NCBI GenBank assembly: GCA_030650425.1
Contig: JAUSED010000008.1
Span: 4,554-68,553, forward strand
Length of the DNA stretch: 64,000 nucleotides
Reading direction: 5' to 3'
Source of the DNA: Candidatus Omnitrophota bacterium
Lineage (GTDB): Bacteria; Omnitrophota; Gorgyraeia; Gygaellales; Profunditerraquicolaceae
A program made the translations under genes and the position numbers. Of this stretch, positions 1 through 64,000 are shown piece by piece. The notes under the pieces are model-generated. The model did not search any database and had not been told where the DNA came from. It saw only the letters and a program-made list of their open reading frames with translations. Position 1 is the first letter of the stretch. Each line of letters opens with the position of its first letter.

Positions 1-45
1 GCTTCAGCGATTACCGGTAAAATAACTCATCCTGAAGCTCTCTAG
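1..45 (+). CDS. 3' end of upstream gene, probably leuC (3-isopropylmalate dehydratase large subunit); partial at window edge
   Basis: Frame open from nt 1 to TAG 43-45, directly followed by leuD and leuB; identity inferred from operon context only. Confidence 0.3.
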   Translation, partial: ASAITGKITHPEAL

Positions 46-53
46 TGTTGCCA

Positions 54-82
54 GTAGGGACTGTCCCACGACAAGATAAGTA
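54..82. repeat. REP-like element: GTAG + GGGACTGTCCC palindrome + conserved tail ACGACAAGATAAGTA (leuC/leuD junction)
   Basis: Same GTAG-GGGACTGTCCC(C) unit recurs at 10026-10123, 11341-11389 and 18171-18213. Confidence 0.7.
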
Positions 83-107
83 TCAGTAGCGGGAGATAAG
101 CGAAACT

Positions 108-599
108 ATGATCCTCAAAGGCAAGGTCCACAAATTCGGCGACGATATCAATACCGACGATATTATCTCGGCGAAATACCTGGTTTCTACTGATGCCAAG
201 GAATTAGGCTCGCATTGTATGGAGAGTATTGCCCCGGATTTCGCCAAGAAGGTCAGCCCGGGAGATATGATTATCGCGGGAAAGAATTTTGGCTGCGGTT
301 CAAGCAGAGAGCATGCGCCGGTAGCGATTAAGGGGTGCGGAGTTTCAGCGGTGGTCGCTAAAAGTTTCGCGGCGATATTTTTTAGGAACGCCATCAATAT
401 CGGCCTGCCTTTCTTAGAATCAGATGATGCGGATAAGATAAAAGACGGGGATTTAATCGAAATAGATTTAGGCGGTGGTATAATCAAAAACCTTACCCGG
501 AATGAAACTTATAAAACGCAGGCCTTCCCTGAGTTTTTGCAGGAGCTGGTAAAAGAGGGCGGCCTGATGAGTTATATTAAAAACAAAGGAAAGAAGTAA
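108..599 (+). CDS. leuD: 3-isopropylmalate dehydratase small subunit
   Basis: 163 aa; N-terminus MILKGKVHKFGDDINTDDIISAKYL typical of LeuD/aconitase swivel domain; ATG 108; followed by leuB. Confidence 0.88.
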   Translation: MILKGKVHKFGDDINTDDIISAKYLVSTDAKELGSHCMESIAPDFAKKVSPGDMIIAGKNFGCGSSREHAPVAIKGCGVSAVVAKSFAAIFFRNAINIGLPFLESDDADKIKDGDLIEIDLGGGIIKNLTRNETYKTQAFPEFLQELVKEGGLMSYIKNKGKK

Positions 600-609
600 C
601 AACGTCGGT

Positions 610-700
610 GTAGGGGAGGTTTAAACCTCCCCCCGAGCCCCAATCGCAGGGGACATTTTCCGTCAGGGCTATCAGGGATTCTTTAAAGGAAAGTGTCCCC
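610..700. repeat. composite REP cluster: GTAGGGGAGGTTTAAACCTCCCCCC palindrome + inverted pair GGGGACATTTTCC / GGAAAGTGTCCCC
   Basis: leuD/leuB intergenic; the same 26-bp palindrome recurs at 29825-29850; the GGGACA(C/T)TTTCC core recurs at >10 sites. Confidence 0.7.
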
Positions 701-726
701 TAGGATAATTATTTTGGAGAATACTC

Positions 727-1779
727 ATGTATAAAATCGCAGTTATAGCCGGAGACGGCACAGGGCCTGAGGTTGTCGCGGAAGGTTTGAAGGTCCTGAA
801 GGCAGCATCCAATAAATTTAAATTCAAATATGAACTAAAGGATTTTGATTTTAGCGGTAAGCGGTATTTAGAAACCGGGAAGCTTGTCGAAGAGAAGGAT
901 ATCGAGGAGTTAAAAAAATATTCCGCAATTTATCTTGGCGCGGTGGGTGACCCGAATGTAAAACCCGGCATTATTGAGACAGGCGTCTTGTTAAAATTAA
1001 GGTTTGACTTGGATCAGTATATAAATTTAAGGCCGGTTAAGCTTTACAATTCTAATTTTTGCCCTTTAAAGGACAAAAAACCGGAAGATATAGATTTTGT
1101 GGTAGTGCGTGAGAATTCCGAAGGACTATATAAAGGTATGGGGGAGTTCCAGAAAAAAGGCACCAAAGAAGAGGTGGCTATTCAGATTTCTTATAATACA
1201 CGTAAAGGTGTTGAGCGCTGCATTCGTTATGCCTTTGAATATACCCGTAAGCGCAACAAAAAGAAAAAGCTGACTTTATGCGGCAAGACCAATGTCTTAA
1301 CCTATGCCTGGGATCTTTGGCAGAGGGCCTTTAACGAGGCGGCCAAAGACTATCCGGATATTACCACGGATTACGCGCACGTGGATGCGACGACGATGTG
1401 GTTTGTGAAAAATCCGGAGTGGTTTGACGTGATTGTTACGGATAATATGTTTGGAGATATTATTACGGATTTGGGCGCGATGATTCAGGGCGGGATGGGC
1501 ATTGCCGCGGGCGGAAATATTAATCCCGAAGGCGTATCGATGTTTGAACCGATCGGCGGAAGCGCTCCCAAATATACCGGAAAAAATGTGATTAATCCTT
1601 TAGCCGCGATTTGCGCCGTAGGTATGCTCTTAGAGAACTTAAGCGAGGTTCAAGCGGGAAAAGCAGTTGAGGATGCGGTGATTAAAGTTGCAAGCAAAAA
1701 GTTAAAATCGCTGGCTGCCGGGAAGATGGGTTATTCCACCAGCGAGGTAGGGGATCTGGTCGTTGAAAACCTAGCCTAA
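727..1779 (+). CDS. leuB: 3-isopropylmalate dehydrogenase
   Basis: 350 aa; [14 protein letters not shown]-terminus, NLRP and GSAPxxxG motifs of isocitrate/isopropylmalate DH family; adjacent to leuD. Confidence 0.9.
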
Positions 1780-1801
1780 CGTTGCCTATAACTAAACCTA
1801 C

Positions 1802-1903
1802 GGGACATTTTCCAACCCTTAGAGAAGGGGACACTTTCCGTCAAGGTTCTTAAGGAATCCTCAAAAGGAAAGTGTCCCCTTCCGGCTAAAAGGAAAGTGT
1901 CCC
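1802..1903. repeat. nested inverted REP pairs (GGGACATTTTCC, GGGGACACTTTCC / GGAAAGTGTCCCC, GGAAAGTGTCCC)
   Basis: leuB/asd intergenic; two left copies and two right copies in inverted orientation (BIME-like). Confidence 0.7.
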
Positions 1904-1930
1904 GGTTCGAGAAAGAAAAGGAAGTTTCTA

Positions 1931-2989
1931 ATGAAAAAATATAATGTTGCGGTAATAGGTGTAGGAGTGGTGGGGATAGAGATGCTGAGGGTTTTAAAGC
2001 AACGTAATTTTCCCATCGGAGAATTACGCGTTTTTGCCCGCTCTAGCCGCGATATAGATGTAGATGGCCAAAAATATTCGGTAAAACCGATTAGTCCCGA
2101 AGGTTTTGAGGGCATAGATATCGCTTTGTTCGCAGGGACTGAAGGAGAGAAAGGCGCCGCGGTTACTTACGCGAACGAAGCAGTTAAAAGAGGCGCGGTG
2201 GTCATCGATAATGGCGCGGATTTCCGCATGGATCCGGATGTCCCGCTGGTTGTTCCGGAAGTAAACGCGGCAGATGTAAAAAAGCACAAAGGTATTATCG
2301 CTAATCCCAATTGTTCAACTATCCAAATGGTTGTAGCGTTAAATCCTATTTATAAGAAAGTCGGGATCAAGAGGATAATTGTTACTACTCTGCAAGCTTC
2401 CAGCGGAGCAGGTAAAGCTGCTGTCGAACAGCTCTGGCAGGAAACCGAAGAAGTAATTCTTAGAAGTCAGAAGTCAGAAAACAGAAGTCAGAAAGTTCTG
2501 TCTTCTGTCTTCTGTTCTCCGTCTTCTGAAAAACCAATGCCGCAACAGCTGGCTTTCAATGTCTTTCCCCACATCGGTTCCTTTGTCGAAGGCGATTATA
2601 CTAATGAAGAATGGAAATTGGTTAAGGAGACGCATAAAATTATGCACGCGCCGAAAATTAAAATTTCAGCAACTACTGTTCGGGTTCCGGTAAGGACTGG
2701 CCACTCCGAATCAGTTTATATTGAAACTGTTCGTCCCATTGCGGTGGATAAAGTTAAAGCTATTCTTTCCAAAGCCCCCGGCGTGATTCTAATGGATGAA
2801 CCCAAAAATAATCTCTATCCTATGCCTAAGGATGTAGAGGGTAGGGATGAGACTTTTGTCGGCCGCATCCGTAAGGACGCTTTTGTAAAAAATGGTTTAT
2901 GGCTGTGGGTGGTAGCGGATAACCTGCGTAAGGGAGCCGCCACCAATGCTGTGCAGATCGCCGAATGCGTAATCTCAAGCTCGAAATAG
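1931..2989 (+). CDS. asd: aspartate-semialdehyde dehydrogenase carrying an in-frame repeat insertion
   Basis: 352 aa; N-terminal Rossmann VAVIGVGVVG, active-site region NPNCSTI; residues SQKSENRSQKVLSSVFCSPSSE are encoded by an inverted purine/pyrimidine repeat at 2458-2530. Confidence 0.88.
   Translation: MKKYNVAVIGVGVVGIEMLRVLKQRNFPIGELRVFARSSRDIDVDGQKYSVKPISPEGFEGIDIALFAGTEGEKGAAVTYANEAVKRGAVVIDNGADFRMDPDVPLVVPEVNAADVKKHKGIIANPNCSTIQMVVALNPIYKKVGIKRIIVTTLQASSGAGKAAVEQLWQETEEVILRSQKSENRSQKVLSSVFCSPSSEKPMPQQLAFNVFPHIGSFVEGDYTNEEWKLVKETHKIMHAPKIKISATTVRVPVRTGHSESVYIETVRPIAVDKVKAILSKAPGVILMDEPKNNLYPMPKDVEGRDETFVGRIRKDAFVKNGLWLWVVADNLRKGAATNAVQIAECVISSSK
2458..2530. repeat. intragenic inverted purine/pyrimidine repeat (AGAAGTCAGAAG...)x / (TTCTGTCTTCTG...)x inside asd
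   Basis: Imperfect 34-nt arms with one mismatch per unit; read in frame as SQKSENRSQKVLSSVFCSPSSE. Confidence 0.65.
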
Positions 2990-3705
2990 AGTATGACGGG
3001 ACTAATTACGCAGGTTGGCAGGTTCAACCTAAAGCCCACGGCAAGACCATTCAGGCAGTCATTGAGAAAACACTCCGCAAGATCCTCCGTGAAAAAATAA
3101 AAATCATTGCTTCAGGCAGGACTGACGCGGGCGTGCATGCCCGGGCTCAAGTGGCCAATTTTTTCACCTCTTCAAATTTTCCGCTATCCCGATTAAAAAT
3201 AGGCCTCAATGGAATTCTTCCCGAAGATATCAAAGTTATAAAATTAAACGAGGTAGGCCCGGATTTCCACAGCCGCTTTTCGGCAAAATCAAAAATCTAC
3301 CGTTACACCATTTTAAATCGCGGCTATTCTTCACCTTTATGGCGTAATACGGTTTATTTCTATCCCCACCCCTTGGACGTAAAGCTTATGCAGAAGGAAG
3401 CCGAATGTTTATTAGGCAGGCATAATTTCCGCGCTTTTTGCGCCAGCCACGGAAGAGAGAAGGATCAGATTAAGGAAATCAGGAGAATAGCGATCAGCCG
3501 GAAGAAAGATTTCATTTATATCGATATTGAGGCAGACGGATTCTTATATAATATGGTCAGGAATATCGTCGGGACATTGATCGAAATAGGAAGGGGCAGG
3601 ATTCCTCGAGGCTCGCTAAAAAAAATACTCCTTTCCCGTAACCGCAGGCTTGCCGGCCAAACCGTCCCTCCCCGCGGCCTTTGTCTTTTGAAGGTAAAAT
3701 ATTAA
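2965..3705 (+). CDS. truA: tRNA pseudouridine(38-40) synthase
   Basis: 246 aa; GRTDAGVHA catalytic motif; start overlaps asd end. Confidence 0.85.
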   Translation: MRNLKLEIEYDGTNYAGWQVQPKAHGKTIQAVIEKTLRKILREKIKIIASGRTDAGVHARAQVANFFTSSNFPLSRLKIGLNGILPEDIKVIKLNEVGPDFHSRFSAKSKIYRYTILNRGYSSPLWRNTVYFYPHPLDVKLMQKEAECLLGRHNFRAFCASHGREKDQIKEIRRIAISRKKDFIYIDIEADGFLYNMVRNIVGTLIEIGRGRIPRGSLKKILLSRNRRLAGQTVPPRGLCLLKVKY

Positions 3706-3714
3706 TAAAAAATA

Positions 3715-3859
3715 GTAATGCGTCAGTCAATGGGGGAAATTCCCATCGTGTCATTGCGAGCGAACGAAGTGAGCGAAGCAATCTCGACGAGATTGCTTCG
3801 TCGCTGCGCTCCTCGCAATGACAAATTCCTTGGATCGCCCCCGTTCACTGACGCATTAC
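3715..3859. repeat. 145-bp nested palindromic element (outer IR GTAATGCGTCAGTCAATGGGGG / CCCCCGTTCACTGACGCATTAC; inner GTCATTGCGAG...CTCGCAATGAC hairpin with GAAGCAATCTCG/ACGAGATTGCTTC core)
   Basis: truA/rplM intergenic; GTCATTGCGAG-type cores recur at 16032, 37648, 46505, 34411. Confidence 0.7.
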
Positions 3860-3878
3860 AAAAAATAATAAAAAATAT

Positions 3879-3906
3879 TTGACTTAAGCTTTAAATATGA
3901 TATACT
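3879..3906 (+). promoter_or_regulatory. sigma70-like promoter for rplM-rpsI (TTGACT-16-TATACT)
   Basis: -35 3879-3884, -10 3901-3906, 8 nt before ATG 3915. Confidence 0.45.
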
Positions 3907-3914
3907 TTTAGTCT

Positions 3915-4346
3915 ATGAAAAAAACCTACTCAGCAAAAAAAGAGGATGTAAAGAGAGTCTGGTATTTGGTGGATGCCAAAGATAAGATACTCGGTCGGAT
4001 GGCAGCTAAGGTGGCCAGCATCTTAAGGGGCAAGCATAAGCCGATATTTACTCCGCATGTAGATACCGGGGATGCCGTGATTATCATTAATGCTTCCCAA
4101 GTCAGGCTTACCGGCAGAAAGGCCAAGCAAAAAGTGTACCGGCGTTATTCCGGTTATCCGGGTGGCTTAAGGGAAGTCTCTTTTGAAAAGATGTTCAAGA
4201 ATAAGCCTACAACCGTAATCAAGCTGGCAGTCAGGCGCATGCTTCCCGGTGGCGCGTTGGGCCACGATATGTTAAAGAAGCTAAAGATTTATGCTGATGA
4301 TAAGCATAATCAGCAAGCGCAGAAGCCGCAAGTTCTGGAGGTATAA
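3915..4346 (+). CDS. rplM: 50S ribosomal protein L13
   Basis: 143 aa; conserved L13 N-terminus KRVWYLVDAKDKILGRMAA; sigma70-like promoter 3879-3906 upstream. Confidence 0.93.
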   Translation: MKKTYSAKKEDVKRVWYLVDAKDKILGRMAAKVASILRGKHKPIFTPHVDTGDAVIIINASQVRLTGRKAKQKVYRRYSGYPGGLREVSFEKMFKNKPTTVIKLAVRRMLPGGALGHDMLKKLKIYADDKHNQQAQKPQVLEV

Positions 4347-4350
4347 ATAA

Positions 4351-4746
4351 ATGAGTGAGACAATAAAATATAAAGCAGTAGGAAGGCGCAAGGAATCAGT
4401 GGCTAGAGTGGCGCTTATTCCCGGTAAAGGGGATTTTCTAGTCAATAAACGGCCTTATGAAAAGTATTTCTTGCGGGAGACAGACAGGATTATTGTGAAA
4501 CAGCCTTTAGACGCGACTAATAATATGAATAAGTATGATGTTGTTGCCAATATTAGAGGAGGCGGACTAACCGGCCAGGCAGGGGCATTAAGGCTGGGTA
4601 TTTCCCGCGCGTTGATTTCTATGGACCCGGCCCTAAAAGATTTACTGCGCAAACAGGGTTATTTGACTCGCGACCCTCGCGCTAAGGAACGCAAGAAGTA
4701 TGGCCAGAAGGGCGCGCGTAAACGCTTCCAGTGGACTAAGAGGTAA
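4351..4746 (+). CDS. rpsI: 30S ribosomal protein S9
   Basis: 131 aa; C-terminal RDPRAKERKKYGQKGARKRFQWTKR typical of S9; rho-independent terminator follows. Confidence 0.93.
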   Translation: MSETIKYKAVGRRKESVARVALIPGKGDFLVNKRPYEKYFLRETDRIIVKQPLDATNNMNKYDVVANIRGGGLTGQAGALRLGISRALISMDPALKDLLRKQGYLTRDPRAKERKKYGQKGARKRFQWTKR

Positions 4747-4795
4747 GATGATTACACAGATTTAAAAATAGATTACACAGATTTAGAGTAAACTA

Positions 4796-4823
4796 ACCCC
4801 GCTGGGAAAAGCGGGGTTTTTTA
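4796..4823 (+). terminator. rho-independent terminator after rpsI
   Basis: CCCCGC-TGGGAAAA-GCGGGG followed by TTTTTT. Confidence 0.6.
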
Positions 4824-4841
4824 TTGCCGACGAGAAAAACC

Positions 4842-4870
4842 TTGACTACGACGGGTTTTTATTCTAAGAT
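4842..4870 (+). promoter_or_regulatory. candidate promoter for arg operon (TTGACT-17-TAAGAT)
   Basis: Located between the rpsI terminator and argC RBS. Confidence 0.3.
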
Positions 4871-4898
4871 TAAAAGATTATTGAGGAGAATAGATAGT

Positions 4899-5921
4899 AT
4901 GTTAAATGTTGGGATTGTTGGAGTTTCGGGATATGCGGGAGAAGAGTTAATTCGGATTCTCCTAAACCATCCGGGAGTAAAGATTAGCGGGCTTTTTTCA
5001 AGCAGCGCCTGCGGAATGCCGATTGCGAAAATATTCCCCGAGTTAGCTAAAGATTTAGGCTTAGTCTGTTTAAAGCCGGATATAAAGAATATCGTCGATA
5101 ATTGCGATCTTGTATTTTTAGCCCTGCCGCATACTGCTTCCATGGAATTAGTTCCGCAACTGGTTAAAGCGGGAAAGAGGGTAATTGATTTAAGCGCTGA
5201 TTATAGGCTTAAAGACTTCAGAGTATATGAGCAATTTTATCAGCATAAACATAAAGATAAATTAAATCTCAAGGCAGCAGTTTATGGGCTGCCTGAATTA
5301 TACCGGTCAGAGATTAAGCAGGCAAAAGTGGTTGCCAACCCCGGGTGTTACCCGACGGCAGCGATATTGGCTTTGGCGCCATTAGCGGCTTTAGGCTCGG
5401 TGGATGTAAGTTCAATAATTATCGATGCCAAGTCAGGCGTAAGCGGCGCGGGAAGAAAAGCAACCGAGGAATTTTTCTCTTCGCAAGACAAAGAAGATTT
5501 TAAGGCCTATAAGGTGGGCGTGCACCAGCATACCCCTGAAATTAGTCAGATATTATCAAGCCTGGCAGGTAAAAAGGCCAAGCTAACTTTTGTGCCGCAT
5601 CTTTTACCGGTAAAGAGGGGGATATTGGAGACGATTTATCTGAGAAAGGCCGCGAAAACCAAACATCAAGCGCCAAGTTTAATTAATTTATATAAGAAAT
5701 TCTATAAGCAAGAGCCTTTTGTAAGAATAAAGGCCGAAGGAGAGTTCCCGCGGCTGGCGGATGTGGTAGGGACAAATTTCTGCGATATTGGGATCTGGAA
5801 TTCTGTTGACAATATAATTATAATCTCTGCTATTGATAATCTAGTGAAAGGGGCTTCCGGGCAGGCAGTGCAGAATATGAATATCATGTATAAGTTTCCG
5901 GAAACAATAGGGTTACTATGA
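4899..5921 (+). CDS. argC: N-acetyl-gamma-glutamyl-phosphate reductase
   Basis: ORF track starts at 4824 but ATG 4899 (MLNVGIVGVSGYAGEEL) preceded by GAGGAG is the likely start; PGCYPT active-site cysteine motif. Confidence 0.88.
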   Translation: MLNVGIVGVSGYAGEELIRILLNHPGVKISGLFSSSACGMPIAKIFPELAKDLGLVCLKPDIKNIVDNCDLVFLALPHTASMELVPQLVKAGKRVIDLSADYRLKDFRVYEQFYQHKHKDKLNLKAAVYGLPELYRSEIKQAKVVANPGCYPTAAILALAPLAALGSVDVSSIIIDAKSGVSGAGRKATEEFFSSQDKEDFKAYKVGVHQHTPEISQILSSLAGKKAKLTFVPHLLPVKRGILETIYLRKAAKTKHQAPSLINLYKKFYKQEPFVRIKAEGEFPRLADVVGTNFCDIGIWNSVDNIIIISAIDNLVKGASGQAVQNMNIMYKFPETIGLL

Positions 5922-7054
5922 AGATATACACTAAATCAATTTTACCGTTAGGCTTTAAAGCTAGCGGCATATCGAGCGGAATCAAAAAGTCAGGAAAATT
6001 AGATTTGGCTTTATTTTTTTCGGAAACTCCGGCAACCGCCGCCTGTGTATTTACAGCTAACAGTATTAAGGCAGCCCCGGTTATTTTGAGTAAAGGCTAT
6101 TTAAGGAGTAACTATTATTTTCAGGCGATCATCGCCAATAGCGGGAACGCCAATTGTTTTACCGGCAGGCAAGGCTTAAAAGATGCTCAATTAACCTCTA
6201 AATTTTTAGCTGATGCTTTAGGTTTGAAGGAAAAGGAAGTTTTGGTTGCTTCTACCGGAATCATCGCCAAGAAGTTACCGGTTGATAAGATTAAGCTGGG
6301 GATTCCCGGATTGATTAAGCAACTATCCAGAGAGGGGATTAATCAGGCGGAGAAAGCGATCATGACTACGGATACCTTCACTAAGAAGATTTCGGTAAAG
6401 TTTAGTTTGGGCCCCAAGACGGTTACTATCTGCGGCATAGCTAAAGGCGCCGGGATGATCGCGCCGAATATGGCCACTTTGTTAAGTTTTATTTTTACAG
6501 ATGCCAAGATTACCCGGCAAGCGCTTAATCAGGCTTTAAAAGTCAGCGTGCGAAATTCATTTAACTGTATAACGGTAGATGGCTGTATGAGTACTAATGA
6601 TGCGGTGATGCTTTTAGCAAATGGGGCTGCGCAGAACGCCTTGGTTAGCGGAGGGAAGAATTTGGATTTATTTATCAGGGTTTTAAGCTTAGTCTGCCTG
6701 GAGTTGGCGAAAATGGTGGTTAAGGATGCCGAAGGCGCGAGTAAATTTATCCGGATTAAGGTTAGCTCCGCCAAAAATTACAATCAGGCAAAAGCCGCAG
6801 CCTTAAGTATAGCTAACTCTAATCTTGTTAAGACAGCGATCTATGGCCAGAATCCGAATTTCGGAAGGATTGCCGCCGCTATCGGAGCAAGCGGGGCAGG
6901 GGTTGAAGAGAAGGATTTGAAGATTAAGGTTAGTTCGCTAAAGAAAAAAGAGATAGAGATTGAAGTTGAGCTTAATCAGGGTAAGGCGAATGCCGTGATT
7001 TATACTTCGGATCTTACCCCTGAATATGTTAAGATAAACGCGGAATACAATTAA
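5918..7054 (+). CDS. argJ: bifunctional glutamate N-acetyltransferase / ornithine acetyltransferase
   Basis: 378 aa; ATLLSF self-cleavage region (ATML-type) present; ATGA overlap with argC. Confidence 0.88.
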   Translation: MKIYTKSILPLGFKASGISSGIKKSGKLDLALFFSETPATAACVFTANSIKAAPVILSKGYLRSNYYFQAIIANSGNANCFTGRQGLKDAQLTSKFLADALGLKEKEVLVASTGIIAKKLPVDKIKLGIPGLIKQLSREGINQAEKAIMTTDTFTKKISVKFSLGPKTVTICGIAKGAGMIAPNMATLLSFIFTDAKITRQALNQALKVSVRNSFNCITVDGCMSTNDAVMLLANGAAQNALVSGGKNLDLFIRVLSLVCLELAKMVVKDAEGASKFIRIKVSSAKNYNQAKAAALSIANSNLVKTAIYGQNPNFGRIAAAIGASGAGVEEKDLKIKVSSLKKKEIEIEVELNQGKANAVIYTSDLTPEYVKINAEYN

Positions 7055-7065
7055 GTGAGGTAAAA

Positions 7066-7920
7066 ATGGAAGAAGCAATCAGAAAAGCAGACGTATTAAT
7101 CGAGGCCCTGCCGTATATCAAAAGGTTTCATAAGAAAATAATTGTCATAAAATACGGCGGAAGTATTTTGGGCGAAGAAAAAATCCGTAAAGGAGTGCTT
7201 GAGGATATTGTTTTCCTTAATTTTATGGGCTTAAAGCCAGTTTTAGTTCATGGCGGCGGCCCGAACATCAGCGATCGCATGCGGCATTCGGGAAAGAAGA
7301 CCGAATTTGTGGATGGGATGCGCGTCACTGACGAAGAAACGCTTGAGGTGGTGGAAGAAGAACTCAAGACTCTAAATGATATTATTGTTAAGGAAATTTT
7401 GGAATTAGGGGCAAAGGCTGTCGGCTTAAACGGAAAAAAAGACCAGCTTATTCAGGCTGAAAAGAAAAAGGCAAAGATAGATTTAGGCTTGGTCGGCAAT
7501 ATTGTCGGCGTCAATGCCGAAGCGATTCTGGATGAAATAAAGAAAGATAAGATTACGGTTATTTTACCTATGGGCATCGGTAAAGACAAAAAAATATATA
7601 ATGTCAATGCGGATGAAGCAGCTGCCAGTGTGGCAGGAAGCCTTGAAGCGGAAAAATTCGTTCTATTGACTAATGTTAAAGGTATCTTACGTAATCCTGA
7701 TGACCCGCATTCATTTATTTCAACATTGACCACTAAAGAAGCCAAAGGTTTAGTTGAAAATAATATTATCCAGCAGGGGATGATCCCTAAGGTTAAAGCG
7801 TGTATTGACGCCTTGGAAAAAGGGGTTAAGAAGACGCATATTATTGACGCGCGCATTCCCCACGGTTTACTGCTTGAGATATTTACCGATAAGGGGATCG
7901 GGACGGAGATTATTCAATGA
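7066..7920 (+). CDS. argB: acetylglutamate kinase
   Basis: 284 aa; amino-acid kinase family, VIKYGGS and VHGGGP motifs. Confidence 0.88.
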   Translation: MEEAIRKADVLIEALPYIKRFHKKIIVIKYGGSILGEEKIRKGVLEDIVFLNFMGLKPVLVHGGGPNISDRMRHSGKKTEFVDGMRVTDEETLEVVEEELKTLNDIIVKEILELGAKAVGLNGKKDQLIQAEKKKAKIDLGLVGNIVGVNAEAILDEIKKDKITVILPMGIGKDKKIYNVNADEAAASVAGSLEAEKFVLLTNVKGILRNPDDPHSFISTLTTKEAKGLVENNIIQQGMIPKVKACIDALEKGVKKTHIIDARIPHGLLLEIFTDKGIGTEIIQ

Positions 7921-9092
7921 AGTTAGAAGAAGTTTTCGACAGTTACAAGAATAATATAATGCCTACTTATACCAAAGTTCCTTTGGTCTTTGTTAAGGGG
8001 AAAGGTTCTAAGCTCTGGGATATCCATAATCAGGCCTACTTGGATTTCTTCCCGGGCTGGGGGGCGTGTAATCTTGGCCATTGCCATCCGAAAGTGATGC
8101 AGGCAGTGCGGGACCAAATCTCCAAGTTGATTTTTATCCCGAATAATTATTACCATATCCCTCAGGCGAAATTAGCCAGGGAGATGGTTTATTGGTCATA
8201 TCCGGCAAAAGTATTTTTTTGTAATTCCGGGGCTGAGGCAAATGAGGCGGCTTTTAAGCTTTCTAGAAAATACGGCCAAGGCAGATACGAAATCATCACA
8301 TTTACCAATTCTTTTCATGGAAGGACTCTAGCCGCGCTTGCCGCTACTGGACAGAAAAAATATCAGGAAGGCTTTAGCCCTTTACCGGAAGGTTTTAAGT
8401 GTGTTAAGTTTAATGATCTGGAAGCGGTAAAACAGGTGATTAGCGATAAAACCGTGGCCATCATGTTAGAGTTTGTGCAGGGAGAAGGCGGGATCAATGT
8501 TGCTGGTCAGGATTTTGTCTTAGCACTAAGAAAATTGTGCGATGAGAAGAAATTATTATTGATCGCGGATGAAGTCCAGACCGGTATGGCTAGGACCGGA
8601 AAATTATTCGCTTATCAAAATTACGGAGTAACTCCGGATATCATGACTTTAGCTAAGTCATTAGGAGGAGGCTTGCCCATCGGAGCAATGATTGTAAAGA
8701 AGGAGATAGCTGATACCTTAGGCCCGGGTACGCACGCATCTACTTTTGGCGGTTCTCCGGTCATTTGCCGGGCAGCTTTAGCTGTCTTTAAAGCGATACA
8801 AGAAGAAAAGCTGCTGGCTAACACTAAAAAGATGGCTGACTATTTATTTACCAAACTAAATATGCTAAAAGATAAATATCCGCTTATTCAAGAAATTAGG
8901 GGATTAGGTTTAATGATCGGAGTGGAGCTAAAAGTTGAGGGTAAGAGCATAGTTGAGAAATGCATTGAGAAGGGGCTGTTGATTAATTGTACACACGTTA
9001 AGGTTTTAAGGATTATGCCGGCGCTAAATGTGACGAAGAAAGAGATCGATAAAGCAGCAAGCATATTAGAGAGCGTATTGGAAAGTATATAG
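7917..9092 (+). CDS. argD: acetylornithine aminotransferase (class III PLP aminotransferase)
   Basis: 391 aa; class-III aminotransferase motifs (DEVQTG, PLP-lysine region TLAKSLGGG); ATGA overlap with argB. Confidence 0.85.
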   Translation: MKLEEVFDSYKNNIMPTYTKVPLVFVKGKGSKLWDIHNQAYLDFFPGWGACNLGHCHPKVMQAVRDQISKLIFIPNNYYHIPQAKLAREMVYWSYPAKVFFCNSGAEANEAAFKLSRKYGQGRYEIITFTNSFHGRTLAALAATGQKKYQEGFSPLPEGFKCVKFNDLEAVKQVISDKTVAIMLEFVQGEGGINVAGQDFVLALRKLCDEKKLLLIADEVQTGMARTGKLFAYQNYGVTPDIMTLAKSLGGGLPIGAMIVKKEIADTLGPGTHASTFGGSPVICRAALAVFKAIQEEKLLANTKKMADYLFTKLNMLKDKYPLIQEIRGLGLMIGVELKVEGKSIVEKCIEKGLLINCTHVKVLRIMPALNVTKKEIDKAASILESVLESI

Positions 9093-9102
9093 GAAGGGAA
9101 AG

Positions 9103-10029
9103 ATGACCAAAGACCTGGTTTCCATAAAAGATTTAAGCAAGGCAGAAATCGAAGAATTATTTAAGCTAACGGATCAACTAAAGAAAAATAAGAATAAATT
9201 TAGCGAGGTTTTAGCCGGTAAGACTTTGGCGCTTATTTTTCAGAAGCCTTCCAACAGGACACGGGTTTCTTTCGAAGTGGGGATGTTTCAATTAGGGGGC
9301 AATTCTTTGTATTTAGCGCCTAATGAGATCAATCTGGGTGTCAGGGAATCTATCGCTGATGTAGCCAAAACTCTCTCCAGATACGTTGACGGAATAGTCT
9401 TAAGGACCTTTGAACATAAGAATTGTCTGGAAATGGCTAAGGGCGCGGGGATACCGGTGATTAACGGGCTTTCGGATTTTTCCCATCCTTGTCAGGCTTT
9501 AGCGGATTTATATACGGTAAAAGAAAAGTTAAAGACTTTTAAGGGGGTTACCCTGGCTTACGTTGGAGATGGTAATAATGTTTGCAACTCATTGCTTTTT
9601 ATCTGCGCGAAATTAGGCGTGAATATGAACGTGAGTTCTCCTAAAGGTTATGAACCAGATAGTACGGTGTTAAAAGATGCCAAGGTTATCGCGAAAACCG
9701 CAGGCTCATTGATAAATTTATTGAGCGATCCATTGCTTGCGGTTAAAAACGCGGATGTGATTTATACGGATGTCTGGGCAAGTATGGGGCAGGAAGAGGA
9801 AGCGAAGGAAAGAAAGGAAGCTTTTAAAGATTTTCAGGTGAATAAGGATTTGATGAAATTAGCCAAGAAAGATGTTTTGATTATGCACTGCCTTCCGGCG
9901 CATAGGGGAGAAGAAATAACCGATGATGTCTTGGATAGCAGGAATGCGGTTGTCTTTGATCAGGCGGAAAATAGATTGCACGTGCAAAAAGCGATTTTAA
10001 TAAGATTACTTAACAACCGTTGCCAGTAG
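9103..10029 (+). CDS. argF: ornithine carbamoyltransferase
   Basis: 308 aa; STRTRVSFE carbamoyl-phosphate motif, HCLP and DVWASMG ornithine-binding motifs. Confidence 0.85.
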   Translation: MTKDLVSIKDLSKAEIEELFKLTDQLKKNKNKFSEVLAGKTLALIFQKPSNRTRVSFEVGMFQLGGNSLYLAPNEINLGVRESIADVAKTLSRYVDGIVLRTFEHKNCLEMAKGAGIPVINGLSDFSHPCQALADLYTVKEKLKTFKGVTLAYVGDGNNVCNSLLFICAKLGVNMNVSSPKGYEPDSTVLKDAKVIAKTAGSLINLLSDPLLAVKNADVIYTDVWASMGQEEEAKERKEAFKDFQVNKDLMKLAKKDVLIMHCLPAHRGEEITDDVLDSRNAVVFDQAENRLHVQKAILIRLLNNRCQ

Positions 10030-10123
10030 GGACTGTTCCCGAAGGGGACTGTCCTCGAAGAACTAGTGTAGCCAGTAGGGACTGTCCCCGCTTTTTGGGG
10101 ACTGTCCCACGACAAGATAAGTA
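10026..10123. repeat. cluster of four GTAG-headed GGGACTGT(T)CCC palindromes + ACGACAAGATAAGTA tail (argF/argG junction)
   Basis: Copies at 10029-10040, 10044-10055, 10078-10089, 10097-10108; third copy followed by GCTTTTTG. Confidence 0.7.
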
Positions 10124-10144
10124 CTATTTGGGAGATAAGTGAAA

Positions 10145-11326
10145 ATGAAAAAAGTTATCTTAGCGTATTCAGGCGGGCTTGATACATCCTGTATCATCAG
10201 ATGGCTAAAGGATAAAGGCTATGAGGTTATCTGCTTTATGGCAGATTTAGGGCAAGGTTTGGGTCAGGGTGAGAATCTGGAAGCGATTGAGTCCCGGGCC
10301 CTCGCAGCCGGAGCATCCAAAGTTTATATCAAGGATTTGCAGGATGAATTCGTGGAAGAATTTGTCTTACCCGCTCTTGCGGCCAATGCTGTTTATGAAG
10401 GAAAATACCTGTTGGCTACTGCTTTGGGCAGGCCGTTAATTGCCAAGTATCTGGTGCAGATAGCGCACAAAGAGAAGGCCACGGCAATCGCGCATGGCTG
10501 CACCGGAAAAGGAAATGATCAGGTAAGGATCGAGGTTGCGGCGGGTATTCTTGATGCAAGCCTGGAGATTATTGCTCCGGTGAGAAGCTGGGAATTCAAA
10601 TCGCGGGAAGAAGAGATAGAATATGCTAAGACACATAGCATCCCGATAGATGTTACCAAGAAAAAACCGTATAGTATTGACAGGAATATCTGGGGGATAA
10701 GTATTGAGGCGGGTGTTTTAGAGGATTTAACGCAGGAGCCTCCGGAAGACGCGTATATGATTACCAAGAGTCCGACTGCTCAGGCAAGTTATCCTAAATA
10801 TATTGAGGTTTATTTTGAAAAAGGCGTGCCGAAGAAGATAGACGGTAAAACCTGTAAATTAAAAAGCCTGATCAGCCATTTGAATGAAGTTGGGGGGTTT
10901 TATGGCGTAGGCAGGTCGGATATGCTTGAAAACAGGTTAGTCGGGATTAAGTCGAGGGAAATTTATGAGGCGCCGGCAGCCACGATTTTACATATCGCGC
11001 ATAAAGAATTAGAGGCGCTGGTTTTAGATAGGGAGTTGGCCCACTTTAAAGATATTATCAGCCTTAAATACGCGGAGTTGGTTTATAATGGACTTTGGTT
11101 TTCTCCTTTGAAAGAGGCACTGGATGCTTTTGTCAAATCTACGCAAAAACATGTAACCGGCTCGATAAGATTAAAATTGTTTAAAGGTAATTGTCTAGCG
11201 GTGGGAAGAAAATCAACACACTCGCTTTATAAAAAAGAATTGAGCACCTACGGTAAAGAAGATAAATTTGACCAGAAATTAGCCGAAGGGTTTATTAAGA
11301 TATGGGGAATGCCCTACAGAAGATGA
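10145..11326 (+). CDS. argG: argininosuccinate synthase
   Basis: ORF track starts at GTG 10139; ATG 10145 gives MKKVILAYSGGLDTS, the canonical ArgG N-terminus. Confidence 0.9.
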   Translation: MKKVILAYSGGLDTSCIIRWLKDKGYEVICFMADLGQGLGQGENLEAIESRALAAGASKVYIKDLQDEFVEEFVLPALAANAVYEGKYLLATALGRPLIAKYLVQIAHKEKATAIAHGCTGKGNDQVRIEVAAGILDASLEIIAPVRSWEFKSREEEIEYAKTHSIPIDVTKKKPYSIDRNIWGISIEAGVLEDLTQEPPEDAYMITKSPTAQASYPKYIEVYFEKGVPKKIDGKTCKLKSLISHLNEVGGFYGVGRSDMLENRLVGIKSREIYEAPAATILHIAHKELEALVLDRELAHFKDIISLKYAELVYNGLWFSPLKEALDAFVKSTQKHVTGSIRLKLFKGNCLAVGRKSTHSLYKKELSTYGKEDKFDQKLAEGFIKIWGMPYRR

Positions 11327-11340
11327 CGCTAGTATAGCCA

Positions 11341-11389
11341 GTAGGGACTGTCCCCGTTTTTTGGGGACTGTCCCACGACAAGATAAGTA
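11341..11389. repeat. GTAG-GGGACTGTCCCC-GTTTTTT-GGGGACTGTCCC-ACGACAAGATAAGTA (argG/argH junction)
   Basis: Near-identical to 10075-10123. Confidence 0.7.
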
Positions 11390-11413
11390 TTGGCACCTAA
11401 ATACAGGAGAGCA

Positions 11414-12802
11414 ATGTCCAAAAAACTTTGGGGCACAAGATTCTCAAAGCAGACAAACGCGTTAACCAACAAGTTTACTTCCAGTATCTCCTTTGATCAG
11501 CGATTGGCTAAGTATGATTGTTTGGGGAGTATCGCGCACGCGAAAATGCTGGGTAAGCAAAGGATTATCCCTAAGGCTGATTCCGCTTTAATGGTTAAGG
11601 GGCTTAACTCTATTTTGCAGGATTTAAAAGGCGGTAAATTTAAATTTGATTTAGGCGCCGAGGATATCCATTCCAATATTCAGGAGGCGTTGGTGAAAAA
11701 GATAGGCAAGGCTGCTTTTAAATTGCATACGGCAAGATCCCGCAACGACCAGATAGCTTTGGATATAAAAATGTATATCAAGGATGAAATAGATAACTTG
11801 GAAGGGTTGATCTCTGAGTTGCAAAAAGCAATTCTCAAGCTCGCGAAGAAGAATTCCGAGGTGATTATCCCCGGCTATACGCATTTACAAGTAGCCCAAT
11901 GCGTATTGCTGGCGCATCATCTTTTGGCTTATATCGAAGGCTTAGAAAGGGATAAGCAAAGATTACTTGATGCGAAAGCGCGGCTGGATGTTATGCCTTT
12001 AGGCGCTTGCGCGTTTTCCGGGACGAGCCTTCCGATTGACAGGAGCTATGTAGCTCGGGAATTAGGCTTTAAAAACGTAACCGCTAATAGTATTGATTCG
12101 GTCAGCGACCGGGATTTTATCATTGAGGCCCTGGCTGCCTTATCCATTTTGTCGGTGCATCTTTCGCGGATGGCCGAGGATCTTATTCTCTGGTCAACCA
12201 AAGAATTCTCATTTATTGATATTGATTTTTCTTTTTGCACCGGTTCAAGCATTATGCCGCACAAAAAGAATCCGGATATACTGGAATTAATCCGGGGCTC
12301 AGTCGGTAAAATCCAGGGTGATCTTTCCAGTGTTTTGATATTGATGAAGGGGTTACCTTCTTCCTATAACCGGGACCTGCAGTTGGATAAACCGCCGCTT
12401 TTTGACGCCATAGATACGGTTAAAGACATTTTGGAGATTTTTGTTGCCTTGTTTGAAAATATTGTGATTGAGAAAGAAGCGATTGCCGGACGCCTGGGCG
12501 ACGAAGCCTTATTTTCAGTTGATGTTGTGGAATACCTGATTAAAAAGGGCATCTCTTATAGAGAGGCGCACGATATTGTCGGCTCAATGGTCAGGGATTG
12601 CTTGGATAAAGGGAGAAAGATTTCATGCTTAAGCGAAAAAGAGTTAAATAAATATTCCCCTAAGCTTAAGACAGATGTAAAAAAGATACTCAATGCTTGG
12701 GTTTCGGTGAATCTTAAGCAATCCTATGGCGGGACAGGTTTTACGCAGGTTAATCTTCAACTTAAAAGATGGAAGAGGTTATTGGAAAGGAGAAAAATAT
12801 GA
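11414..12802 (+). CDS. argH: argininosuccinate lyase
   Basis: ORF track starts at TTG 11390; ATG 11414 (MSKKLWGTRF) with AGGAGA RBS; fumarate-lyase signature GSSIMPHKKNPD. Confidence 0.9.
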   Translation: MSKKLWGTRFSKQTNALTNKFTSSISFDQRLAKYDCLGSIAHAKMLGKQRIIPKADSALMVKGLNSILQDLKGGKFKFDLGAEDIHSNIQEALVKKIGKAAFKLHTARSRNDQIALDIKMYIKDEIDNLEGLISELQKAILKLAKKNSEVIIPGYTHLQVAQCVLLAHHLLAYIEGLERDKQRLLDAKARLDVMPLGACAFSGTSLPIDRSYVARELGFKNVTANSIDSVSDRDFIIEALAALSILSVHLSRMAEDLILWSTKEFSFIDIDFSFCTGSSIMPHKKNPDILELIRGSVGKIQGDLSSVLILMKGLPSSYNRDLQLDKPPLFDAIDTVKDILEIFVALFENIVIEKEAIAGRLGDEALFSVDVVEYLIKKGISYREAHDIVGSMVRDCLDKGRKISCLSEKELNKYSPKLKTDVKKILNAWVSVNLKQSYGGTGFTQVNLQLKRWKRLLERRKI

Positions 12803-13356
12803 CGCGTTTCCGGATTTTAGCTTTGCTTTTTCTTTTCTCTGTTTGCAGCACTGCGTTCCTATCTGCCGCTGATGAGACCCTAACCATTACCACTTATTAT
12901 CCTTCACCGTACGGTAGTTATAATTCTCTTCAAACAAGCACACTTGGCGTGGGAGACAATAACGGCGATACTAAGCTTACTTCTGCTGATGTGCCTACTA
13001 CTGTTGGAGATGTCTGGATTAAAGGCAAGGTCGGCATCGGGACGACGACACCGGGGACGAAGTTGGAGGTGAACGGTCAAATTAAGATCACCGGGGGTAA
13101 CCCTGGAGCAGGTAAAGTTTTGACTTCTGATGCCAATGGAGTGGGGAGTTGGCAGGGGGGGGGAGCTGGATTGGTTCAATATGGGGGTAGTTACTTAGTT
13201 GAATATATGGGTGGCACATGTACTACTCCTAACATAGTAACGAGTAATTGTTCCTGTCCCGCTGGTTATTCAGCTAGGATGATAGCAAAAGGCGAGTATT
13301 ACTATTATCAGCCATGGGATGCTGCTCATTGGGGCTATGCTTGTGAAAAATATTAA
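12799..13356 (+). CDS. secreted Gly/Thr-rich protein with Cys-rich C-terminal module (resembles tail-fibre or adhesin tips); function unknown
   Basis: ATG 12799 overlaps argH stop (ATGA); signal peptide MTRFRILALLFLFSVCSTAFLSA; motif GKVGIGTTTPGTKLEVNGQIKITGG...GKVLTSDANGVGSWQ; 5 Cys in last 45 aa. Confidence 0.55.
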   Translation: MTRFRILALLFLFSVCSTAFLSAADETLTITTYYPSPYGSYNSLQTSTLGVGDNNGDTKLTSADVPTTVGDVWIKGKVGIGTTTPGTKLEVNGQIKITGGNPGAGKVLTSDANGVGSWQGGGAGLVQYGGSYLVEYMGGTCTTPNIVTSNCSCPAGYSARMIAKGEYYYYQPWDAAHWGYACEKY

Positions 13357-13385
13357 TTGCGATAAAATCAAAATTAAATTATTAA

Positions 13386-13444
13386 ATTATAGACGGTTTA
13401 CGGAAGAAAATTATAGAAAATTATAGAATTATAGACGGTGTACG
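13386..13444. repeat. AT-rich tract with direct repeats ATTATAGACGGT(T/G)TACG x2 and (A)ATTATAGA x4
   Basis: Between the Gly-rich protein gene and the MNT-HepT gene; locally much more AT-rich than flanks. Confidence 0.5.
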
Positions 13445-13547
13445 TAACTGCTTAGCGTATAAGATGATAGGAAACAAATACATGAATTTAAAGAAAAAAT
13501 GAAGATAAACGTTAGTGAAGGGAATCACAAAAAATAGGGGTCAGCAA

Positions 13548-14396
13548 ATGTTAAATAAGAGTATAGCGATTCTCAAGAAGTATTTTCTTAATAAACCGGA
13601 TATATCGGCGGCTTTTTTATTCGGCTCTCAGGCAAAGACTTACGCGGGCAAGATTTCAGATTGGGATATCGCGGTCTATTTTTGGCCGAAAGAGGATAAG
13701 AGTGAAATTGAGTGGGAAGAGGCGGGTAAGGCCTATCCCGGAGAGAATAAAATTTGGGATGACCTCGTAGATATACTTAAGACCGATAATGTGGATCTGG
13801 TGGTCTTAAACCGCGCTCCGGCAAACATAGCAGCTTCGGCAATTAGCGAAGGCAGGGCCTTGGTAATTAAAGACAGAAAGGCCTTTTTGGATTTTATGCT
13901 GGTAACTATGCGCCAGGCCGAGGATTATTCTGATTTCGTAGATACCTATTATAAGATCTCCCAACGTTCAAGCTCCCTTGGCCAAAGAGACAGGGAAAAA
14001 TTAAAAAAGATTATAGATTTCTTAAGCCATGAAGTTTCTTCTCAGGAATATTTTTCAAAATTTGATTTCAACGGCTATCAAGATGCCCATAAGCGCCGCG
14101 ATATTGAGCGATGGGTGGAGAATATGATAAATTCCGCCATAGATATAGGAGAGGTTATTTTGGCTTCAGAGAAAAAGAAGATCCCTGATTATTATAAAGA
14201 TGTGTTTGTCCAGCTTGGGTTATTGCCGCAGTTTAGGCAAATGGATGTGGCAAAATTTACCGGCTGGGTTAAGCTGCGGAATATCCTGGCTCACGAATAC
14301 CTTGATCTAAAATGGCAAAAGATAAGTAGTTTTGCCCAAGAATGCAAAACGCATTTTGCGGTATTTTTGGAGGCCGCTAAGGAGTTCTTGAAATAA
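13548..14396 (+). CDS. fused minimal nucleotidyltransferase (MNT) - HepT/DUF86 (HEPN) protein, toxin-antitoxin-like
   Basis: N-terminus GSQAKTYAGKISDWDIAV (GS...DxD nucleotidyltransferase motif); C-terminus RNILAHEY (Rx4HxY HEPN motif); ORF track starts at GTG 13515, ATG 13548 likely. Confidence 0.7.
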   Translation: MLNKSIAILKKYFLNKPDISAAFLFGSQAKTYAGKISDWDIAVYFWPKEDKSEIEWEEAGKAYPGENKIWDDLVDILKTDNVDLVVLNRAPANIAASAISEGRALVIKDRKAFLDFMLVTMRQAEDYSDFVDTYYKISQRSSSLGQRDREKLKKIIDFLSHEVSSQEYFSKFDFNGYQDAHKRRDIERWVENMINSAIDIGEVILASEKKKIPDYYKDVFVQLGLLPQFRQMDVAKFTGWVKLRNILAHEYLDLKWQKISSFAQECKTHFAVFLEAAKEFLK

Positions 14397-14406
14397 AGTA
14401 AATAAA

Positions 14407-14424
14407 GGGACCGTTTCTATTTTT
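14407..14424. repeat. solo left terminal repeat GGGACCGTTTCTATTTTT of the composite-element family
   Basis: No matching right end nearby. Confidence 0.55.
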
Positions 14425-14445
14425 GATTCAGAGGATAAAAAACAA

Positions 14446-15693
14446 ATGCATGAATTCAAATATATTCATAAACAGCTTTATTGCGAAAAATTAAAAGTAG
14501 CAGGCTTAGCGGAAAAATTTGGAACGCCGCTGTATGTCTATAGCTATGATACCTTAGTTGGCCACTTTCTTAAATTGAAGGAGGCTTTTAAATCTATTAA
14601 ACCGTTGATTTGCTATTCGGTAAAAGCCAATTCTAATCTGGCAATTTTGAGAGCATTAGTTAATCAAGGTGCTGGCTTGGATATCGTTTCCGGAGGCGAG
14701 CTTTTCCGGGCAAGGCGCGCCGGTTGTCCGGCAAATAGAATAGTCTATGCTTCGGTAGGTAAAACCGATTACGAAATAAAAGAGGCGATAAAATCAGGAA
14801 TTTTCTTTTTCAATGTGGAGTCATTCCCTGAATTAAAAAATATCCAGCATATCGCCAGAAGGCTTAAAAGGCGGGTGAATGTTGCTTTGCGTATCAATCC
14901 TGATGTTGAGCCTAAAACCCATAAATATATTACTACCGGGAAGCTGACCAATAAATTCGGGATAGATTTTCAAAGCGCTAAACGGATTATTTTACTAGCG
15001 AGAGGTTTTTCGCATGTAAAAATCTCCGGGCTGCACATTCATATCGGCTCACAAATCACTACTCCGGAGCCTTTTGTGGCAGCGATAACCAGAATAATCA
15101 GGTTTATCTTGGTGCTTAAAAAAGAGGGGATCGCCTTGGAATATTTAAATATCGGGGGAGGCCTGGGGATTATTTACGATCGGGAAACGCCTCAGACCGC
15201 GGCCAGATTCGCGGCCAGGATCTTACCCTTATTGAAAAAATCCGGGCTTAAAATAATTATGGAACCGGGCAGGTTTATCGCGGGGAATGCCGGGATATTG
15301 GTGACTAAAGTACTTTATGTCAAAAATACGCCGAAGAAAAAATTTATTATTGTGGATGCCGGAATGAATGATTTAATCCGTCCGGCGTTATATGACGCGT
15401 ATCATAACATTGTTCCTCTACAGAGGACAGAAAACAGAAAACAGGAGGCAGAGAAAGCCGATATTGTCGGCCCTATTTGCGAGAGTGGAGATTTTTTAGC
15501 CAAAGAAAGGATTGTGCCTAATCTGGAAGAAGGAGATTATTTAGCCGTAATGGGCGCCGGGGCATATGGTTTCAGTATGGCCAGTAACTACAATTCCCGG
15601 CGAAGGCCCCAAGAGGTACTCGTAAATAAAGATAAGGTATCTGTAATCCGTAAAAGAGAGTCTTATAAGGATTTAATCCGTAATGAATTGTAA
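14446..15693 (+). CDS. lysA: diaminopimelate decarboxylase
   Basis: 415 aa; fold-III PLP decarboxylase motifs (CYSVKAN, GPICESGD). Confidence 0.88.
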   Translation: MHEFKYIHKQLYCEKLKVAGLAEKFGTPLYVYSYDTLVGHFLKLKEAFKSIKPLICYSVKANSNLAILRALVNQGAGLDIVSGGELFRARRAGCPANRIVYASVGKTDYEIKEAIKSGIFFFNVESFPELKNIQHIARRLKRRVNVALRINPDVEPKTHKYITTGKLTNKFGIDFQSAKRIILLARGFSHVKISGLHIHIGSQITTPEPFVAAITRIIRFILVLKKEGIALEYLNIGGGLGIIYDRETPQTAARFAARILPLLKKSGLKIIMEPGRFIAGNAGILVTKVLYVKNTPKKKFIIVDAGMNDLIRPALYDAYHNIVPLQRTENRKQEAEKADIVGPICESGDFLAKERIVPNLEEGDYLAVMGAGAYGFSMASNYNSRRRPQEVLVNKDKVSVIRKRESYKDLIRNEL

Positions 15694-15755
15694 ATGAAAC
15701 TGTTTCCATTTTGTGAAGGAAACTGTTTCTAGCTCAATCGGGAAAGTGGGTATTG

Positions 15756-16589
15756 ATGATACAGAAAACATTTACTTTTACTAAAATGGTCGCCTCAGGC
15801 AATGATTTCATAGTTTTGGAAGTCAGAAGTCAGAAGTCAGAAGTCAGAAATTTAAAAGATTTGGCAAAGAAAATGTGCGATAGGAAATTTGGGATAGGCG
15901 CAGACGGCCTGCTTGTTTTAGAAAAGTCCAGGAAAGCCGATATCAAAATGCGCATTTTTAACGCCGACGGTTCGGAGGCTGAGATGTGCGGTAACGGCGC
16001 CCGTTGCGCCGCGTATTATTTAAGCCAAAATGTGTCATTGCGAGCCCCGAAGGGGCGAAGCAATCTTAAAATAGAAACTAAGGCCGGAGTTATCGAATCT
16101 ATAGTAAAAGGGAATAACATTAAAATTAATTTAACCGAACCAAGTAATTTAAAATTAGATATACCTATTGGAATAAACAATCGCCTAATAAAAGTTAACT
16201 TCATTAATACCGGTGTCCCCCACGCAGTAATATTCGTGGAAGGGCTTGATCAGATTGATGTTGCAAGTATCGGGAGTAAAATCCGCTATCATAGAAAATT
16301 TATTCCCGTAGGAACGAATGTTGATTTCATGGAAATCCTAAGCAAAGATTCTATAAAGGTAAGGACTTATGAAAGAGGCGTAGAGGATGAGACCTTGGCT
16401 TGTGGTACTGGGAGCGTTGCCGCAGCGCTCATTTTTGCCTTAAAGACAGTTGGCTTAGATAGAATTAACGTAAATACCGAAAGCGGAGACACTTTAAAAG
16501 TTTACTTTAAAAAAGAGAAAAATAAATTTTCAGATGTTTGGCTTGAAGGTAAAGCCGGAATAGTTTACAAAGGAGAATATTATGTTTAA
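15756..16589 (+). CDS. dapF: diaminopimelate epimerase with two in-frame repeat insertions
   Basis: GNDF motif and catalytic Cys regions (EMCGNGARC, ACGTGS); (GAAGTCA)x4 at 15819-15848 and the GTCATTGCGAG hairpin at 16032-16065 are translated in frame. Confidence 0.85.
   Translation: MIQKTFTFTKMVASGNDFIVLEVRSQKSEVRNLKDLAKKMCDRKFGIGADGLLVLEKSRKADIKMRIFNADGSEAEMCGNGARCAAYYLSQNVSLRAPKGRSNLKIETKAGVIESIVKGNNIKINLTEPSNLKLDIPIGINNRLIKVNFINTGVPHAVIFVEGLDQIDVASIGSKIRYHRKFIPVGTNVDFMEILSKDSIKVRTYERGVEDETLACGTGSVAAALIFALKTVGLDRINVNTESGDTLKVYFKKEKNKFSDVWLEGKAGIVYKGEYYV
15819..15848. repeat. (GAAGTCA)x4 tandem heptamer inside dapF, in frame
   Basis: Related to the purine arm of the asd insertion at 2462-2495. 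Confidence 0.6.
16032..16065. repeat. GTGTCATTGCGAG-CCCCGAAGGGGC-GAAGCAATC hairpin inside dapF, in frame
   Basis: Same head as intergenic copies at 3748-3760 and 37648-37660. Confidence 0.65.
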
Positions 16590-17460
16590 GGGTTCTATCA
16601 CAGCCATTGTTACGCCTTTTAAAAACGGCAAGGTCGACGAAAAGAAGCTTGGGGAACTCATCGAATTCCAGATTAAAAACGGTACTTCCGGAATCGTGCC
16701 TTGCGGCACAACCGGAGAATCCGCGACTCTTTCTTTCCAAGAGCATGAGCGCGTAATTGAAATTACTATCGCGCAGGCGGCTAAAAGGGTGCCGGTGATC
16801 GCCGGGACAGGCTCAAACTCTACCGAAGAGGCGATCATCTTGACTAAGCACGCGGCAAGTGCCGGAGCTAACGCCTCTTTGCAAGTCTCTCCATATTATA
16901 ACCGGCCAACGCAACAAGGCCTCTATGAGCATTTCAAGGCAGTTGCCCAATCAGTAAATATCCCGATTATCCTTTATAACATTGCAGCTCGTACCGGAGT
17001 GAATATTGAGCCGGAGACTATCGCCAGGTTAGCCAATGACTGTAAAAATATCGTGGGAGTAAAAGAGGCTTCGGGAAACTTAGAACAGATGTCGCGCGTA
17101 AAAGCGCTTTGTCCGAAAAACTTCGCGTTGATTTCCGGAGATGACGGTTTGACGCTGCCGGTTTTAAGTATCGGCGGCGTAGGGATAATCTCCGTCGTGG
17201 CTAATATTGTTCCGCGGGATGTGGCGGATCTGGTCAGCGTTTTTGAAAAAGGGGATATTAAAGCAGCCCAAACCCTGCATTATAAATTATTACCGTTAGT
17301 CAAAGCGATGTTTATTGAAACTAACCCTATACCAGTGAAGACGGCTATGGGCCTGTTAGGTATGAGTGAAGCGGATTTAAGGTTACCAATGTGCTCAATG
17401 TTACCTGAGAATTTGGAGAAACTTAAAAAAGCGCTAAAAGATTACGGGGTGTTAAGATGA
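16582..17460 (+). CDS. dapA: 4-hydroxy-tetrahydrodipicolinate synthase
   Basis: 292 aa; GTTGES and Schiff-base lysine region of the DapA/NAL family. Confidence 0.88.
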   Translation: MFKGSITAIVTPFKNGKVDEKKLGELIEFQIKNGTSGIVPCGTTGESATLSFQEHERVIEITIAQAAKRVPVIAGTGSNSTEEAIILTKHAASAGANASLQVSPYYNRPTQQGLYEHFKAVAQSVNIPIILYNIAARTGVNIEPETIARLANDCKNIVGVKEASGNLEQMSRVKALCPKNFALISGDDGLTLPVLSIGGVGIISVVANIVPRDVADLVSVFEKGDIKAAQTLHYKLLPLVKAMFIETNPIPVKTAMGLLGMSEADLRLPMCSMLPENLEKLKKALKDYGVLR

Positions 17461-18167
17461 TTAAACTCGGAATCGCTGGTGTCTGCGGCAAAATGGGGAG
17501 GCGGATTTTTGAGTTGGCGTCTTTTGATAAAGATTTTGAATTAACCTTTGGCTTAGAGAAAAAAGGTACTCCGGCAATAGGTAAAGATATAGGTAAGCTG
17601 AAGATATCCTCAAGTCTTGATGGATTATTTCTTGTTGATGTATTCGTGGATTTTACCATCCCGGAGGCAACCGAAATAAATCTTGATTATATCGCTAAAT
17701 ATAGAAAACCTCTTGTATTGGGCACAACAGGTTTAAGCGATGCGCAGATAAAAAAAGTCGAAGAGATTTCCCGGGTTGTTCCGGTTGTCTTTACTCCGAA
17801 TATGGCTATCGGGGTTAATGTTTTATTTTCGATCCTGCCGCAGATCGCTAAAAGGTTAGGCCCGGATTATAGTATTGAAATCGTCGAGGCGCACCATAAA
17901 TCCAAAAAAGACGCTCCTTCGGGAACAGCCAAGAAAATGATAGAGGTGTTGAGCGAGGCTACCGCCAGGCAAATACCCGCTCACTCGATCCGGCTGGGAG
18001 ATATTGTGGGAGACCATACAGTGATCTTCTGTGGAAACTCCGAGCGTATTGAAATCAAACATCAAGCGCATTCGCGGGATTTATTCGCTTTGGGCGCCTT
18101 AAGGGCGGCGAAATGGATTTTCGGCAAACCGGCCGGATTATATTCGATGCAGGACGTACTAAAATAG
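17457..18167 (+). CDS. dapB: 4-hydroxy-tetrahydrodipicolinate reductase
   Basis: 236 aa; GxxGxxG N-terminus, EAHHKSKKDAPSGTA motif; ATGA overlap with dapA. Confidence 0.88.
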   Translation: MIKLGIAGVCGKMGRRIFELASFDKDFELTFGLEKKGTPAIGKDIGKLKISSSLDGLFLVDVFVDFTIPEATEINLDYIAKYRKPLVLGTTGLSDAQIKKVEEISRVVPVVFTPNMAIGVNVLFSILPQIAKRLGPDYSIEIVEAHHKSKKDAPSGTAKKMIEVLSEATARQIPAHSIRLGDIVGDHTVIFCGNSERIEIKHQAHSRDLFALGALRAAKWIFGKPAGLYSMQDVLK

Positions 18168-18170
18168 GGG

Positions 18171-18213
18171 AAAATGGGGACTGTCCCCGTTTTCTGGGGA
18201 CTGTCCCCATTTT
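18171..18213. repeat. 43-bp near-perfect palindrome AAAATGGGGACTGTCCCC-GTTTTCT-GGGGACTGTCCCC-ATTTT (dapB/dapL junction)
   Basis: Two GGGGACTGTCCCC copies, each followed by a T-rich run. Confidence 0.7.
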
Positions 18214-18219
18214 AGTTAA

Positions 18220-19377
18220 ATGTTTAAACTATCCAAAAAATTACAGGCTTTACCGCCATATTTATTTTTGGAGATGGATAAAGCCAAAAGGCAGGCGCGC
18301 GCCGAAGGCCGCGATATTATTGATTTAGGTATAGGAGACCCGGATCAGCCGACACCTAAATATATCATCGAGGCATTATACCGCGCGGCGCTTGACCCGG
18401 CTAACCATCGTTATGCCTTAGATCAGGGTATGCCGGTTTTACGCCGGGCTATCGAAAGCTGGTATAAACGCAGGTTTAATGTCAGCCTTAATCCTGATTC
18501 CGAAATCCTTCCCTTAATTGGCTCAAAAGAGGGAATCGCGCATTTTCCGCTCGCCTTTTTAAACCCCGGTGATTATTCCTTGGTTCCTGATCCGTGCTAT
18601 CCTCCGTATAAAGGCGGAACGATCTTAGCCGGAGGTAAACCTTATCTTATGCCGTTACTTAAAGAAAATGCCTTCCTTCCCGATTTAAAGAAGATACCGT
18701 TTAACGCGCGCAAAAAAGCAAAAATAATTTTTATAAATTATCCCAATAATCCTACATCAGCGGTTGTTCAGCAATCTTTTTATCAAGAATTAATCGATTT
18801 CGCGCGTAAAAATAAGATCATTATTATTTCAGATCTGGCTTATTCCGAGATATATTTTGACGGATACAAGCCGCAAAGTATATTGGAATTAGATGGCGCG
18901 AGAGAGGTGGTAGTAGAATTCCATTCGCTCTCCAAAACTTTCAATATGACCGGTTGGCGGGTGGGCTGGGCAAGCGGGAATAAAAAATTAATCGCTGCTT
19001 TGGCTAAAGTTAAATCCAATATTGATTCCGGGATATTCTCGGCGGTGCAATTAGCCGGGATAGCCGCGCTTAGCGCTCCGCAAGAACATATTGAGCATAT
19101 GTGCACTCTTTATCAAGAAAGGCGTGATTTGTTGGTTAGCGGCCTAAATTCTTTAGGTTGGCAGGTGGATAGCCCCAAAGCGACATTTTATCTCTGGATA
19201 AAGCTGCCTAAGACATGCGGTTCGCTAAAATTCGCCGGGGATTTATTAGAGCAAGCGAATATTGTCGTTACTCCCGGAGTAGGCTTTGGTAAATACGGAG
19301 AAGGATATATTCGTATGGCGCTTACCGTGAATCGGGAACGTATCAGAGAGGCGCTCGATAGGCTCAAGAGTTTATGA
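18220..19377 (+). CDS. dapL: LL-diaminopimelate aminotransferase (class I PLP aminotransferase), DapL-type
   Basis: 385 aa; N-terminal LPPYLFLEMD...LGIGDPD resembles DapL; SLSKTF PLP-lysine motif; sits in the dap operon. Confidence 0.7.
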   Translation: MFKLSKKLQALPPYLFLEMDKAKRQARAEGRDIIDLGIGDPDQPTPKYIIEALYRAALDPANHRYALDQGMPVLRRAIESWYKRRFNVSLNPDSEILPLIGSKEGIAHFPLAFLNPGDYSLVPDPCYPPYKGGTILAGGKPYLMPLLKENAFLPDLKKIPFNARKKAKIIFINYPNNPTSAVVQQSFYQELIDFARKNKIIIISDLAYSEIYFDGYKPQSILELDGAREVVVEFHSLSKTFNMTGWRVGWASGNKKLIAALAKVKSNIDSGIFSAVQLAGIAALSAPQEHIEHMCTLYQERRDLLVSGLNSLGWQVDSPKATFYLWIKLPKTCGSLKFAGDLLEQANIVVTPGVGFGKYGEGYIRMALTVNRERIREALDRLKSL

Positions 19378-19781
19378 TAATTTGTTATTTGGGGGTAGGC
19401 TCGAATTTAGGGAACAGGAGAAATAACATAGAGCAGGCTATAAGAAAGATAAACCTTTTGAAGAATACTCAAGTTTTGAAACGATCATCTTTAATCCAAA
19501 CAGATCCTCTCGGGGGTACTGCTGGCCAGCCAAAGTTCCTCAACGCTAGCCTAAAAATAAGCACAAGCCTTTCACCTTTAGCCCTGCTTAAGAATTTAAA
19601 AATAATAGAAAAAGAATTAGGAAGAAAGAAAACCGTGCGTAATGGAGCGCGAACAATCGATTTGGATATTTTACTTTATGGAGACAAAACAGTGAAGAGA
19701 AAGGGATTAATTATTCCTCACCCGCGTATGTTTAGCCGTGACTTTGTGATTAGGCCGTTGTCGGAGGTAATACAAAGGTGA
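19374..19781 (+). CDS. folK: 2-amino-4-hydroxy-6-hydroxymethyldihydropteridine pyrophosphokinase (HPPK)
   Basis: 135 aa; CYLGVGSNLG N-terminus and RTIDLDILLYG motif. Confidence 0.82.
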   Translation: MIICYLGVGSNLGNRRNNIEQAIRKINLLKNTQVLKRSSLIQTDPLGGTAGQPKFLNASLKISTSLSPLALLKNLKIIEKELGRKKTVRNGARTIDLDILLYGDKTVKRKGLIIPHPRMFSRDFVIRPLSEVIQR

Positions 19782-19812
19782 CTGTCACGTCTTTTGTGAC
19801 TGTCACCTTTGT
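19772..19812. repeat. hairpin ACAAAGGTGACTGTCACG-TCTTT-TGTGACTGTCACCTTTGT overlapping folK stop
   Basis: 16-18 bp stem; GTGACTGTCAC core also at 29108-29126 and 34370-34410. Confidence 0.65.
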
Positions 19813-19823
19813 ATGAGAATAAT

Positions 19824-20672
19824 ATGAAAACGGTAAAAAATCCGGAAACTATATCTAAATCTTTAAAAAAGTTTAAATTAAAAGGAAAATCCATCGGTTT
19901 TGTTCCGACCATGGGAGCTTTACACGCAGGCCACTTAAGTTTAATCAGAGAAGCGGCTAAAGAGAATAAAATTATCGTGGTGAGCATCTTTGTAAACCCA
20001 ACGCAGTTTGGCCCGCAAGAAGATTTAAAGAGCTATCCCCGGCCAATAAAGAAAGATCTCTTACTTTGCCAAAAAGAAGGGGTGGAATATGTTTTTCTGC
20101 CTCAGGTAAAAGATATCTACCCGCGAGGATTTTCTACTTATGTTAACGTGGAAGGATTAAGCGATCTGCTTTGTGGAAAAGCGCGGCCGGGGCATTTTCG
20201 GGGAGTTGCCACGGTAGTAACCAAGCTTTTCAATATTATCCAGCCTGATACCGCCTATTTTGGACAGAAAGACGCGCAACAGGCGATGATCATTCAAAGG
20301 ATGGCCAAAGATTTAAATATGCCGGTAAAAATAAAAGTTATAGCGACGGCGCGCGAAAAAGACGGCTTGGCCTTGAGTTCGAGGAATGTATATTTGAGTA
20401 AAAATGAAAGAAAAGACGCGCTGGTTTTATCAAAAGCCTTAAATTTAGCCAAGATTTTAATTAAGGGAGGCGCTAAAGACACCGGCAGGATTATTAGCAG
20501 GATGAAACAGTTAATCATCAGTAAAAAAAGCGCAAAAATTAATTATATCGCCGTAGTTGATCCCATGAATCTTAAGCCGCTTAAGAAGATTTCCGGTGAT
20601 TATTTAATTGCTTTGGCAGTAAGCATTGGTAAGATTCGGTTGATCGATAATTTTCAGGGACGGCTTTATTGA
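19824..20672 (+). CDS. panC: pantoate--beta-alanine ligase
   Basis: ORF track starts at TTG 19809; ATG 19824 gives MKTVKNPE...; IGFVPTMGALHAGH and GQKDAQQ motifs. Confidence 0.87.
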   Translation: MKTVKNPETISKSLKKFKLKGKSIGFVPTMGALHAGHLSLIREAAKENKIIVVSIFVNPTQFGPQEDLKSYPRPIKKDLLLCQKEGVEYVFLPQVKDIYPRGFSTYVNVEGLSDLLCGKARPGHFRGVATVVTKLFNIIQPDTAYFGQKDAQQAMIIQRMAKDLNMPVKIKVIATAREKDGLALSSRNVYLSKNERKDALVLSKALNLAKILIKGGAKDTGRIISRMKQLIISKKSAKINYIAVVDPMNLKPLKKISGDYLIALAVSIGKIRLIDNFQGRLY

Positions 20673-21490
20673 ATAAACTAAAAATAGGAATAGTCGGCTG
20701 CGGCGCGATCGGCAGCTCTCTGGCCAAGGTCATTGTTAAGGACTTTTCCGGTGAAGCTAAGCTTTGCGCTCTTTATGATTTGGATAATGAGCAGGCTGTG
20801 GGTTTATCAAGGGAAGTTTTTGGAAGGCCTACTTTAGCGGTTCCTGGCTTTAATCAGTTAATCAGAAAATCAGAATTGATCATTGAGGCGGCATCGGCAA
20901 AAGCCTCTTGGGAGATCGCCAAGCTAGCCTTATCTCACGGTAAAGATATTATGATTATGAGCGTTGGCGGAGTATCGAGCCGGTTTAAGCAATTGACCGT
21001 GTTGGCTAAAAATAATGGCGCTAAAGTTTATATCCCCAGCGGCGCTATAGCCGGGATAGACGCGTTAAAAGCGGCAAATATAGGAAAAATTAAAAAAGTA
21101 ATCCTTACTACGATCAAAAACCCGTTGTCTTTTAAAGGGGTGGAATATGTTGAGAAAGCGGGTATAAATTTGGGCAAGATAAAAGACGCTACCGTATTAT
21201 TTTCAGGCAGGGCGGCTGATGCGGTTAAGTGTTTTCCTCAAAACATCAATGTTGCCGCGACGTTAAGCTTAGCAGGCATAGGAGAAGGCAAAACTCAAGT
21301 TAGGATTATTGCTTCTCCTAAAGTTACCAGAAATATACACGAAATTGCGATAGAATCTGACGCCGGGGATATCTTTACCCGTACGGAAAATATTTTACAT
21401 CCGGATAATCCAAAGACGAGTTATTTGGCGGTATTATCGGCAGTGGCGATGTTGAAGCAGATTTTGGAGCCGGTGAAAATCGGCACATAA
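20669..21490 (+). CDS. nadX: L-aspartate dehydrogenase (NadX family)
   Basis: 273 aa; KIGIVGCGAIGSSLAK Rossmann N-terminus, length and layout like NadX. Confidence 0.7.
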   Translation: MNKLKIGIVGCGAIGSSLAKVIVKDFSGEAKLCALYDLDNEQAVGLSREVFGRPTLAVPGFNQLIRKSELIIEAASAKASWEIAKLALSHGKDIMIMSVGGVSSRFKQLTVLAKNNGAKVYIPSGAIAGIDALKAANIGKIKKVILTTIKNPLSFKGVEYVEKAGINLGKIKDATVLFSGRAADAVKCFPQNINVAATLSLAGIGEGKTQVRIIASPKVTRNIHEIAIESDAGDIFTRTENILHPDNPKTSYLAVLSAVAMLKQILEPVKIGT

Positions 21491-21520
21491 TTTACAAAAA
21501 GAGAGGGGGTGAATCAGAAA

Positions 21521-21760
21521 ATGGCAGAGAAAATAGTGAAACTGGGGATCAAGAGAGAGAAGGGTTTCCTCTATTACATTGACAAGCAAGGTGATGTATC
21601 TTGCGCCAAGATGGCCAGAGGCGCGAAAAAAGGAGGCAGCCCCAAGAAGGTAGCTAAGTGCGGTATCAAGAGAAAAGAAGGCTACCTTTACTTCTTGGAT
21701 AAAAAAGGCGATGTTTCAGCTGCAAAGATGAAAAGAGGCGGTAAGAAGAAAAAGAGATAA
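21521..21760 (+). CDS. small Lys-rich protein made of two tandem ~38-aa repeats; unknown function
   Basis: ATG 21521 after GAGAGGGGGTGA RBS; repeats GIKREKGFLYYIDKQGDVSCAKMARG / GIKRKEGYLYFLDKKGDVSAAKMKRG; C-terminal KKKKR. Confidence 0.5.
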   Translation: MAEKIVKLGIKREKGFLYYIDKQGDVSCAKMARGAKKGGSPKKVAKCGIKRKEGYLYFLDKKGDVSAAKMKRGGKKKKR

Positions 21761-21777
21761 ATGTAAAACAAAAACAA

Positions 21778-21915
21778 GGGACCGTTTCTATTTTTTCATA
21801 GTAGGGACACTTTTCTTTAGCCTGAAGGGGACACTTTCCTTTTGAGGCTTTCATTAGAGCCCTGACGGAAAGTGTCCCCTGAACGCCCTGAACGAGGAAA
21901 AATAGAAACGGTCCC
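21778..21915. repeat. composite element: TIR GGGACCGTTTCTATTTTTT ... AAAAATAGAAACGGTCCC enclosing GTAG-GGGACACTTTTC, GGGGACACTTTCC / GGAAAGTGTCCCC
   Basis: 138 bp; between the Lys-rich mini-protein gene and GT2. Confidence 0.75.
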
Positions 21916-21934
21916 AAGTTTCTCAGGTTTCTAT

Positions 21935-22702
21935 ATGCTAGAAGGCAAAAAAATTATAGTGGTGATGCCTGCTTATAACGCCGAGCTTACCTTAGAGCAG
22001 ACTTACCGTGACATCCCTAAGGGCTTGGTGGATGAGGTATTGGTTGTAGACGACCATAGCCGCGATAAGACCGTGGAGGTCTGCCGCAGGCTGGGCCTGC
22101 AGGTGTTTGTGCACGAAGATAACAAGGGTTATGGAGCAAACCAAAAAACTTGTTACAGGGAGGCGTTAAGAAGAGGGGCGGATGTCGTGATTATGCTTCA
22201 TCCTGATTACCAATATCCCCCGAGGTTAATCACCGCGATGGCCGGCTTGGTCGTTTCCGGGATGTTCGATATTGTTTTAGGGTCACGGATATTGGGCGGA
22301 ATGAGCCTAAAAGGAGGGATGCCGCTCTATAAATACATTTCAAACAGGTTCCTTACTTTGTTTGAGAATATCATTACAGGCGCGCAGCTCTCTGAGTACC
22401 ATACGGGTTACCGGGCTTTTTCCCGCGAGGTTTTACTGCGCCTTCCTTTGCTGGAGAACTCCGATGATTTTATTTTTGATAACCAGATCCTTGTTCAGGC
22501 AATCCGCTTTAATTATAGGATAGGCGAATTAACCGCGCCTTCCCGGTATACCAAAGAATCATCTTCGATTTCGTTAAAAAGAAGCATCGTTTATGGCTTG
22601 GGAGTAATCGTGACAGCCTTAAGCTTACTTTTAGAAAAATCAAATTTAATTAAATTCCGCATCTTCAATCCCAATGGCCGCAAAATCGACCTTACAATAT
22701 AG
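21935..22702 (+). CDS. family 2 glycosyltransferase, polyprenyl-phosphate sugar synthase type (DPM1/ArnC-like)
   Basis: ATG 21935 (ORF track start at 21872 lies inside a repeat element); VVDDHSRD and DxD-type motifs. Confidence 0.78.
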
Positions 22703-23879
22703 ACTGATTTTATTTCTGATTATTGCAGTAGCTGTTACGTTAATCTCCCCGACCTTTAAAAAAATACAGTTTGCCTCTGGCGTGGATGAAGGGTATTATT
22801 TTAAATATGCCGCTTTTATCTCCGCGAAAGGCTTATCCGGGTTCAGCGAGCTTTTCAAGGGATACCTTGGGAATCAGGAACATTGGCTTTTCCCCAGCCC
22901 GCTCAGAGCCGGTTACATAATTTTATCGGCGGTTTGGCTAAAAATATTCGGCCAGTCATTCATCAACCTGGCCTATTTTTCTTTATTCTGCTACGTGCTT
23001 TTTTTAGGGGTTAACTATTATTTTTCGAAGAAATATCTGGGCGGGCAACTCGCCTTATTATTCGTACTCCTGCTTGCCTTTTCGCCGCTGCAGCTGGCGA
23101 TGAGCAGGAGGGCGTTGGCCGAGGCAGCCGTTAATTTATTCTCCTCTTTATCGATTTGGTTCTTCTGGGATTTTTTACGGGAGCGCAAGCATAGAACATT
23201 TATTTTTTTCATCGCGGCGATGAGCGTAAATATTTTAATCAAAGAAAGTTCAGCCTTATTGGTTTTTACGTTCCTGATCTTATGGCTAATCGATAAATTT
23301 ATCTATCAAGGAAAGGCGGATTTTAAAGAATGCGCGTCTATTTTGATCTTTCCGCTGTTTGCCGCAGGGCTGGCCTTTTGGCTGTTAAGATGCCTCCCGT
23401 ATCTATTTAGCGCGATAAAAATAATCTTAAATTCTCCCGGGACTAATGCTTACGCGATCCAATTTGGCTCAGGGCCATGGTATCGTTATCTCATAGATTA
23501 TATGCTTCTTTCTCCATGGGCAGTTATTTTGGCATTGGGTTTCATTTTGCGTCTTTTATTAGGCAAAGCGGACAATGAGATGCACGCGTATTTCGCGGCC
23601 TTTTTTTTAGCCGCCTTTATTTTATTAAATATCTTTACCAAAAACGTTCGTTACGCGATTGTTTTGGATATGCCTATGCGTTTGTTTTCGCTGCTTATGC
23701 TGGAAAGAATCACCCGGAGGATCTTTCCTCAGCAGGCGATAAAATTACTTTCTGTTTTAGTCGTCGCGTTAGCATTCTCCGATTACTTTAATTTTTATGA
23801 GATATTTGTTCAAGGAGGGGTTTATGACCCGGCAAGCTTTCTTTTGCTTAAAGCCAAACATATCATTCCTTTCAATTAA
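22674..23879 (+). CDS. polytopic membrane glycosyltransferase, GT39/GT83 (PMT/ArnT-like)
   Basis: 401 aa, ~11 predicted TM segments; loop-1 motif [12 protein letters not shown] resembles DE(x)RYA of ArnT/PMT; follows the GT2. Confidence 0.65.
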
Positions 23880-23902
23880 TTATTCGCGCAGGTTAAAAAA
23901 TA

Positions 23903-26695
23903 ATGCAGAATGAATTTATTATTATCCGCGGGGCTAAAGAGCACAATTTAAAGAATATAAACCTTAAACTTCCCCGTAATAAACTGATCGTGGTCACCGG
24001 TTTATCCGGTTCAGGTAAATCCAGCCTCGCCTTTGATACAATTTACGCCGAAGGCCAACGCAGGTTTGTGGAAAGCCTCTCTAGTTATGCCCGGCAATTC
24101 TTAGAGAAATTACAGAAGCCGGATATAGAATACATATCCGGCTTATCTCCTGCTATTGCTATTGAGCAGAGGTCTGCCGGTTCCAATCCTCGTTCCACGG
24201 TGGCAACGCAAACCGAAATCTATGATTATTTAAGGATTCTTTTTAGCCGTATTGGCAGGGTATTTTGTTACCATTGCCAAGAGCCAATCCAGAGGCAGAG
24301 CGCGCAGGAAATTATCGAAAAGATCGTCTCTCTGCCGGCAGGGATAGATATCCAGATTTTGGCTCCGCTGGCGCGGGGAAAAAAGGGCGAACATAAGGAT
24401 ATATTATCCGGAATTCAGAAATCAGGATTTACGCGGGCGCGCGTTGACGGAAAGGTTTATGAATTACCCGTAAAATTAAAATTGGCTAAATATAAAATGC
24501 ATAACCTGGAAGTAGTGGTGGACAGGCTCACTCTTAGGGAAGGGATTAAAAATCGGCTTACGGATTCAGTCGAGACCGCGCTCAAGGTTGGCAAGGGCAT
24601 AGTTATTATTAGCCGGTTGAACCCGCCAACAGATTTAGTTTTTAGCGAACAATACGCCTGCGCTAAATGCGGGGTAAATTACGCGGAGGTTGAGCCGCGT
24701 ATTTTTTCTTTTAATTCTCCTTATGGAGCTTGTCCCGAATGTAATGGCTTGGGGACAAAAATTAAATTTGATTCCGATCTGGTTATCCCCGACAGGAGTA
24801 AATCGATAAACGAAGGCGCTATTGCCCCGTGGAAAAGAGGCGGGAGGGGTTATATCCTTTACTATCGCTGGCTGATCCGGGAATTGGCCGCGCGGCTGCG
24901 CTTTAATTTAGATACCCCGTTCAATAAATTATCCAAAGAAAATCAAAACGCGATCCTTTATGGCTCGAAAGAGTTTATTGGCAATAAACCTTTTGAAGGG
25001 GTAATCCCGCATCTGGAAAGATTATTCCGCGAATCAGATAGCGATTACCTGAAAGAAGAGATAACTAAGTTTATGACCAGTTCAGCTTGTCCGCTATGTA
25101 AAGGCGCCCGGCTCAAGAAGGAGAGCCTAGCGGTGAGGATTAGCGGGAAGAACATCTGGGAAGTTAGCCGGATGTCCATTAAAGAAGCGCGCCATTTTTT
25201 TAATCATCTTGAATTAAACGCCAAAGAAAAACTGATTGCTTATCAGGCGCTCAAGGAGATCATCCAAAAGTTAAGATTCTGTGTTGATGTCGGCCTCGAC
25301 TATCTTACCTTGGATAGAAAGAGCTCGACTCTTTCCGGAGGAGAGGCGCAGAGGATCCGTTTAGCTACTCAGGTTGGTTCAGGCCTGGTCGGAGTTTTAT
25401 ATGTCTTGGATGAGCCGAGTATCGGGCTGCATCAACGGGATAATGATAAGCTGCTGGCTACACTTAAGTCATTGAGGGATTTAGGGAATACTCTGCTGGT
25501 GGTTGAGCATGACGAATCAACCATTCTCAGCGCGGATTACGTGGTGGATTTAGGCCCGGGCGCAGGCAGGCATGGAGGCGAAGTGGTTTTTTCAGGAGTA
25601 AAAGAAGAGCTGTTAAAAGACAGGCATTCTTTGACCGCTAAATATTTACGCGGGGAATTAAAAATCGATTTACCGCAAAACAGGAGAAGCTGGCGTGACA
25701 AAAAGATGTTGGAGATAAAGGGAGCCAGCGAACATAATCTTAAGCATATCGATGCCAAATTTCCTTTAGGGATTTTTATCGGGGTTACCGGCGTATCCGG
25801 TTCAGGCAAATCCACTCTCGTTGATGAAATATTATTCCGGGCGCTCTCTCAAAGGCTTTATCGCGCGAAAGAAAAGCCCGGAGCCTTTAAAAAGATTACC
25901 GGTGTAGAATTTATTGATAAAGTGATTGTGGTGGATCAGTCGCCAATAGGCCGAACTCCCCGCTCTAACCCGGCTACTTATACGGGAGTGTTTAATTATA
26001 TCCGCGATATCTTCGCCCGGCTTCCTGAGTCGCGCGGCCGGGGTTATCAACCCGGAAGGTTCTCCTTTAATGTCAAAGGCGGCCGCTGCGAGGCATGTAT
26101 GGGCGATGGGATAAAAAAGATCGAGATGCATTTTTTGCCCGATGTCTATGTTAAATGCGATATCTGCAAGGGCTTAAGGTTTAACGAGGCAACTTTAGCC
26201 ATAAAATATAAAGGCAAGTCTATCGCCGACGTACTGGAGATGACCGTAGAAGAGGCCCGGGAGGCCTTTAATAATATCCCGGCTATAAAAAATACGCTTG
26301 CTTACTTATTCGATGTTGGTTTGGGATATATCCAACTCGGCCAATCCGCGACTACCTTATCCGGAGGAGAAGCGCAGAGGATTAAGCTTTCCAGCGAATT
26401 GAGCAAGCGCGCGACCGGCAACACACTTTACATCCTTGATGAGCCGACCACGGGCTTGCATTTTGCCGATGTGGCTAAATTAATCAATGTCTTGCAGAGG
26501 TTAGTCGATAAGGGGAATACGGTGATTGTTATTGAACATAATTTAGAGGTGATTAAAAGCGCGGATTATATCATTGATTTGGGACCCGAAGGCGGGGATA
26601 AAGGTGGAGAGTTGGTTGCCTCAGGCAGCCCGGAAGAAATTATCCGGAATCAAGACTCCTACACAGGCCAGTTTCTTAAAAAAATATTGCTATGA
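23903..26695 (+). CDS. uvrA: excinuclease ABC subunit A
   Basis: 930 aa; two ABC ATPase modules (GLSGSGKSSLAFDT, GVSGSGKSTLV) and zinc-finger Cys clusters. Confidence 0.93.
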   Translation: MQNEFIIIRGAKEHNLKNINLKLPRNKLIVVTGLSGSGKSSLAFDTIYAEGQRRFVESLSSYARQFLEKLQKPDIEYISGLSPAIAIEQRSAGSNPRSTVATQTEIYDYLRILFSRIGRVFCYHCQEPIQRQSAQEIIEKIVSLPAGIDIQILAPLARGKKGEHKDILSGIQKSGFTRARVDGKVYELPVKLKLAKYKMHNLEVVVDRLTLREGIKNRLTDSVETALKVGKGIVIISRLNPPTDLVFSEQYACAKCGVNYAEVEPRIFSFNSPYGACPECNGLGTKIKFDSDLVIPDRSKSINEGAIAPWKRGGRGYILYYRWLIRELAARLRFNLDTPFNKLSKENQNAILYGSKEFIGNKPFEGVIPHLERLFRESDSDYLKEEITKFMTSSACPLCKGARLKKESLAVRISGKNIWEVSRMSIKEARHFFNHLELNAKEKLIAYQALKEIIQKLRFCVDVGLDYLTLDRKSSTLSGGEAQRIRLATQVGSGLVGVLYVLDEPSIGLHQRDNDKLLATLKSLRDLGNTLLVVEHDESTILSADYVVDLGPGAGRHGGEVVFSGVKEELLKDRHSLTAKYLRGELKIDLPQNRRSWRDKKMLEIKGASEHNLKHIDAKFPLGIFIGVTGVSGSGKSTLVDEILFRALSQRLYRAKEKPGAFKKITGVEFIDKVIVVDQSPIGRTPRSNPATYTGVFNYIRDIFARLPESRGRGYQPGRFSFNVKGGRCEACMGDGIKKIEMHFLPDVYVKCDICKGLRFNEATLAIKYKGKSIADVLEMTVEEAREAFNNIPAIKNTLAYLFDVGLGYIQLGQSATTLSGGEAQRIKLSSELSKRATGNTLYILDEPTTGLHFADVAKLINVLQRLVDKGNTVIVIEHNLEVIKSADYIIDLGPEGGDKGGELVASGSPEEIIRNQDSYTGQFLKKILL

Positions 26696-29097
26696 AAATA
26701 AGGGACCGTTTCTATTTTTCCCTGGTAGGAGACATTTTCCTTTGCGTCAGAAAGGGACATTTTCCTTTTGAAGTTCTAGTTAGAGCCCTGACGGAAAGTG
26801 TCCCTTTCTGCAAAGGTTGGAAAGTGTCCCCTACTGCGCCTAGAAACGGTCCCATTTTTTTTCTATTCGTTATTACGTTGGTATTGCTGCCTCTCTTTAG
26901 CCTATCCGCCGATACTTCAGCAGGTAAGGAAGCGGAAACATTCTTTATGGCCCAAAAGGCCTTTGAGGATGGTTTTTATGACGCGAGCCTCGGTTTTCTG
27001 GAGCGTTTCCTGAAAAATTATCCGGATTCCGCTAAGGCCATAGAAGCGAATCTGCTGGTCGGTGAATGTTATTTCCATCAGCATAAGTTTACTGCCGCTT
27101 TAGCCAAGTTCGAAGAGCTTTTAAAAGATCCTCAATCCAAAAGTATTAGAGATGTCCTTTACTATTGGATGGCTGAAGTTAATTTCAAAGGTGATAATTT
27201 TACTCAGGCTTCTTTATATTACAAGAATATTATTCAGGAATTTCCTGTTTCTGCTTACGCCCCCGCGGCGTATTATTCTTTAGGCTGGTGTTTATTTCAG
27301 GAACATAGATTTAAGGACGCGATCGGTTATTTTCAGGCCTTGATTAAGAAGTACCCTCAAGAACCCCAAGCTAAAGATGCCGGTTTTAAAATTATCGAAT
27401 GCCTGTATAACCTAAAAGATTACGCCCAGCTAAAAGAAAGAATAAATTCAAACATCGATGTCTTTCCCAAAGATGCCTTGCGCGTGGCCTACCTTTATTT
27501 TTATTTAGGCGAAGCTGATTATTATCTGGGAGATTTTGACGGGGCGCTCGCTGCCTATGCTAAAGTTTTAACGAACAGCCCCGACGCTAAAATGCAGGCG
27601 CTGACTAAACTGGATTTAGGCTGGGCATACCTTAAATTAAAACGCTACCAAGAGGCCGAAGATGTTTTCTTAGGGATAAAACAGAGTAATTTGGAGAAGG
27701 GAAGCCGGGATATCCTGTTATTGGGCAGGGCTATTGCTTCAATGGAGACTAACCGGATACATCAGGCTAAAAAACTATATGAAGAATTGTCAGTTCAGGC
27801 CAGCGACCCCTTGATTTCAATCCAAGGTTTGATCGGCAGGGCGGATGCCCTTTATAATTTGGCTGACTACGCGGAAGCCTCTAAGGCTTACCAAGAGGCA
27901 TTGGCCAAAGTAAATCTAAAAGGAGCCTATCGTCAGATAATCGATAAATTATATTATAATTTAGGCTGGTCTTTGCTGAAACAAGGGTATATCCTTGAGG
28001 CTATTACAGCGTTTCAAAGGGTGATTGATTTAAGCAGCGACGCTACATTTAGAGCAGGCGCTCTTTGTCAGATAGGAGATGCCTATCAGGAGGGGGCGGA
28101 TTATAAAAAAGCCGAAGAGGCATATAAATTATTATTGAAGGAATACCCGGGTTCTCATTATAACGATTATACATTATATCAATTGGGTTCAGTCTGTTTA
28201 AAAGAAGCAAAAATCAATGAAGCAATTTTAAACCTGATCCTTTTAGAAAAGAAATTTTCTTCATCCAAATTTTTGGATGATGCCGCGTATACCCTTGGTT
28301 TAGCTTATTTCAATAAGCAGGATTATAATTTGGCGAAGGAGACCCTTAAAAAATTTCAGGACATATTTAAGAATAGCGATTTAAGGCCAAAGGCGCTTTA
28401 TCTTTTGGGAAATTGCCTCTATAGCTTGGGAGATTATCCTTCGGCTATACAGGTTTTCAAAGAAATCCCGAGGTTTACCGGTATTGAAGCTGAATTGGAA
28501 GAGAAAGCTGAGTACGGGGTGGCGGACGCGCTTTATCAGATGGGGCAGGAGGAAGAGGCGCTTGCGCGATTTAAGGCTTTACGCTCTAAATATCCCGGCT
28601 CAAGCCTTGCCCCGGATATCCTCTGGTGGTTGGGGAGCTATTATTATCAGCATAATGAAGTGGAGCTGGCGCAGAGGTATTTTTTGTCGCTTATACAGGA
28701 TTTCCCTAAGAGTAATTTATTAGCCGACGCTTATTACGGCTTAGGCCTTACCTTAATGGATGGGCCAAAGGCACAGGAGGCTCTGGATAATTTTAGAAAG
28801 GCGCTTGCTTTAAATAATCCCGAGATTAAGCCTAAGGCAGCGGTAGCGATGGCTGAAATCGAAGAGGCGAAGGGGAACATTGATCAGGCAGCTAAAGATT
28901 ATCTGGAAGCGATTAAACTATCCGGACAGGATAATAAACTTACCGCGACAGTTCTTTTAAGGTTAGGTAGAATCTATGAAGATAAGAATAATATTCAGGA
29001 AGCCTTAAAGGTTTATTCCAAGATATTAGATATGAATATAGCGGAGTCCAAATACGCCGAAGAGCGGATTGCCAGCCTTAAGCCCAGCGTTAAATAA
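26692..29097 (+). CDS. large tetratricopeptide-repeat protein, signal/anchor after residue ~55; start uncertain
   Basis: ATG 26692 overlaps uvrA stop; first ~54 codons run through composite repeat 26702-26853; hydrophobic IFFLFVITLVLLPLFSLSA then many TPR units. Confidence 0.6.
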   Translation: MKIRDRFYFSLVGDIFLCVRKGHFPFEVLVRALTESVPFCKGWKVSPTAPRNGPIFFLFVITLVLLPLFSLSADTSAGKEAETFFMAQKAFEDGFYDASLGFLERFLKNYPDSAKAIEANLLVGECYFHQHKFTAALAKFEELLKDPQSKSIRDVLYYWMAEVNFKGDNFTQASLYYKNIIQEFPVSAYAPAAYYSLGWCLFQEHRFKDAIGYFQALIKKYPQEPQAKDAGFKIIECLYNLKDYAQLKERINSNIDVFPKDALRVAYLYFYLGEADYYLGDFDGALAAYAKVLTNSPDAKMQALTKLDLGWAYLKLKRYQEAEDVFLGIKQSNLEKGSRDILLLGRAIASMETNRIHQAKKLYEELSVQASDPLISIQGLIGRADALYNLADYAEASKAYQEALAKVNLKGAYRQIIDKLYYNLGWSLLKQGYILEAITAFQRVIDLSSDATFRAGALCQIGDAYQEGADYKKAEEAYKLLLKEYPGSHYNDYTLYQLGSVCLKEAKINEAILNLILLEKKFSSSKFLDDAAYTLGLAYFNKQDYNLAKETLKKFQDIFKNSDLRPKALYLLGNCLYSLGDYPSAIQVFKEIPRFTGIEAELEEKAEYGVADALYQMGQEEEALARFKALRSKYPGSSLAPDILWWLGSYYYQHNEVELAQRYFLSLIQDFPKSNLLADAYYGLGLTLMDGPKAQEALDNFRKALALNNPEIKPKAAVAMAEIEEAKGNIDQAAKDYLEAIKLSGQDNKLTATVLLRLGRIYEDKNNIQEALKVYSKILDMNIAESKYAEERIASLKPSVK
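26702..26853. repeat. composite element with TIR GGGACCGTTTCTATTTTT ... (CT)AGAAACGGTCCC enclosing four GGGACAxTTTCC-type cores
   Basis: Immediately after the uvrA stop; overlaps the 5' part of the TPR-protein ORF. Confidence 0.75.
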
Positions 29098-29107
29098 AGG
29101 TAAATAA

Positions 29108-29126
29108 AAAGGTGACTGTCACCTTT
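29108..29126. repeat. palindrome AAAGGTGACTGTCACCTTT after the TPR gene
   Basis: Perfect 9-bp arms. Confidence 0.6.
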
Positions 29127-29142
29127 AACCCCTAGAAAATAG

Positions 29143-29170
29143 TTGACAGAAGTCATATTTATTATAAAAT
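29143..29170 (+). promoter_or_regulatory. sigma70-like promoter (TTGACA-16-TAAAAT) for the small-gene/pil operon
   Basis: 19 nt upstream of ATG 29189. Confidence 0.35.
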
Positions 29171-29188
29171 AAAATTCTGGAGGAGAAA

Positions 29189-29395
29189 ATGATTACAGAA
29201 ATAGGCATCGTTGCCGGAGAGATATGGCATTTTTTAGACCAGCATGGAGAGGTTAGCTTAGTTGAATTGGTTAAGGGTATAGATAAACCTCGGGATAATG
29301 TGCTGATGAGTTTGGGTTGGCTTGCCAGAGAAGGGCATGTACTTTTACAGCAGGCAGGGAATGACTACAAAGTATCTTTAAGAAAAGATGCCTAA
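29189..29395 (+). CDS. small winged-helix-like protein (68 aa), unknown function
   Basis: ATG 29189 with GGAGGAG RBS; sigma70-like promoter 29143-29170 upstream. Confidence 0.55.
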   Translation: MITEIGIVAGEIWHFLDQHGEVSLVELVKGIDKPRDNVLMSLGWLAREGHVLLQQAGNDYKVSLRKDA

Positions 29396-29795
29396 TTTTA
29401 AAACCAATGGAAAAGGCGTAGTTCTGCTTATTGTCCTAGGGGTGGTACTAGTGGTTACTTTTTTGGCCGCAGCTATATTGACGATTATGTCCAGCCATTC
29501 CCGTTTGACACACCATCAGGTCAGCCGGATTAAAGCTTATTATACCGGAAAAGGAATGATGAATTATGTCTTAGATAAAATGAGGACAGATTCTGTTTGG
29601 CAGCCGCACGCTACAGAGACTCACTATGCTTGTTATCGAGGTTGTATAGATGCCACTGCCACTGCCACTGTTGGTTTAGATATGCCTGTCGTTGATGCCG
29701 ATATCCTCTATAAGGTTCAAGTAACGATCTATCCCCTTAATGTGGATCCCAAGGGTAAAATAAATATAAAGACCGACTATACCTATACTCTGTAA
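29388..29795 (+). CDS. PilX-like minor pilin / pilus-associated membrane protein
   Basis: 135 aa; N-terminal GKGVVLLIVLGVVLVVTFLAAAIL resembles the PilX N-terminal domain; immediately upstream of the pil operon. Confidence 0.5.
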   Translation: MPNFKTNGKGVVLLIVLGVVLVVTFLAAAILTIMSSHSRLTHHQVSRIKAYYTGKGMMNYVLDKMRTDSVWQPHATETHYACYRGCIDATATATVGLDMPVVDADILYKVQVTIYPLNVDPKGKINIKTDYTYTL

Positions 29796-29801
29796 AAACT
29801 A

Positions 29802-29880
29802 GGGACCGTTTCTATTTTTCTAAAGTAGGGGAGGTTTAAACCTCCCCTACCGTCTTAAAAATAGAAACGGTCCCTTTTTT
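29802..29880. repeat. composite element: TIR GGGACCGTTTCTATTTTT / AAAAATAGAAACGGTCCC enclosing the 26-bp perfect palindrome GTAGGGGAGGTTTAAACCTCCCCTAC; followed by TTTTTT
   Basis: Hairpin plus T-run could act as an intrinsic terminator after the PilX-like gene. Confidence 0.75.
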
Positions 29881-29962
29881 GCTGATTAGCGGTAAGTCTA
29901 AGGAAGTCTATATAAGAAAACACTTGACAAACTAAGACTGTTATGTTTTAATTAAGTTCGTT

Positions 29963-30154
29963 ATGAATCGACTGATCGACATAGACGAATTAGCGGATTA
30001 TCTTAAGCTCAAAAAGCAGACCATCTATAACTGGTTGAGCCAAGGCAAGATCTCCGGGATTAAAGTTGGCGGTGTGTGGAGGTTTGACCGTAAGGATGTG
30101 GATAGCTGGCTGCAAAGCAGCAAACGTCTCTCCAGGACAGGAGCGAACCAATGA
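29963..30154 (+). CDS. small helix-turn-helix DNA-binding protein (excisionase/AlpA-like HTH_17)
   Basis: 63 aa; IDIDELADYLKLKKQTIYNWLSQGKISGIKVGGVWRF typical of excisionase-family HTH; overlaps pilM start. Confidence 0.6.
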   Translation: MNRLIDIDELADYLKLKKQTIYNWLSQGKISGIKVGGVWRFDRKDVDSWLQSSKRLSRTGANQ

Positions 30155-31701
30155 GTGATTTAGGCATATATTTTGGGCCCAAATCCATCGATGTATCAGA
30201 GGCCAAGGGAAGAAAGCTGGTCAATAATCTGCAGATTCCCGTCTTCGGAATTATCGGTAATGAATTGGATGAAAAAGTCCCTACCGAAATAAAATTAGTC
30301 GCTGCTTTTAATGACGCCTTTAGAAGGAATAAGATCCAAGCTAAAGAGGCGAACCTTTGCCTTTCCGGTAAAGATCTGATTATGAGGACGTTTGAGATCC
30401 CCTTACTTCCTAAAGAGGAGCTTCATGCTGCGATAAACTTTGAAGCCAAGAAGTACATACCTTTTAAGGTCGAGGAGCTTATTTCAGATTATCAGGTTGA
30501 GTTGGATAAGCTAAGCCGGACGAATATCGTCCTTTTTATGGGGATCAAAAAGGATACCTTCGATAAATATTTCTCGACTCTCAATCAGTTAAATATCAAG
30601 ATAAACTCAATAGAATATGCCGGGTTTAGCGCTTTAAGGATATTAAAACTGGCGCGGATCAATGAAAGCGGAGTTATAGGCATACTTTGTTTTGACTCAC
30701 GTGGCGAAGACGAGATAAATTTTACGGTTTTAGATAACGGTTTTCCGTTATTCAGCCGGGATATCAATTTAAGCAGCGTTCCTTCGGATTTAGACCAGGC
30801 TCAGGGAGAGTCTGGTCTTTCTCCGGATAAATTGAAGGCAGAGGTGCGTGTATCTTTGGATTATTATCACCGTAAATTCCCAGCCAAAGCCATAAAAAAT
30901 ATCTTTGTCGTTTCCAGCCCTGACTGGCGCCAGGAACTCGAGGTTTTTATCAATGATTTAGGCCTTCCCAACAAGTTTATCGATATCTCTAAAATAATCA
31001 ATAAGCCGATGGCTTTTTCTTCGGGTTTGGTGAAAAGCTATAGCGCGGCGATCTCCAAGGCCATTCCGATTAAGGTTAGGGTTAATTTAATCGAGAGTAA
31101 GGCCAGGGCGCTTAAGCCCGCGGCAGCCGCTGCCGGACTGGATTTAACCTCTTTATTAAAGAATATAAAATTAGACTTTCGCGTGATTACCGCGGGGGTT
31201 TTGCTTTGCGCCGCCACCTTTATCTATGGAATTTTTCAGCTAGCGCCTTTAAAACAGAATTTAGGTCAGGTGGTCAGCAAAAGGAGCAAGGTAGCTAAGA
31301 TCAGCCCTGACTCCAGCTATGCGTCGCTCAATATTGCCAGTTTAAAAGATAAAAAGACTTTGGATAATCTGGATAACCTGATTAAAAAACAATTATACGT
31401 TACCGAAGTATTGAATATTGTTCCTCCTTCTCTTCCGCGAGGGGTATGGCTGACTAAGTTTTCTTTGGCTAAAAGGGAAGAGGATAAAAAAGAGCTTACC
31501 TTGGCGGGTATGAGTTATTTGGGAGAGAGCAGCAATGAATTTCAGGCGATAAATAAGTTTTTTAATAATTTAAGGGATAACCCGGAATTTACCAAATATT
31601 TTAAGGATATAAGCATAGTTTCGATTGATCATACTCAATTTCTTCAGGCAACGGTAACCACATTTTCCATATCCTGCAAGACTTACCAAGAGGCTAAATA
31701 A
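30151..31701 (+). CDS. pilM: type IV pilus assembly protein PilM fused to PilN
   Basis: 516 aa; N-terminal actin-like PilM domain (~330 aa), then TM segment FRVITAGVLLCAATFIYGIF and a PilN-like periplasmic domain. Confidence 0.75.
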   Translation: MSDLGIYFGPKSIDVSEAKGRKLVNNLQIPVFGIIGNELDEKVPTEIKLVAAFNDAFRRNKIQAKEANLCLSGKDLIMRTFEIPLLPKEELHAAINFEAKKYIPFKVEELISDYQVELDKLSRTNIVLFMGIKKDTFDKYFSTLNQLNIKINSIEYAGFSALRILKLARINESGVIGILCFDSRGEDEINFTVLDNGFPLFSRDINLSSVPSDLDQAQGESGLSPDKLKAEVRVSLDYYHRKFPAKAIKNIFVVSSPDWRQELEVFINDLGLPNKFIDISKIINKPMAFSSGLVKSYSAAISKAIPIKVRVNLIESKARALKPAAAAAGLDLTSLLKNIKLDFRVITAGVLLCAATFIYGIFQLAPLKQNLGQVVSKRSKVAKISPDSSYASLNIASLKDKKTLDNLDNLIKKQLYVTEVLNIVPPSLPRGVWLTKFSLAKREEDKKELTLAGMSYLGESSNEFQAINKFFNNLRDNPEFTKYFKDISIVSIDHTQFLQATVTTFSISCKTYQEAK

Positions 31702-31702
31702 T

Positions 31703-32218
31703 ATGGCGCAGTCAGGGCAAACCGATAAATACAGGAATATGCTGATCAACGCGGCGATCATTACGGTAACCTTGATTATCGCCTACAATCTATATCAGGC
31801 CAGCCTTTCCCAGGCCCAATCTTTAAAGGCTAAGATCAGCGAAGAAGAAAAGAAGAATATTGAACTGGAAAAGATGGGTAAGCTGGAAAAAAGGATCGCT
31901 GCGTATCGATCGCTGCTGGTTGTAAGAGAGACGAGCGCGGTGATGAGCGATATTAGCGATATTGCTAAAGAAACCAAGGTAAAGGTTTTATCGGTTAAGC
32001 CGTCCCAAAAGGAATCAGCAGCCGACTATGCTAAGGCAATTTTTGAGGTTACTCTTAATGCCGGCGGATATGATCAATTGGCTAAATTCATTAACGCGAT
32101 AGAAGCTTATGAAAATGTCTATATGGTCGAAGGTATGGATATCAGCAGCCAGCCCGGGCTTGATCAGTCCGGATTGACGGTTAATTTGCGGATTAGCTCT
32201 GTCTCGGCGAATCAATGA
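31703..32218 (+). CDS. pilO: type IV pilus assembly protein PilO
   Basis: 171 aa; single TM then coiled-coil, position after PilMN. Confidence 0.65.
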   Translation: MAQSGQTDKYRNMLINAAIITVTLIIAYNLYQASLSQAQSLKAKISEEEKKNIELEKMGKLEKRIAAYRSLLVVRETSAVMSDISDIAKETKVKVLSVKPSQKESAADYAKAIFEVTLNAGGYDQLAKFINAIEAYENVYMVEGMDISSQPGLDQSGLTVNLRISSVSANQ

Positions 32219-32724
32219 TAAAAATGCGCAAAATTTCCAGATTAATAATTTTTTGCTTAGGGTTATTCATTACGGCTTCGTTTTACCCGGAAGCATTTGC
32301 CGAGGTGGATTGGAACCTTAAGGCGCCGAAGGAGCTGGAGGAAGAAGAGATCATTAAAAAGGCGGCTCCGTTAGAAAACGCCCGGAAGAAGGATGAGACC
32401 ATCCGTCCCAAAATAGAATATAACAGCCAAGGCTTAAGAGACCCTTTTCGGCCTTTAATTACGGAGAAAAAAACCGAGAGCGCCGCGGTGAGCCGGGAGC
32501 CGGAAATAAAACCGCTCCCTGTTTTAACGGTGCAGGGTTTAATTTGGGGAGGTATTTTCCCTCAGGCGATCATCAATAATAAAGTGGTAAAAGTAGGAGA
32601 CGCGATAGGAGAGGTCAAGATAACCGAAATAAGTAAAGAAGGCGTAACTGTGCTCTTCGCTAATATGGAGCATAAATTGTCTTCTCCGGCTGTGACGGGT
32701 CCACAGCAAAAAGGGAAGAAATAA
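32215..32724 (+). CDS. pilP: PilP-like pilus assembly lipoprotein
   Basis: 169 aa; signal peptide, RDPFRP motif and C-terminal beta domain (VKVGDAIGEVKITEI). Confidence 0.55.
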   Translation: MIKMRKISRLIIFCLGLFITASFYPEAFAEVDWNLKAPKELEEEEIIKKAAPLENARKKDETIRPKIEYNSQGLRDPFRPLITEKKTESAAVSREPEIKPLPVLTVQGLIWGGIFPQAIINNKVVKVGDAIGEVKITEISKEGVTVLFANMEHKLSSPAVTGPQQKGKK

Positions 32725-32783
32725 TACCCCGCGCTTATAAGGAATTGCGCGGGTATGCCCTTATGGGCAAAAGGGAGGAAATT

Positions 32784-34361
32784 ATGAAAACTTATTTTAG
32801 AGCATTTGTCTTCATCTTTGTTTTAGCTAATCTTACTTTGATTCCCAAACTCAGCGCCTCTGAATACTCGCCCATATCGGAGGATAATGAAACGTCTATT
32901 TCTATGGATTTGCAGGATGCATCCTTAAAGGATGTATTGAAGATTTTATCTATCCAATCGGGCTTAAATTTTGTTGCTTCAGAGGCAGTCCAGGATAGAA
33001 AGCTAACTCTCTATATGGATAAAGTGCCTTTAAAAGAGGCGATGGATAAGATATTCAAGGCTAATAATCTGTCTTATGATTTGGATAAAGAGGCGAACAT
33101 TTTTATTGTCAATGATTGGGGGAAACCAACCACCCAGACAGTGACTAAGGTTTTTTACCTAAAGCATGCCACAGTTTCTTCCTCTTCGTTAAAAGAAGAG
33201 ATGAAGAATAATATAAGCGCTACCAGCAGTTCAGACTCTTCTTCAGAATCTTCCAGCAGCTCTTCCGGTTCATCTTCAAGCAGTAGTTCAGAAGGCGGTA
33301 AATGGAAGGCGGAAGAGGAGGCGGGGATTACTTCCGCGGTCAAAAAGCTTTTATCCAAGGATGGCTCGGTAATTGAAGATTTCCGCACCAACAGCCTGAT
33401 TGTTACGGATATACCCAGCAGGATGGAAGTTGTCAGCCAAGTAATCACTTCTTTAGATATCTCTGTTCCGCAGGTATTGTTGGAAGTGGAGATGCTGGAT
33501 GTGAGTAAAAATGTAGTTGATCAAATAGGTTTTAAATTCGGCCAAACGCCCTTTAGTGTGGCTTTAAGCGGCGCCGCGATCAGCACGGAATATCCTTTTA
33601 GCCCGGCGATGTATGCTTTTAGAAGTGTTGCCAAAACCCTTACCGCCGGATCAATCAACGTGAGCAATGGGACGAACGGCACCAGTGTTTATAATATGCA
33701 GTTAGATTTCTTAAGGACGCAGACCGATACCAAGTTTCTTGCCCGGCCCAAGATACTCACTTTAAATAACGAAACAGCCGAGGTTAAGATTACTACTGAT
33801 GAAGCTGTGGGAGTAACCAGCGTTCAGCAAGGGCAAGGGGATGCTTCTTCAACTACCGGTTCAGCGGAAAGATTTGCTACCGGGGTTACCTTAAGAGTAA
33901 CTCCTCAGATTGATTTAGAGGCCGGAGAGATTACCATGTTTGTTTATCCGCAGGTGGCTGAAGCTTCCACTACTACCGTTACTTTTACCAGTAACGGTGA
34001 AGATTTTACTTTTCATAATCCGGAAATCCGCAGCACGAAGACTACAGTGTGTGTAAAAGACGGAGAGACGGTGGTGCTCGGAGGCTTAATCCGTAACCAG
34101 AAGAGCACGATTATCACCAAACTTCCTATATTAGGAGATATACCCATACTCGGCGCGTTATTTAGGCATAAAAATCAAAGTCCCGATAATCAACGCGAAC
34201 TGTTAGTTTTTATCACTCCGCATATCGTGAAAAGTGCTAAAGCAGATACAACTCCGCTTAAAAAAACAGTTCTTCCGTTAAGAGAGCAAGCCCAAGCCAT
34301 TCCGCTCTCCCGGCAGCAAAGTATGAGCACCTATCTGAATAATTTTGAGGCTAAGCGTTAA
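32784..34361 (+). CDS. pilQ: type IV pilus secretin PilQ
   Basis: ATG 32784 after GGGAGG; signal peptide, N-domains, poly-Ser linker, C-terminal secretin domain (VVLGGLI...LPILGDIPILGALF...FITPHIV). Confidence 0.85.
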   Translation: MKTYFRAFVFIFVLANLTLIPKLSASEYSPISEDNETSISMDLQDASLKDVLKILSIQSGLNFVASEAVQDRKLTLYMDKVPLKEAMDKIFKANNLSYDLDKEANIFIVNDWGKPTTQTVTKVFYLKHATVSSSSLKEEMKNNISATSSSDSSSESSSSSSGSSSSSSSEGGKWKAEEEAGITSAVKKLLSKDGSVIEDFRTNSLIVTDIPSRMEVVSQVITSLDISVPQVLLEVEMLDVSKNVVDQIGFKFGQTPFSVALSGAAISTEYPFSPAMYAFRSVAKTLTAGSINVSNGTNGTSVYNMQLDFLRTQTDTKFLARPKILTLNNETAEVKITTDEAVGVTSVQQGQGDASSTTGSAERFATGVTLRVTPQIDLEAGEITMFVYPQVAEASTTTVTFTSNGEDFTFHNPEIRSTKTTVCVKDGETVVLGGLIRNQKSTIITKLPILGDIPILGALFRHKNQSPDNQRELLVFITPHIVKSAKADTTPLKKTVLPLREQAQAIPLSRQQSMSTYLNNFEAKR

Positions 34362-34369
34362 ATGTTCAA

Positions 34370-34424
34370 GAGAAGGTGACAGTCACGTATTTCGTGACTG
34401 TCACCTTCTCTTGCTCGCAATGAC
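34370..34424. repeat. perfect 18-bp-stem hairpin GAGAAGGTGACAGTCACG-TATTT-CGTGACTGTCACCTTCTC plus TGCTCGCAATGAC half-site, after pilQ
   Basis: pilQ/pilB intergenic. Confidence 0.7.
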
Positions 34425-34456
34425 AATATAAAAAGGTTTTCGAGTTTAAATACTCT

Positions 34457-36190
34457 ATGTTGAATAAAGGAAAATATTTAAGGTTAGGGGAGCTTTTGAT
34501 TAAAGAAGGCCTGCTCAGCGAAGTGCAACTGGAAAAAGCCATAGCCGCCCAGCGCCAGCAAGGCGGAAGGCTGGGCGAGGTTTTGGTTAAGCTAGGCATG
34601 GTCAAAGAGGATCAGATGGTCGCGGTCTTAGGCAAACAGCTGAATGTCCCGTATTTTTCTCTGGGCACAGGGATGCTTAAACCGGCAATGGATCAGGGCC
34701 TTGAGCGGCTTATTCCGCAGGATTTCGCGATGAAAAATTCCGTCCTTCCTTTGTCGCGCACTTTACGTTCCCTGACCGTAGCGATGGCTGATCCTCTGGA
34801 TTTAATCTTGGTTGATAATTTAGGCAGGTTGACCAATTGCGAAATCAATCCGGTGATTGCCACCAAATCCGATATTGTTAAGGCTGTTGAGGGTTTTTAC
34901 GGCAAGTCCGCGATGTTACAGCAGGCGGTAGAAGACTCTTATGATGTTTCGGCCGCGGAGCTGGCTTCCGCGGGTACAATGTCGGATGAGGGGACGGAAC
35001 AGGAATTAAGCTTAGATAAATTAGTTGCCCGGGCAGAAGAAGCCCCGGTGGTAAAATTAGTCGATTTGATCATCCGGCAGGCAATTGATGAGCGCGCCTC
35101 AGACATCCATATCGAACCGTTTAAGGATAAAATATCCCTAAGGTACCGTATCGATGGTAAATTATATGAAATACCCCCTCCGGCAAAGCATCTGCATATG
35201 CCGATTATTTCGCGCATCAAGATTCTTTCCAAGCTGGATATTGCCGAGAAACGGCTTCCTCAGGACGGCGCGTTGTTAGTGAAGATCGGAGAGAGGCCCA
35301 TTGATATCCGCGTTTCGGTTATTCCTACAATCTATGGCGAGAAGATAGTAATGCGGCTGCTTGACCGGAGCCAGATCTCTCTGGATTTAAATAAATTAGG
35401 CGGTGATCCCAAACAGCTGGAATTGATTCGTAAATGTATCGCTACTCCTTACGGCCTGATTTTCCTGACCGGGCCGACCGGCAGCGGAAAAACTACTACC
35501 TTATATGCCATCTTAAACGAAATAAAAAGCCCCACTAAAAATATTGTCACGATTGAAGATCCGGTGGAATACAAATTAGATGGGATTAATCAGGTACAGG
35601 TTAAGCCTGAAATCGGCCTGACCTTTTCCGCGGCCTTACGTAGTTTCTTAAGGCAGGATCCGGATATCATGCTCGTCGGGGAAGTGCGGGATTTGGAAAC
35701 TGCCCAGATCTGCGTGCGTTCCGCGCTTACGGGACATTTGGTTTTAAGCACCCTGCATACTAATGACGCTCCTACAGCCGTAAGCAGGCTGATGGATATC
35801 GGTATTGAGCCTTATATGCTCTCTTCTTCTTTGATCGCGATCATCGGCCAGCGCCTGGTGAGGAGGCTCTGTTTGGATTGCCGGGAGGCCTATGAGCCGA
35901 AGCAGGATGAACTTAAGAATATAAAGTTAAAAGCGGAATTAATTTATAAAGCTAAAGGATGCGCTAGTTGCAATAATACTGGTTATAAAGGCAGGATTTC
36001 TATTTCCGAAGTTTTGGTAGTGAACGAAGAGATCAAGAGTTTGATTACTCAGCGGGCGCCATTCCAGAAGATCAGGGATGTGGCCAAGGCCGGCGGTATG
36101 CAAACCTTATTTGACTCCGCGCTAAAAAAAGTTGAGGAAGGCGCGACTTCTTTGGAAGACGCGCTTTCCATTACCATAGGAGCGGAATAA
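34457..36190 (+). CDS. pilB: type IV pilus assembly ATPase PilB (GspE family)
   Basis: 577 aa; T2SSE N-terminal domain, Walker A GPTGSGKTTT, Asp box, His box and tetracysteine motif. Confidence 0.88.
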   Translation: MLNKGKYLRLGELLIKEGLLSEVQLEKAIAAQRQQGGRLGEVLVKLGMVKEDQMVAVLGKQLNVPYFSLGTGMLKPAMDQGLERLIPQDFAMKNSVLPLSRTLRSLTVAMADPLDLILVDNLGRLTNCEINPVIATKSDIVKAVEGFYGKSAMLQQAVEDSYDVSAAELASAGTMSDEGTEQELSLDKLVARAEEAPVVKLVDLIIRQAIDERASDIHIEPFKDKISLRYRIDGKLYEIPPPAKHLHMPIISRIKILSKLDIAEKRLPQDGALLVKIGERPIDIRVSVIPTIYGEKIVMRLLDRSQISLDLNKLGGDPKQLELIRKCIATPYGLIFLTGPTGSGKTTTLYAILNEIKSPTKNIVTIEDPVEYKLDGINQVQVKPEIGLTFSAALRSFLRQDPDIMLVGEVRDLETAQICVRSALTGHLVLSTLHTNDAPTAVSRLMDIGIEPYMLSSSLIAIIGQRLVRRLCLDCREAYEPKQDELKNIKLKAELIYKAKGCASCNNTGYKGRISISEVLVVNEEIKSLITQRAPFQKIRDVAKAGGMQTLFDSALKKVEEGATSLEDALSITIGAE

Positions 36191-36227
36191 TTATCGTACA
36201 CCTCGTAGGTGAAATAGGAGCAGGATA

Positions 36228-37475
36228 ATGGCTAAATATTCATATATTGCCCGGGATAAATCCGGAGCAAAGATTAACGGAAGCGAAGAAGGGGCGACGC
36301 AGGATGAAATCATCAACCGCCTGCAGGCAAAAGGCTTGGTAGTGGTTAACATCCTCGCTGAAAGCGCCGGAAAAGAAGCCTTAGCTCCTGCCGGATCTCC
36401 CGCGATGGTAAAAGTAAAATCCAGCCCTAAACACAATAGAATTAATAACGATGACCTTACCCTTTTTTGCCGCCAGTTAGCTACCCTGCTTGGCGCCGGA
36501 GTTACGATTTTAAAGAGCTTGGATATCATTTCACTGCAGGTTGCCAGCAAGCGCCTCTATTTGGTAATTAAGGATCTGGAGAAGAATATGGAAGCGGGAT
36601 TAAGTTTTCATGAGGCAATGGCCAAGCATCCTAAAGTTTTTCCAGAGTTGTGGATTCATTTGGTGGAGAGCGGAGAGGCTAGCGGTAATTTGGCGGTGAT
36701 CCTGTCGCGTTTAGCCAGTTACCTTGAAAGAAACGCGGCTTTTAAGAAGAAGATTGTCTCGGCATTGATTTATCCGGCGATACTTTTTATGGCAGGTATG
36801 TCCGCGCTTTTGTTTATGACGATTAAAATCATTCCTACCTTTGCCGAAATCTTTAGCGGTTTTAATATCAAGCTCCCTTTTTTAACCCTTATGTTGATTT
36901 ACGTAAGCAAGTTTATCCGGGGGTATTTCTTGATTATTATTCTTGGCATAGGCGCTGGAATTTGGTTTTTCCGCAAGTACACCTCAACTAAAGCCGGCAA
37001 GAAAAAATACGAAGAGTTCCTTTTGAAACTCCCGGTTTTAGGAGGGTTCTTCCACACTTTGGTTATTGAGCGTTTTACATCCGAGATGTCCACTTTAGTT
37101 GAGAGCGGCGTGCCGATACTTTATTCATTGGAGATAGCTGAACGCAGCGTGGGTAACCTTGTTTTGGGCGAGATTATTCGCAACATTAAGGAAGATGTGC
37201 GCGCGGGTAAGCCTTTGGGTCTCTCTTTAGAGAGGAGCAATTTCTTTGACCCGATGGCCGTGCAGATGGTTACTATCGGCGAAGAAATCGGAGAACTCTC
37301 TAATATGTTTAAGCGCCTGAATGCCTTTTATGAGGAATACTTAGACACCTTTTTAGTCCGCCTGACGTCTATGTTTGAGCCCTTTATGCTTATTTTTATG
37401 GGAGCGGTGATTGGGATAATGGTGATTGGGATGTTTCTGCCTATATTTGAGATTTCTCAGATAGGGGGAAAATAA
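36228..37475 (+). CDS. pilC: type IV pilus inner-membrane platform protein PilC (GspF family)
   Basis: 415 aa; duplicated GspF domains, 3 TM segments. Confidence 0.85.
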   Translation: MAKYSYIARDKSGAKINGSEEGATQDEIINRLQAKGLVVVNILAESAGKEALAPAGSPAMVKVKSSPKHNRINNDDLTLFCRQLATLLGAGVTILKSLDIISLQVASKRLYLVIKDLEKNMEAGLSFHEAMAKHPKVFPELWIHLVESGEASGNLAVILSRLASYLERNAAFKKKIVSALIYPAILFMAGMSALLFMTIKIIPTFAEIFSGFNIKLPFLTLMLIYVSKFIRGYFLIIILGIGAGIWFFRKYTSTKAGKKKYEEFLLKLPVLGGFFHTLVIERFTSEMSTLVESGVPILYSLEIAERSVGNLVLGEIIRNIKEDVRAGKPLGLSLERSNFFDPMAVQMVTIGEEIGELSNMFKRLNAFYEEYLDTFLVRLTSMFEPFMLIFMGAVIGIMVIGMFLPIFEISQIGGK

Positions 37476-37476
37476 T

Positions 37477-37574
37477 GGGACCGTTTCTATTTTTCCCTAT
37501 TAGGGGACACTTTCCAACAGTCAGTAAACGCGTGTAGGAAAGTGTCCCCTGAACGAAAAAATAGAAACGGTCCC
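37477..37574. repeat. composite element (TIRs as above) enclosing ATTAG-GGGACACTTTCC ... GTAG-GAAAGTGTCCCC with ACGCGT-centred spacer
   Basis: Inner 66 bp nearly identical to 39010-39075 and 45766-45830. Confidence 0.75.
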
Positions 37575-37597
37575 AAGTTTTTCGGTAATAAAAATCC

Positions 37598-37625
37598 TTG
37601 CAATTTTTACAAATTGCATTATTAT
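37598..37625 (+). promoter_or_regulatory. candidate pilin promoter TTGCAA-16-TATTAT overlapped by palindrome TTGCAATTT-TTAC-AAATTGCA
   Basis: About 85 nt upstream of pilin ATG 37710. Confidence 0.35.
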
Positions 37626-37647
37626 AGATTCAGGTATTATTTAAACT

Positions 37648-37696
37648 AGTCATTGCGAGGAGCCCCTGCGTTACGTCGGGGCGACGCGGCAATCTC
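37648..37696. repeat. AGTCATTGCGAG-GAGCCCCTGCGTTACGTCGGGGCGACGCGGCAATCTC hairpin element in the pilin 5' leader
   Basis: Same GTCATTGCGAG head as 3749 and 16034. Confidence 0.6.
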
Positions 37697-37709
37697 AAAA
37701 GGAGGAGAG

Positions 37710-38090
37710 ATGAAAAGGAATAGAAAGGGTTTTACCTTAATCGAGTTGATCATCGTCATTGTAATTATCGGCATCTTGGCGGTTGTCGCTATACCAAAAT
37801 ATTTCGCTAATATTACAACTTCCCGAAAAGCCGCAACATTGCAAAGTTTGCACGCAATTAGCGAAGGCGTTAACGCGTATTTTTCAGCCACTGGAGTTGA
37901 GCTTGCAGATAAAGCAGCGGGAAGTTTCATCGAAACTACTATTGATGGGCAGGTGGTACATTCAGTTGGGTTACCAACCGGTTATAGTTACACAGCGGCC
38001 ACACATACGATTGCCTCTCCTGCGGTAACAGGATGTGGTATTTGTACAATGAATTCTCAGACAGGTGCTTATAGTTGCGCTAGCTGTTAG
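37710..38090 (+). CDS. type IV pilin (prepilin, class III signal)
   Basis: MKRNRKG/FTLIELIIVIVIIGILAVVAIP; Cys-rich C-terminus; ORF track start at 37653 is upstream of the RBS GGAGG. Confidence 0.85.
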   Translation: MKRNRKGFTLIELIIVIVIIGILAVVAIPKYFANITTSRKAATLQSLHAISEGVNAYFSATGVELADKAAGSFIETTIDGQVVHSVGLPTGYSYTAATHTIASPAVTGCGICTMNSQTGAYSCASC

Positions 38091-38109
38091 TAAATTTATT
38101 TGTTTAAGA

Positions 38110-38508
38110 ATGTTTAAGAATATAAGAAATATTGAAAATGGTTTTACGTTAATAGAATTAATAATTGTAGTGGCAATTGTGCTTGCGTTGTCAAGTATTG
38201 CTATAGTTAAGTATGGGAATATTACTGAAAAAGCGCGTTCTGCCGAAGCCTACGCGGTATTGGCTGATATTGCTGCTTCGGAGGTCAGTTATTCAATAGA
38301 ACATAATGACGCTTACACTGGAACTTGGTCAGATTTAGATAGGTATAATGCTGCGCCGGCAAGCGAGAATTTTACCTTTTTTCTTGCCGACGCGGTTAGC
38401 AGCGGGTATGTCAATGCCGCGCATATCACAGGCAGGGGAACAGTGGATTATTATATGTGCATAAGGGGAGGAGAGCGGGGGACCATCGTTCCGACAAATT
38501 GCCCATGA
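38110..38508 (+). CDS. type IV pilin
   Basis: MFKNIRNIENG/FTLIELIIVVAIVLALSSIAIV. Confidence 0.8.
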   Translation: MFKNIRNIENGFTLIELIIVVAIVLALSSIAIVKYGNITEKARSAEAYAVLADIAASEVSYSIEHNDAYTGTWSDLDRYNAAPASENFTFFLADAVSSGYVNAAHITGRGTVDYYMCIRGGERGTIVPTNCP

Positions 38509-38522
38509 GAAATGTAAAAAAA

Positions 38523-38581
38523 GGGGACGGTTCTATTTTTCCGGCGTTAGACTCAAGAAAAATAGAACCGTCCCCTTTTTT
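38523..38581. repeat. variant composite element GGGGACGGTTCTATTTTT ... AAAAATAGAACCGTCCCC + TTTTTT between pilin 2 and pilin 3
   Basis: Variant TIR (CGG instead of CCG) shared with the intragenic copy at 44280-44332. Confidence 0.7.
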
Positions 38582-38585
38582 CCAG

Positions 38586-38984
38586 TTGGCGCGGGGGTTT
38601 ACTCTCATCGAGCTTATCTTGGTGGTTACGGTGATTATTACGCTGGCTTTAATTGCTATTCCCAACTATAATAAGTCAAAAGACAGGGCGATAGAAAAGG
38701 AAGGTATTTCTAACGTCAGGCTGATAGCCGCGGCTGAGAGAATATACAAGATGGAAAGCAGCGCTAATGTTTATGTTGCTTGTGCTAATGCCACTACTTG
38801 TAATACAGCGCTTAATTTGAATTTGAACGCGACTAACTGGAGTTACAAAGTTGAGCTTGCTTCAGGTTCAGGGGTCGCGACCATAACCGCTACTGGATCT
38901 GCTGTCTCTGGTTGTAGCTATACCTTGACGAGCGCCAATTTTGATGCAGAACCAACAGTACCAGCAGGCTCAAGCTGCCCTTAG
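38586..38984 (+). CDS. type IV pilin; start ambiguous (TTG 38586, or ATG 38505 reading through a repeat element)
   Basis: ARG/FTLIELILVVTVIITLALIAIP; ATG 38505 overlaps the previous stop (ATGA) and would add 27 repeat-encoded residues. Confidence 0.7.
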   Translation: MARGFTLIELILVVTVIITLALIAIPNYNKSKDRAIEKEGISNVRLIAAAERIYKMESSANVYVACANATTCNTALNLNLNATNWSYKVELASGSGVATITATGSAVSGCSYTLTSANFDAEPTVPAGSSCP

Positions 38985-38991
38985 GAAAAAA

Positions 38992-39093
38992 GGGACCGTT
39001 TCTATTTTTCCCTGTTAGGGGACATTTTCCAACAGCCAGTAAACGCGTGTAGGAAAGTGTCCCCTTAGACTCTAGAAAAATAGAAACGGTCCC
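38992..39093. repeat. composite element (TIR GGGACCGTTTCTATTTTT / AAAAATAGAAACGGTCCC) with inner REP pair
   Basis: Between pilin 3 and pilin 4. Confidence 0.75.
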
Positions 39094-39112
39094 ATGTTTC
39101 CCTTAGCTTAGT

Positions 39113-39469
39113 ATGAATAAAAAAGCCCTTAGCTTACTAGAAATTATTATTTCCACGGTAATTCTGTCATTAGTGATTACCGGCTTGGTTAATGTTTTTG
39201 TAGCGGGGAAGCAATATATCCAGCATAGTCGTCTGCGCATGGCTGGTGGAGAGATAGGAAAGTTTTTTCTCGATCCTTTGCAGCAGTATGTCCGCCAGGA
39301 TACCTGGGATGCCAGTTGTTTTGGCACGAATAAGGTTATAGCCAATTGTCCAAATGTTCCCTCTACAAGCAACCCTTACACCACCGCTTATTCTATCAGC
39401 GACCTTAGCGCTGATACCAATATCAAGAAAGTAAAAGTAACAATCACCTGGCCCAGTCCCGGCTCCTGA
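39113..39469 (+). CDS. minor pilin / pseudopilin-like protein
   Basis: 118 aa; N-terminal LSLLEIIISTVILSLVITGLV pilin-like hydrophobic helix with Glu at +5. Confidence 0.6.
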   Translation: MNKKALSLLEIIISTVILSLVITGLVNVFVAGKQYIQHSRLRMAGGEIGKFFLDPLQQYVRQDTWDASCFGTNKVIANCPNVPSTSNPYTTAYSISDLSADTNIKKVKVTITWPSPGS

Positions 39470-39474
39470 CCCCA

Positions 39475-40092
39475 ATGTTTTCTAAGCCCCTTAAATCCGT
39501 TACCCTGATCGAATTAATCATCGCCATAATCTTGCTCGCGGTAATTATCTTAGGGGTCAACAATATCGGCATCTTCAGCCGCTATCAGGTTGTTTCTTCG
39601 GACCGCCGGGCCAAACTGCAAAATGATGTTTCACGCTGCCTTGAGCATATGACAAAGTATCTTTCTACGGCAATAGGCAATGAGGAGGTGCCTTTGGGAG
39701 AGGATACGGTGGTCTATTTCAAAGAGAACTCTCCCCGCACCATCCTGTCTGTTTTTACGGATGCCAATAGCAATGGTTTAATAGATTCAGGGGGAGCGGA
39801 TTATTGGATTGGGTATAAATTTGACGATTCCACTCATAAATTTACTTATTGTAGCCAATGCCAAAACCGGGCATGCGTGGCATGCTCCGTTACTGAGGAT
39901 GCATTAGCGAACAATATAACCGCATTTTCTGCCTCTAAAAGTGGTACTCCAGCTAACGATTTCTCTAAAGGTAACTATATAAACCTTGGCCTAACTGCTT
40001 GTTGGGATCCTGCTGGGAGCTGTAATACCCCCGATAACCCCAGTGTTACTATGTCTACTAGTATCAGTCTGCCTTCAGTCGCCACCAATTAA
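39475..40092 (+). CDS. minor pilin-like protein
   Basis: 205 aa; SVTLIELIIAIILLAVIILG N-terminus; Cys-rich C-terminal half. Confidence 0.6.
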   Translation: MFSKPLKSVTLIELIIAIILLAVIILGVNNIGIFSRYQVVSSDRRAKLQNDVSRCLEHMTKYLSTAIGNEEVPLGEDTVVYFKENSPRTILSVFTDANSNGLIDSGGADYWIGYKFDDSTHKFTYCSQCQNRACVACSVTEDALANNITAFSASKSGTPANDFSKGNYINLGLTACWDPAGSCNTPDNPSVTMSTSISLPSVATN

Positions 40093-40097
40093 AACCT

Positions 40098-40111
40098 GGG
40101 GGACGCTCCCC
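40098..40111. repeat. GGGGGACGCTCCCC palindrome upstream of the RAYT gene
   Basis: Inverted partner at 40839-40851. Confidence 0.6.
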
Positions 40112-40209
40112 AAGGTGCCAGCCTACTTCTAATTTCAGGTATTTTCTTAAAAAAATTTCGTTAGATTTGCTGCCTTCATGCGTCTATTAATAGTGAGGAG
40201 GTGGTAAAT

Positions 40210-40800
40210 ATGTCAAGGAGACAAAGGTTAGTTTTTGAGAGGTCATACTACCATGTTTTTACCAGGGGAAATGACCGCAAGCGGATTTTTAGAAAGGAAG
40301 CAGATTATCAGGTTTTTCTTTCGATAATCAGGAAGTACTTGGAGAAATTCCAGATCTCCATAACAAACTATTGCCTTATGCCTAATCATTTGCATTTGCT
40401 TATTTTTATTGAGACAGGTGGAGAATTGTCTAAGTTTATGAAAGCCGTCTTGCAGGTATATGCCAATTACCATAGGAAAGAATATGGCTCAACCGGGTTT
40501 CTCTATCAAAATAGGTTCAAAAGTTTATTGATCAAGGAGGAGAGTTATTTAATCGAGTGCGCTAGATACATAGAAAGAAATCCATTAAGAGCAAAATTAG
40601 TAAGCGATATTTTTGCTTGGCCATGGAGCAGCCTTTCTTACTATGCAAAAGGAATTAAAGATGGTATAATTACGAAAGTAAATCCGATTTTTGAGGCTTT
40701 GGCAGATACACCCGTGGAGAGAAGAGAAGCCTATATCAAGTATGTCTTACAGGAAAGAGCATATGAACAAATTCTTGATAAAGAATTTGACATAAAATAA
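40210..40800 (+). CDS. IS200-like Y1 transposase of the REP-associated tyrosine transposase (RAYT) type
   Basis: ATG 40210 after GAGGAGGTGG; HuH motif NHLHLL and catalytic Tyr region ARYIERNP; flanked by inverted GGGGACGCTCCCC / GGGGAGCGTCCCC at 40098-40111 and 40839-40851. Confidence 0.8.
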   Translation: MSRRQRLVFERSYYHVFTRGNDRKRIFRKEADYQVFLSIIRKYLEKFQISITNYCLMPNHLHLLIFIETGGELSKFMKAVLQVYANYHRKEYGSTGFLYQNRFKSLLIKEESYLIECARYIERNPLRAKLVSDIFAWPWSSLSYYAKGIKDGIITKVNPIFEALADTPVERREAYIKYVLQERAYEQILDKEFDIK

Positions 40801-40823
40801 CTTAAAATAGTCGAAAATACGTT

Positions 40824-40851
40824 GTAGAGTGTCCCTTTGGGGAGCGTCCCC
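40824..40851. repeat. GTAG-AGTGTCCC-TTTG-GGGAGCGTCCCC downstream of the RAYT gene
   Basis: Inverted orientation relative to 40098-40111. Confidence 0.6.
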
Positions 40852-40916
40852 AAGCTCAAGCTTTACAGATTGATAATTGTATTGACAAAGTGTAAATTAT
40901 ACTATATACTTTTATC

Positions 40917-42080
40917 ATGATAAAACGAACCATTTCGGAAAAGATTCTTCATTACGCGCGCCGTTATCCGGTCGTTACTCTTACAGGGCCGCGCCAGTCC
41001 GGGAAGACGACTTTATGCAAGGCGTTATTCCCAAAAAAGAAGTATTTTTCCCTTGAGAACATCGACATACGCGATTACGCCAGGACCGACCCGAGGTCTT
41101 TTTTAAACGAGTGCCTCGAAGATGGGGCGGTTATCGATGAAATACAGCGGGTTCCGGAACTGGTTTCATATATTCAGGAAATAGTGGACACAAAAGACAG
41201 GCCGGGCCTTTTCGTTTTGACAGGAAGCCAGAATTTCCATCTTTTGGATACGGTCAGTCAAAGCCTTGCCGGCAGGACTGCCTTGGCTGTTCTTTTACCC
41301 TTTTCATATAACGAGATCTATACTAACAAGATAGTCTCTATAGATAAACTTCTTTTTACAGGCTTTTACCCGCGCATTCACGATAAAAGGCTCAATCCTG
41401 CTGAAGCGCTTTCTTTTTATGTCAGCACATATCTGGAGCGCGATATCCGCGCGCTGATTAACGTTAAGGATCTCGCGAAATTCGAGAAATTCCTTAAATT
41501 ATGCGCCGGAAGAACGGCTCAGATCATAAATTTGTCAAATCTTGCTAATGATTGCGGAGTCAATCATAACACCGTCAAAAGTTGGTTAGGCGTGCTTGAG
41601 GCAAGCTACGTGATATTTTTTGTGCGGCCGCATCACGCCAATTTCGGCAAGCGGCTGATTAAAGCTCCGAAACTATATTTTACCGATTGCGGGCTTGCCG
41701 CGCATCTTTTGGATATTCAAAACGCCAAGCATATCGTCCATCATCCGTTAAAAGGCGCTTTATTCGAGAATTTCGCGGTTGCCGAGCTTCTGAAGGCGCG
41801 GACAAACCAAGGTAAAAACAGCAATATTTATTTCTTTCGCGACAATATCGGTAACGAGGTTGATATCCTTCTTGAGAATGGCGCGACTCTCCGGCCGGTT
41901 GAGATAAAGCTTGGAATGACCATAAGCGACGATTATTTTAAAGGCCTGCGCTATTATCAAAAGATTAATCAGAAGAATGCTGTCAAACCAGCATTGATAT
42001 ATGGTGGCAATGAAGACCAGCGCCGCGGAGTGTTTGATATATTCAGCTATAGAAATGCGGAAAAGATTAATCTTACGTAA
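40917..42080 (+). CDS. AAA-family ATPase with DUF4143 C-terminal domain
   Basis: 387 aa; Walker [10 protein letters not shown]; layout typical of AAA_14/DUF4143 proteins. Confidence 0.7.
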
Positions 42081-42094
42081 GATTTAACTTCTAT

Positions 42095-42167
42095 GGGGCT
42101 GTAGCTCAGCTGGGAGAGCGCCTCGTTCGCAACGAGGAGGCCAGGAGTTCGATCCTCCTCAGCTCCA
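42095..42167 (+). tRNA. tRNA-Ala (anticodon CGC)
   Basis: 73 nt cloverleaf GGGGCUG/UA/GCUC...GAGC/G/CCUCG-UUCGCAA-CGAGG/AGGCC/AGGAG-UUCGAUC-CUCCU/CAGCUCC/A; G3:U70 Ala identity pair; CCA not encoded. Confidence 0.85.
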
Positions 42168-42180
42168 CTTTCATATAAAA

Positions 42181-43671
42181 ATGATAAGAGATAAACGTTT
42201 CGCCCTCGCAATGGCTGGGGTTAGTATTTGTATTTTTTGTTTTGGGTTTTGCCATTTATTATGCGCCGAAAATATTAAAGAACCCTGCGTTGCCGGCACA
42301 TTTTATCCCGCGAGCCCACAAGAGCTTTCTCAGATGGTTGATAACTATCTGGAAGAGGCTAACCCTGAAAAACCAAGCGGTGAAATCTTCGGCTTAATCT
42401 CTCCGCACGCCGGCTACGGTTATTCAGGCAAGGTTGCCGCCTTCGGCTATAAACTTATTAAAAATCAGCCGTATAAAACAGTAGTGATTTTGGGGACAAG
42501 CCACCATTATCCTTTTAGCGGAGCTTCAGTTTATCCCGATGGAGTATTTAAAACTCCGCTTGGCGCGATTACCATAGACGATAAATTTACCCAAAAACTG
42601 CTTAATCGGAATAAGGACGTATACTTTGCTCCGGAGGCATTTAGGGAAGAGCATAGCGTGGAAGTCCAGCTGCCATTCTTACAAAAAACACTTAATCACT
42701 TCAAGATTGTGCCGATAGTTATCGGCGATTGTTCTTTGTCGGCCTGCCAGTCGCTCGCGTCCTTGCTTAAAGAGGCGATTGGTGAGCGCAGAGATGTTTT
42801 GGTGGTTGTTTCTACCGATATGTATCATGGTTACGATTATGATGAGGCCAATAAAATCGACGTGCTTACCCTCGCCGCTATCAAAAATATGGATGCCGAA
42901 GCCCTTTATTGGGCCTTGCGCGACGAAAAGATGCAGCTCTGCGGCGGATTTGGCGTGGTGACGGCATTGATTTTAGCCAAAGGCCTGGGCCATGATCAAA
43001 TAAGCGTATTGAAACATACAAATTCCGCAGAAGTTACCGGTAACCAGAAGAAGGGGATCTGGACCGTCGGATATGCAAGTTGTGTGATTGACCAGCCAAA
43101 GGGAGAAAAGGCTATGTTAAATAAAGCTCAGAGAAAAAGATTGCTTGAAATCGCGCGCAGCGCAATCGAAACTTATCTAAAAACCGGTAAGAAGCCGCAG
43201 TTGAACGAGACCGATCCGTTGCTTTTAAAGACGATGGGGGCTTTTGTTACCCTGAAGAAACACACAGAGCTGCGTGGTTGCATTGGAAATCTCGTAGGTG
43301 AAAAGGCTTTATATTCTACGGTGAGCGATATGGCGGTTGAAGCTGCGACAGAGGATTACCGTTTTCGTTCTCACCCGGTAGAATTATCCGAACTTAAAGA
43401 TATCGAAATCGAAATTTCTGTTTTATCTCCGATGGTAAAAATTGATAATCCTGATCAAATCAAGCTTGGAACACACGGTGTTTTGATACGTAACGGCCCT
43501 AGGAGCGGAGTATTTCTTCCTCAGGTAGCCACTGAAACAGGCTGGTCAAAAGATGAATTTATGTCTAATCTGTGCATCCACAAAGCTGGCTTAGATGCAG
43601 ACGCTTGGAAAGACAAGTCTACCGAAATCTATATCTTTACTGCCGAAGTATTTTCAGAGAAAGACAAATGA
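42181..43671 (+). CDS. MEMO1-family (AmmeMemoRadiSam protein B-like) domain fused to AMMECR1 domain, with N-terminal signal/TM segment
   Basis: 496 aa; hydrophobic/Cys-rich N-terminus; MEMO motifs [13 protein letters not shown] and [10 protein letters not shown]; AMMECR1 signature [18 protein letters not shown]. Confidence 0.75.
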
Positions 43672-43688
43672 AAAATAGAAACGGTCCC
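43672..43688. repeat. solo right terminal repeat AAAAATAGAAACGGTCCC
   Basis: Immediately after the MEMO-AMMECR1 stop codon. Confidence 0.55.
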
Positions 43689-43709
43689 AAGTTTCCCCAG
43701 GTATTTAAA

Positions 43710-44495
43710 ATGCATAGATTCTTTTGTACAACTTCAGATATCACAAGTACCGAAATAATCATTAAGGATAAAGAACAGGCGCACCATATAAGAGATGTCC
43801 TCAGGCTTAAGCCGGGTAAACAGGTGGAGGTATTTGATGAAAAGGGAAATGAATATAGCTGCGAGATTCGCGAAATAAAAGATAAAATCTATCTTGAGAT
43901 TAAAAATAAAATTGCCGCCGATAAAATAAGCCAGAGAATAAAACTAACTGTAGCTTGCGCCCTGCCCAAGAAGTCTAAGCTAGACGATATCATTGATAAA
44001 CTTGTCCAGTTGGGAGTACACAGGATCATCCCGTTAAAAACAGAACGCGTAATCGTTAAGTTAGATAAATATAAAGAAGCAGGCCGGCTTGAGCGCTGGA
44101 GAAAAATCGCGCTTAGCGCCGCCAAACAAAGTAAGAGAAATGACTTACCTGTAATTGAGCCGGTTCAGGATTTACAAAAGGTTATCGCGCGATCGCAAGA
44201 ATTTGATTTAAAGCTTATACCGTATTTAGGAGGAGAGCGTAAAAATCTAAAGGATGTTTTAGATAAATTCTTAAAAAAAGGGGACGGTTCTATTTTTTCG
44301 GCATCAGACTCTAGAAAAATAGAACCGTCCCCTTGTTTTTTAATTCTTATCGGCCCGGAAGGAGATTTCTCTGAAGCAGAGGTAAAGCTAGCCGTAGCCG
44401 CGGGATTTATTCCGGTAACCCTTGGTGATTTAGTTTTACGCGTGGATACCGCGGCCATCGCGGCGGCCAGCTTCATTACTATGTACACCTCGTAG
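43710..44495 (+). CDS. rsmE: 16S rRNA (uracil1498-N3)-methyltransferase RsmE with an in-frame repeat insertion
   Basis: ATG 43710 (MHRFF...); C-terminal SPOUT motif LILIGPEGDFSEAE...LGDLVLRVDTAAIAA; residues GDGSIFSASDSRKIEPSP are encoded by a repeat element at 44280-44332. Confidence 0.8.
   Translation: MHRFFCTTSDITSTEIIIKDKEQAHHIRDVLRLKPGKQVEVFDEKGNEYSCEIREIKDKIYLEIKNKIAADKISQRIKLTVACALPKKSKLDDIIDKLVQLGVHRIIPLKTERVIVKLDKYKEAGRLERWRKIALSAAKQSKRNDLPVIEPVQDLQKVIARSQEFDLKLIPYLGGERKNLKDVLDKFLKKGDGSIFSASDSRKIEPSPCFLILIGPEGDFSEAEVKLAVAAGFIPVTLGDLVLRVDTAAIAAASFITMYTS
44280..44332. repeat. variant composite element GGGGACGGTTCTATTTTTT ... AAAAATAGAACCGTCCCC inside rsmE, in frame
   Basis: Encodes GDGSIFSASDSRKIEPSP just before the GPEGD SPOUT motif. 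Confidence 0.7.
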
Positions 44496-44515
44496 GTGTA
44501 CATAGGTTTACTTGT

Positions 44516-45733
44516 ATGCCTACCGTAAAATTTCATACCTTAGGTTGTAAAGTCAATCAATACGATACTCAAAGTATCAGAGAACGTTTTTTGGAACAGG
44601 GATTCAGGGAAATCCGCGGCCGGGCTAAGCCAGCGGATTTCTACTTGATCAATACCTGTACCGTAACAGCGGTGGCCGACCAGAAATCCCGCGGAATTAT
44701 CCGGCGCTCGATTAAGGAAAACCCCAAAGCCAAAATAATCGTTACCGGATGCCTGGTTAAACAAGATAACGCTAAATTAGCTAAGCTAAAAGGCGTGAGT
44801 CTCATTATAAGCAAAAGTTTTTTTAGCGAAGGTATAAGCGATTTCTGCTCGCATACGCGAGCTTTCTTAAAAATTCAAGATGGTTGCGATAATTTTTGCT
44901 CTTATTGTAAAGTACCTTTGGCGCGCGGCAGGTCAAGAAGCAAACACTTAAATGACCTGATCAAGGAAGCCAATCGTTTGAGCGATAAAGGCTTTAAAGA
45001 GATTGTGCTTACCGGGATCTGTTTAGGCGCCTATGGCCGGGATTTAAGCCCAAAAATAGATTTAGTCAAGGCGATAGACGCGTTGGAAAAGATCGATGGA
45101 ATCTTGAGAATCAGGTTAAGTTCGATCGAGGCAGGGGATGTTACGGAAGCCTTAATCAACAAAATAGCCAAATCGCATAAGCTCTGCCGGCATCTGCATA
45201 TTCCTATTCAAAGCGGCAATGATCAAATCTTGAAAAAAATGCGGCGCAGATACACGCGCAAATTTTATCTTAAGCTGATCAAAAAAATAAGAAATAAAAT
45301 TCCAGAGGCGGCTATTACTACGGATTGCCTGATTGGTTTTCCGGGAGAGCTCCAGAAACATTTTCGGGATACCCTAGATTTAGTGAAGCGTATCTTACCG
45401 TTAAAAGTGCATATCTTTCCTTATTCGGCAAGAGAAGGGACCACTGCCTATTTAGAGCCGGCTTTTGGCTCCTTATCAGCGAAGGATATTAAAGAGCGTA
45501 TCATCAGCCTTAAGAATGTCGCTCGTTCTTGCTCTCAAGATTATCAGAAACGTTTTCTTGGAAGAGCGCTGCCTGTTCTCTTTGAAGGCAATTCCAAAGA
45601 AAAAAAAGATTATTGGGAAGGTTATACCGATAATTATATCAAGGTTTTATTTAAGTCCCGGCGGATTTTAAAAAATAAACTTGTTTGCGTCAAGCTTGAA
45701 AGTATTATTGGAGATTATGTTATAGCTGCTTAA
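44516..45733 (+). CDS. radical SAM methylthiotransferase, MtaB/MiaB-like
   Basis: 405 aa; N-terminal MTTase Cys triad, radical SAM CDNFCSYC, C-terminal TRAM-like domain. Confidence 0.78.
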   Translation: MPTVKFHTLGCKVNQYDTQSIRERFLEQGFREIRGRAKPADFYLINTCTVTAVADQKSRGIIRRSIKENPKAKIIVTGCLVKQDNAKLAKLKGVSLIISKSFFSEGISDFCSHTRAFLKIQDGCDNFCSYCKVPLARGRSRSKHLNDLIKEANRLSDKGFKEIVLTGICLGAYGRDLSPKIDLVKAIDALEKIDGILRIRLSSIEAGDVTEALINKIAKSHKLCRHLHIPIQSGNDQILKKMRRRYTRKFYLKLIKKIRNKIPEAAITTDCLIGFPGELQKHFRDTLDLVKRILPLKVHIFPYSAREGTTAYLEPAFGSLSAKDIKERIISLKNVARSCSQDYQKRFLGRALPVLFEGNSKEKKDYWEGYTDNYIKVLFKSRRILKNKLVCVKLESIIGDYVIAA

Positions 45734-45747
45734 AACACGGAAAACAC

Positions 45748-45845
45748 GGGACCGTTTCTATTTTCCCTAGTAGGGGACACTTTCCAACAGCCAGTAAACG
45801 CGTGTAGGAAAGTGTCCCCTGAGCGAAAAAAATAGAAACGGTCCC
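45748..45845. repeat. composite element (TIRs GGGACCGTTTCTATTTT / AAAAAAATAGAAACGGTCCC) with GTAG-GGGGACACTTTCC ... GTAG-GAAAGTGTCCCC
   Basis: After the MtaB-like gene. Confidence 0.75.
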
Positions 45846-45859
45846 AAGTTTTATTATAC

Positions 45860-45888
45860 TTGACAAAATGTGCCGATAATGGTATAAG
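45860..45888 (+). promoter_or_regulatory. strong sigma70-like promoter TTGACA-17-TATAAG for the major pilin, followed by ~150-nt 5' UTR
   Basis: -35 45860-45865, -10 45883-45888. Confidence 0.45.
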
Positions 45889-46036
45889 TAAAAAAGTAAA
45901 ATTAAAGGTGGCTTTGGCGCGGTAATAAGCGACCTCTTAAAAGAAGCTTGGAAGTTCTAATTTTACAATAACCAATAAGAGGCCAAGCAGAGAGCGCGAA
46001 AAGTTAATCTTACCTTAGAAAGGGGGATTTACAGAG

Positions 46037-46438
46037 ATGAATAGAAAAGGTTTTACGCTCGTCGAAATCATGATTGTCGTAGCGATCATCGCGTTATTAG
46101 CCGCTATCGCTATACCTAACTTGTTAAGCGCCAGAATGACCGCGAATACCGCGGCAGCCAAGGCGAATGTGCGTAGTTTATCCACAGCCGCAGAGACATT
46201 CTCTACCGCTAACAACGGTACGTACCCGTCTTCAGTGGCCAATTTAACTACTTTTATTAGTGCGGCAGGTTCTTATTGCGCGGATGCAGGCGGCGCGACA
46301 ACCGCAGTTCAGGGTTATAACTATGCTTGTACTTTGACTGCCGGCGGTTACTCTGTAGTAGCTGCTCCAGTGACGGTAGGTACAACTGGTACCACAACTT
46401 ACACCGCAACAACAGGAGGAGTGCTCACGCCATTATAA
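46037..46438 (+). CDS. pilA: type IV major pilin (PilA-like)
   Basis: MNRKG/FTLVEIMIVVAIIALLAAIAIPNLL; Thr-rich C-terminus; strong promoter, long 5' UTR and strong terminator. Confidence 0.88.
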   Translation: MNRKGFTLVEIMIVVAIIALLAAIAIPNLLSARMTANTAAAKANVRSLSTAAETFSTANNGTYPSSVANLTTFISAAGSYCADAGGATTAVQGYNYACTLTAGGYSVVAAPVTVGTTGTTTYTATTGGVLTPL

Positions 46439-46464
46439 AAGCACGCTTCTTATGAAGAGTTAGA

Positions 46465-46500
46465 AGGAGGAGAGGATAAAATTCTCTCCTCCTTTTTTTT
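46465..46500 (+). terminator. rho-independent terminator after the major pilin
   Basis: AGGAGGAGAGG-ATAAAATT-CTCTCCTCCT + TTTTTTTT. Confidence 0.7.
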
Positions 46501-46504
46501 CCGG

Positions 46505-46571
46505 TCATTGCGGGTAATTAAGTTGTAGCGGACATTTAAATGTCCGCTACAACTTCGCCGTTCGCAATGAC
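46505..46571. repeat. GTCATTGCGGG ... GTTGTAGCGGACATTTAAATGTCCGCTACAAC ... CGTTCGCAATGAC nested palindrome
   Basis: Inner palindrome recurs (GTAGCGGACACTTAAGTGTCCGCTAC) inside the downstream gene at 48223-48252. Confidence 0.7.
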
Positions 46572-46585
46572 GATAATTTACTATA

Positions 46586-48550
46586 GTGAATAAATCTAAA
46601 TTAATTTTATTTATAGGTATCCTTTTCATTCTCGCCTTATCCTGCGCGGCCGCCTATTCCAATTCCGTACACAATCCTTTTATCTGGGACGACGATGCCT
46701 TAGTGGTTAAGAATCCGCTGCTAAGCAACTGGTCGAATCTGCCGAAGGTATTCACCAGCGACCTGTATCCCGGGGTAACTGCCGGCTCAAACTTTTATCG
46801 TCCGCTGCAGACCATATCTTATATCTGGGATTATCATTTTTGGCAGCTGGATCCGTTTGGCTACCACCTTTCCAATATCATCCTGCAGATTTTAGTTTCT
46901 TTGCTCGTTTTCTTACTTACCCGGATTATGCTCAAGGATACAAAAATCGCTTTGGCCGCGGCTCTGTTATTTGCCTTAAATCCGCTGCATACGGAAGCGG
47001 TAACCTATATTTCCGGAAGGGCGGAGATGCTTATGGGATTATTTCTACTTGCTTCCCTAATTTTATTTATTAAGGGGCATCGAGTTTTTTCTCTTTTGAG
47101 CTTTATCTGCGGCTTGCTCTCTAAGGAGTTATCCGTAGTTTTTCCGTTAGTTATTTTAGCATATTTATTTTACTATAAGAGAGAGAAGCTAAAGAAGGCA
47201 CGCTACCTCCTAAAATCAGTTTTACCATTTTTGATTATAGATTTGATCTATTTAATCTTGAGGTCCGGTTTATTGCATTTTGCGACTATCAGGCCGCCGG
47301 CATTGACTAAATACCCCTTCATTTTAAGAGTGATAGTCTTTCCTAAAGTAATGCTGACCTATCTAAAGTTATTTATCCTTCCGGTCGATTTGCATATGAG
47401 CCGGACATTGGCGCGTCCGGTGAATTTTTTAAGCCTATTCTGGAGTTGTTTTTTTCTCGGGATGATCTTTGTGTTTTGCGCCTATATTTTAAAAAACTAT
47501 AAGCAAAGAAAGACAGCCGCGTTTATGCTCTGTTGGTTCTTGATTTTTCTTCTTCCTCAATCCGGGATCCTGCCGATTAACGCCTTTATCGCCGAGCACT
47601 TTATCTATCTGTCATCGATCAGCGTTTTTATCTTACTGGCTTATTTATTGCGTAAATATTTAAGGAGGGGACTTTTTATTTTTTCCGTCATCGGGCTTGC
47701 GCTATTCTACGCTATGCTTACTTATACGCGTAACTTTGACTGGAGCGATCCTTTAGTATTTTATTCCAAAATAATCAAATATTCTCCGGATAGCTTTCAG
47801 GCGCATAACAATTTAGGGTTGCAATACGAATACCGGCATGACTTGAGGAAAGCCATCTTGGAATATAAGCGGGCATTGGAAATAGAGCCTAAGCTGATTG
47901 AGGCGCGTTCTAATCTGGCTAATGCCTATTTTAAACTGGGTAAATTTAAGGACGCGCTTTCGGAGTACGCCCAAGTAGAGAAGAGTGCTCTGCGGGAAAA
48001 GGCCGGAGAGCTGCAGAACAATATCGGTTGTATTTATGAAGTTGAAGGATTGTTGGATGAAGCCTTAGATAGGTATAGGCTCGCTTTACGTTTAGACCCT
48101 GCCTTGAACTTTACGCATTTCAATATCGCCAGGATTTACGCGGCTAAGGCTAAGTTTGATTTGGCCGCCCAAGAGGTAATAAAATCGCTTCCTGAGCTAA
48201 GTCTTACTGATTTTTATAGCAGCCGTAGCGGACACTTAAGTGTCCGCTACGGAGATAAGGATAGATATGCTCAGGTAATTAGTGCCTACGTGAAATCGTC
48301 AAAAGCATTTCAATCGGGCGTAATATTCTATAATGATTTAGGCGTGAAGTTCGCATCTGAAAACCTGTTGGAGGGAGCAATTGCCGCGTTCAAAAGGGTG
48401 ATTGAGCTGGATCCGCTTTACGCTGACGCGCATTTTAATCTGGGGCTTGCCTTTTGGAAAAAAGGCTTAAAAAAAGAGGCGATTTTTGAGTTCAAGAGAG
48501 CGCTTAAAATAAATCCTAATCACTTGAATGCCAAAGGGTTCTTAAGATAA
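46586..48550 (+). CDS. polytopic membrane protein with C-terminal TPR repeats (PMT_2/TMTC-like glycosyltransferase candidate)
   Basis: 654 aa; GTG start; ~11 TM helices in first ~400 aa then TPR units; contains in-frame 30-bp palindrome at 48223-48252. Confidence 0.65.
   Translation: MNKSKLILFIGILFILALSCAAAYSNSVHNPFIWDDDALVVKNPLLSNWSNLPKVFTSDLYPGVTAGSNFYRPLQTISYIWDYHFWQLDPFGYHLSNIILQILVSLLVFLLTRIMLKDTKIALAAALLFALNPLHTEAVTYISGRAEMLMGLFLLASLILFIKGHRVFSLLSFICGLLSKELSVVFPLVILAYLFYYKREKLKKARYLLKSVLPFLIIDLIYLILRSGLLHFATIRPPALTKYPFILRVIVFPKVMLTYLKLFILPVDLHMSRTLARPVNFLSLFWSCFFLGMIFVFCAYILKNYKQRKTAAFMLCWFLIFLLPQSGILPINAFIAEHFIYLSSISVFILLAYLLRKYLRRGLFIFSVIGLALFYAMLTYTRNFDWSDPLVFYSKIIKYSPDSFQAHNNLGLQYEYRHDLRKAILEYKRALEIEPKLIEARSNLANAYFKLGKFKDALSEYAQVEKSALREKAGELQNNIGCIYEVEGLLDEALDRYRLALRLDPALNFTHFNIARIYAAKAKFDLAAQEVIKSLPELSLTDFYSSRSGHLSVRYGDKDRYAQVISAYVKSSKAFQSGVIFYNDLGVKFASENLLEGAIAAFKRVIELDPLYADAHFNLGLAFWKKGLKKEAIFEFKRALKINPNHLNAKGFLR
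48223..48252. repeat. perfect 30-bp palindrome CCGTAGCGGACACTTAAGTGTCCGCTACGG inside the TPR-membrane gene, in frame
   Basis: Encodes SRSGHLSVRYG. Confidence 0.7.
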
Positions 48551-48659
48551 TCCACCCACGAGATGTAGGGGCACGGCATGCCGCGCCCCTACATCGCAGT
48601 TGTACATGGGTAACAAAAAGTAATTGCTAAAAGCAGCCTTTATGTTAGAATAAATTAAC

Positions 48660-49109
48660 ATGAAAAATAAGCTTTCCGGGTTTAGCTTAGTCGAAATAAT
48701 GTTTGTAGTTTTTATTATTTCTTTCCTGGTTTCGCTGGCGGTAGTAGAAGGAGTGGTACTTAGGAAAAAAGCTAACGAAGCGAATGCCCAAGCCAATTTA
48801 AAATATATAGCTACGGGTTTCGAAATATACGCTGCCGGCCACGGAGGCGCGTATTCTTCCGGTAATGAAACTGACTTGCAGTTTTTAGTAGAGGCCAAAT
48901 GCGCCTCGCAGGATTTAGTGAGCATCGGCCAGATAGGGAATTTCCGCTATGTCGTTGATTCGATAACGCCTACAGGGTATGATATCCGGGCGATGGCGGT
49001 AAATACCGCTTTAGCCGACCATAATTATCAGATTTCGACTGGAGGCCTGATCAGGCGAAGCGACAGCTCGGGCACTCAAGACGCGGACTTTAAAGATTAC
49101 ACCTCATGA
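48660..49109 (+). CDS. pseudopilin (GspG/ComGC-like)
   Basis: MKNKLSG/FSLVEIMFVVFIISFLVSLAVV; paralogous to the next ORF. Confidence 0.65.
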   Translation: MKNKLSGFSLVEIMFVVFIISFLVSLAVVEGVVLRKKANEANAQANLKYIATGFEIYAAGHGGAYSSGNETDLQFLVEAKCASQDLVSIGQIGNFRYVVDSITPTGYDIRAMAVNTALADHNYQISTGGLIRRSDSSGTQDADFKDYTS

Positions 49110-49522
49110 AAAATAAGAGAGCCAGAAGTTTTGTGGTTATAATGATTGTCTTAGCCCTCTCTGCCTTGACTTTGAGAATGCTTATAGGAGAGATTATCAG
49201 CGTAACGAGCATCCAAAATGAGTCCAACGCTCAATCCACACTTAAACTTATTTCTACGGCTTTTGAGAACTATGCTAAGGATAACCAGGGAGCCTACCCG
49301 GCGAAAATTTCTGTTTTGATTCAAGCTAAGCCAGCCTATTTAGATAAGGATTATATAAAACTGTCTCCGATAAAAGGCTACAGTTATAGCTGCAGCCGGC
49401 TGGACGCGGCAGGATATAGCTGTCAGGCGTTTCCTAGCAGGTGTAAATTGACCGGTAAGCTGAATTTTAGCGTCACTACAGGTAGTTTATTAATCTCAGA
49501 TGACTGCGGAACAAGGGAATAA
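49106..49522 (+). CDS. degenerate pseudopilin paralogue
   Basis: 138 aa; hydrophobic N-terminus without canonical G/FxxxE; shares NE(A/S)NAQ(A/S)xLK(Y/L)I(A/S)T(G/A)FE motif with 48660 ORF. Confidence 0.5.
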   Translation: MKNKRARSFVVIMIVLALSALTLRMLIGEIISVTSIQNESNAQSTLKLISTAFENYAKDNQGAYPAKISVLIQAKPAYLDKDYIKLSPIKGYSYSCSRLDAAGYSCQAFPSRCKLTGKLNFSVTTGSLLISDDCGTRE

Positions 49523-49545
49523 ACAGCTGGAAACTCGAAATCCAA

Positions 49546-50577
49546 ATGCTAAATATTATTTCTAAATTAAAAGATAACTTTTCCGGGGAGAGGCTTTCTG
49601 TTGGATTGGATATCGGGAATTCCACGGTAAAGATAGTCAAGCTTAAATTTATTAAAGACGAAGTTACCCTCTGTGGCTTTGACATAGAGTCATCGACGTT
49701 GGAATTAAACGAGGTATTAAAGAAAATAAAACAGGCGCATGGCGCCGAATTGGTGAATATATCCGTTTCAGGGGCTCAAACCGTCATCCGCTACGCGAAT
49801 TTTCCCAAAATGAACGCTTCAGAATTAAGGCAGGCCTTGAAATTTGAAGCCCAGAAGCATATACCTTTTTCTGTTTCCGAAGTCAATCTTGACGGTTACA
49901 TTTTAGAAGATGATCTTCCTGATAATAAGATGTTGGTTTTAATCGCCGCGGTAAAAAAGGAACTAGTCTCCAGCCGCCTGAAGTTGTTGGAAAGCGTAAA
50001 TCTTGCCGCGAATTCCGTGGATATGGACTCTATCGCTTTGGTTAACGCCTTTAATTTTAATAATCCATCGGTTAGTAACGGGGAACATAAAGCAGCCGCC
50101 TTGTTGAATATCGGAGCTACCGTGAGCAATCTGGATATATTGGAAGCCGGTATGCCGCGCTTAAGCCGGGATATGCATATTGCCGGCAATACTTTTACCC
50201 ATAAAATAATGGATGTTTTCGGCATTGATTTTAATAATGCCGATAAGCTTAAGTTTGATCCCGAAAGCGATCCTGAAAAGAAGAATAAGATAAACGCGGC
50301 AGTGGAATCAGTGCTCTCCAATTTGGCTACCGAAATAAGGACATCTTTTGATTACTATGAGAGCCAGAATGCCTCTTCAGTGGCCAAGATTTTCTTAAGC
50401 GGCGGAGCTTCAAAATTCAATGGGTTAAAAGATATGCTTTCCCGGCTTTTGGGTTTAGAAGTGGAGAATTGGGATCCGCTTAAGCAGTTGCAGATTAATC
50501 AGGCTATCGGAGCTGAAAAAATTAAGGCAGCATCAGGCCAATTGGCGGTTGCCGTCGGACTGGCTTTACGCGCGTAA
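49546..50577 (+). CDS. pilM: type IV pilus assembly protein PilM
   Basis: 343 aa; actin-like ATPase fold motifs (GLDIGNSTVKIV, LNIGATVSNL). Confidence 0.8.
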   Translation: MLNIISKLKDNFSGERLSVGLDIGNSTVKIVKLKFIKDEVTLCGFDIESSTLELNEVLKKIKQAHGAELVNISVSGAQTVIRYANFPKMNASELRQALKFEAQKHIPFSVSEVNLDGYILEDDLPDNKMLVLIAAVKKELVSSRLKLLESVNLAANSVDMDSIALVNAFNFNNPSVSNGEHKAAALLNIGATVSNLDILEAGMPRLSRDMHIAGNTFTHKIMDVFGIDFNNADKLKFDPESDPEKKNKINAAVESVLSNLATEIRTSFDYYESQNASSVAKIFLSGGASKFNGLKDMLSRLLGLEVENWDPLKQLQINQAIGAEKIKAASGQLAVAVGLALRA

Positions 50578-50578
50578 G

Positions 50579-51178
50579 ATGATTGAGATTAATTTACTCC
50601 CGGAAGAGTTAAGAAATAAGGTAGTTAAGCTAAAGAAGCCCGAAGCCACGATAACCGCGGCTGGATTAGAGCCGAAACATTTTATTTTACTGATACCGCT
50701 TGCCTTTGGAATTTTAATCGGCCTCCAACTCATTATCGGCCTTCTTGGCCTAACCAAGTCTGTTCAAGCGCGTATGTTAGATGGGAAATGGAGCAGTCTT
50801 GAGCCCGAGCGAAAGGCGCTGAAAGAATTCAACGATAAATATAATCTTGTTTCCGAAGATACGCAGATAATACAACAGTTAATGCGGACCAGGGTTAATT
50901 GGTCAGAGAAACTCAATAGTCTTAGCTTAAATCTTCCCGCTGGAGTTTGGTTTGAAGAAATCTTGGTTAATTCCAAAGAATTGGCCTTGCAGGGCGCGGT
51001 AGTATCCCTGAATAAGGAAGAATTGAGTTTGATTAAGCAGCTAATCGATAATTTGAAGAATGACCCCGCTTTCTTTAGAGATTTTAATTACCTCGAAATG
51101 GGTTCGGCTAAAAAGAAGGCGTTTGGAAGTTACGATATTACCGAGTTTACCTTGAACGCCAGCCTTAAGGCAAAATGA
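50579..51178 (+). CDS. pilN: type IV pilus assembly protein PilN
   Basis: MIEINLLPEEL N-terminus, single TM, periplasmic domain. Confidence 0.72.
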   Translation: MIEINLLPEELRNKVVKLKKPEATITAAGLEPKHFILLIPLAFGILIGLQLIIGLLGLTKSVQARMLDGKWSSLEPERKALKEFNDKYNLVSEDTQIIQQLMRTRVNWSEKLNSLSLNLPAGVWFEEILVNSKELALQGAVVSLNKEELSLIKQLIDNLKNDPAFFRDFNYLEMGSAKKKAFGSYDITEFTLNASLKAK

Positions 51179-51780
51179 TTAACTTAGTGGAGAAGATTAA
51201 AAGTATTAAGATATTAGACCAGTTCGATCTGGACAATAAGAAGCTGATGCTGATCGTGTTGATCAGCGTGGTTGTATTTTATATAGACTTTAATTTTATT
51301 CTTAAGGCACAGGTTAGATGGCTCGCTAAGAGCGGGACGAAGGTGGAGAGGTTCAAGAAAGACTTGGATAATTTTAAAATAGATCTAAAAAAGATGCGGG
51401 ATTTAGAATCCAAGCAGACTCTTGCTTCCCAAAAGCCTGTTTCCAACGCCAAGAGCATTATTCCCGCGAATCAATTTTCGAGCTTACTGCAGGATATTTC
51501 TAGAACAGCCAATCATAATGATGTGAGGATCCTGCAGATAAAACCTTCCCGGATGCCGACGGAGAATCAGAGTAATAAGGCTAAGGTCCCGGTTAACCTT
51601 AATCCATTTATGGTTAATTTGGATTTATCCTGCGCTTACCATAACTTGGGGAAGTTTATTAATGAACTGGAAAACTTACAGGCTTTTGTTAGCTTGCGGG
51701 ATATTAAGATCGAACCGCAGGATGATAACTATCTTAAACAGAAGGTTAACCTTGCCTTGGTTACATATGTTAAGAAATAA
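51175..51780 (+). CDS. pilO: type IV pilus assembly protein PilO
   Basis: 201 aa; TM then coiled-coil; gene order. Confidence 0.62.
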   Translation: MINLVEKIKSIKILDQFDLDNKKLMLIVLISVVVFYIDFNFILKAQVRWLAKSGTKVERFKKDLDNFKIDLKKMRDLESKQTLASQKPVSNAKSIIPANQFSSLLQDISRTANHNDVRILQIKPSRMPTENQSNKAKVPVNLNPFMVNLDLSCAYHNLGKFINELENLQAFVSLRDIKIEPQDDNYLKQKVNLALVTYVKK

Positions 51781-52126
51781 AATATTGCTTATTTTATTTG
51801 TTGGCCTTTATAGCTTTTCTTTCGCGCAAGGCGATTTTATCTATCAGTCAAAAGGAAAACGCAATCCTTTTATCCCTTTAGTGAGCAAGGACGGCAGGTT
51901 AATGAAGTTGGACAAGGATGAGGGGCAAGGGAAATCCGATTTATTAGTGGATGGTATCATTTACGATAAACAAGGCATCTCCTATGCTTTAGTTAACGGG
52001 AGGGTCTTGGGAATCGGTGATTACGCGGGTGAATACAGGGTCTTAAAGATTACCAAAGATAAGGTAGCCTTTCTTAAAGATGATCAGATAAGGGAGGTTT
52101 TGATAAATAAGGAGGGGGAAAATTGA
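51767..52126 (+). CDS. pilP: PilP-like lipoprotein
   Basis: ATG 51767 gives signal peptide MLRNKILLILFVGLYSFSFAQG; RNPF motif and beta domain similar to 32215 ORF. Confidence 0.55.
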   Translation: MLRNKILLILFVGLYSFSFAQGDFIYQSKGKRNPFIPLVSKDGRLMKLDKDEGQGKSDLLVDGIIYDKQGISYALVNGRVLGIGDYAGEYRVLKITKDKVAFLKDDQIREVLINKEGEN

Positions 52127-53889
52127 AAAAATATACAATCCTTAGTTTTTTATTCTGGGCCTCATTATTTATTTTTTCCGTCTCTTCATTGGCTGAAAAC
52201 GCGCAGGTAGCTGTAGTTGTCTCTGCCCCGGGAGGTGTTGATACTTCCGGTATCGCGGAGAACCAAGTTAGAGAAAAAGAAAGCACGGCCCAGATATTGA
52301 GCGCCGCGGATAATGTAACTTTGGATTTTAAGGAAGCGGATATTCAGAACGTGCTTAAGATTATCTCTTATAAGTCCGGGGTGAACATCGTGAGTACCCC
52401 TGAAGTCTTAGGTAATGTAACCATCAGAATGCTGGATGTGCCTTGGGAGACGGCGCTGGATGTAATCTTGAAGACTTATGGCTATAGCTATCAGAAACAG
52501 GGGAATATAATCCTGGTCACTAAAATGGAGAATATGGCTAAACTGCAGGCAGAGGAACCGCTGCAGACCGAGGTCTTCACCCTTAAATACCTAGATGCTC
52601 AGGACGCGCAGAAGATCCTTATTCCCTTGCTTTCTCCGCGTGGAAAAATATCGGTATTGTATGCCCGGGGACAGAAGGGATGGCAATTCGGGACTTTTAA
52701 GATCGGCAAGGAGACCGTGGCCAGCGCTGCCTTGGCAAGAGAAAAACAGGAAGCTAAGTCTGAAACTGTTTCTATGGAAAATACCGCTAGCGGAGAACTT
52801 GTCTCGCGTAAGGCTGAATTTGATTCTACGGTAAAATCAAAAGTGCTTATTATAACCGATACCGCTCCATCCTTAGACAGGATCCGTAATCTGATCATAC
52901 CGACTATCGATAAAAAACCCAAACAGGTATTGATTGAAACCAAGATCTTGGAGGTTAAAAGGGATAAGCTAAAAGATTTGGGGATTGATTGGGGCTTAGG
53001 TAACGCCGGCGCCACCACACTTATCCCGCCGACGACTAAAACAGCGGGCGGGACCGTAGGCGGCCGCGTGTTAGGCGGCGGCGCGGGGACAAGTAAATTT
53101 ACTCCCGATGCTTTTAACCCTCTGGAGGGGACGACCGCTTTCCCGGGGACATACCCTTACGTAGCCGGAGCGACCTTTGTGTTTAATAAGCTCGGAGGGG
53201 TGGAATATCAGGTAGTCTTGCATGCTTTAGAGGAAGACGCCAACACAAACACCTTATCCGCCCCGCGTATCCTGACCTTGGATAATCAAGAGGCCTCTAT
53301 TTTAGTCGGTTTCCATACCCCAATCCTTAGCTCCAGCGTCACCGCCGGAGACGCCAATTCCGGGCCCACGCAGACGCAGACCCTGGATTATTATCAGGAG
53401 ATCGGTATCCGGTTGAATGTCGTGCCGCAAATCAGCGACGAGGGTTACATCAATATGATTATCCATCCGAGCGTCACCTCTTCGACTTCCAATGTGACGG
53501 CTACGAATGTCGCCGGCACAGGGGATGACCAAACCACAACTACAGTTGATTATCCGATTATCGACGTGCGCGAGGCGCAGACGCAGGTCTTAATTAAAAA
53601 TAACGATACCATTGTTATCGGCGGCCTGCTTAAGGACGTCAAGACCAAGGAAAAAATCGGCGTCCCCTTCCTGATGGATATTCCCTGGTTGGGAAAGTTT
53701 TTTACCCGTCAGACGGATAATGTGCAAAAAATTGACCTGTTGATATTTATTACGGCGAGGATAGTTGAAGAGGGCGAACTTAGTAAAGACGAATTAGCCA
53801 GATTTAAAGAAGGCGTTGATTACGCGGCGCCAGTTGAGAAAAGCAAAGCAGTTAAAAAGAAGGGCTGGGATTCTTTGTTAGCCCCTTAG
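52123..53889 (+). CDS. pilQ: type IV pilus secretin PilQ (second copy)
   Basis: 588 aa; signal peptide; secretin C-domain (VIGGLL...VPFLMDIPWLGKFF...LIFITARIV). Confidence 0.85.
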   Translation: MKKYTILSFLFWASLFIFSVSSLAENAQVAVVVSAPGGVDTSGIAENQVREKESTAQILSAADNVTLDFKEADIQNVLKIISYKSGVNIVSTPEVLGNVTIRMLDVPWETALDVILKTYGYSYQKQGNIILVTKMENMAKLQAEEPLQTEVFTLKYLDAQDAQKILIPLLSPRGKISVLYARGQKGWQFGTFKIGKETVASAALAREKQEAKSETVSMENTASGELVSRKAEFDSTVKSKVLIITDTAPSLDRIRNLIIPTIDKKPKQVLIETKILEVKRDKLKDLGIDWGLGNAGATTLIPPTTKTAGGTVGGRVLGGGAGTSKFTPDAFNPLEGTTAFPGTYPYVAGATFVFNKLGGVEYQVVLHALEEDANTNTLSAPRILTLDNQEASILVGFHTPILSSSVTAGDANSGPTQTQTLDYYQEIGIRLNVVPQISDEGYINMIIHPSVTSSTSNVTATNVAGTGDDQTTTTVDYPIIDVREAQTQVLIKNNDTIVIGGLLKDVKTKEKIGVPFLMDIPWLGKFFTRQTDNVQKIDLLIFITARIVEEGELSKDELARFKEGVDYAAPVEKSKAVKKKGWDSLLAP

Positions 53890-53908
53890 TTATTTGAACA
53901 TAGAATAA

Positions 53909-54214
53909 ATGTATAAATTAAATTTTGTTTTTTCCAAAAAAGGCGCGATGATTTATATCGGCCATCTGGATCTGATGCGCCTGCTTACGCGGGCAATGCG
54001 CAGGGCGGATTTACCGCTTAAGATCTCTGAAGGTTTTTCTCCCCACCCAAAACTTAGCTTAAAGCGGGCTTTAAAATTAGGGGTAGAGAGCGAGCATGAA
54101 GAGGGGACAATCATATTAAGGCTGCCGGTTGAAGAGGAGGAATTTAAAATTAGATTACAGCAACAATTACCAGAAGGGATCAAAATAAAACATGTCGAAA
54201 GAAATTTTAGTTAA
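53909..54214 (+). CDS. DUF2344/TIGR03936-like short protein (often adjacent to RNase E/G)
   Basis: 101 aa; IYIGHLDLMRLLTRAMRRADLPL motif; overlaps RNase G start. Confidence 0.45.
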   Translation: MYKLNFVFSKKGAMIYIGHLDLMRLLTRAMRRADLPLKISEGFSPHPKLSLKRALKLGVESEHEEGTIILRLPVEEEEFKIRLQQQLPEGIKIKHVERNFS

Positions 54215-55634
54215 TATTGAACCACAGGAGAAGCGTGTAGCGGTTGTTTCCGATGGACAACTGGAGGAGTTTTACATTGAGCGGCCGCAGGATAGGACTA
54301 TCGTCGGCAATATCTATAAAGGCAAAATTGAGGCGGTTCTGCCTTCTTTGGGCGCGGCCTTTGTGGATATCGGCCTGCCGAAGAAGGGTTTTCTTTATCT
54401 ATCCGAAATAGAGTTTGCTTTTGAGTCGGTGGATGAGCCAAAGGCTCCCAGAGATAAAGAGATTAAGAAGGGGCAGGAGGTGTTGGTGCAAGTGGTTAAG
54501 GAATCATTTGGAACCAAAGGCCCAAGATTATCCACGCATATTGGTTTAGCCGGCAGGTATCTGGTGATTATGCCGCAAGATAGGCAGGTGGGGATATCGC
54601 GCCGGATTGAAGATGACGTTGAAAGAAGAAGGCTGCGTCAGGTATTTAACGAGCTAAAGCTGCCGCAAGACGCCGGGTTTATCGTGCGCACCGCTGCCTG
54701 CGGCAAGTCCAAGCAGGAGCTTGGCCGCGACGCCCAGTTTCTTTATAAGCTTTGGAAGAGGCTGGAGAAGATTGTCGAGCAAAAAAAAGCCCCGAGTTTA
54801 ATTTATGAAGAATATGACCTGACTTTGCGGGCAATCAGGGATTCTTTTACCGAAGACGTCTCTAAGTTAATTGTTGATTCTAAGCCCGAATATTACCGCA
54901 TCCAGAATTTTATGCGCACATTCTTAAATTATCTCTCTAAAAAAGTTGAATTTTACCGGGGGGACGATTTATTTACCGATAAGGATATCGAAAAGCAGAT
55001 CAGCCGGATCAACGAAAGCAAGGTTTACCTGAAGTCCAAGGCCTACTTAGTGATTGAGCCGACCGAAGGCCTGGTGGTCATTGATGTGAATAGCGGAGGT
55101 TTTAAGAAAAAGTTTAATCAGGAAGAGACCGCTTTTAAGGTAAATTGCGAAGCAGCGCAAGAGGTAGCCCGGCAGTTAGTCTTACGCGATTTGGGAGGTA
55201 TAATCGTCATTGATTTTATCGATATGGAGAAGGAGAGCCACCGTCGGGAAATATTTAATCTGTTAAAGAGGGCATTAAGCAGCGACCGGGCTAAATACGA
55301 TATCTTGGGGATATCCAAATTCGGCGTGGTCGAGATGACCCGGGAGCGTATCCATAAAACCGTACAGATGCTTTCTTTTCAAACCTGCCCGTATTGCCAA
55401 GGAAGGGGGAGAGTTAAATCTCCAATGACCATCGCTATTTATGCCTTGAAGGAATTGAAGAGGTTTTTGAAAGGGAAATCCTTAAAACAGGTTAATGTCA
55501 CTCTTTCGCCTTCCGTAATCGGGGAGATACTAAAAAATAAAGAAGACCTAAGGTCGATTGAATATAAATTCAGGACTAAGGTCAATTTTATCTCTAATCC
55601 TACGCTGCATATCGAAGACGTGCATATAGCTTGA
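54192..55634 (+). CDS. rng: ribonuclease G/E family endoribonuclease
   Basis: 480 aa; S1 domain N-terminus (GNIYKGKIEAVLPSLGAAFVDIG), DNase-I-like catalytic core, Zn-link CPYCQG. Confidence 0.85.
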   Translation: MSKEILVNIEPQEKRVAVVSDGQLEEFYIERPQDRTIVGNIYKGKIEAVLPSLGAAFVDIGLPKKGFLYLSEIEFAFESVDEPKAPRDKEIKKGQEVLVQVVKESFGTKGPRLSTHIGLAGRYLVIMPQDRQVGISRRIEDDVERRRLRQVFNELKLPQDAGFIVRTAACGKSKQELGRDAQFLYKLWKRLEKIVEQKKAPSLIYEEYDLTLRAIRDSFTEDVSKLIVDSKPEYYRIQNFMRTFLNYLSKKVEFYRGDDLFTDKDIEKQISRINESKVYLKSKAYLVIEPTEGLVVIDVNSGGFKKKFNQEETAFKVNCEAAQEVARQLVLRDLGGIIVIDFIDMEKESHRREIFNLLKRALSSDRAKYDILGISKFGVVEMTRERIHKTVQMLSFQTCPYCQGRGRVKSPMTIAIYALKELKRFLKGKSLKQVNVTLSPSVIGEILKNKEDLRSIEYKFRTKVNFISNPTLHIEDVHIA

Positions 55635-55659
55635 CCTACCCATTTTCTTATTATATAAT
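55631..55659 (+). promoter_or_regulatory. near-consensus sigma70 promoter TTGACC-17-TATAAT for rplU
   Basis: 45 nt before ATG 55704. Confidence 0.5.
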
Positions 55660-55703
55660 AAACCTCTTAAAAACCTGTTATTTTACTAAAAGGAGAGTCC
55701 AAA

Positions 55704-56021
55704 ATGTATGCTATAATTGAAGTTGGAGCAAAACAGTACAATGTGGCAAAAGATGATATTATCCTTGTGGATAAGCAGTCATTTAAAGATGGGGAGGAAA
55801 TAAGCCTCGATAAAGTGCTTTTAGTCTCTAAAGACAAGAAAGTGGAGGTAGGCCAACCCTACTTAAAGAATGTTAAGGTAAGCGCGGAAGTTCTAGGCCA
55901 AGTTAAGGGCGAGAAGACCACTGCTTTTAAATACCGCCGTCGTAAGTCTTCGCACTGGGAAAAAGGCCACCGGGCTAAATTAACTCAATTAAAGATTAAA
56001 TCTATCGAGATAGGCAGTTAA
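55704..56021 (+). CDS. rplU: 50S ribosomal protein L21
   Basis: MYAIIEVGAKQY canonical L21 N-terminus; near-consensus promoter 55631-55659. Confidence 0.92.
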   Translation: MYAIIEVGAKQYNVAKDDIILVDKQSFKDGEEISLDKVLLVSKDKKVEVGQPYLKNVKVSAEVLGQVKGEKTTAFKYRRRKSSHWEKGHRAKLTQLKIKSIEIGS

Positions 56022-56032
56022 TTAAAGGGGAT

Positions 56033-56056
56033 TCGTCATTCCCGCGTAAGCGGGAA
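56033..56056. repeat. short hairpin TCATTCCCGCG-TAA-GCGGGAATC between rplU and obg
   Basis: Occupies the position where rpmA is usually found. Confidence 0.45.
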
Positions 56057-56075
56057 TCTACGCTATCGTCGTAAA

Positions 56076-57041
56076 ATGTCCGTTGCGTTTGTTGATCAGG
56101 CAAAGATCTTTGTTAAGGCTGGAGATGGAGGCCCGGGTTGCTCCAGCTTATATCGCGATCAATTTATGCGCTGGGGAAGGCCCGACGGAGGAGACGGCGG
56201 AAAGGGCTCGGATATCATCATCCGCGCGGATAGAAATCTCCACACGCTCCTGGATTTAAAATATAACCAACATTTCCGCGGGGCCAATGGCGGTAGAGGC
56301 GGAAGTAATCATAAAACAGGCAGGGAAGGCGCTCCTTTAGTTATTCGCGTACCGGTTGGCACAACCATTACCGACGCCAAAAGCAGTTGCGTTTTACGCG
56401 ACCTGAACAAGGACGCGGAAGAAGTAGTTGTAGCCAAGGCAGGAGCTGGCGGTAAAGGAAATAATAAACATAACCTGCAGGGTGAACCCGGAGCTCCGGG
56501 CGAAGAAAAAGAATTAATTTTAGATCTTAAGTTGATCGCGGAAGTCGGCGTAGTGGGTTTTCCAAACGTGGGAAAATCTACCTTGATTTCGAATATATCC
56601 AATGCCCAGCCTAAGATCGCGGCCTATCCGTTTACGACTAAATTTCCCATCTTGGGTTTTGTCAGGCGCGGTGAAAAAACATTTGTGGTTGCGGATATCC
56701 CCGGCTTGATTAAAGGCTCGGCAGAAGGGAAAGGTTTAGGGGACAGGTTTTTAAGGCATGTCGAGCGCACCCGGATCCTTATCCATATGGTCGACATATC
56801 GGGTTTTGAGGGAAGAGACCCGCTTCAAGATTACCAAACGATTAATCAGGAATTAAAGAGTTATAGCGCGTTGGTCGGTAGAAAAATTCAAATTATCGCG
56901 GCTAACAAGATGGATTTGGATGGCGCGGAAGTTAATTTAAAAAAGTTTAAGAAAGTGGTAAAGAAAAAGATCTATCCGATATCTGCTTTAAACAAAGAGG
57001 GCTTAGAGGAGTTAATCGATGCAGTCGCGGAAAAATTATAA
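56076..57041 (+). CDS. obg: GTPase Obg/CgtA
   Basis: Obg fold N-terminus (FVDQAKIFVKAGDGGPGCSS), G1 GFPNVGKST, G3 DIPG. Confidence 0.9.
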   Translation: MSVAFVDQAKIFVKAGDGGPGCSSLYRDQFMRWGRPDGGDGGKGSDIIIRADRNLHTLLDLKYNQHFRGANGGRGGSNHKTGREGAPLVIRVPVGTTITDAKSSCVLRDLNKDAEEVVVAKAGAGGKGNNKHNLQGEPGAPGEEKELILDLKLIAEVGVVGFPNVGKSTLISNISNAQPKIAAYPFTTKFPILGFVRRGEKTFVVADIPGLIKGSAEGKGLGDRFLRHVERTRILIHMVDISGFEGRDPLQDYQTINQELKSYSALVGRKIQIIAANKMDLDGAEVNLKKFKKVVKKKIYPISALNKEGLEELIDAVAEKL

Positions 57042-58083
57042 AAGGATAGTGGTAAAAATAGGTTCCAGTCTTTTTTGCTCTAAAGGGGCTAAGCTGGATA
57101 CTGCTATGCTTAGCAGTATCTCAGCTCAAGTTTCCGGACTGATCAAAGAAGGCAGAGAAATTGTCGTCGTTTCTTCCGGCGCGATCGCCTTAGGTATGTC
57201 AGTCTTAAGGTTGCAAGAACGGCCAAAAGAATTAAGCTTCCTGCAGGCAGCCGCGGCGATCGGCCAGAATGAATTGATGGATGTTTACCGGAAGTTTTTT
57301 AAAGAGATGGGGATTAACTGCGCTCAATTGCTTTTGACTTGGGAAGATTTTTCCGAGCGCAAGCGTTATTTAAATGCCAAGAATACGCTGAATACCCTGC
57401 TTAAGCTAAAGAGCGTACCGGTAATCAATGAGAATGATACTGTTTCTACCGACGAAATTAAGTTTGGGGATAATGACCGGCTTTCTGCCTTAGTTGCCAT
57501 CCTGGTTAGCGCCGATCTTTTGATCATACTTTCTGATGTCGACGGGCTTCTGGATAAAGATAAAAAGTTAATTAAGGTTGTGGATAAGATAACAGCTGGT
57601 ATTAAAGGCTTGGCTTGCCCAACAGAGAAGAAGACCTGTGTGGGCGGAATGATTTCTAAAATAGAAGCTGCCTCCATCGCGGTTAGCTCCGGTATCCCTT
57701 GCGTTATAGCCTCCGGCCATAAGCAAGATATTATTAAATCTGTAGCTGACGATATTTCCAGTAACGGCACTTTATTCCTGGCCAAGGGCCAGATGCTGGA
57801 CGCGAAAGCGCGCTGGATGGCTTTTGGCACTAAATCCAAAGGTAAAATTCTGGTTGATGATGGGGCGAAAAAAGCCTTGCTGAATAAGAAAAGCCTGCTT
57901 TCCGTAGGGATAGTCTCCTGCTCGGGAAATTTTTCCTGCGGTGACATAGTGAGTGTTTGCGATAACAGGGATGTCGAGTTTGCCCGTGGTAAAGCCGGTT
58001 TATCCGTCAAAGAACTGGAAAAAATCCAAGGAACGCGTTTCGCCAAAGAAATCATCCACCGCGATAACATCGTGATATTATAA
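57019..58083 (+). CDS. proB: glutamate 5-kinase
   Basis: 354 aa; amino-acid kinase domain RIVVKIGSS plus C-terminal PUA domain; start overlaps obg by 23 nt. Confidence 0.85.
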   Translation: MQSRKNYKRIVVKIGSSLFCSKGAKLDTAMLSSISAQVSGLIKEGREIVVVSSGAIALGMSVLRLQERPKELSFLQAAAAIGQNELMDVYRKFFKEMGINCAQLLLTWEDFSERKRYLNAKNTLNTLLKLKSVPVINENDTVSTDEIKFGDNDRLSALVAILVSADLLIILSDVDGLLDKDKKLIKVVDKITAGIKGLACPTEKKTCVGGMISKIEAASIAVSSGIPCVIASGHKQDIIKSVADDISSNGTLFLAKGQMLDAKARWMAFGTKSKGKILVDDGAKKALLNKKSLLSVGIVSCSGNFSCGDIVSVCDNRDVEFARGKAGLSVKELEKIQGTRFAKEIIHRDNIVIL

Positions 58084-58086
58084 ACT

Positions 58087-59346
58087 ATGGATCTAAAAAA
58101 AGAAATTACCCAGATTGCTAAAAAGGCGAAGGCCGCCTGCGGAATCCTGGCTAACTTAGAGACCTCCGAAAAGAATAGAATCTTGGAAGAAATGGCTCGG
58201 AATTTGGAGAGTAAAAAAGAGCAGATTTTGAAGGCGAATAAAAAGGATATCGCCGCTGGCCGCCGCGCCAAGCTTTCCAGCGCTTTCATTGATCGGCTCA
58301 CGCTTAACGATCAGCGGATAGATGATATGGCTGCCTGCCTGTTGGATGTGGCAAAATTAGCTGATCCCGTAGGGAAAGAGATTAAATCTTGGCAGGTTCC
58401 TTCGGGATTAAAAATTCATAAGCTGCGCGTTCCTATAGGTGTAATCGCGATTATTTACGAGTCACGGCCGAACGTTACCTCGGATTGTATCGGTCTTACT
58501 TTTAAATCCGGAAATAGCGTAATCTTAAGGGGCGGAAGCGAGGCCCTAAATTCCAATATCGCGATTTTTGAGGCGATTAATGAGGTGATCAAGAAGAATA
58601 ATTTGCCCGAAGGCGCCATCAATATTATTGCTACCAAAGAGAGGCGCGCAGTCGATGTTTTGCTTAAATTAAATGACTATATTGACCTGGTTATTCCCCG
58701 CGGAGGAGAAGGCTTGATTAAGAAAGTTGTTTCCCTCTCTCGTATTCCGGTGATTAAGCATTATAAGGGGATTTGCCATATCTATGTCGATGATTACGTG
58801 GATTTGAATATGGCGGAAAAAATTTGTTTTAATGCTAAAGTCCAGCGTCCGGGGGTCTGTAATGCCATGGAGAGCATGTTGGTGCATCGCGATGTGGCGG
58901 CCCGCTTTTTACCCGGGATGCTTAAGAAATTTAAAGCGGCTCAAGTGGAAATTCGCGGTTGCCCGCTTACGCAAAGAATCGGAAAAAAGGGAATAATTAA
59001 AGCGAAGGATTCAGATTACCGCACCGAATACGCGGATTTGATTCTAGCGGTGAAAGTCGTGGATAGTCTTGATCAGGCGATTGCTCACATAAATGAATAC
59101 GGTTCGCATCACTCGGATAGTATCGTTACCGATGACCAAAATAATGCTAAAGAATTCCTCAAAAGGATAGATTCTGCCTGTGTCTATGTGAATGCCTCGA
59201 CGCGTTTTACCGACGGAAATCAATTCGGTATGGGCGCCGAGATTGGTATTTCCACGGATAAGCTGCACGCGCGCGGGCCAATGGGGCTAGAGGAATTGAC
59301 CAGTTATAAATACGTAGTTTGGGGGAATGGCCAGATAAGAGAATGA
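58087..59346 (+). CDS. proA: gamma-glutamyl phosphate reductase
   Basis: 419 aa; aldehyde-DH family catalytic Cys region (NASTRFTDG). Confidence 0.88.
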   Translation: MDLKKEITQIAKKAKAACGILANLETSEKNRILEEMARNLESKKEQILKANKKDIAAGRRAKLSSAFIDRLTLNDQRIDDMAACLLDVAKLADPVGKEIKSWQVPSGLKIHKLRVPIGVIAIIYESRPNVTSDCIGLTFKSGNSVILRGGSEALNSNIAIFEAINEVIKKNNLPEGAINIIATKERRAVDVLLKLNDYIDLVIPRGGEGLIKKVVSLSRIPVIKHYKGICHIYVDDYVDLNMAEKICFNAKVQRPGVCNAMESMLVHRDVAARFLPGMLKKFKAAQVEIRGCPLTQRIGKKGIIKAKDSDYRTEYADLILAVKVVDSLDQAIAHINEYGSHHSDSIVTDDQNNAKEFLKRIDSACVYVNASTRFTDGNQFGMGAEIGISTDKLHARGPMGLEELTSYKYVVWGNGQIRE

Positions 59347-59909
59347 AAATAGGCATATTAGGCGGCACATTTAATCCTGTTCACATCGGGCATTTAATTT
59401 TGGCTGAAGAGGCGAGGGAGAAACTGGGTTTAGAGAAGATATTTTTTGTTCCGGCCAACCTGCCTCCGCATAAAGAAAACGGTGATATAGCCGCGGCAAG
59501 CCTGCGCCTAAAAATGCTCAAACTTGCGGTTAAAGGAAATAAATATTTTAACGTATCTGATGCGGAGGTAAAAAGGCAGGGCCGTTCTTATACCATAGAT
59601 ACAATAAAAGAATTTAAGGATAAGTATCTTCAGGATGAACTCTATTTCATTATCGGTTCAGATTTACTTAAATATCTGGAGGAATGGAAGGACTTGGCTG
59701 AAATAAACAAGATGGTTAAATTTATTGCCGCCACCCGTCCGGGATATCCCCTGGAAAAAATTCCATCTTATATCCAGACTTTGGGGATCAGGGCGGTGGA
59801 TATTTCGGGGTTTGAGGTGCGCCGGTGCATCAAAGAGGATAAATCATTCCGTTATTTGGTCCCGGAAGCGGTTTTTAATTTTATCAACACAAAAGGGCTG
59901 TATAAATGA
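59343..59909 (+). CDS. nadD: nicotinate-nucleotide adenylyltransferase
   Basis: ATG 59343 gives MKIGILGGTFNPVHIGH (HxGH motif); ATGA overlap with proA. Confidence 0.87.
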   Translation: MKIGILGGTFNPVHIGHLILAEEAREKLGLEKIFFVPANLPPHKENGDIAAASLRLKMLKLAVKGNKYFNVSDAEVKRQGRSYTIDTIKEFKDKYLQDELYFIIGSDLLKYLEEWKDLAEINKMVKFIAATRPGYPLEKIPSYIQTLGIRAVDISGFEVRRCIKEDKSFRYLVPEAVFNFINTKGLYK

Positions 59910-60553
59910 GTATAAAAGTTGCTCCATCATTGTTATCCGCGGATTTTAGCTGCCTTGCCCAAGAGATAAAAAAAGTCGAGAGGGCTGGGGCGGATATGCT
60001 GCATATCGATATTATGGACGGTCATTTTGTCCCGAATTTAACTATCGGCCCGGTAGTAGTAAAATATATCCGTAAGTGCACTAAGCTGCCTTTAGATGTG
60101 CATTTGATGATTGAGAACCCTCAAGAATTTGTCGACGCATTTGTTAATGCCGGCAGTGATATGCTTACCGCGCACATTGAAACGATTCCCGGATCCAAGC
60201 TCCAAGCCTTAAGTTCCAAGCTTAAGCGTAAGGGGATAAAATTCGGTATCTCGCTTAATCCGGGAACGCCGATAGCTAAAATTAAGCCGGCATTAAAATA
60301 TGCCGATTTTATTCTGGTGATGTCGGTTAACCCGGGTTTTAGCGGGCAAAATTTTATTCCGGGAGCAATCACTAAAATAAAAGAACTGTCTGCTATTTAT
60401 AAAGGGGATATTGCCGTGGATGGCGGGATAAATAATTTAACCGCCAAAGGCGTTATCGCGGCAGGCGCGAATATTTTGGCCGCGGGTTCCTACATCTTTG
60501 GCGCGAAAAATACAAGAGAGGCTATAGAAAGGATTAGAAATGCAGGGAAATAG
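59906..60553 (+). CDS. rpe: ribulose-phosphate 3-epimerase
   Basis: 215 aa; SLLSADF, HIDIMDGHFVPN and VDGGI motifs. Confidence 0.9.
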   Translation: MSIKVAPSLLSADFSCLAQEIKKVERAGADMLHIDIMDGHFVPNLTIGPVVVKYIRKCTKLPLDVHLMIENPQEFVDAFVNAGSDMLTAHIETIPGSKLQALSSKLKRKGIKFGISLNPGTPIAKIKPALKYADFILVMSVNPGFSGQNFIPGAITKIKELSAIYKGDIAVDGGINNLTAKGVIAAGANILAAGSYIFGAKNTREAIERIRNAGK

Positions 60554-61925
60554 CGAAATTAAATTCGGGACAGACGGGTGGCGGGCGGTTATCGGCGATA
60601 CTTACAATTTTAATAATTTAAGGATTTTAGCTCAGGCCACGGCTGACTATCTGGGGAAGGGGAAGAAAATTGTCATAGGTTTTGATACGCGTTTTATGTC
60701 GGGAAAATTTGCCGAAGTAGTGGCTGAGGTTCTCAGTAACAATGCCATTAAAGTCATACTCTCCGACAGGCCGGTGCCTACTCCGGCTTTAAGCCTGGCC
60801 GCTAAAAACCTGAAAATGGATTTAGGAATTATGATTACCGCTTCGCATAATCCTGCGGAATATAATGGTTTTAAAATCAAAATGCCATCAGGTGGCGCGG
60901 CTCCGGTAGAGGTGACCAAAGAGATCGAAAAGCTTCTCGATGAAAATCCTCCCGCTCAAAACAGCGAACAAGCTGTTCCATTCGAAAAAATGGATTTGAC
61001 CAAGGATTATGTTAAATTTATCCGATCTTATATTGATTTTAAGAGAATTAAGAATAAAAAATTTAAGGTTTTAGTTGACGCTATGTACGGTTCAGGGGAT
61101 AGTTTCATCGCCCAAATCTTAAAAGGCTCGCAGATTAAGGTGGAATTTATGCGTAATACGATCAATCCTTCTTTTGGCGGAAGAAGGCCGGAGCCGGTGG
61201 AAGATAATCTTGAGGAATTAAAGGCGCGGGTGAAAAAAGAAAAATTTGACCTAGGGATCGCCCTCGACGGAGACGCGGACAGGATTGCCGCGGTTGCTCC
61301 GGGAGGAGTATTTATCCACCCGCAGAAAATTTTGGGGCTTTTAGCCTTACATTTAAATCAGGATAGAGGCTGGTCCGGCGGCCTAGTCAAGACCATTTGC
61401 GGCACGGCGATGATGGATAATATCGCCAAATTCTTAAAGATTAAATTGTATGAGACGCCCGTAGGCTTTAAGTATATTTCTAATCTTATGGAGACACAAG
61501 ACATCGTTGCCGGAGGGGAAGAGGCCGGAGGAATGGGAGTCAAAGGTTATATCCCTGAGCGCGACGGAAGCATGGCCGGCCTTCTGCTGATTGAAATGAT
61601 GAGTTGCCGTAACAAAAATATCCTAAAAATTTTGAACGAAACAGAGAAGCAATTCGGTAAATTCTATTATGTGCGTAGTGACCTGCATTTAGACAAGCGC
61701 GTTGAGCCGAAAAAAGAAAACTTGCCCAAAGAACTGTTGGGGAAAAAGGTGATTGAAGTTAAGGATTATGATGGGCTAAAACTTATTTGCGAAGACCAGT
61801 GGCTGATGTTCCGCGGTTCAGGGACTGAGCCGATTATGCGCATTTACGCCGAAGCCAAGAGCCTTACGCAGGCGAATAAGCTGTTGGATTTGGGAAAAAA
61901 AGTCATTTTAAGAAATGGCGCGTAG
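60540..61925 (+). CDS. phosphoglucomutase/phosphomannomutase family protein
   Basis: 461 aa; active-site TASHNPAEYNGFK and metal loop DGDADR. Confidence 0.85.
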   Translation: MQGNSEIKFGTDGWRAVIGDTYNFNNLRILAQATADYLGKGKKIVIGFDTRFMSGKFAEVVAEVLSNNAIKVILSDRPVPTPALSLAAKNLKMDLGIMITASHNPAEYNGFKIKMPSGGAAPVEVTKEIEKLLDENPPAQNSEQAVPFEKMDLTKDYVKFIRSYIDFKRIKNKKFKVLVDAMYGSGDSFIAQILKGSQIKVEFMRNTINPSFGGRRPEPVEDNLEELKARVKKEKFDLGIALDGDADRIAAVAPGGVFIHPQKILGLLALHLNQDRGWSGGLVKTICGTAMMDNIAKFLKIKLYETPVGFKYISNLMETQDIVAGGEEAGGMGVKGYIPERDGSMAGLLLIEMMSCRNKNILKILNETEKQFGKFYYVRSDLHLDKRVEPKKENLPKELLGKKVIEVKDYDGLKLICEDQWLMFRGSGTEPIMRIYAEAKSLTQANKLLDLGKKVILRNGA

Positions 61926-62104
61926 GTTAGCTAAGGAAATTCACATAGAAAGGGGGAAGCCTTATCATGAAATTTCGGAAATGATAATGGCTAGTATAAA
62001 GGATTTAGCGAACGAAAATAATTAACCATAAAAAATAAAATATAGACACCCGGCCTTATCGGAGCGGCCGGTGTTGTTTCTGTAAACAAAGGAGAATCAC
62101 TAAA

Positions 62105-64000
<1,896 letters not shown>

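Follow-up and report, generated by a model that had tools for sequence, protein, structure and literature searches.

Probable mobile GTAG-tagged REP elements in the gene gaps of leu, arg and dap operons of an Omnitrophota genome

Results

The window, a 64-kb stretch of DNA from a Candidatus Omnitrophota bacterium, carries all of its genes on the + strand, among them leuD (positions 108-599), argF (9103-10029), argG (10145-11326), argH (11414-12802), dapB (17457-18167) and dapL (18220-19377), whose identities are confirmed by NCBIfam. The motif GGGACTGTCCC occurs on the + strand in seven exact copies (at 57, 10078, 10098, 11344, 11364, 18177 and 18197) and in two degenerate copies with one mismatch each (10029 and 10045); with up to one mismatch allowed, the two strands together yield 16 matches, where shuffles predict 0.34. 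A covariance-model scan of the 64 kb finds five units of this family, all on the + strand and all in four gene gaps (leuC/leuD, argF/argG, argG/argH and dapB/dapL), which bears out the confinement described in an earlier note on this DNA. Biosynthetic operons make up most of the window's first 19 kb, and this accounts for the restriction to amino-acid gene gaps there. The note had also described an identical 15-nt tail in three copies, ending 20 to 30 nt before a start codon, and a further sequence shared by two copies just before the ATG. Both are found: the tail ACGACAAGATAAGTA has three exact copies (68-82, 10109-10123 and 11375-11389; 0.05 expected) that end 25, 21 and 24 nt before the ATG codons at 108, 10145 and 11414, respectively, and GGGAGATAAG is present at 91-100 before leuD and at 10130-10139 before argG. 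Four or more further hairpin families with a GTAG or TTAG tag also occur in the intergenic DNA of the window.

The leuC/leuD unit (42-104, + strand; 53.6 bits in the covariance model) is a single-arm form made up of a head CTAGTGTTGCCAGTAG (42-57), one palindrome (57-67) and the tail, followed by the leuD Shine-Dalgarno sequence GGGAGA (91-96). The central 16 positions of the model, one arm plus the loop, are missing from this copy in the covariance alignment, and at the orthologous leuC/leuD junction of the related contig L176 the hairpin is complete, with two arms and a GTA loop. A degenerate, tail-less unit (10014-10062, + strand; 30.2 bits; arms GGGACTGTTCC and GGGACTGTCCT) overlaps the 3' end of argF, the stop codon of which is the TAG of GTAG (10027-10029); the protein ends in ...LLNNRCQ* in the window, compared with ...LLGR* in the syntenic contig L146. 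The full argF/argG unit occupies 10063-10143 (+ strand; 86.9 bits), with arm 1 at 10078-10089, a GCTTTTT loop at 10090-10096, arm 2 at 10097-10108 and then the tail; the native ribosome-binding site (RBS) of argG, GGGAGATAA, begins at 10130, and in the predicted fold the hairpin forms and the RBS is unpaired. The argG/argH unit is also full (11329-11409, + strand; 80.6 bits), with arm 1 at 11344-11355, a GTTTTTT loop at 11356-11362, arm 2 at 11363-11374, the tail, and the native argH RBS AGGAGAGC at 11405-11412; its predicted fold has an energy of -32.3 kcal/mol (z = -3.6). Between the two arg copies, a 61-nt stretch of CTAGTRTWGCCAGTAG, hairpin and tail is 97% identical, and the conserved unit exceeds the palindrome and tail, with the CTAGTRTWGCCAGTAG head also part of the repeat.

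At dapB/dapL only the core hairpin is present (18171-18213, + strand; 25.7 bits), with neither GTAG head nor tail, so the tail-bearing set recognized earlier holds for the leu unit and two arg units and does not extend to this copy. The dapB/dapL stem is lengthened to 17 pairs by AAAATG/CATTTT, after which comes TTTTAG, and its predicted fold has an energy of -31.1 kcal/mol (z = -4.4); by its sequence, this hairpin looks like a weak terminator.

The paired copies of GGGACTGTCCC are one imperfect hairpin, GGGACTGTCCCC-loop-GGGGACTGTCCC, whose 12-bp stem is interrupted at its centre by an invariant T·T mismatch. The tandem pairing reported earlier is therefore real as a pairing of GGGACTGTCCC copies, with each pair being, according to the folds, the two arms of a single hairpin. 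The whole unit is a mosaic that runs from the head AGYRTTGCCAGTAG through the hairpin, with GTAG at its 5' foot, to the tail ACGACAAGATAAG and about 8 nt more. Across 94 copies, 98.3% of the cells pair, with 12 compensatory cells (eight A-U to U-A, three U-A to A-U and one C-G to A-U) and 11 G·U cells, and the central T is retained in arm 1 (88/93) and arm 2 (86/86). The GTAG is likewise conserved in related copies (G, 92/94; T, 83/93; A, 90/93; G, 93/94). In the window, CCAGTAG stands just before the stem in four units (with GTAG at 54-57, 10026-10029, 10075-10078 and 11341-11344) and GTAG is missing from the dapB/dapL copy, while the use of its TAG as the upstream stop codon, seen in argF, recurs in some 12 copies from relatives. 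When 31 copies are folded as a consensus, the 12-bp helix alone is predicted, and no further structure, alternative helix or leader peptide was found in it. Rfam 15 gave no match on the elements at an E value of ≤10, and only one tRNA in the window reached a gathering score.

The tail and the hairpin form one unit: among 109 near-matches to the tail, 100 lie directly after CTGTCCC and the remaining 9 have no adjacent hairpin at all, and copies chosen without regard to the tail keep it as well. Single-arm copies retain both head and tail. About 70 related copies have GAA, GCA or GTA as the loop, in contrast to the T-rich loops of the window genome; the 7-nt T-rich loops common to the three full hairpins of the window are rare elsewhere, which suggests spread or homogenization within this genome. 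Centre-to-centre spacing of the arms ranges from 16 to more than 40 nt, and in some copies a reverse-oriented copy is nested in the palindrome centre.

About 100 tail-bearing copies of the head-hairpin-tail unit are present in 453 kb of related, Omnitrophota-like contigs that had been chosen for containing the motif. Seventy-seven tail-bearing copies fall at about 31 junction types, mostly housekeeping (rplK/rplA, rpoB/rpoC, fabH/fabD, rny/ymdB-like, serS, tyrS and others), with ribosomal-protein, RNA-polymerase, fatty-acid, tRNA-synthetase and biosynthetic genes as neighbours. The unit family lacks specificity for amino-acid operons, and the idea that the tailed variant is restricted to biosynthetic operons fails on these many housekeeping junctions. 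All of the assessable tail-bearing copies (73/73) are in sense orientation, most with a start codon 15 to 37 nt downstream. The units, all on one strand, stand alone or follow each other head-to-tail, with no inverted doublets of the REPIN/BIME layout among them, and inverted copies occur only as the nested insertions. In contigs L178 and L137, the fab and leu operons reach a density of about 8 units per 12 to 15 kb; at rplK/rplA and rny/ymdB-like the unit is present in contigs whose flanking proteins are only 65 to 90% identical, and in contig L200 it begins directly after a canonical TTGACA-N17-TATATT promoter and is the 5' leader there.

Several junctions differ in occupancy between related genomes. 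Contig L146 is syntenic with the window at 77 to 82% nucleotide identity, and its arg junctions are empty (4 nt at argF/argG, 20 nt at argG/argH) and have the same native RBS sequences; the retention of GGGAGATAA at the empty junction identifies it as the native RBS of argG, and GGGAGATAAG is the native Shine-Dalgarno region. The leuD and leuB genes overlap in L176, and elements are present at that junction in the window and in contigs L137, L142 and L185. In contig L182 the orthologous dapB/dapL gap holds an unrelated palindrome, and in several orthologous copies the left arm is deleted or decayed. These genomes show the presence/absence polymorphism that marks REP mobility.

The window also encodes a RAYT (REP-associated tyrosine transposase) of the Y1/HUH family (40210-40800, + strand) with the motifs HLHLL and YIERNP. 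The protein scores 63.4 bits against Pfam Y1_Tnp (cut-off, 23) and 74 bits against NCBIfam NF047646 (E = 1e-20), just under the curated cut-off of 80. Its gene lies within an inverted pair of GGGGACGCTCCCC hairpins, the left arm upstream at 40099-40111 (+ strand) and the inverted copy downstream at 40839-40851 (- strand), and a GTAG at 40823-40826 is 11 nt from the downstream copy on its gene-proximal side. The flanking GGGGACGCTCCCC is related to the GGGACTGTCCC family and not identical to it, differing by two central bases, so that the RAYT is a candidate, if a likely one, for the cognate enzyme of the GGGACTGTCCC family. It is 34% identical (E = 6e-37) to a RAYT-like protein of a Planctomycetota genome, L093, whose gene has GGGGACTGTCCCC-GCA-GGGGACTGTCCCC next to it on one side and an inverted copy on the other; this arrangement is a RAYT gene of another phylum with the family hairpin on both sides, a "REPtron."

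Discussion

The elements are an additional example of an already known bacterial repeat class, and we consider it probable that they are GTAG-tagged REPs, non-autonomous and RAYT-linked, that were inserted in operon gaps. The earlier note had allowed for plain REP insertions, and the GTAG with its imperfect hairpin, the RAYT in the window, the empty arg junctions of L146 and the variable occupancy all argue for that option. A RAYT-type Y1 transposase probably spreads the unit or keeps its copies uniform, and it would recognize the GTAG, the hairpin and the mismatch on single-stranded DNA; TnpA-REP of E. coli requires a 5' GTAG and a stem mismatch (PMC3479197, PMC8266576). The landing sites would be the very short intervals that separate co-transcribed genes, or the final codons of the preceding gene, 5' of the native RBS. 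The GC skew of the + strand is positive, which suggests that this strand is the lagging-strand template; IS200/IS605-type enzymes act on that template, and this would give the elements their sense orientation. Selection would spare insertions that leave the RBS and coding sequence intact, and the loss of damaging ones may account for the fixed position just before start codons. Once transcribed, the unit would, by analogy with E. coli REPs, place a stable hairpin directly after the upstream stop codon and leave the tail and RBS single-stranded, with the 3' end of the upstream cistron protected and read-through partly lost. Such effects at the RNA level would not be specific to amino-acid supply, and it is plausible, by the same analogy, that the units influence mRNA stability or intra-operon polarity as REPs do in general, in which case the polarity suggested in the earlier note would hold in part.

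Rather unlikely, in our view, is that the head-hairpin-tail unit has become a domesticated RNA module that marks intercistronic boundaries in the housekeeping operons of an Omnitrophota-like lineage, the post-stop hairpin and the purine-rich unstructured tail before the RBS serving to stabilize, process or insulate each cistron. It could then be a signal for processing or stabilization that a specific RNase or RNA-binding protein recognizes, or it could insulate neighbouring cistrons by holding the downstream RBS free of structure and decoupling their translation, and selection on the RNA, not a transposase strand bias, would lie behind the uniform orientation and the 13-nt tail. That the sense-oriented unit spans the distance from stop codon to RBS is consistent with such a role, as are its density in the L178 and L137 operons, the occupation of the same junctions in diverged contigs, the tail in copies not selected for it, the 5' leader of L200, the unpaired RBS of the predicted folds and the G·U pairs, which fit a structure of the sense strand. 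However, the unit is dispensable, as seen from the empty arg junctions of L146, the leuD/leuB overlap of L176 and the other palindrome of L182, and the left arm is lost or decayed in several orthologous copies. Strand-specific insertion by a RAYT, together with co-replicational genes and very short gaps, also predicts the orientation and the proximity to start codons, and Rfam has no matching family and the hairpin is the sole structure found. It counts against the REP reading that the 73/73 sense orientation and the junctions common to diverged contigs show more regularity than a purely selfish element would require, and that conservation of the 13-nt tail exceeds what any known RAYT requirement explains; the regularity of orientation and junctions could reflect selection at the RNA level.

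We regard as highly improbable an attenuator or terminator of amino-acid operons in which the first palindrome and its T-run stop transcription conditionally and set polarity within leu, arg and dap. The copies of the window are indeed restricted to leu, arg and dap gaps, the three full hairpins have a T-rich stretch behind arm 1, and TTTT follows the dapB/dapL hairpin, which is listed as terminator-like. On its own, however, the first arm can pair over only 4 bp around a 3-nt loop. The T-run forms the loop of the 12-bp hairpin, and relatives have GAA, GCA or GTA in its place. Tail-bearing hairpins are followed by ACGACAAG and no U-run, so that the hairpin plus U-run of an intrinsic terminator is not found, TTTT following the dapB/dapL copy only. 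A leader peptide or alternative pairing was looked for and not found, the family also sits at ribosomal, RNA-polymerase, fatty-acid and tRNA-synthetase junctions, and the arg junctions of L146 do without it. More improbable still is an operator in which each GGGAC-T-GTCCC palindrome binds a dimeric transcription factor and paired sites bind a tetramer: each arm is a near-perfect 11-nt palindrome, the arms are paired, and in viral contigs direct (T..T) pairs outnumber perfect inverted pairs 13 to 1, but the compensatory sub-family GGGTCTGTCCCC...GGGGACTGACCC breaks both palindromes and keeps the arm-to-arm pairing, which argues against dimeric half-sites, the spacing between centres varies, every unit is strand-specific and its head and tail are asymmetric, single-arm copies keep both, and the sites are inside operons and not at promoters.

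The main value of these results is negative, in that they remove a tempting but wrong reading of leu/arg/dap control and illustrate that REP insertions can mimic operon-internal control elements. They also document a REP/RAYT system for an uncultured phylum that has received very little study, and they provide clean filled-site/empty-site pairs. For the GGGGACTGTCCCC hairpin found in many phyla they offer an explanation, as it flanks a RAYT on both sides in at least one Planctomycetota genome. Should the elements affect mRNA stability or read-through, they would generate differences in expression among uncultured strains that are closely related.

The GTAG REP super-family and its REP/RAYT systems (REPtrons) have been described previously (Nunvar 2010, PMC2817692; Di Nocera 2013, PMC3733652; Messing 2012, PMC3479197; Corneloup 2021, PMC8266576). 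Like GTAG REPs, the window family has GTAG at the 5' foot of a 20- to 40-nt imperfect stem-loop with a short loop, G·T pairs, complementary sub-families and several families per genome, and it shares with the GTAG-24 families a long stem of 12 to 13 bp with a mismatch. It also lies after the 3' ends of open reading frames, mostly between co-directional genes, with TAG serving as stop codon, a use reported for GTAG REPs, which occur in the PVC superphylum (Di Nocera 2013, PMC3733652). The REPtrons likewise combine a Y1/HUH RAYT gene with inverted flanking hairpins and are present in that superphylum. Among the differences, the units of the window are single or head-to-tail and not the head-head or tail-tail dimers of REPINs, an inverted-pair organization that defines REPINs and not REPs in general; this layout, unlike that of the REPINs and BIMEs of well-studied RAYT systems, counts against the REP reading. 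The family further differs in its conserved 13-nt 3' tail and 9-nt 5' extension and in copies that are all in sense near the next start codon. The hairpins beside the window RAYT, unlike those of REPtrons, are two central bases off the family, and these non-identical flanks, with the score under the NCBIfam cut-off, also count against the REP reading.

IS200/IS605-derived palindrome-associated elements insert strand-specifically into the lagging-strand template (PMC6006769). The window units would resemble them in a related Y1 HUH enzyme, in the recognition of imperfect hairpins on DNA that is single-stranded and in a bias of strand, and they differ in that no left-end/right-end pair and no defined target tetranucleotide could be established.

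The BIMEs of E. coli, as Gilson and colleagues reportedly described in 1991, consist of REP hairpins and conserved non-palindromic motifs and are intergenic and sometimes tandem. Their REPs alternate in orientation, and they bind IHF or gyrase; the window family is similar in being a mosaic of a hairpin and other motifs and different in its uniform orientation. Intra-operon REPs of E. coli, such as the malE-malF REP, act as mRNA stabilizers and partial terminators, and with them the window units share a stable hairpin between co-transcribed genes, just past the upstream stop codon. An intra-operon polarity effect has been shown for REP325 in yjdMN of E. coli (bioRxiv 10.64898/2026.03.23.713779), and by analogy the window units would be expected to bias expression toward the upstream genes.

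Repeat units at the leu, arg and dap junctions

The elements in the gaps between the leu, arg and dap genes are repetitive extragenic palindromes (REPs) of the GTAG type, with a gene for a REP-associated tyrosine transposase (RAYT) in the same window, and constitute a new REP family in a little-known phylum. The palindromic arm motif GGGACTGTCCC occurs exactly at 57, 10078, 10098, 11344, 11364, 18177 and 18197 and with one mismatch at 10029 and 10045, all on the + strand, and across both strands of the window there are 16 matches with at most one mismatch, against 0.34 expected from shuffled sequences. Exact copies of the tail ACGACAAGATAAGTA begin at 68, 10109 and 11375 and end 21-25 nt before the ATG of leuD (108), argG (10145) and argH (11414). 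The palindromes, the tail common to three copies and its closeness to start codons were thus correctly described in the earlier note, but the extent of the shared element was underestimated: the unit comprises a head (CTAGTRTWGCCAGTAG), a hairpin and the tail, spanning 61 nt with 97% identity between the two arg copies. A covariance model made from related copies of the unit detected exactly five units in the window, at 42-104, at 10014-10062 (without the tail and overlapping the argF stop codon), at 10063-10143, at 11329-11409 and, as the core hairpin only, at 18162-18237.

NCBIfam matches identify the genes of this region as leuD, leuB, asd, truA, rplM, rpsI, argCJBDFGH, lysA, dapF, dapA, dapB and dapL, all on the + strand, with an unmatched ORF followed by an MntA/HepT-like fusion (+ strand) between argH and lysA. 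Lying at 13515-14396, between the arg block and the lys/dap block, the fusion is one ORF with matches to two components of type VII toxin-antitoxin systems, the antitoxin MntA (a nucleotidyltransferase) and the toxin HepT (a HEPN RNase). An exact look-up of the leuD protein found no record of it.

Filled and empty sites in relatives

A syntenic relative (L146) aligns by blastn with positions 900-16400 of the window at 77-82% nucleotide identity; over leuB, an Omnitrophota MAG contig (L083) shows 79% identity, so the window is Omnitrophota-like. The argF/argG gap measures 4 nt in L146 (...attattaGGGAGATAAttagATG) and 115 nt in the window, and the argG/argH gap 20 nt (TAGtaatagAGGAGAGCgcaataATG) and 87 nt; the L146 junction sequences recur in the window, where the extra length consists of the units. 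As judged from these alignments, the units are insertions in the arg junctions of the window. Since the junctions lacking a unit hold the same sequences, GGGAGATAA ahead of argG and AGGAGAGC ahead of argH are native ribosome-binding sites outside the element, and argF has gained a new C-terminus, NNRCQ*, from the element head. Together with the GTAG-tagged hairpin and the RAYT gene, the unoccupied arg junctions bear out plain REP insertion, one of the readings first offered for these repeats. Flanking AAG-YRTTG repeats were sought as a target-site duplication, and their two sides are rarely identical.

Comparison with the relatives also indicates that occupancy varies. At leuB/asd, L146 carries a unit and the window has other hairpins; leuD and leuB overlap in another related contig (L176), and the dapB/dapL gap of a further one (L182) holds an unrelated palindrome. 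In the leuD/leuB and leuB/asd gaps, the window has other hairpins of a GGGAC type (610-632, 640-700, 1800-1905) where four relatives (L137, L142, L146, L185) have the GGGACTGTCCC unit; the hairpins found at any one junction thus turn over between species.

The family in related contigs and its orientation

A search of metagenome contigs with the arm-plus-tail 20-mer retrieved 68 stretches with 73 copies, which with the three window copies and one further locus (L096) give a tail-bearing set of 77. Every one of the 73 assessable copies has a same-strand ORF starting downstream of its tail, mostly at a distance of 15-37 nt; the preceding gene usually stops 0-14 nt upstream of the head or uses the TAG of GTAG as its stop codon. 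Ten downstream proteins were named by NCBIfam and the remaining junctions by reading protein termini. These junctions are overwhelmingly housekeeping: rplK/rplA, rplA/rplJ, rplL/rpoB, rpoB/rpoC and rpsH/rplF among ribosomal and RNA-polymerase genes, rpmF/plsX/fabH/fabD/fabG in fatty-acid synthesis, rny/TIGR00282 metallophosphoesterase, proB/proA/nadD, and the biosynthetic leuC/D/B/asd and argG/H, with other units upstream of serS, tyrS, coaD, nadE and others. The family is therefore not tied to amino-acid biosynthesis, and the restriction to amino-acid operons seen within the window does not hold in relatives, where the tail variant stands at ribosomal, RNA-polymerase, fatty-acid and tRNA-synthetase junctions; by the standard set in the earlier note, this speaks against its regulatory idea. 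Two contigs (L178, L137) each carry ~8 units within 12-15 kb. In the related contigs the tail always accompanies the hairpin, and the loops are GAA, GCA, GTA or an insert of 25-45 nt; in several copies a second copy, in reverse orientation, is nested at the palindrome centre.

The ~63 ORFs taken as genes in window positions 1-64000 all lie on the + strand, and each 4-kb bin shows positive GC skew, which indicates extreme co-orientation of the genes with replication; the + strand is thus probably leading-strand sequence, that is, lagging-strand template. IS200/IS605-type enzymes are described as working on the lagging-strand template (PMC6006769). The native gaps in L146 are 3-33 nt at most junctions, so that a tolerated insertion would have to fall between the stop codon and the ribosome-binding site. 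We hypothesize that strand-specific RAYT-type insertion on the lagging-strand template, combined with such tiny gaps, would produce the sense orientation, and this uniform orientation need not imply a function in RNA. By analogy with E. coli REPs, the hairpins once transcribed may shield the upstream cistron and lower read-through, which would be a generic form of the polarity suggested in the earlier note. A domesticated role of the unit as "operon punctuation" seems to us rather improbable beside plain REP insertion.

Hairpin anatomy

The unit folds as a single hairpin, GGGACTGTCCCC-loop-GGGGACTGTCCC, of 12 bp with a central T·T mismatch, and the two palindromes previously taken as a tandem pair of sites are its arms. 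Fold energies are ~-32 kcal/mol (z = -3.6) for the argG/argH region and ~-31 kcal/mol (z = -4.4) for the dapB/dapL region, with a weaker fold at argF/argG (z = -2.5). Across 94 copies, taken from both the window and related contigs, 98.3% of cells in the hairpin pair, 11 are G·U, and T is the central base in 88 of 93 copies in arm 1 and in 86 of 86 in arm 2. All these counts are supportive rather than proof, since they were made on related sequences in a model-fitted alignment. GTAG stands at the 5' foot of the hairpin with conservation >89% at every position. A second tail class, CAGTAG-hairpin-CTACTG, merely lengthens the stem.

The T-runs that had been read as a sign of termination are the 7-nt loops GCTTTTT, GTTTTTT and GTTTTCT, common to the three full hairpins of the window and rare in other copies, which removes the terminator argument; with the family at housekeeping junctions, we reject the attenuator reading. 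The shared loops point to spread or homogenization within the genome. An operator is rejected on the evidence of a recurrent sub-family, GGGTCTGTCCCC...GGGGACTGACCC, in which an A-U pair is replaced by U-A, so that arm-to-arm pairing is kept and the palindrome of each arm is broken. An alignment of 31 copies yields the arm-to-arm hairpin as its sole consensus helix; many pairings of the head flank (AGYRT) with the post-Shine-Dalgarno stretch (RYGC) and of CCAG with UUGG seem possible by eye, but both segments have an R/Y-alternating consensus and RNAalifold found no second helix. Nor is the unit a promoter, given that TTGCCA-to-GATAAG spacing ranges from 21 to >37 nt and in one retrieved contig (L200) the unit is preceded by a separate canonical promoter.

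RAYT gene, REPtrons and the wider pair pattern

A motif screen of open reading frames showed that the window itself encodes a Y1/HUH protein (motifs HLHLL and YIERNP; ORF scored 40201-40800, likely starting at the ATG at 40210), which scores 74 bits (E = 1e-20) against the NCBIfam "REP-associated tyrosine transposase" model, just below its cut-off of 80 bits, and 63 bits against Pfam Y1_Tnp (cut-off 23). Inverted GGGGACGCTCCCC hairpins flank the gene at 40099-40111 and 40839-40851; between the gene and the downstream hairpin, 11 nt from the latter, lies a GTAG. A homologue in a Planctomycetota locus (L093), which shares 34% identity with the window protein (E = 6e-37), has GGGGACTGTCCCC-GCA-GGGGACTGTCCCC on one flank and inverted GGGGACAGTCCCC-CA-GGGGACAGTCCCC on the other. 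At the sequence level, this locus is a REPtron, a RAYT gene flanked by inverted REPs, made of the exact unit hairpin. RAYT-like ORFs were also seen in two other loci (L026, L079). A further candidate REPtron (L007) was rejected, the ORF between its inverted hairpins encoding a small lipoprotein-like protein and no transposase.

Exact GGGACTGTCCC-N5-15-GGGACTGTCCC pairs occur in >117 stretches of genome and viral contigs (L001-L130) from many phyla, against ~1 stretch estimated by chance, and in viral contigs pairs of other GGG-N5-CCC odd palindromes occur in 0-5 stretches versus 13 for GGGACTGTCCC. The taxa include Actinomycetota, Planctomycetota, Omnitrophota, Aminicenantes, Geobacter relatives, Oxalobacteraceae and Lachnospiraceae, and some pairs lie in tandem arrays or are flanked by A and T tracts. 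Orientation relative to genes is mixed in low-GC loci and not cleanly readable in high-GC loci. The Planctomycetota REPtron offers an explanation for this pattern that is simpler than a universal motif with one function, which we reject because control pairs occur too and orientation is mixed. A literature search for the motif returned unrelated eukaryotic or viral primer matches alone. In two 8-kb Omnitrophota loci (L075, L089) one reverse frame is open end to end and contains the GGGACTGTCCC pair; each may lie inside a giant gene.

Other repeats in the window

A sister family, GTGACTGTCAC, is present at 19778-19806, 29112-29122 and 34376-34404, all beyond the region covered by the earlier note; its copy in the folK/panC gap has the same architecture (two arms, T·T centre, loop GTCTTTT), and that at 34376 forms a perfect inverted pair. 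Long hairpins, GGGACCGTTTCTATTTTT...AAAAATAGAAACGGTCCC, lie at 21772-21924, 26696-26861, 29796-29883, 37471-37583, 38986-39102 and 45741-45854; they are often followed by a T-run and so look terminator-like, and nested in their loops are GTAG- or TTAG-tagged inner hairpins, GGGGACACTTTCC...GGAAAGTGTCCCC or GTAGGGGAGGTTTAAACCTCCCCTAC. The family TCATTGCGAG...CTCGCAATGA occurs at 3740-3850, as a long inverted repeat upstream of the rplM promoter, at ~34420, at 46530-46580 and at ~4003 of L089, where it flanks the GGGACTGTCCC pair. Conserved enzymes contain in-frame AGAAGTC-type heptamer repeats (asd 2460-2515, lysA 15420-15457, dapF 15816-15853), giving peptides such as ...RSQKSENRSQK... and EVRSQKSEVRN; in asd the repeat is followed by its own inverted complement and looks like an intragenic palindromic insertion.

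Comparison with known REP systems

The E. coli element REP325 is both a partly Rho-dependent terminator and a stabilizer of upstream mRNA (bioRxiv 10.64898/2026.03.23.713779). The GTAG-tagged REP super-family defined by Di Nocera et al. 2013 (PMC3733652) has stems of 6-13 bp, short loops, G·T pairs and complementary sub-families, lies after ORF 3' ends between co-directional or convergent genes, can supply TAG as a stop codon, occurs as several families per genome, and is associated with RAYTs and found in the PVC superphylum. The E. coli TnpA-REP requires a 5' GTAG and a stem mismatch (PMC3479197, PMC8266576), and this would readily account for the invariance of GTAG and T·T in the units. Unlike known GTAG REPs, the present family is uniformly sense-oriented, consists of single units rather than inverted dimers and has a conserved head and tail.

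Follow-up and report, generated by a model that had tools for sequence, protein, structure and literature searches.

In an uncultured Candidatus Omnitrophota bacterium (GCA_030650425.1 JAUSED010000008.1:4554-68553), argH and lysA are separated by about 1.6 kb of DNA that carries a gene for a secreted protein and an ORF in which an MNT nucleotidyltransferase is joined to a HepT-type HEPN domain. The best explanation, to which we assign a probability of about 0.72, is that this is a variable accessory islet which has grown at the start of lysA, and which combines a secreted surface protein with a type VII toxin-antitoxin (TA) system of the FhepTA kind. The window is the whole stretch of DNA analysed (64 kb), and all coordinates are positions in it. 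The locus comprises the following features.

11390–12802, + strand: argH (argininosuccinate lyase), the left flank; Pfam Lyase_1 (E value 1e-68) and ASL_C2
12786–12802, + strand: left junction, AAGGAGAAAAATATGA, with a Shine-Dalgarno sequence and, at 12799, an ATG that overlaps the stop codon of argH (12800–12802)
12799–13356, + strand: secreted-protein gene, product of 185 aa in the Omnitrophota 'TITTYYPSPYG' family (348 homologues), with a signal-like N-terminus
13376–13428, + strand: local AT-rich duplication, in which the 5' part of the lysA-leader relic is partly copied (13376–13405), and then 2.4 copies of AGAAAATTAT (13405–13428)
13428–13494, + strand: relic of the lysA leader and first five codons, TATAGACGGTGTACGTAACTGCTTAGCGTATAAGATGATAGGAAACAAATACATGAATTTAAA
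13468–13494, + strand: left direct repeat of the MNT-HepT cassette, the 3' 27 nt of the lysA relic
13495–14433, + strand: MNT-HepT cassette between the direct repeats (53-nt leader, gene, 37-nt tail)
13548–14396, + strand: fused MntA-HepT gene, 282 aa from the ATG, a single uninterrupted ORF
14407–14424, + strand: solo arm of a palindromic REP/MITE-like repeat, GGGACCGTTTCTATTTTT, 18 nt
14434–14460, + strand: right direct repeat, GATAAAAAACAAATGCATGAATTCAAA, the live Shine-Dalgarno-distal leader and first five codons of lysA
14446–15693, + strand: lysA (diaminopimelate decarboxylase), the right flank; Pfam Orn_Arg_deC_N (E value 4e-58), with the same name in the source database

The segment from about 12,802 to 14,445 is an accessory insertion in an otherwise contiguous arg-lys/dap supercluster, because argH abuts lysA, with nothing between them, in 15 relatives (among them L006, L007, L008, L009, L011, L013, L027, L033, L034, L038, L040, L174, L176 and L177). 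This agrees with the earlier note, which had proposed that an insertion splits the arg and lys/dap genes, and which would have taken the same genes at the same place in relatives as a sign of an ancestral arrangement. L173, one of the two closest relatives, does share the islet, but all 15 of the more distant relatives lack it; the DNA was thus inserted, yet the insertion is older than the window genome. The order argH, secreted-protein gene, MNT-HepT, lysA recurs in an independent Logan assembly. No integrase, transposase, tRNA or phage gene adjoins the islet.

The left junction resembles the coupling junction between argH and lysA in L177 (GGAGTATAATATG-CAC), and its ATG is now the start of the secreted-protein gene, which overlaps the argH stop as ATGA. 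The C-terminus of the argH product was compared with those from L006, L013, L177 and L173; the last five codons (ERRKI*) run through the Shine-Dalgarno sequence and spacer that precede the lysA ATG in the island-free L177. DNA homology at this junction picks up again at 12789 in comparison with L173, and at 12730 in comparison with L178.

Downstream of the secreted-protein gene, the AT-rich tract contains two copies of a unit of about 30 nt, 87% identical and 42 bp apart, together with the 2.4-copy 10-mer. The second copy of the unit leads straight into what is still recognisable as the lysA leader and first codons. This relic can be aligned to the 5' region of the live lysA in L175 and to a longer relic in L173, and by eye it is also similar to the argH-lysA spacer of L176. 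The relic codons ATA-CAT-GAA-TTT-AAA correspond to a decayed M-H-E-F-K in which the ATG has mutated to ATA. Among 177 loci, the 16-mer GTACGTAACTGCTTAG within the relic occurs only in L091 (the window genome), L173 and L175. The 3' end of the relic is repeated at the live lysA start with 23 of 27 positions identical, and a 21-nt core of this direct repeat is present twice where none is expected. Iteron arrays consist of several direct repeats of about 17–22 bp, usually at least three, set at regular intervals beside a replication initiator gene. An iteron array or replication origin was rejected here, given only two copies of the unit plus the short 10-mer array, the absence of a rep gene, and the continuity with the lysA relic; what had been described as an AT-rich iteron tract is the scar of a lysA leader plus a local duplication. 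The solo element end noted at 14407 is real. The window contains 17 arms of this repeat, seven inverted pairs and three solo arms, where 0.11 would be expected by chance, and the complete pairs form the terminal inverted repeats in intergenic DNA that typify REP/MITE-like elements.

The islet varies among close relatives. In L173 the order is likewise secreted-protein gene, MNT-HepT remnant and lysA, but the islet is larger and TA-rich, with Phd/ParE, a split MNT/HepT pair and DUF4258 in addition. The 5' end of the L173 secreted-protein gene has 85% DNA identity to the window copy, and a lysA relic sits between this gene and the MNT-HepT remnant. The remnant has 87% identity to the window protein over aa 169–281; its MNT half is deleted, which leaves a HEPN-only ORF of 112 aa. 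Unless it is silent, such an ORF sits uneasily with the idea that a free HEPN domain is strongly toxic. L175 has accessory cargo upstream of lysA too, although of another kind (DUF4143-like, read by eye). In L178 the order is MNT-HepT, an argH 3' relic and the secreted-protein gene, while in L086 MNT-HepT and then the secreted-protein gene lie at a different locus, beside clpP and an aminotransferase. DNA homology to the MNT-HepT copies of L173, L178 and L086 is limited to the gene itself. The window, L173 and L178 probably carry one and the same homologous islet.

From these comparisons we propose that the islet grew through successive insertions where lysA begins. After a first insertion, the former Shine-Dalgarno sequence and ATG may have come to serve the secreted-protein gene; a later one would have placed the MNT-HepT cassette just past the lysA start, with duplication of no less than 27 nt of the leader and 5' codons. 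Of the two lysA starts, the upstream one would then have decayed into the AT-rich relic. Four contigs, two of which are very short, underlie this reconstructed order, and the recombination mechanism is likewise one that we infer.

The second gene of the islet encodes a true covalent MNT-HepT fusion with intact catalytic motifs, as the earlier note had suggested from the GS...DWD and RNILAHEY motifs. The start could be the ATG at 13548 or a GTG at 13515; the ATG was placed by the family alignment and a 282-aa database entry (P0001). The elements of the protein are listed below.

13548–13961, + strand: MNT domain, about aa 1–138, the N-terminal half
13623–13667, + strand: nucleotidyltransferase motif G26-S27-Q28-x9-D38-W39-D40
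within the fused gene, + strand: conserved linker ISQRSSSL, about aa 137–144, from the family alignment
13983–14393, + strand: HEPN domain, about aa 146–282, the C-terminal half
14277–14300, + strand: HEPN RNase motif and predicted acceptor Tyr, R244-N-I-L-A-H249-E-Y251, from the family alignment

In profile searches the single ORF matches Pfam Polbeta (E value 7e-16) and HepT-like (E value 6.9e-13; 48.8 bits against a cutoff of 23.5), and scores above the NCBIfam cutoff of 60 for MntA_antitoxin (74.2 bits) and just below the equivalog cutoff of 60 for HepT_toxin (55.6 bits). In an alignment of 32 homologues, the G, S and DWD of the nucleotidyltransferase motif are invariant in all 32, as are N245, H249, E250 and Y251, and R244 is nearly so. 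The AF2 model (pLDDT 87) has its lowest confidence in the HEPN motif loop, where residues 251–253 fall below 50. The MNT half matches the fold of MntA (7aer_A, 7bxo_A), and the HEPN half that of HepT (6m6u_H, TMt 0.85; 5yep_B; 1ylm). Between the halves the model places a helix (110–138), a loop (139–145) and a second helix (146–164). The linker is among the best-conserved segments of the family, with S143 invariant and I137, R140 and L144 at least 90% conserved, and the MNT domain includes a conserved EWEE...YP insert. Residues 123 to 193 include no Met, and therefore offer no ATG at which translation of the HEPN half alone could start. The only Cys is in AQECKTH, and no Cys column in the 32-sequence alignment is invariant or at least 90% conserved. 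The gene has host-typical codon usage.

The fused protein belongs to a large family, with 841 homologues at E values up to 1e-3, of which those listed are mostly about 280 aa in length with both domains, and 56 clusters at E values up to 1e-30 among 50%-identity representatives. An intact ORF of 277–337 aa was found in 78 of 80 metagenomic loci surveyed, and no recurrent neighbour family occurred in more than three of the fused loci. The family thus has a stable architecture and no conserved partner gene, and it occurs in scattered, TA-rich contexts. It is hardly credible that the fusion or the insertion is an artefact, such as would arise if a stop codon or frameshift had been missed in a two-gene mntA-hepT operon or if the contig were chimeric. 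The source is indeed a metagenome-assembled genome, some short database matches span only one half, and a split MNT and HepT pair is present in the L173 islet. However, that pair is only 25–29% identical to the fused protein, both the 282-aa ORF and the gene order are repeated in the Logan assembly, one ORF of about 280–300 aa is kept across many unrelated samples, and the linker itself is conserved.

Nor is the fusion novel, contrary to what the earlier note had implied: the joining of a DUF86-type HEPN to MNT was already listed in 2013 (PMC3710099), an example was characterised in 2026, and public data contain many members of the family. Anantharaman et al. (2013) reported that the RNase residues are typically missing from HEPN domains fused to MNT. 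This generalisation would favour a domesticated nucleotidyltransferase of the kanamycin, lincosamide, spectinomycin or GlnD/GlnE type, in which the HEPN-like half only binds substrate and the enzyme modifies a small molecule or another protein, with no TA function. So would the conservation of a singleton gene in many genomes (46–82% identity) with host-like codon usage, the loose match of the whole-chain model to the two-domain ANT(4'), AAD(9), LinB and HalB, and a weak match to Lnu(H) (E value 0.037). We nonetheless regard such an enzyme as quite unlikely. The RNase motif and acceptor Tyr are conserved with almost no exception, each half finds its best matches, in sequence and in fold, among bona fide MntA and HepT, the resistance-enzyme fold matches have an rmsd of 14–16 Å and TM below 0.3, and the contexts of the gene are scattered and TA-rich. 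Membership of the aminoglycoside/lincosamide nucleotidyltransferase class was rejected, since the RNase motif is present and conserved and the Lnu(H) score (13.5 bits) is far below its cutoff of 540.

In the product of the first gene, a hydrophobic, signal-like segment at the N-terminus is followed by a Gly/Thr-rich body, and four Cys lie among the last 50 or so residues; these features, together with the ATGA overlap, confirm the translationally coupled, secreted, Cys-tipped protein described from the sequence. Its layout is a conserved N-terminal module of about 90 aa and a variable C-terminal tip. Across the 348 homologues the N-terminal motif is invariant, while the C-termini are Peptidase_S74, C1q, H_lectin or none of these. 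The window protein itself had no match in Pfam, NCBIfam or PHROG profile searches, and its AF2 model is poor (pLDDT 66). We propose that it is a Sec-exported surface protein of an Omnitrophota-specific modular family, with a conserved 'TITTYYPSPYG...VGIGT' stalk and a swappable tip. The description 'tail-fibre-like' is apt only by association: family members, including the L173 orthologue, end in Peptidase_S74, but the window copy has neither S74 nor a PHROG match. An identity as a phage tail fibre was rejected, as the window protein has no S74 or tail-fibre domain and no phage or viral matches, and its Sec-type signal indicates a cellular exported protein.

Whether the two genes belong together is a separate matter. 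All four contigs with an MNT-HepT at least 78% identical to that of the window (window, L173, L178 and L086) have an adjoining TYYPSPYG-family gene, and the family is otherwise sparse: the 64-kb window has a single such gene, and the 435 kb surveyed around 80 further fused homologues has none. In L178 the order is permuted, in keeping with a circular or tandem-duplicated intermediate. The two genes might, then, be a functional or co-mobile unit that inserts at gene starts, in which the TA guards or stabilises a diversifying surface-fibre locus, or else a phage-like remnant. We consider this rather unlikely. Because the window, L173 and L178 probably share one islet, the independent evidence for linkage reduces to one relocation (L086), and none of the 80 more distant homologues has a TYYPSPYG-family neighbour. 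A close homologue of the secreted protein (P0122) lies near pilin-like genes and has no MNT-HepT, the C-terminal tips are unrelated, and phage or viral matches, like adjoining mobility genes, are absent. A bolder version, which we hold to be very improbable, is that the fibre gene and the fused TA travel as an integrase-less two-gene cassette which inserts at the start codon of a translationally coupled gene, takes over the ribosome-binding site of that gene and duplicates its leader and first codons, the argH-lysA junction of this Omnitrophota sub-clade being a dedicated capture site where TA cassettes accumulate that each end in an 'A-rich, GGGAC, T-run' half-palindrome. If true, this system would be mechanistically distinct from integrons.

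Under the preferred reading, an accessory islet with an FhepTA-kind TA, the activity of the fused protein can be proposed by analogy. FhepTA (SO_1440, 276 aa) is encoded by the Shewanella oneidensis prophage CP4So (Yao et al., NAR 2026; PMC13000451). It tri-AMPylates its own Tyr in R-phi-xxxHxY in an intramolecular reaction, its HEPN half alone is toxic, and C163 and C270 in the HEPN domain form a redox switch (PMC13000451). The self-AMPylating module envisaged in the earlier note would be in keeping with these experiments. In the Omnitrophota protein, the MNT domain (GSQx9DWD) would use ATP to oligo-AMPylate Tyr251 of the same polypeptide, two residues past the catalytic His of the HEPN RNase (R244x4H249), which would keep the RNase silent; it may also hinder HEPN dimerisation. 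The RNase could be released when ATP is lost, when the MNT half is proteolysed or when the AMPs are taken off, and it would then cleave RNA and arrest the cell. The outcome might be stabilisation of the islet (addiction), abortive infection of phage, or both. As with the route of insertion, we infer the AMPylation, the toxicity and the trigger. A role in defence is a conjecture, because searches of phage, plasmid and viral contig collections gave no match except one distant split MNT/DUF86 pair on a haloarchaeal plasmid, and PADLOC matches were only weak (PDC-S09, E value 2e-5).

[quoted passage not shown] In contrast, the linker is ISQRSxSL in the window family and SAQNHFII in FhepTA, the EWEE...YP insert is a feature of the window protein, and the host phylum is Omnitrophota, with the gene in a 1.6-kb chromosomal islet and not a prophage. 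The window protein also lacks redox cysteines of the C163/C270 type, so that its regulation may differ; they are a feature of the Shewanella protein, and the architecture does not necessarily require them. The likeness to SO_1440 is one of domain order, size and motifs, and the two fusions may have arisen separately.

The two-gene HepT/MntA systems, S. oneidensis SO_3166/SO_3165 and Aphanizomenon flos-aquae HEPN/MNT (PDB: 5yep, 6m6u, 7bxo, 7ae2-7ae9), are the best matches of both halves by sequence profile and fold, and have identical catalytic motifs and modified-tyrosine position. They are, however, encoded by operons and form 2:6 or 2:2 complexes, whereas the window protein is one polypeptide of fixed 1:1 stoichiometry, and it is only about 16–25% identical to the solved proteins. 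The secreted protein resembles phage tail-fibre/endosialidase-chaperone (Peptidase_S74) proteins in its modular stalk and variable tip, and its relatives are called 'tail fiber domain-containing protein' in databases; it differs from them in having no S74 domain and no phage genes nearby. As in the TA-rich variable islets known as integration hot spots, conserved core genes flank cargo that differs between close relatives, and the islet is missing from slightly more distant ones. It departs from them in the lack of a nearby integrase, tRNA or transposase, in its position at a translationally coupled junction within an amino-acid biosynthesis super-operon, and in that insertions at argH-lysA left copies of the leader and first codons of the recipient gene. 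The islet neatly illustrates something already known rather than constituting a new system.

The source of the window is a metagenome-assembled genome of a Candidatus Omnitrophota bacterium in which a super-operon, running argD-argF-argG-argH and then lysA-dapF-dapA-dapB with an aminotransferase gene, is interrupted by two extra ORFs:

11390-12802, + strand, argH, end of the upstream part of the super-operon
12799-13356, + strand, ORF 1, Sec-type secreted protein of 185 aa; its ATG overlaps the argH stop codon (ATGA), 6 nt after AGGAG
13548-14396, + strand, ORF 2 (MNT-HepT), MntA-type nucleotidyltransferase joined to a HepT/HEPN RNase, 282 aa; the annotated ATG at 13548 is backed by the family alignment
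14446-15693, + strand, lysA, start of the downstream part

The two ORFs are separated by a spacer of 191 bp (31-33% G+C), and ORF 2 ends 49 bp before lysA. Rfam searches of the whole window (gathering threshold) and of 12600-14600 (E ≤ 1) revealed no family in the islet, i.e., the DNA between argH and lysA; the sole match in the window is a tRNA-Ala at 42095. In a promoter/terminator scan, promoter-like matches at the islet were at background level and no +-strand terminator was found after either inserted gene, so that read-through into lysA is plausible. In composition the MNT-HepT gene is host-like, so a foreign origin is not supported on that basis; the secreted-protein gene deviates mildly (fifth lowest among 59 genes). 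Of the 69 ORFs of 120 aa or more in the window (1-64000), nearly all are on the + strand, the few minus-strand ORFs each overlapping + strand ORFs, and GC skew is mostly positive from 9 to 19 kb.

The earlier note, whose observations at this locus are mostly correct, had described MNT and HepT in one polypeptide, and the fusion is real. Pfam assigns Polbeta/NTP_transf_2 to residues ~9-110 and HepT-like to residues ~166-275, while the NCBIfam type VII equivalogs MntA_antitoxin and HepT_toxin score 74.2 bits (above the cutoff of 60) and 55.6 bits (just below the cutoff of 60), respectively. The protein includes the nucleotidyltransferase motif G26-S27-Q28-x9-D38-W-D40 and the HEPN motif R244-N-I-L-A-H249-E-Y251. 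Among 32 homologues (46-82% identity), G26, S27, D38, W39, D40, N245, H249, E250 and Y251 are invariant and R244 almost invariant; conservation extends to the inter-domain linker, ISQRSxSL, in which S143 is invariant. In the AlphaFold model (mean pLDDT 87), the N-terminal half matches the MntA chains 7aer_A and 7bxo_A, and the C-terminal half matches the HepT chains 6m6u_H (TMt 0.85) and 5yep_B as well as YutE (1ylm); model confidence is lowest in the loop bearing the acceptor Tyr. The ORF is genuine: the same four genes recur in an independent Logan assembly, and a single ORF of 277-337 aa is kept in 78 of 80 related metagenomic loci.

That the two ORFs are an insertion, as had been proposed, is evident from the relatives without them. 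In all 11 loci found through ArgH (39-73% identity; ten named Omnitrophota and one named Elusimicrobia), argH directly abuts lysA, and in L006 and L013 the two genes overlap as ATGCATGA. The closest LysA relatives fall into two groups, one without an insert, L174 (LysA 85%), L176 (84%) and L177 (84%; ArgH 86%), and one with accessory DNA upstream of lysA, L173/L172 (87%) and L175 (89%). The same genes do occur in the same place in one relative, L173, where the order is as follows:

L173, 1-3: argH; lysA fragment (residues 59-84); leader relic
L173, 4-5: Phd/ParE; split MNT/HepT pair with just 25-29% identity to the window protein
L173, 6: secreted-protein gene, first 126 nt 85% identical to the window's, with a C-terminal Peptidase_S74
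L173, 7: lysA leader and ~27-codon relic
L173, 8: fused MNT-HepT remnant, residues 1-23 at 83% and 169-281 at 87%
L173, 9-10: DUF4258 and zinc-ribbon gene; lysA

The order secreted gene, MNT-HepT, lysA is therefore older than the split between the window genome and L173, and the argH-lysA junction is a variable hot spot in which toxin-antitoxin genes abound. The remnant (L173:5846-6347) is a natural deletion variant in which ~90 nt with two short inverted repeats stand in place of the MNT domain, leaving a HEPN-only ORF of 112 aa with RNILAHEY intact; it calls for caution in judging the toxicity of the free domain within the native host. The argH genes of close relatives are of two types: the counterparts of window 11390-12802 in L174 (4654-5985), L176 (5572-6936) and L040 (6001-7227) encode ArgH only 42-48% identical to the window's, the flanking argG and lysA being 72-90% identical. 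These sequence identities suggest that argH was replaced by a xenologue immediately next to the insertion hot spot. Insertions are also tolerated among the dap genes of the super-operon, since L006:9466-10961 carries LemA-like and M48 (HtpX-like) peptidase genes, judged from their translations, between dapF and dapA.

The AT-rich tract between the two ORFs contains a ~30-nt unit twice (13376-13405 and 13418-13447; 87% identity) as well as 2.4 copies of a 10-mer, and had been read in the earlier note as an iteron tract. That reading, although attractive, is wrong. Neither a rep gene nor an Rfam family was found at the tract, and the second copy extends into ...GTACGTAACTGCTTAGCGTATAAGATGATAGGAAACAAATACATGAATTTAAA, ending at 13494, a segment that aligns with the live lysA 5' region of L175 (TTGACGTTGTACGTAACTGCTTAG...GGAAATAAATGCATGAATTCAAA) and with the longer L173 relic, and that by eye resembles the argH-lysA spacer of island-free L176. 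Its ATA-CAT-GAA-TTT-AAA is a decayed Met-His-Glu-Phe-Lys, the first five codons of LysA. The window has two copies of a 21-nt core, AAACAAATRCATGAATTYAAA, at 13472 and 14440, where none is expected by chance; extended to 27 nt, the copies are identical at 23 of 27 positions and lie on either side of the MNT-HepT cassette (13495-14433). Rather than a replication element, the tract is the scar of an insertion at the lysA start together with a small local duplication. A role for the upstream TAGACGGTGTACG as an autoregulatory operator common to the homologues is ruled out by its absence upstream of seven of them (66-73% identity), an apparent match upstream of L086 being not significant by blastn; the motif is better explained as lysA leader.

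The left junction of the window (...TGGAAGAGGTTATTGGAAAGGAGAAAAATATGACG) parallels that of L177 (...TGGAGCCGGATATTATAGGAGTATAATATGCAC), which comprises the argH end, a Shine-Dalgarno sequence and the lysA ATG, and also the relic in L173, where TATTGGAAGAGAGAGAAATATG is followed by lysA codon ~57. Judging from these short similarities, the old lysA ribosome-binding site and start codon would have been taken over by the secreted-protein gene, and ArgH would have gained the tail ERRKI. A super-operon may tolerate accessory DNA in this way, the inserted gene inheriting the ribosome-binding site and start codon of the displaced gene, which itself retains a duplicated leader.

The solo element end noted at 14407 is indeed one arm, GGGACCGTTTCTATTTTT (14407-14424), of a palindromic intergenic element of 75-140 bp with inverted repeats of 18 nt at its ends (GGGACCGTTTCTATTTTT) and a further inverted repeat inside them (AGGGGACACTTTCC/GGAAAGTGTCCCCT), present in the window as seven inverted pairs and three solo arms:

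21778-21915, 29802-29874, 37477-37574, 38992-39093 and 45748-45845, intergenic pairs
38523-38575 and 44280-44332, variant pairs
14407, 26702 and 43671, solo arms

These elements could be REP/MITE-like or bidirectional terminators. No partner arm was found at the left junction with up to 3 mismatches, and the islet is thus not bounded by the element; similar 'GGGAC + T-run' half-sites follow the stop codons of three L173 cassettes. A second repeat, GGGACTGTCCC(C), is located at 57-67, 10029-10108, 11344-11374 and 18177-18207, paired at a distance of 20 nt in the spacers that follow argF, argG and dapB (16 matches in the window vs 0.34 expected by chance); paired copies could form a 12-bp hairpin.

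The product of ORF 1 belongs to a family of at least 348 proteins, the named ones almost all from Omnitrophota, with an invariant TYYP-PYG-Y core within a conserved N-terminal module; the C-termini are unrelated to one another, being Peptidase_S74, C1q or H-lectin or, as in the window protein, a short Cys-rich tip. The description tail-fibre-like is fair for the design of the family, not for membership, as the window copy has no Pfam or PHROG match; its model (pLDDT 66, pTM 0.38) is too poor for a fold search. A member of this family adjoins MNT-HepT in 4 of 4 contigs with copies at least 78% identical to the window's, which raises the question of whether the two genes are co-mobile. In the window and L173 the secreted gene lies upstream. 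In L178 (926-1294), which holds the closest homologue (82%), the 3' end of MNT-HepT runs into a ~70-nt relic from the 3' end of argH, and this is followed by the same Shine-Dalgarno/ATG and a second type of TYYPSPYG gene; on this contig of only 1.3 kb, the arrangement resembles a circularly permuted or tandemly duplicated islet. In L086 (78%), MNT-HepT is followed by the same second-type gene at a different locus. However, the window, L173 and L178 probably represent one homologous islet, which reduces the independent support to a single relocation, and no secreted-family gene was found in 435 kb around 80 more distant fused homologues, which rules out a general linkage. Co-mobility is possible but unlikely.

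The fused gene behaves as a solitary, scattered accessory gene, as indicated by its unrelated contexts, the lack of a recurring neighbour and the lack of phage or viral matches. In the 90%-clustered database, 841 homologues reach E ≤ 1e-3, those listed being mostly ~280 aa with both Pfam domains; the 50%-identity representatives include 56 clusters at E ≤ 1e-30, along with shorter single-domain relatives. Named members come from Omnitrophota and Planctomycetota. Their contexts are mutually unrelated (after lpxB, after an aminotransferase gene, beside PqqD/radical-SAM genes), and no conserved partner was found, no family occurring in more than 3 loci (208 neighbour proteins at 78 fused-homologue loci), with several neighbours being other toxin-antitoxin-type genes. 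Searches of phage records by tblastn and a viral-contig scan gave no matches, PHROGs matched neither inserted protein, and a plasmid search returned a single distant split pair in a haloarchaeon. Two fused homologues (~72% identity; L004:1-6017 and L090:13-2075) adjoin PqqD, radical-SAM and TPR (FlmR_OhkR_N) genes, a setting that resembles a RiPP locus; an AbiEii gene is present in L004 as well.

The best-supported reading, by analogy, is a type VII toxin-antitoxin in a single chain, like FhepTA (see below), which self-oligo-AMPylation of Tyr251 would keep silent; it sits in a small variable islet and may stabilise this islet or act in abortive defence. The locus opens no long-standing question. 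It was already reported that DUF86-type HEPN domains are "occasionally fused to MNT" (Anantharaman et al. 2013; PMC3710099), and the novelty implied for the fusion in the earlier note has been overtaken by the characterisation of FhepTA (SO_1440, 276 aa) from a Shewanella prophage (Yao et al. 2026; PMC13000451). Its HEPN half alone is toxic and the full-length protein is not; the MNT domain puts three AMPs on the Tyr of R-phi-xxxHxY in an intramolecular reaction that requires the linker, and also blocks HEPN dimerisation, while two FhepTA-specific cysteines add a redox switch (PMC13000451). The window protein is like FhepTA in size and in the order of its domains, and it has all of the catalytic motifs, down to the Q of GSQ, so the earlier guess of a self-AMPylating module appears right in kind. 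Its domains, motifs, fold and intactness, like the insertion status and the scars, are shown by the present analysis, and from the likeness to FhepTA we infer its enzymology, trigger and biological role. It differs in the redox cysteines, as it has a single Cys and the 32-homologue alignment has no column in which Cys is invariant or ≥90% conserved. Until now the single-chain MNT-HEPN architecture had been characterised in Shewanella alone; in Omnitrophota, Planctomycetota and related uncultured bacteria it forms a large, stable family, and a clade that keeps the AMPylation and RNase motifs without the redox cysteines offers a natural test of which regulatory layers are intrinsic to it.

Follow-up and report, generated by a model that had tools for sequence, protein, structure and literature searches.

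What is the short inverted repeat that recurs across a 64,000-nucleotide stretch of a Candidatus Omnitrophota genome (hereafter the window), and does it move, serve its host or both? An initial annotation had described MITE-like composites with terminal inverted repeats. We find that the elements are one dispersed family whose inverted outer repeats are shared and whose inner REP cargo is separate, and that they are probably mobile. On balance, and with real reservations, we favour placing them as a family in the REP/REPIN-like superfamily, that is, as non-autonomous palindromic mobile elements of Candidatus Omnitrophota whose proposed copying, enzyme and terminator steps are set out below.

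Searching both strands of the whole window for the 17-mer GGGACCGTTTCTATTTT with up to 3 mismatches returned 17 matches, against a shuffle mean of 0.31 (maximum 2), so the repeats are real and over-represented. The arms arrange as 8 inverted pairs and 2 solo arms (Table 1), as first reported, except that at 26702–26853 only the left arm scores because the right is truncated to TAGAAACGGTCCC (13 of 18 nt); both arms score in the other seven pairs. Two ends had been set at 29880 and 38581 by counting the T-run that follows the arm, and the arms themselves stop at 29874 and 38575. The same outer repeat had been assigned to every copy; they do form one family, in which those at 38523 and 44280 make up a second subfamily, GGGGACGGTTCTATTTTT. 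Folding gives nested hairpins for all eight elements (−33 to −79 kcal/mol; z = −8 to −12.5 relative to mononucleotide shuffles), triply nested at 26702–26853. Inner cargo differs between copies, as originally noted: within 5 pairs lie other REP-type palindromes, which are found alone too, with GGGGACACTTTCC-type (REPa) pairs and the GTAGGGGAGGTTTAAACCTCCCCTAC palindrome standing without outer arms at 610–700 and 1801–1904, and the inner cluster of 26702–26853 and the free-standing copy at 1799–1901 are ~79% complementary. The three inner cores described as near-identical (37477, 38992 and 45748) differ at 1–2 of 49 positions, and the TAGACTCTAG loop remnant of 38992 aligns with 38523 and 44280. 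Composites of the 29802–29874 type recur in KR13 (L043 5121–5199 and L064 1359–1437), and a GGGAC...GTCCC stem foot is common to every hairpin family in the window.

Table 1 Hairpin elements, free-standing cargo and the candidate transposase gene in the window.
Feature	Position	Strand	Description
Solo left arm GGGACCGTTTCTATTTTT	14407..14424	+	10 nt past stop of MNT-HEPN ORF, 21 nt before lysA ATG
Composite	21778..21915		Subfamily-1 outer arms enclose three GGGGACACTTTCC-type (REPa) arms
Composite 3′ of uvrA	26702..26853		Left arm full, right arm TAGAAACGGTCCC; four-arm REPa cluster inside
Composite	29802..29874		Outer arms enclose GTAGGGGAGGTTTAAACCTCCCCTAC; then T6
Composite, 1 nt past pilC stop	37477..37574		Outer arms enclose one REPa inverted pair
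Basic 53-nt element, subfamily 2 (GGGGACGGTTCTATTTTT)	38523..38575		17-nt loop; separates two pilin genes; then T6
Composite	38992..39093		Outer arms and basic-loop remnant (..TAGACTCTAG), split by REPa pair
Solo right arm AAAAATAGAAACGGTCCC	43671..43688	-	21 nt before rsmE ATG
Basic 53-nt element, subfamily 2	44280..44332		In frame within rsmE; encodes GDGSIFSASDSRKIEPSP
Composite, 14 nt past mtaB stop	45748..45845		Outer arms enclose one REPa pair
Free-standing cargo families	610..700		GTAGGGGAGGTTTAAACCTCCCC and one REPa pair
Free-standing four-arm REPa cluster	1801..1904		Cargo unit of 26702–26853, orientation reversed
RAYT-type HUH/Y1 transposase gene	40210..40800	+	196 aa; candidate mobilizing enzyme
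REP hairpin upstream of RAYT gene	40095..40115		CCTGGGGGACGCTCCCCAAGG
Flank downstream of RAYT gene	40824..40854		GTAGAGTGTCCC, then TTTGGGGAGCGTCCCCAAG

The repeat is longer than the 17–18 bp originally given, since the conserved palindrome reaches about 7 nt past the 18-nt arm on each side. The hairpin unit comprises two ~25-nt arms and a loop of typically 17–19 nt, each arm being a semi-conserved, A/T-rich 7-nt flank joined to the 18-nt core GGGACCGTTTCTATTTTT or its variant GGGGACGGTTCTATTTTT; the smallest copies (39–44 bp) hold two arms and a small loop, nothing else. Across 90 non-redundant hairpins, flank positions 1–4 and 7 co-vary and the sequence is random from position 8 onward. In 80 copies, double changes occur at 15 of 25 pairs, with 149 cells changed on both sides, values reached by 0 of 500 shuffles; because hairpins entered the set only if both arms resembled the consensus, pairing in the 18-nt core is inflated, whereas the flanks are unaffected. 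Because the sequences just outside the 18-nt ends are complementary and co-vary, the true element is the longer palindrome. The three differences that define subfamily GGGGACGGTTCTATTTTT are each compensated in the opposite arm, and in co21_270 a fixed T:G mismatch marks one subfamily, which shows that the hairpin is copied as a unit.

These features bear directly on the origin first proposed, a classical MITE derived by deletion from a DDE-transposase insertion sequence, mobilized in trans through 17–18-bp terminal inverted repeats and capturing cargo between its ends. The elements are indeed short, non-autonomous and dispersed, with perfect inverted ends, variable interiors and a presence that differs between genomes, and a KR13 locus bearing solo arms (L104) contains an IS30-family transposase ORF. 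However, target-site duplication of 3 nt or more is absent from the ends of all 90 non-redundant hairpins, while the co-varying outside flanks, the compensated subfamily differences and the copies reduced to arms and a small loop also count against such an origin. In ~0.9 Mb of related loci we found neither an autonomous or long element bounded by hairpin ends nor a pair of arms 0.4–6 kb apart around a transposase gene. Correia elements of Neisseria and other MITEs duplicate their target (TA for Correia), derive from DDE insertion sequences and can affect transcription; the Omnitrophota elements share their small size, lack of autonomy, inverted ends, intergenic placement and varying presence, but show no duplication in 90 copies and no parent insertion sequence in the same ~0.9 Mb. 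We therefore regard a MITE origin as very improbable.

The family extends beyond a single region, whereas the initial annotation would have counted confinement by local duplication against its own proposal: it is present across many Omnitrophota genomes, and both empty and filled orthologous sites were found. Among GTDB genomes, more than 112 stretches contain the exact 17-mer, ~80 of them from Omnitrophota-type assemblies and mostly as hairpins; the ~31 single matches in other phyla are in line with chance, which predicts ~69 in 596 Gb. At least 10 further Omnitrophota assemblies, whose genes are only 66–94% identical, contain hairpins with 100% identical arms. Presence, loop and subfamily all vary among orthologous sites. 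Window sites 17457 and 63658 are empty and their KR13 counterparts (L095 and L019) filled. The window elements at 37477, 38523, 38992 and 45748 face empty sites in L117, L119, L124 and L113: the first is missing 3′ of pilC and the second between the pilin genes in L117, L119 and L124, and that at 45748 is missing 3′ of mtaB in L113 and L115. Relatives bear unique hairpins 3′ of the pilin gene. The KR13 site orthologous to 21778–21915 holds just a short hairpin (GGGGACGGTTC-TGA-GAACCGTCCCC), and that orthologous to the solo arm at 14407–14424 has no counterpart. The rsmE site, filled in L113, is empty in L115, two genomes that are 97–98.5% identical; the pair differs by replacement, 63 nt facing 27 nt, rather than by simple insertion, and a clean insertion junction was recovered at none of the filled and empty orthologous sites compared, which weighs against the main reading. 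Some copies occupy positions where relatives have overlapping genes, which indicates that new DNA was inserted.

Sites also change their occupants. Between KR13 and C19 (89–94% identical), the same site may have its inner REP swapped, a basic element in one and a composite in the other, or subfamily 1 in one and subfamily 2 in the other; between KR13 and MH0.169 (~82–86% identical), one loop is flipped. The window carries GGGACTGTCCC pairs at orthologous sites where KR13 has the outer-arm hairpin. For a hairpin that persists at one site as its sequence changes, host selection for a terminator fits equally well as targeted re-insertion.

Gene contexts, which rest on a crude longest-ORF caller, comprise 49 tandem, 13 convergent and 5 divergent arrangements. 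The placement just 3′ of a stop codon stands for most copies (median distance 19 nt in the 49 tandem contexts) and fails for 44280–44332, which lies within rsmE; the solo arm at 43671–43688 shares with an AmmeMemoRadiSam A/B fusion gene the final base of its TGA stop. Between convergent genes the hairpin may occupy the entire space, leaving gaps of 1 nt. The rsmE copy is in frame, its peptide directly preceding the conserved LIGPEGDF motif, and in other genomes priA and an ORF with a C39-peptidase domain also hold in-frame copies. Rickettsia palindromic elements, which are 100–150 bp long and many of which lie in coding sequence, can likewise be in frame and add a peptide without destroying the protein; the Omnitrophota palindromes differ in that coding copies are a small minority, and the two share no sequence relationship. 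Coding DNA is otherwise nearly free of the arm motif.

Such hugging of gene ends would be expected if the hairpin had no dedicated mobility, its sequence being kept by selection as a lineage-specific bidirectional terminator, RNA 3′ stabilizer or protein-binding site, and its copies being spread or homogenized by general recombination or gene conversion. The identical arms amid diverged genes, the filled convergent gaps and the orthologous intergenic sites that retain some hairpin as the family changes agree with this, as do the A-rich and T-rich flanks and the T-run that follows 4 of 8 window copies. A canonical intrinsic terminator 3′ of a pilin gene (46464–46500) further suggests that hairpin-plus-U-run termination is in use in the lineage. 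A terminator, however, needs neither a fixed 18–25-nt sequence nor a 17–19-nt loop, and the elements, having loops longer than 8 nt, go uncalled in a consensus terminator scan. The newly inserted DNA at relatives' gene overlaps, the in-frame copies, where termination would be harmful, and the propagation of fixed-mismatch subfamilies likewise argue against it. We consider this account unlikely, though deserving of some weight, and it is compatible with the REP/REPIN-like explanation.

Genes for a type IV pilus system are also present in the window, and the motif, kept across species and often paired in inverted orientation at gene 3′ ends, might be a DNA uptake sequence akin to Neisseria DUS or Pasteurellaceae USS, read by the competence machinery of the type IV pilus; paired DUS can form terminators. 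The conserved unit is nevertheless ~25 + loop + 25 nt with co-varying flanks, not a 9–12-mer, single arms are rare and mostly resemble decayed partners, the motif in coding DNA is confined almost wholly to complete in-frame hairpins, and its density in the window is patchy at ~1 per 6 kb. We give this possibility scarcely any credence.

A candidate enzyme for the REP/REPIN-like explanation is encoded at 40210–40800. Its product matches Pfam Y1_Tnp (2.9e-17), scores 74 bits against the NCBIfam REP-associated tyrosine transposase model (cut-off 80) and 27 bits against IS200, and has 4er8 TnpArep as its best PDB profile match (E=2.1e-6). Its 517 homologues are ~196 aa long, with named sources all in Omnitrophota/Omnitrophica. 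The gene is syntenic in L117, L119 and L124 and is 81% conserved, versus 67% for RsmE on the same contig. The upstream REP hairpin is kept 5′ of the RAYT orthologues examined, and REPs of GGGGAGCGTCCCC type flank RAYT in every one; among 124 loci these REPs are found solely beside RAYT genes. When the first part of the 40824–40854 flank is reverse-complemented (GGGACACTCTACAAC), 13 of its 15 positions agree with the REPa arm. Two points count against RAYT-driven movement. In the KR13 loci a single RAYT homologue was seen (38% identity), and such hairpins are missing from its surroundings. The GGGGAGCGTCCCC REPs are distinct from the dispersed hairpin, having in common with it only the stem foot and some similarity in the flanks.

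Combinations of palindromic units at one intergenic site are familiar from the BIME clusters of enterobacteria, where IS1397-type insertion sequences insert into REP loops. The Omnitrophota composites similarly bring different palindromic units to one intergenic site, with insertion targeted to the loop of a palindrome already present, but their inserts are REP-type palindromes, not full insertion sequences, and are strictly nested instead of side by side. Closer still are the REPIN/REP-RAYT systems of Pseudomonas and Enterobacteria, in which REPINs, hairpin-forming inverted REP doublets, are thought to be mobilized by single-copy, vertically inherited RAYTs (PMC3116915, PMC3337134, PMC5581495). 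Both consist of short extragenic palindromes arranged as inverted doublets around a variable spacer, with no duplication of the target, compensated arm changes, decayed-looking singlets, persistence across related species, several REP families per genome and a single-copy, syntenic, strongly conserved RAYT with flanking REPs in the same genome. Unlike classical REPs, the Omnitrophota arms have neither a GTAG head nor an internal imperfect palindrome, which counts against our main reading, and because of this the doublet is the only hairpin; its stem is near-perfect over 18–25 bp, other REP families nest within its loop, and the REPs flanking its RAYT are of another sequence. Our literature search found no REP-RAYT-like system described for the uncultured phylum Omnitrophota. 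The absence of target duplication, the co-varying flanks, the compensated subfamilies, the lack of a long element and the in-window RAYT with its flanking REPs together point to REP/REPIN-type biology.

Following from this, we propose that the entire hairpin would be copied as a unit to new sites without target-site duplication, nearly always landing a few bases past a stop codon. The conserved single-copy RAYT is probably the enzyme, acting on the hairpin in single-stranded DNA. Occupied sites would later be overwritten or converted, through loop swaps, subfamily swaps and the insertion of other REPs into the loop, the last giving rise to the cargo-bearing composites that dominate the window. 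A role as putative terminators or mRNA stabilizers at gene ends is plausible: as RNA, stems of such high stability, with A-runs and U-runs on either side, would probably act as bidirectional terminators or 3′-end protectors, which would explain why the hairpins are tolerated and retained at the ends of genes.

Allowing up to three mismatches, the 17-mer GGGACCGTTTCTATTTT matches the window 17 times on both strands, whereas dinucleotide-preserving shuffles average 0.31 matches and never exceed 2. The genes of the window are ordinary and all on the + strand, among them lysA, uvrA, a type IV pilus operon, AmmeMemoRadiSam genes, rsmE and mtaB; its RsmE and its transposase are identical to proteins encoded by a Candidatus Omnitrophota metagenome-assembled genome on a 288-kb contig. 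The matches include seven scored inverted pairs and two solo arms; the initial annotation had counted eight complete copies, and the eighth (26702-26853) is present with its right arm shortened to TAGAAACGGTCCC. All eight fold into nested hairpins, at -33 to -79 kcal/mol and 8 to 12.5 s.d. below mononucleotide shuffles. Two pairs (38523 and 44280) form subfamily 2, GGGGACGGTTCTATTTTT, which differs from subfamily 1 at three positions, every one of them compensated in the opposite arm. Read from the sequence, the outer arm GGGACCGTTTCTATTTTT has neither an imperfect palindromic core of its own nor a GTAG-type head, unlike the inner cargo families GTAGGGGACACTTTCC, GTAGGGGAGGTTTAAACCTCCCCTAC and GTAGGGACTGTCCCC, which have both. 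Rfam 15 brought a single tRNA in the window to its gathering score, and at E-value thresholds the elements matched no family, giving only sub-threshold matches to miRNA-precursor-like long hairpins.

The family is not confined to this region. With each GTDB species represented by one genome, the exact 17-mer was present in at least 112 stretches. Omnitrophota assemblies, together with bins that carry the label Planctomycetales, contribute about 80 of those listed, and the matches there are mostly hairpin-forming; one or more of the Planctomycetales bins is syntenic with the window. Unrelated phyla contribute approximately 31 single matches among those listed, which is chance level (2 x 596 Gb / 4^17, or about 69). 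Hairpin-forming matches in many Omnitrophota assemblies and chance-level matches elsewhere indicate a lineage-wide feature rather than a local duplication. Viral contigs yielded 12 single-arm matches from about four independent sequences and zero hairpins, which were set aside as chance. Megablast of the window against loci retrieved from the listed matches gave no match; the window's own genome is absent from the first 112 of them. A literature search on Omnitrophota and 'palindromic' returned nothing relevant, and Omnitrophota repeats were the subject of no paper found.

Across 90 non-redundant copies, the element includes seven bases outside each arm; sequence at position 8 and further out is random. 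Loops are mostly 17-19 nt, giving elements of 53-55 nt; shorter loops of 5-8 nt mark a second group, and composites are few. Flank positions 5 and 6 are nearly always A in the left flank and T in the right one, while positions 1-4 and 7 are variable yet pair with each other more often than with shuffled partners. Over the full 25-bp stem of 80 copies, 89.3% of cells are paired compared with 83.3% in shuffles, and double-sided changes occur at 15 of the 25 stem pairs (149 cells), values that none of 500 shuffles reached; slid controls drop to 44-60%. Pairing of the 18-nt core is inflated by the way copies were collected and that of the flanks is unaffected. Most copies of one assembly have the same T:G mismatch, which indicates that the element propagated whole and was not re-selected base by base. 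Direct repeats of at least 3 nt at the ends, looked for as target-site duplications, are no commoner than chance: identical flanks of 3, 4, 5, 6 and 8 nt number 1, 2, 0, 0 and 0 among the 90 copies, near the shuffled expectation, and an excess at 2 nt arises because AT is self-complementary. A palindromic unit is copied whole, without target duplication, its stem kept by compensated changes. The MITE-like origin first proposed is not supported by these data. Terminal inverted repeats are indeed present, with 18-nt arms perfect in most copies, but a DDE-type MITE fails on the lack of target duplication and on the co-variation of the flanks; no parent autonomous element with the same ends was seen among the arm pairs in about 0.9 Mb of loci, all of them parts of genomes. 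Too few 17-nt loops have a recognisable common motif for any relation of loop orientation to transcription direction to be drawn. In a locus of the related assembly C19, four near-identical hybrid-subfamily hairpins (GGGGACGTTTCTATTTTT...AAAAATAGACGCGTCCCC) lie 0.9-1.5 kb apart, at least two of them beside repeated epimerase-like open reading frame (ORF) fragments, which suggests segmental duplication.

The approximately 90 hairpins in related loci are overwhelmingly extragenic. Hairpins lie a median of 19 nt from the stop codon, 65% of copies being within 30 nt of it, and some copies occupy the entire gap between convergent genes. Flanks are A-rich and T-rich, and a T-run directly follows four of the eight window copies. 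A consensus terminator scan called none of the elements because their loops exceed the 3-8 nt that it allows. A canonical intrinsic terminator (GGAGGAGAGGATAAAATTCTCTCCTCC followed by T8) stands after a pilin gene of the window and is conserved in a related locus. Given the position after stop codons, the A/T-rich flanks, the T-runs, a canonical terminator in the lineage and the unique hairpins that relatives have in such places, the RNA hairpin may be a bidirectional terminator or a 3'-end protector.

The location immediately 3' of a stop codon, described at first as almost invariable, holds for most copies; the exception in the window lies in frame inside rsmE, where it is read as GDGSIFSASDSRKIEPSP directly before the conserved LIGPEGDF motif. 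Several Omnitrophota RsmE homologues have a subfamily-2 hairpin at the same point, read RDGSI...NRTVP, and others are without it. Between two genomes that are 97-98.5% identical, a 63-nt segment in rsmE with the hairpin faces a 27-nt segment without it, so that the difference is a replacement and not a clean insertion. After removal of artefacts, three copies are confirmed in frame (rsmE, priA and an ORF with a Peptidase_C39 domain) and three further calls may lie in ORFs; such copies are possible because two of the three frames through each arm have no stop codons. Five other calls inside ORFs (L107, L055, L046, L009 and L003) were rejected as artefacts in which the ORF start runs upstream through the stop-free hairpin.

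Comparison with KR13_N1.mb.50 (KR13), an assembly syntenic with the window at 66-76% identity, places occupied sites opposite unoccupied ones. Genes that overlap by 4 nt at window position 17457 stand apart in KR13, with the hairpin in the 76-nt spacer between them, and at 63658, where window genes are adjacent, the related locus L019 has one. Where the window has GGGACTGTCCC pairs (10029-10139 and 11326-11390), KR13 has the outer hairpin, and opposite the window composite at 21778 it has a short GGGGACGGTTC-TGA-GAACCGTCCCC hairpin. Three relatives whose transposases are 69-85% identical to that of the window (L117, L119 and L124) lack elements after pilC, between the pilin genes and after mtaB, and have unique hairpins instead after the first pilin gene. 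At closer range, orthologous sites of KR13 and C19 (89-94% identity) retain a hairpin and differ in its content: the inner REP is swapped, a basic element stands opposite a composite, subfamily 1 opposite subfamily 2, and an 8-nt loop opposite a 19-nt loop; at a site shared by KR13 and MH0.169 (about 82-86%), one loop is inverted. Throughout a phylum-level lineage, gene 3' ends have acquired the hairpin, lost it or had it replaced. Confinement to this region, or a lack of empty sites and of variation, had been named as what would speak against mobility, and gain, loss and turnover at orthologous sites are the opposite of that. A terminator selected purely by the host, without dedicated mobility, would account for the persistence of occupied sites; it leaves unaccounted for the fixed 25-nt arm, the new DNA at former gene overlaps, the in-frame coding copies and the propagated mismatches, and is compatible as a second layer. 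A GT2 glycosyltransferase gene and a gene for a PMT_2-like membrane protein, with negative AT skew, lie directly 3' of the composite at 21778 and are missing from the syntenic KR13 locus L095.

Five window elements enclose other palindromes, either GGGGACACTTTCC...GGAAAGTGTCCCC pairs (the REPa family) or GTAGGGGAGGTTTAAACCTCCCCTAC, upholding the earlier description of differing inner cargo. Both also stand free of outer arms in the window, which identifies the cargo as separate repeat families inside the loop. Three REPa cores, put previously at about 95% identity, differ at 1-2 of 49 positions. In the composite at 38992, the basic-loop end TAGACTCTAG remains beside the inserted REPa pair, indicating that composites arose by insertion into the loop of the basic 53-nt element; other REPs insert into the loop of the outer hairpin. 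All window hairpin families have a GGGAC...GTCCC foot in common (GGGACTGTCCC, GGGGACACTTTCC, GGGGACGGTTC.. and GGGACCGTTTC..). Further repeats occur in the window. A second type of nested composite has outer arms GTCATTGCG.../...CGCAATGAC around a GTAG-TTTAAA-CTAC palindrome (GTAGCGGACATTTAAATGTCCGCTAC), the outer repeat recurring as an inverted pair and as single copies. Two more REP-type families, GTAGGGACTGTCCCC as pairs and GGTGACTGTCACC as pairs and one single copy, lie wholly in intergenic spacers 3' of stop codons, and several of their copies are missing at orthologous KR13 sites. Tandem AGAAGTC-type short repeats (AGAAGTCAGAAGTCAGAA...) recur at two places far apart.

Coordinates of repeats, hairpins and neighbouring genes in the window and in loci of related assemblies
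Feature	Locus (assembly)	Coordinates	Context
Composite outer hairpin	window	21778-21915	
Solo outer arms	window	14407; 43672	
Subfamily-2 hairpin in frame	window	44280-44332	rsmE
In-frame hairpin	L078 (STD1_64)	4886-4938	priA, between 3'-DNA-binding domain and helicase
In-frame hairpin	L096 (C19)	3919-3971	inside Peptidase_C39 domain of 1659-aa ORF
Four hybrid-subfamily hairpins	L009 (C19)	2466-5952	
Three solo right arms	L104 (KR13)	1592-1608; 2446-2462; 3641-3657	
REPa pairs and GTAGGGGAGGTTTAAACCTCCCCTAC without outer arms	window	610-700; 1801-1904	
GTAGGGACTGTCCCC family	window	42-83; 10014-10124; 11329-11390; 18162-18222	
GGTGACTGTCACC family	window	19775-19809; 29108-29126; 34373-34407	
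Second nested composite type	window	46506-46576	
GTCATTGCG/CGCAATGAC inverted pair	window	3751-3826	
GTCATTGCG/CGCAATGAC single copies, including	window	16031-16066; 34407-34420	
AGAAGTC-type tandem repeats	window	2460-2497; 15816-15853	
RAYT gene	window	40210-40800 (+)	
RAYT-flanking REPs	window	40095-40115; 40836-40854	
DUF4143/AAA_14 ATPase gene	window	40917-42080	
tRNA	window	42095-42167	
GT2 and PMT_2-like gene pair	window	21930-23890	
Pilin gene	window	46037-46438	
Canonical intrinsic terminator	window	46464-46500	
Same terminator, conserved	L113	5590-5630	
MntA/HepT ORF	window	13515-14396	

The window encodes a 196-amino-acid Y1 (HUH) transposase (Pfam Y1_Tnp, 2.9e-17) that scores 74 bits against the NCBIfam REP-associated tyrosine transposase (RAYT) model (cut-off 80), compared with 27 bits against the IS200 model. 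A profile search of solved structures placed Escherichia coli TnpArep (4er8) best at E=2.1e-6, with IS200/IS605 transposases at about 3e-3 or weaker, whereas phmmer with the single RAYT sequence found no match in the PDB. Its 517 close homologues are nearly all about 196 amino acids long and mostly on one contig each, their named sources being Omnitrophota or Omnitrophica. The gene keeps its place in L117, L119 and L124, 3' of the pilus operon and before tRNA and AmmeMemoRadiSam genes, and in one contig its product is 81% identical compared with 67% for RsmE. Inverted GGGGAGCGTCCCC-type hairpins bracket it in every orthologue examined, some upstream copies with one or two changes, and exact GGGGAGCGTCCCC occurs only beside RAYT genes among 124 loci. 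A RAYT gene bracketed by inverted REPs is the classic RAYT picture (PMC3116915, PMC5581495).

These flanking REPs are not of the same family as the outer hairpin, with which they have in common only the GGGAC/GTCCC foot and an AAAACC../..AAG flank similarity. On the other strand, the downstream flank GGGACACTCTACAAC agrees with the REPa arm GGGACACTTTCCAAC in 13 of 15 bases; together with the shared foot, this would link the RAYT in part to the dispersed repeats. A homologue in KR13 (L051, 38% identity) has no outer-type hairpins in its flanks and so gives no link between RAYT and element. Adjacent gene content varies: a DUF4143/AAA_14 ATPase gene separates RAYT and tRNA in the window only, the tRNA directly following the RAYT's downstream REP in L117, L119 and L124, and a homologous ATPase-type gene adjoins the solo arms of KR13 L104.

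Those three solo arms share one orientation, each after a small gene or gene pair that may be a toxin-antitoxin module, with an IS30-family transposase ORF adjoining, in a layout resembling a cassette array. An integron-like attC array was rejected here: the arms are spaced about 1 kb apart but lack both a partner arm and integron core sites. In the window, a type VII toxin-antitoxin pair, the MntA nucleotidyltransferase antitoxin and the HepT HEPN RNase toxin, is matched by one ORF, and the two thus appear fused. A DNA uptake sequence would be a single short motif, enriched as such and common within genes too. That role fails here, since it is the complete palindrome that is enriched; the few solo arms mostly stand opposite a degenerate partner, and in coding sequence the hairpin occurs entire.

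The closest known kind is the REP/REPIN-RAYT system, likewise a dispersed extragenic repeat whose inverted doublet forms a hairpin, with compensated arm changes, no target duplication and a conserved, vertically inherited, single-copy RAYT flanked by REPs in inverted orientation. The outer hairpin departs from it in having no GTAG head and no internal palindromic core, and in differing from the RAYT-flanking REP. In being in frame, the coding copies resemble Rickettsia palindromic elements, and the nesting is reminiscent of BIME clusters and of REP-loop-targeting insertion sequences. REP/REPIN-RAYT systems have been characterised almost exclusively in Proteobacteria, and whether they are selfish, mutualistic or domesticated is a continuing argument.

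The RAYT probably acts on single-stranded hairpins through the shared stem foot to mobilise them, and in-place replacement could follow from re-insertion or from conversion between identical arms. A further-reaching scenario, which we regard as improbable when all its parts are taken together, is that a domesticated, vertically inherited Omnitrophota RAYT maintains a standard hairpin cassette as the host's general bidirectional terminator and insulator. The cassette would be set after stop codons, rewritten again and again in place as loops and subfamilies are exchanged and REPs become nested, and tolerated even in frame within essential genes, with one transposase servicing several otherwise unrelated hairpin families through the GGGAC/GTCCC foot. 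If true, the system would be a host-beneficial distributor of regulatory elements and not a selfish repeat.

What we describe introduces no new principle, being instead a clean example, conserved to an unusual degree, from an unstudied phylum. For the annotation of Omnitrophota metagenome-assembled genomes, the hairpins matter in that they lengthen ORF calls, cause genes to be split or fused and indicate where transcripts probably end. In a small-genome, uncultured phylum, a RAYT fixed in synteny and more conserved than a housekeeping methyltransferase stands beside hairpin arms identical across genomes that are themselves only 66-94% identical, several families with one foot, turnover at orthologous sites and in-frame copies. 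The shared stem foot, in-place turnover and coding copies make the RAYT question testable, and the lineage offers a compact basis for comparative work on RAYT recognition and on the benefit to the host.
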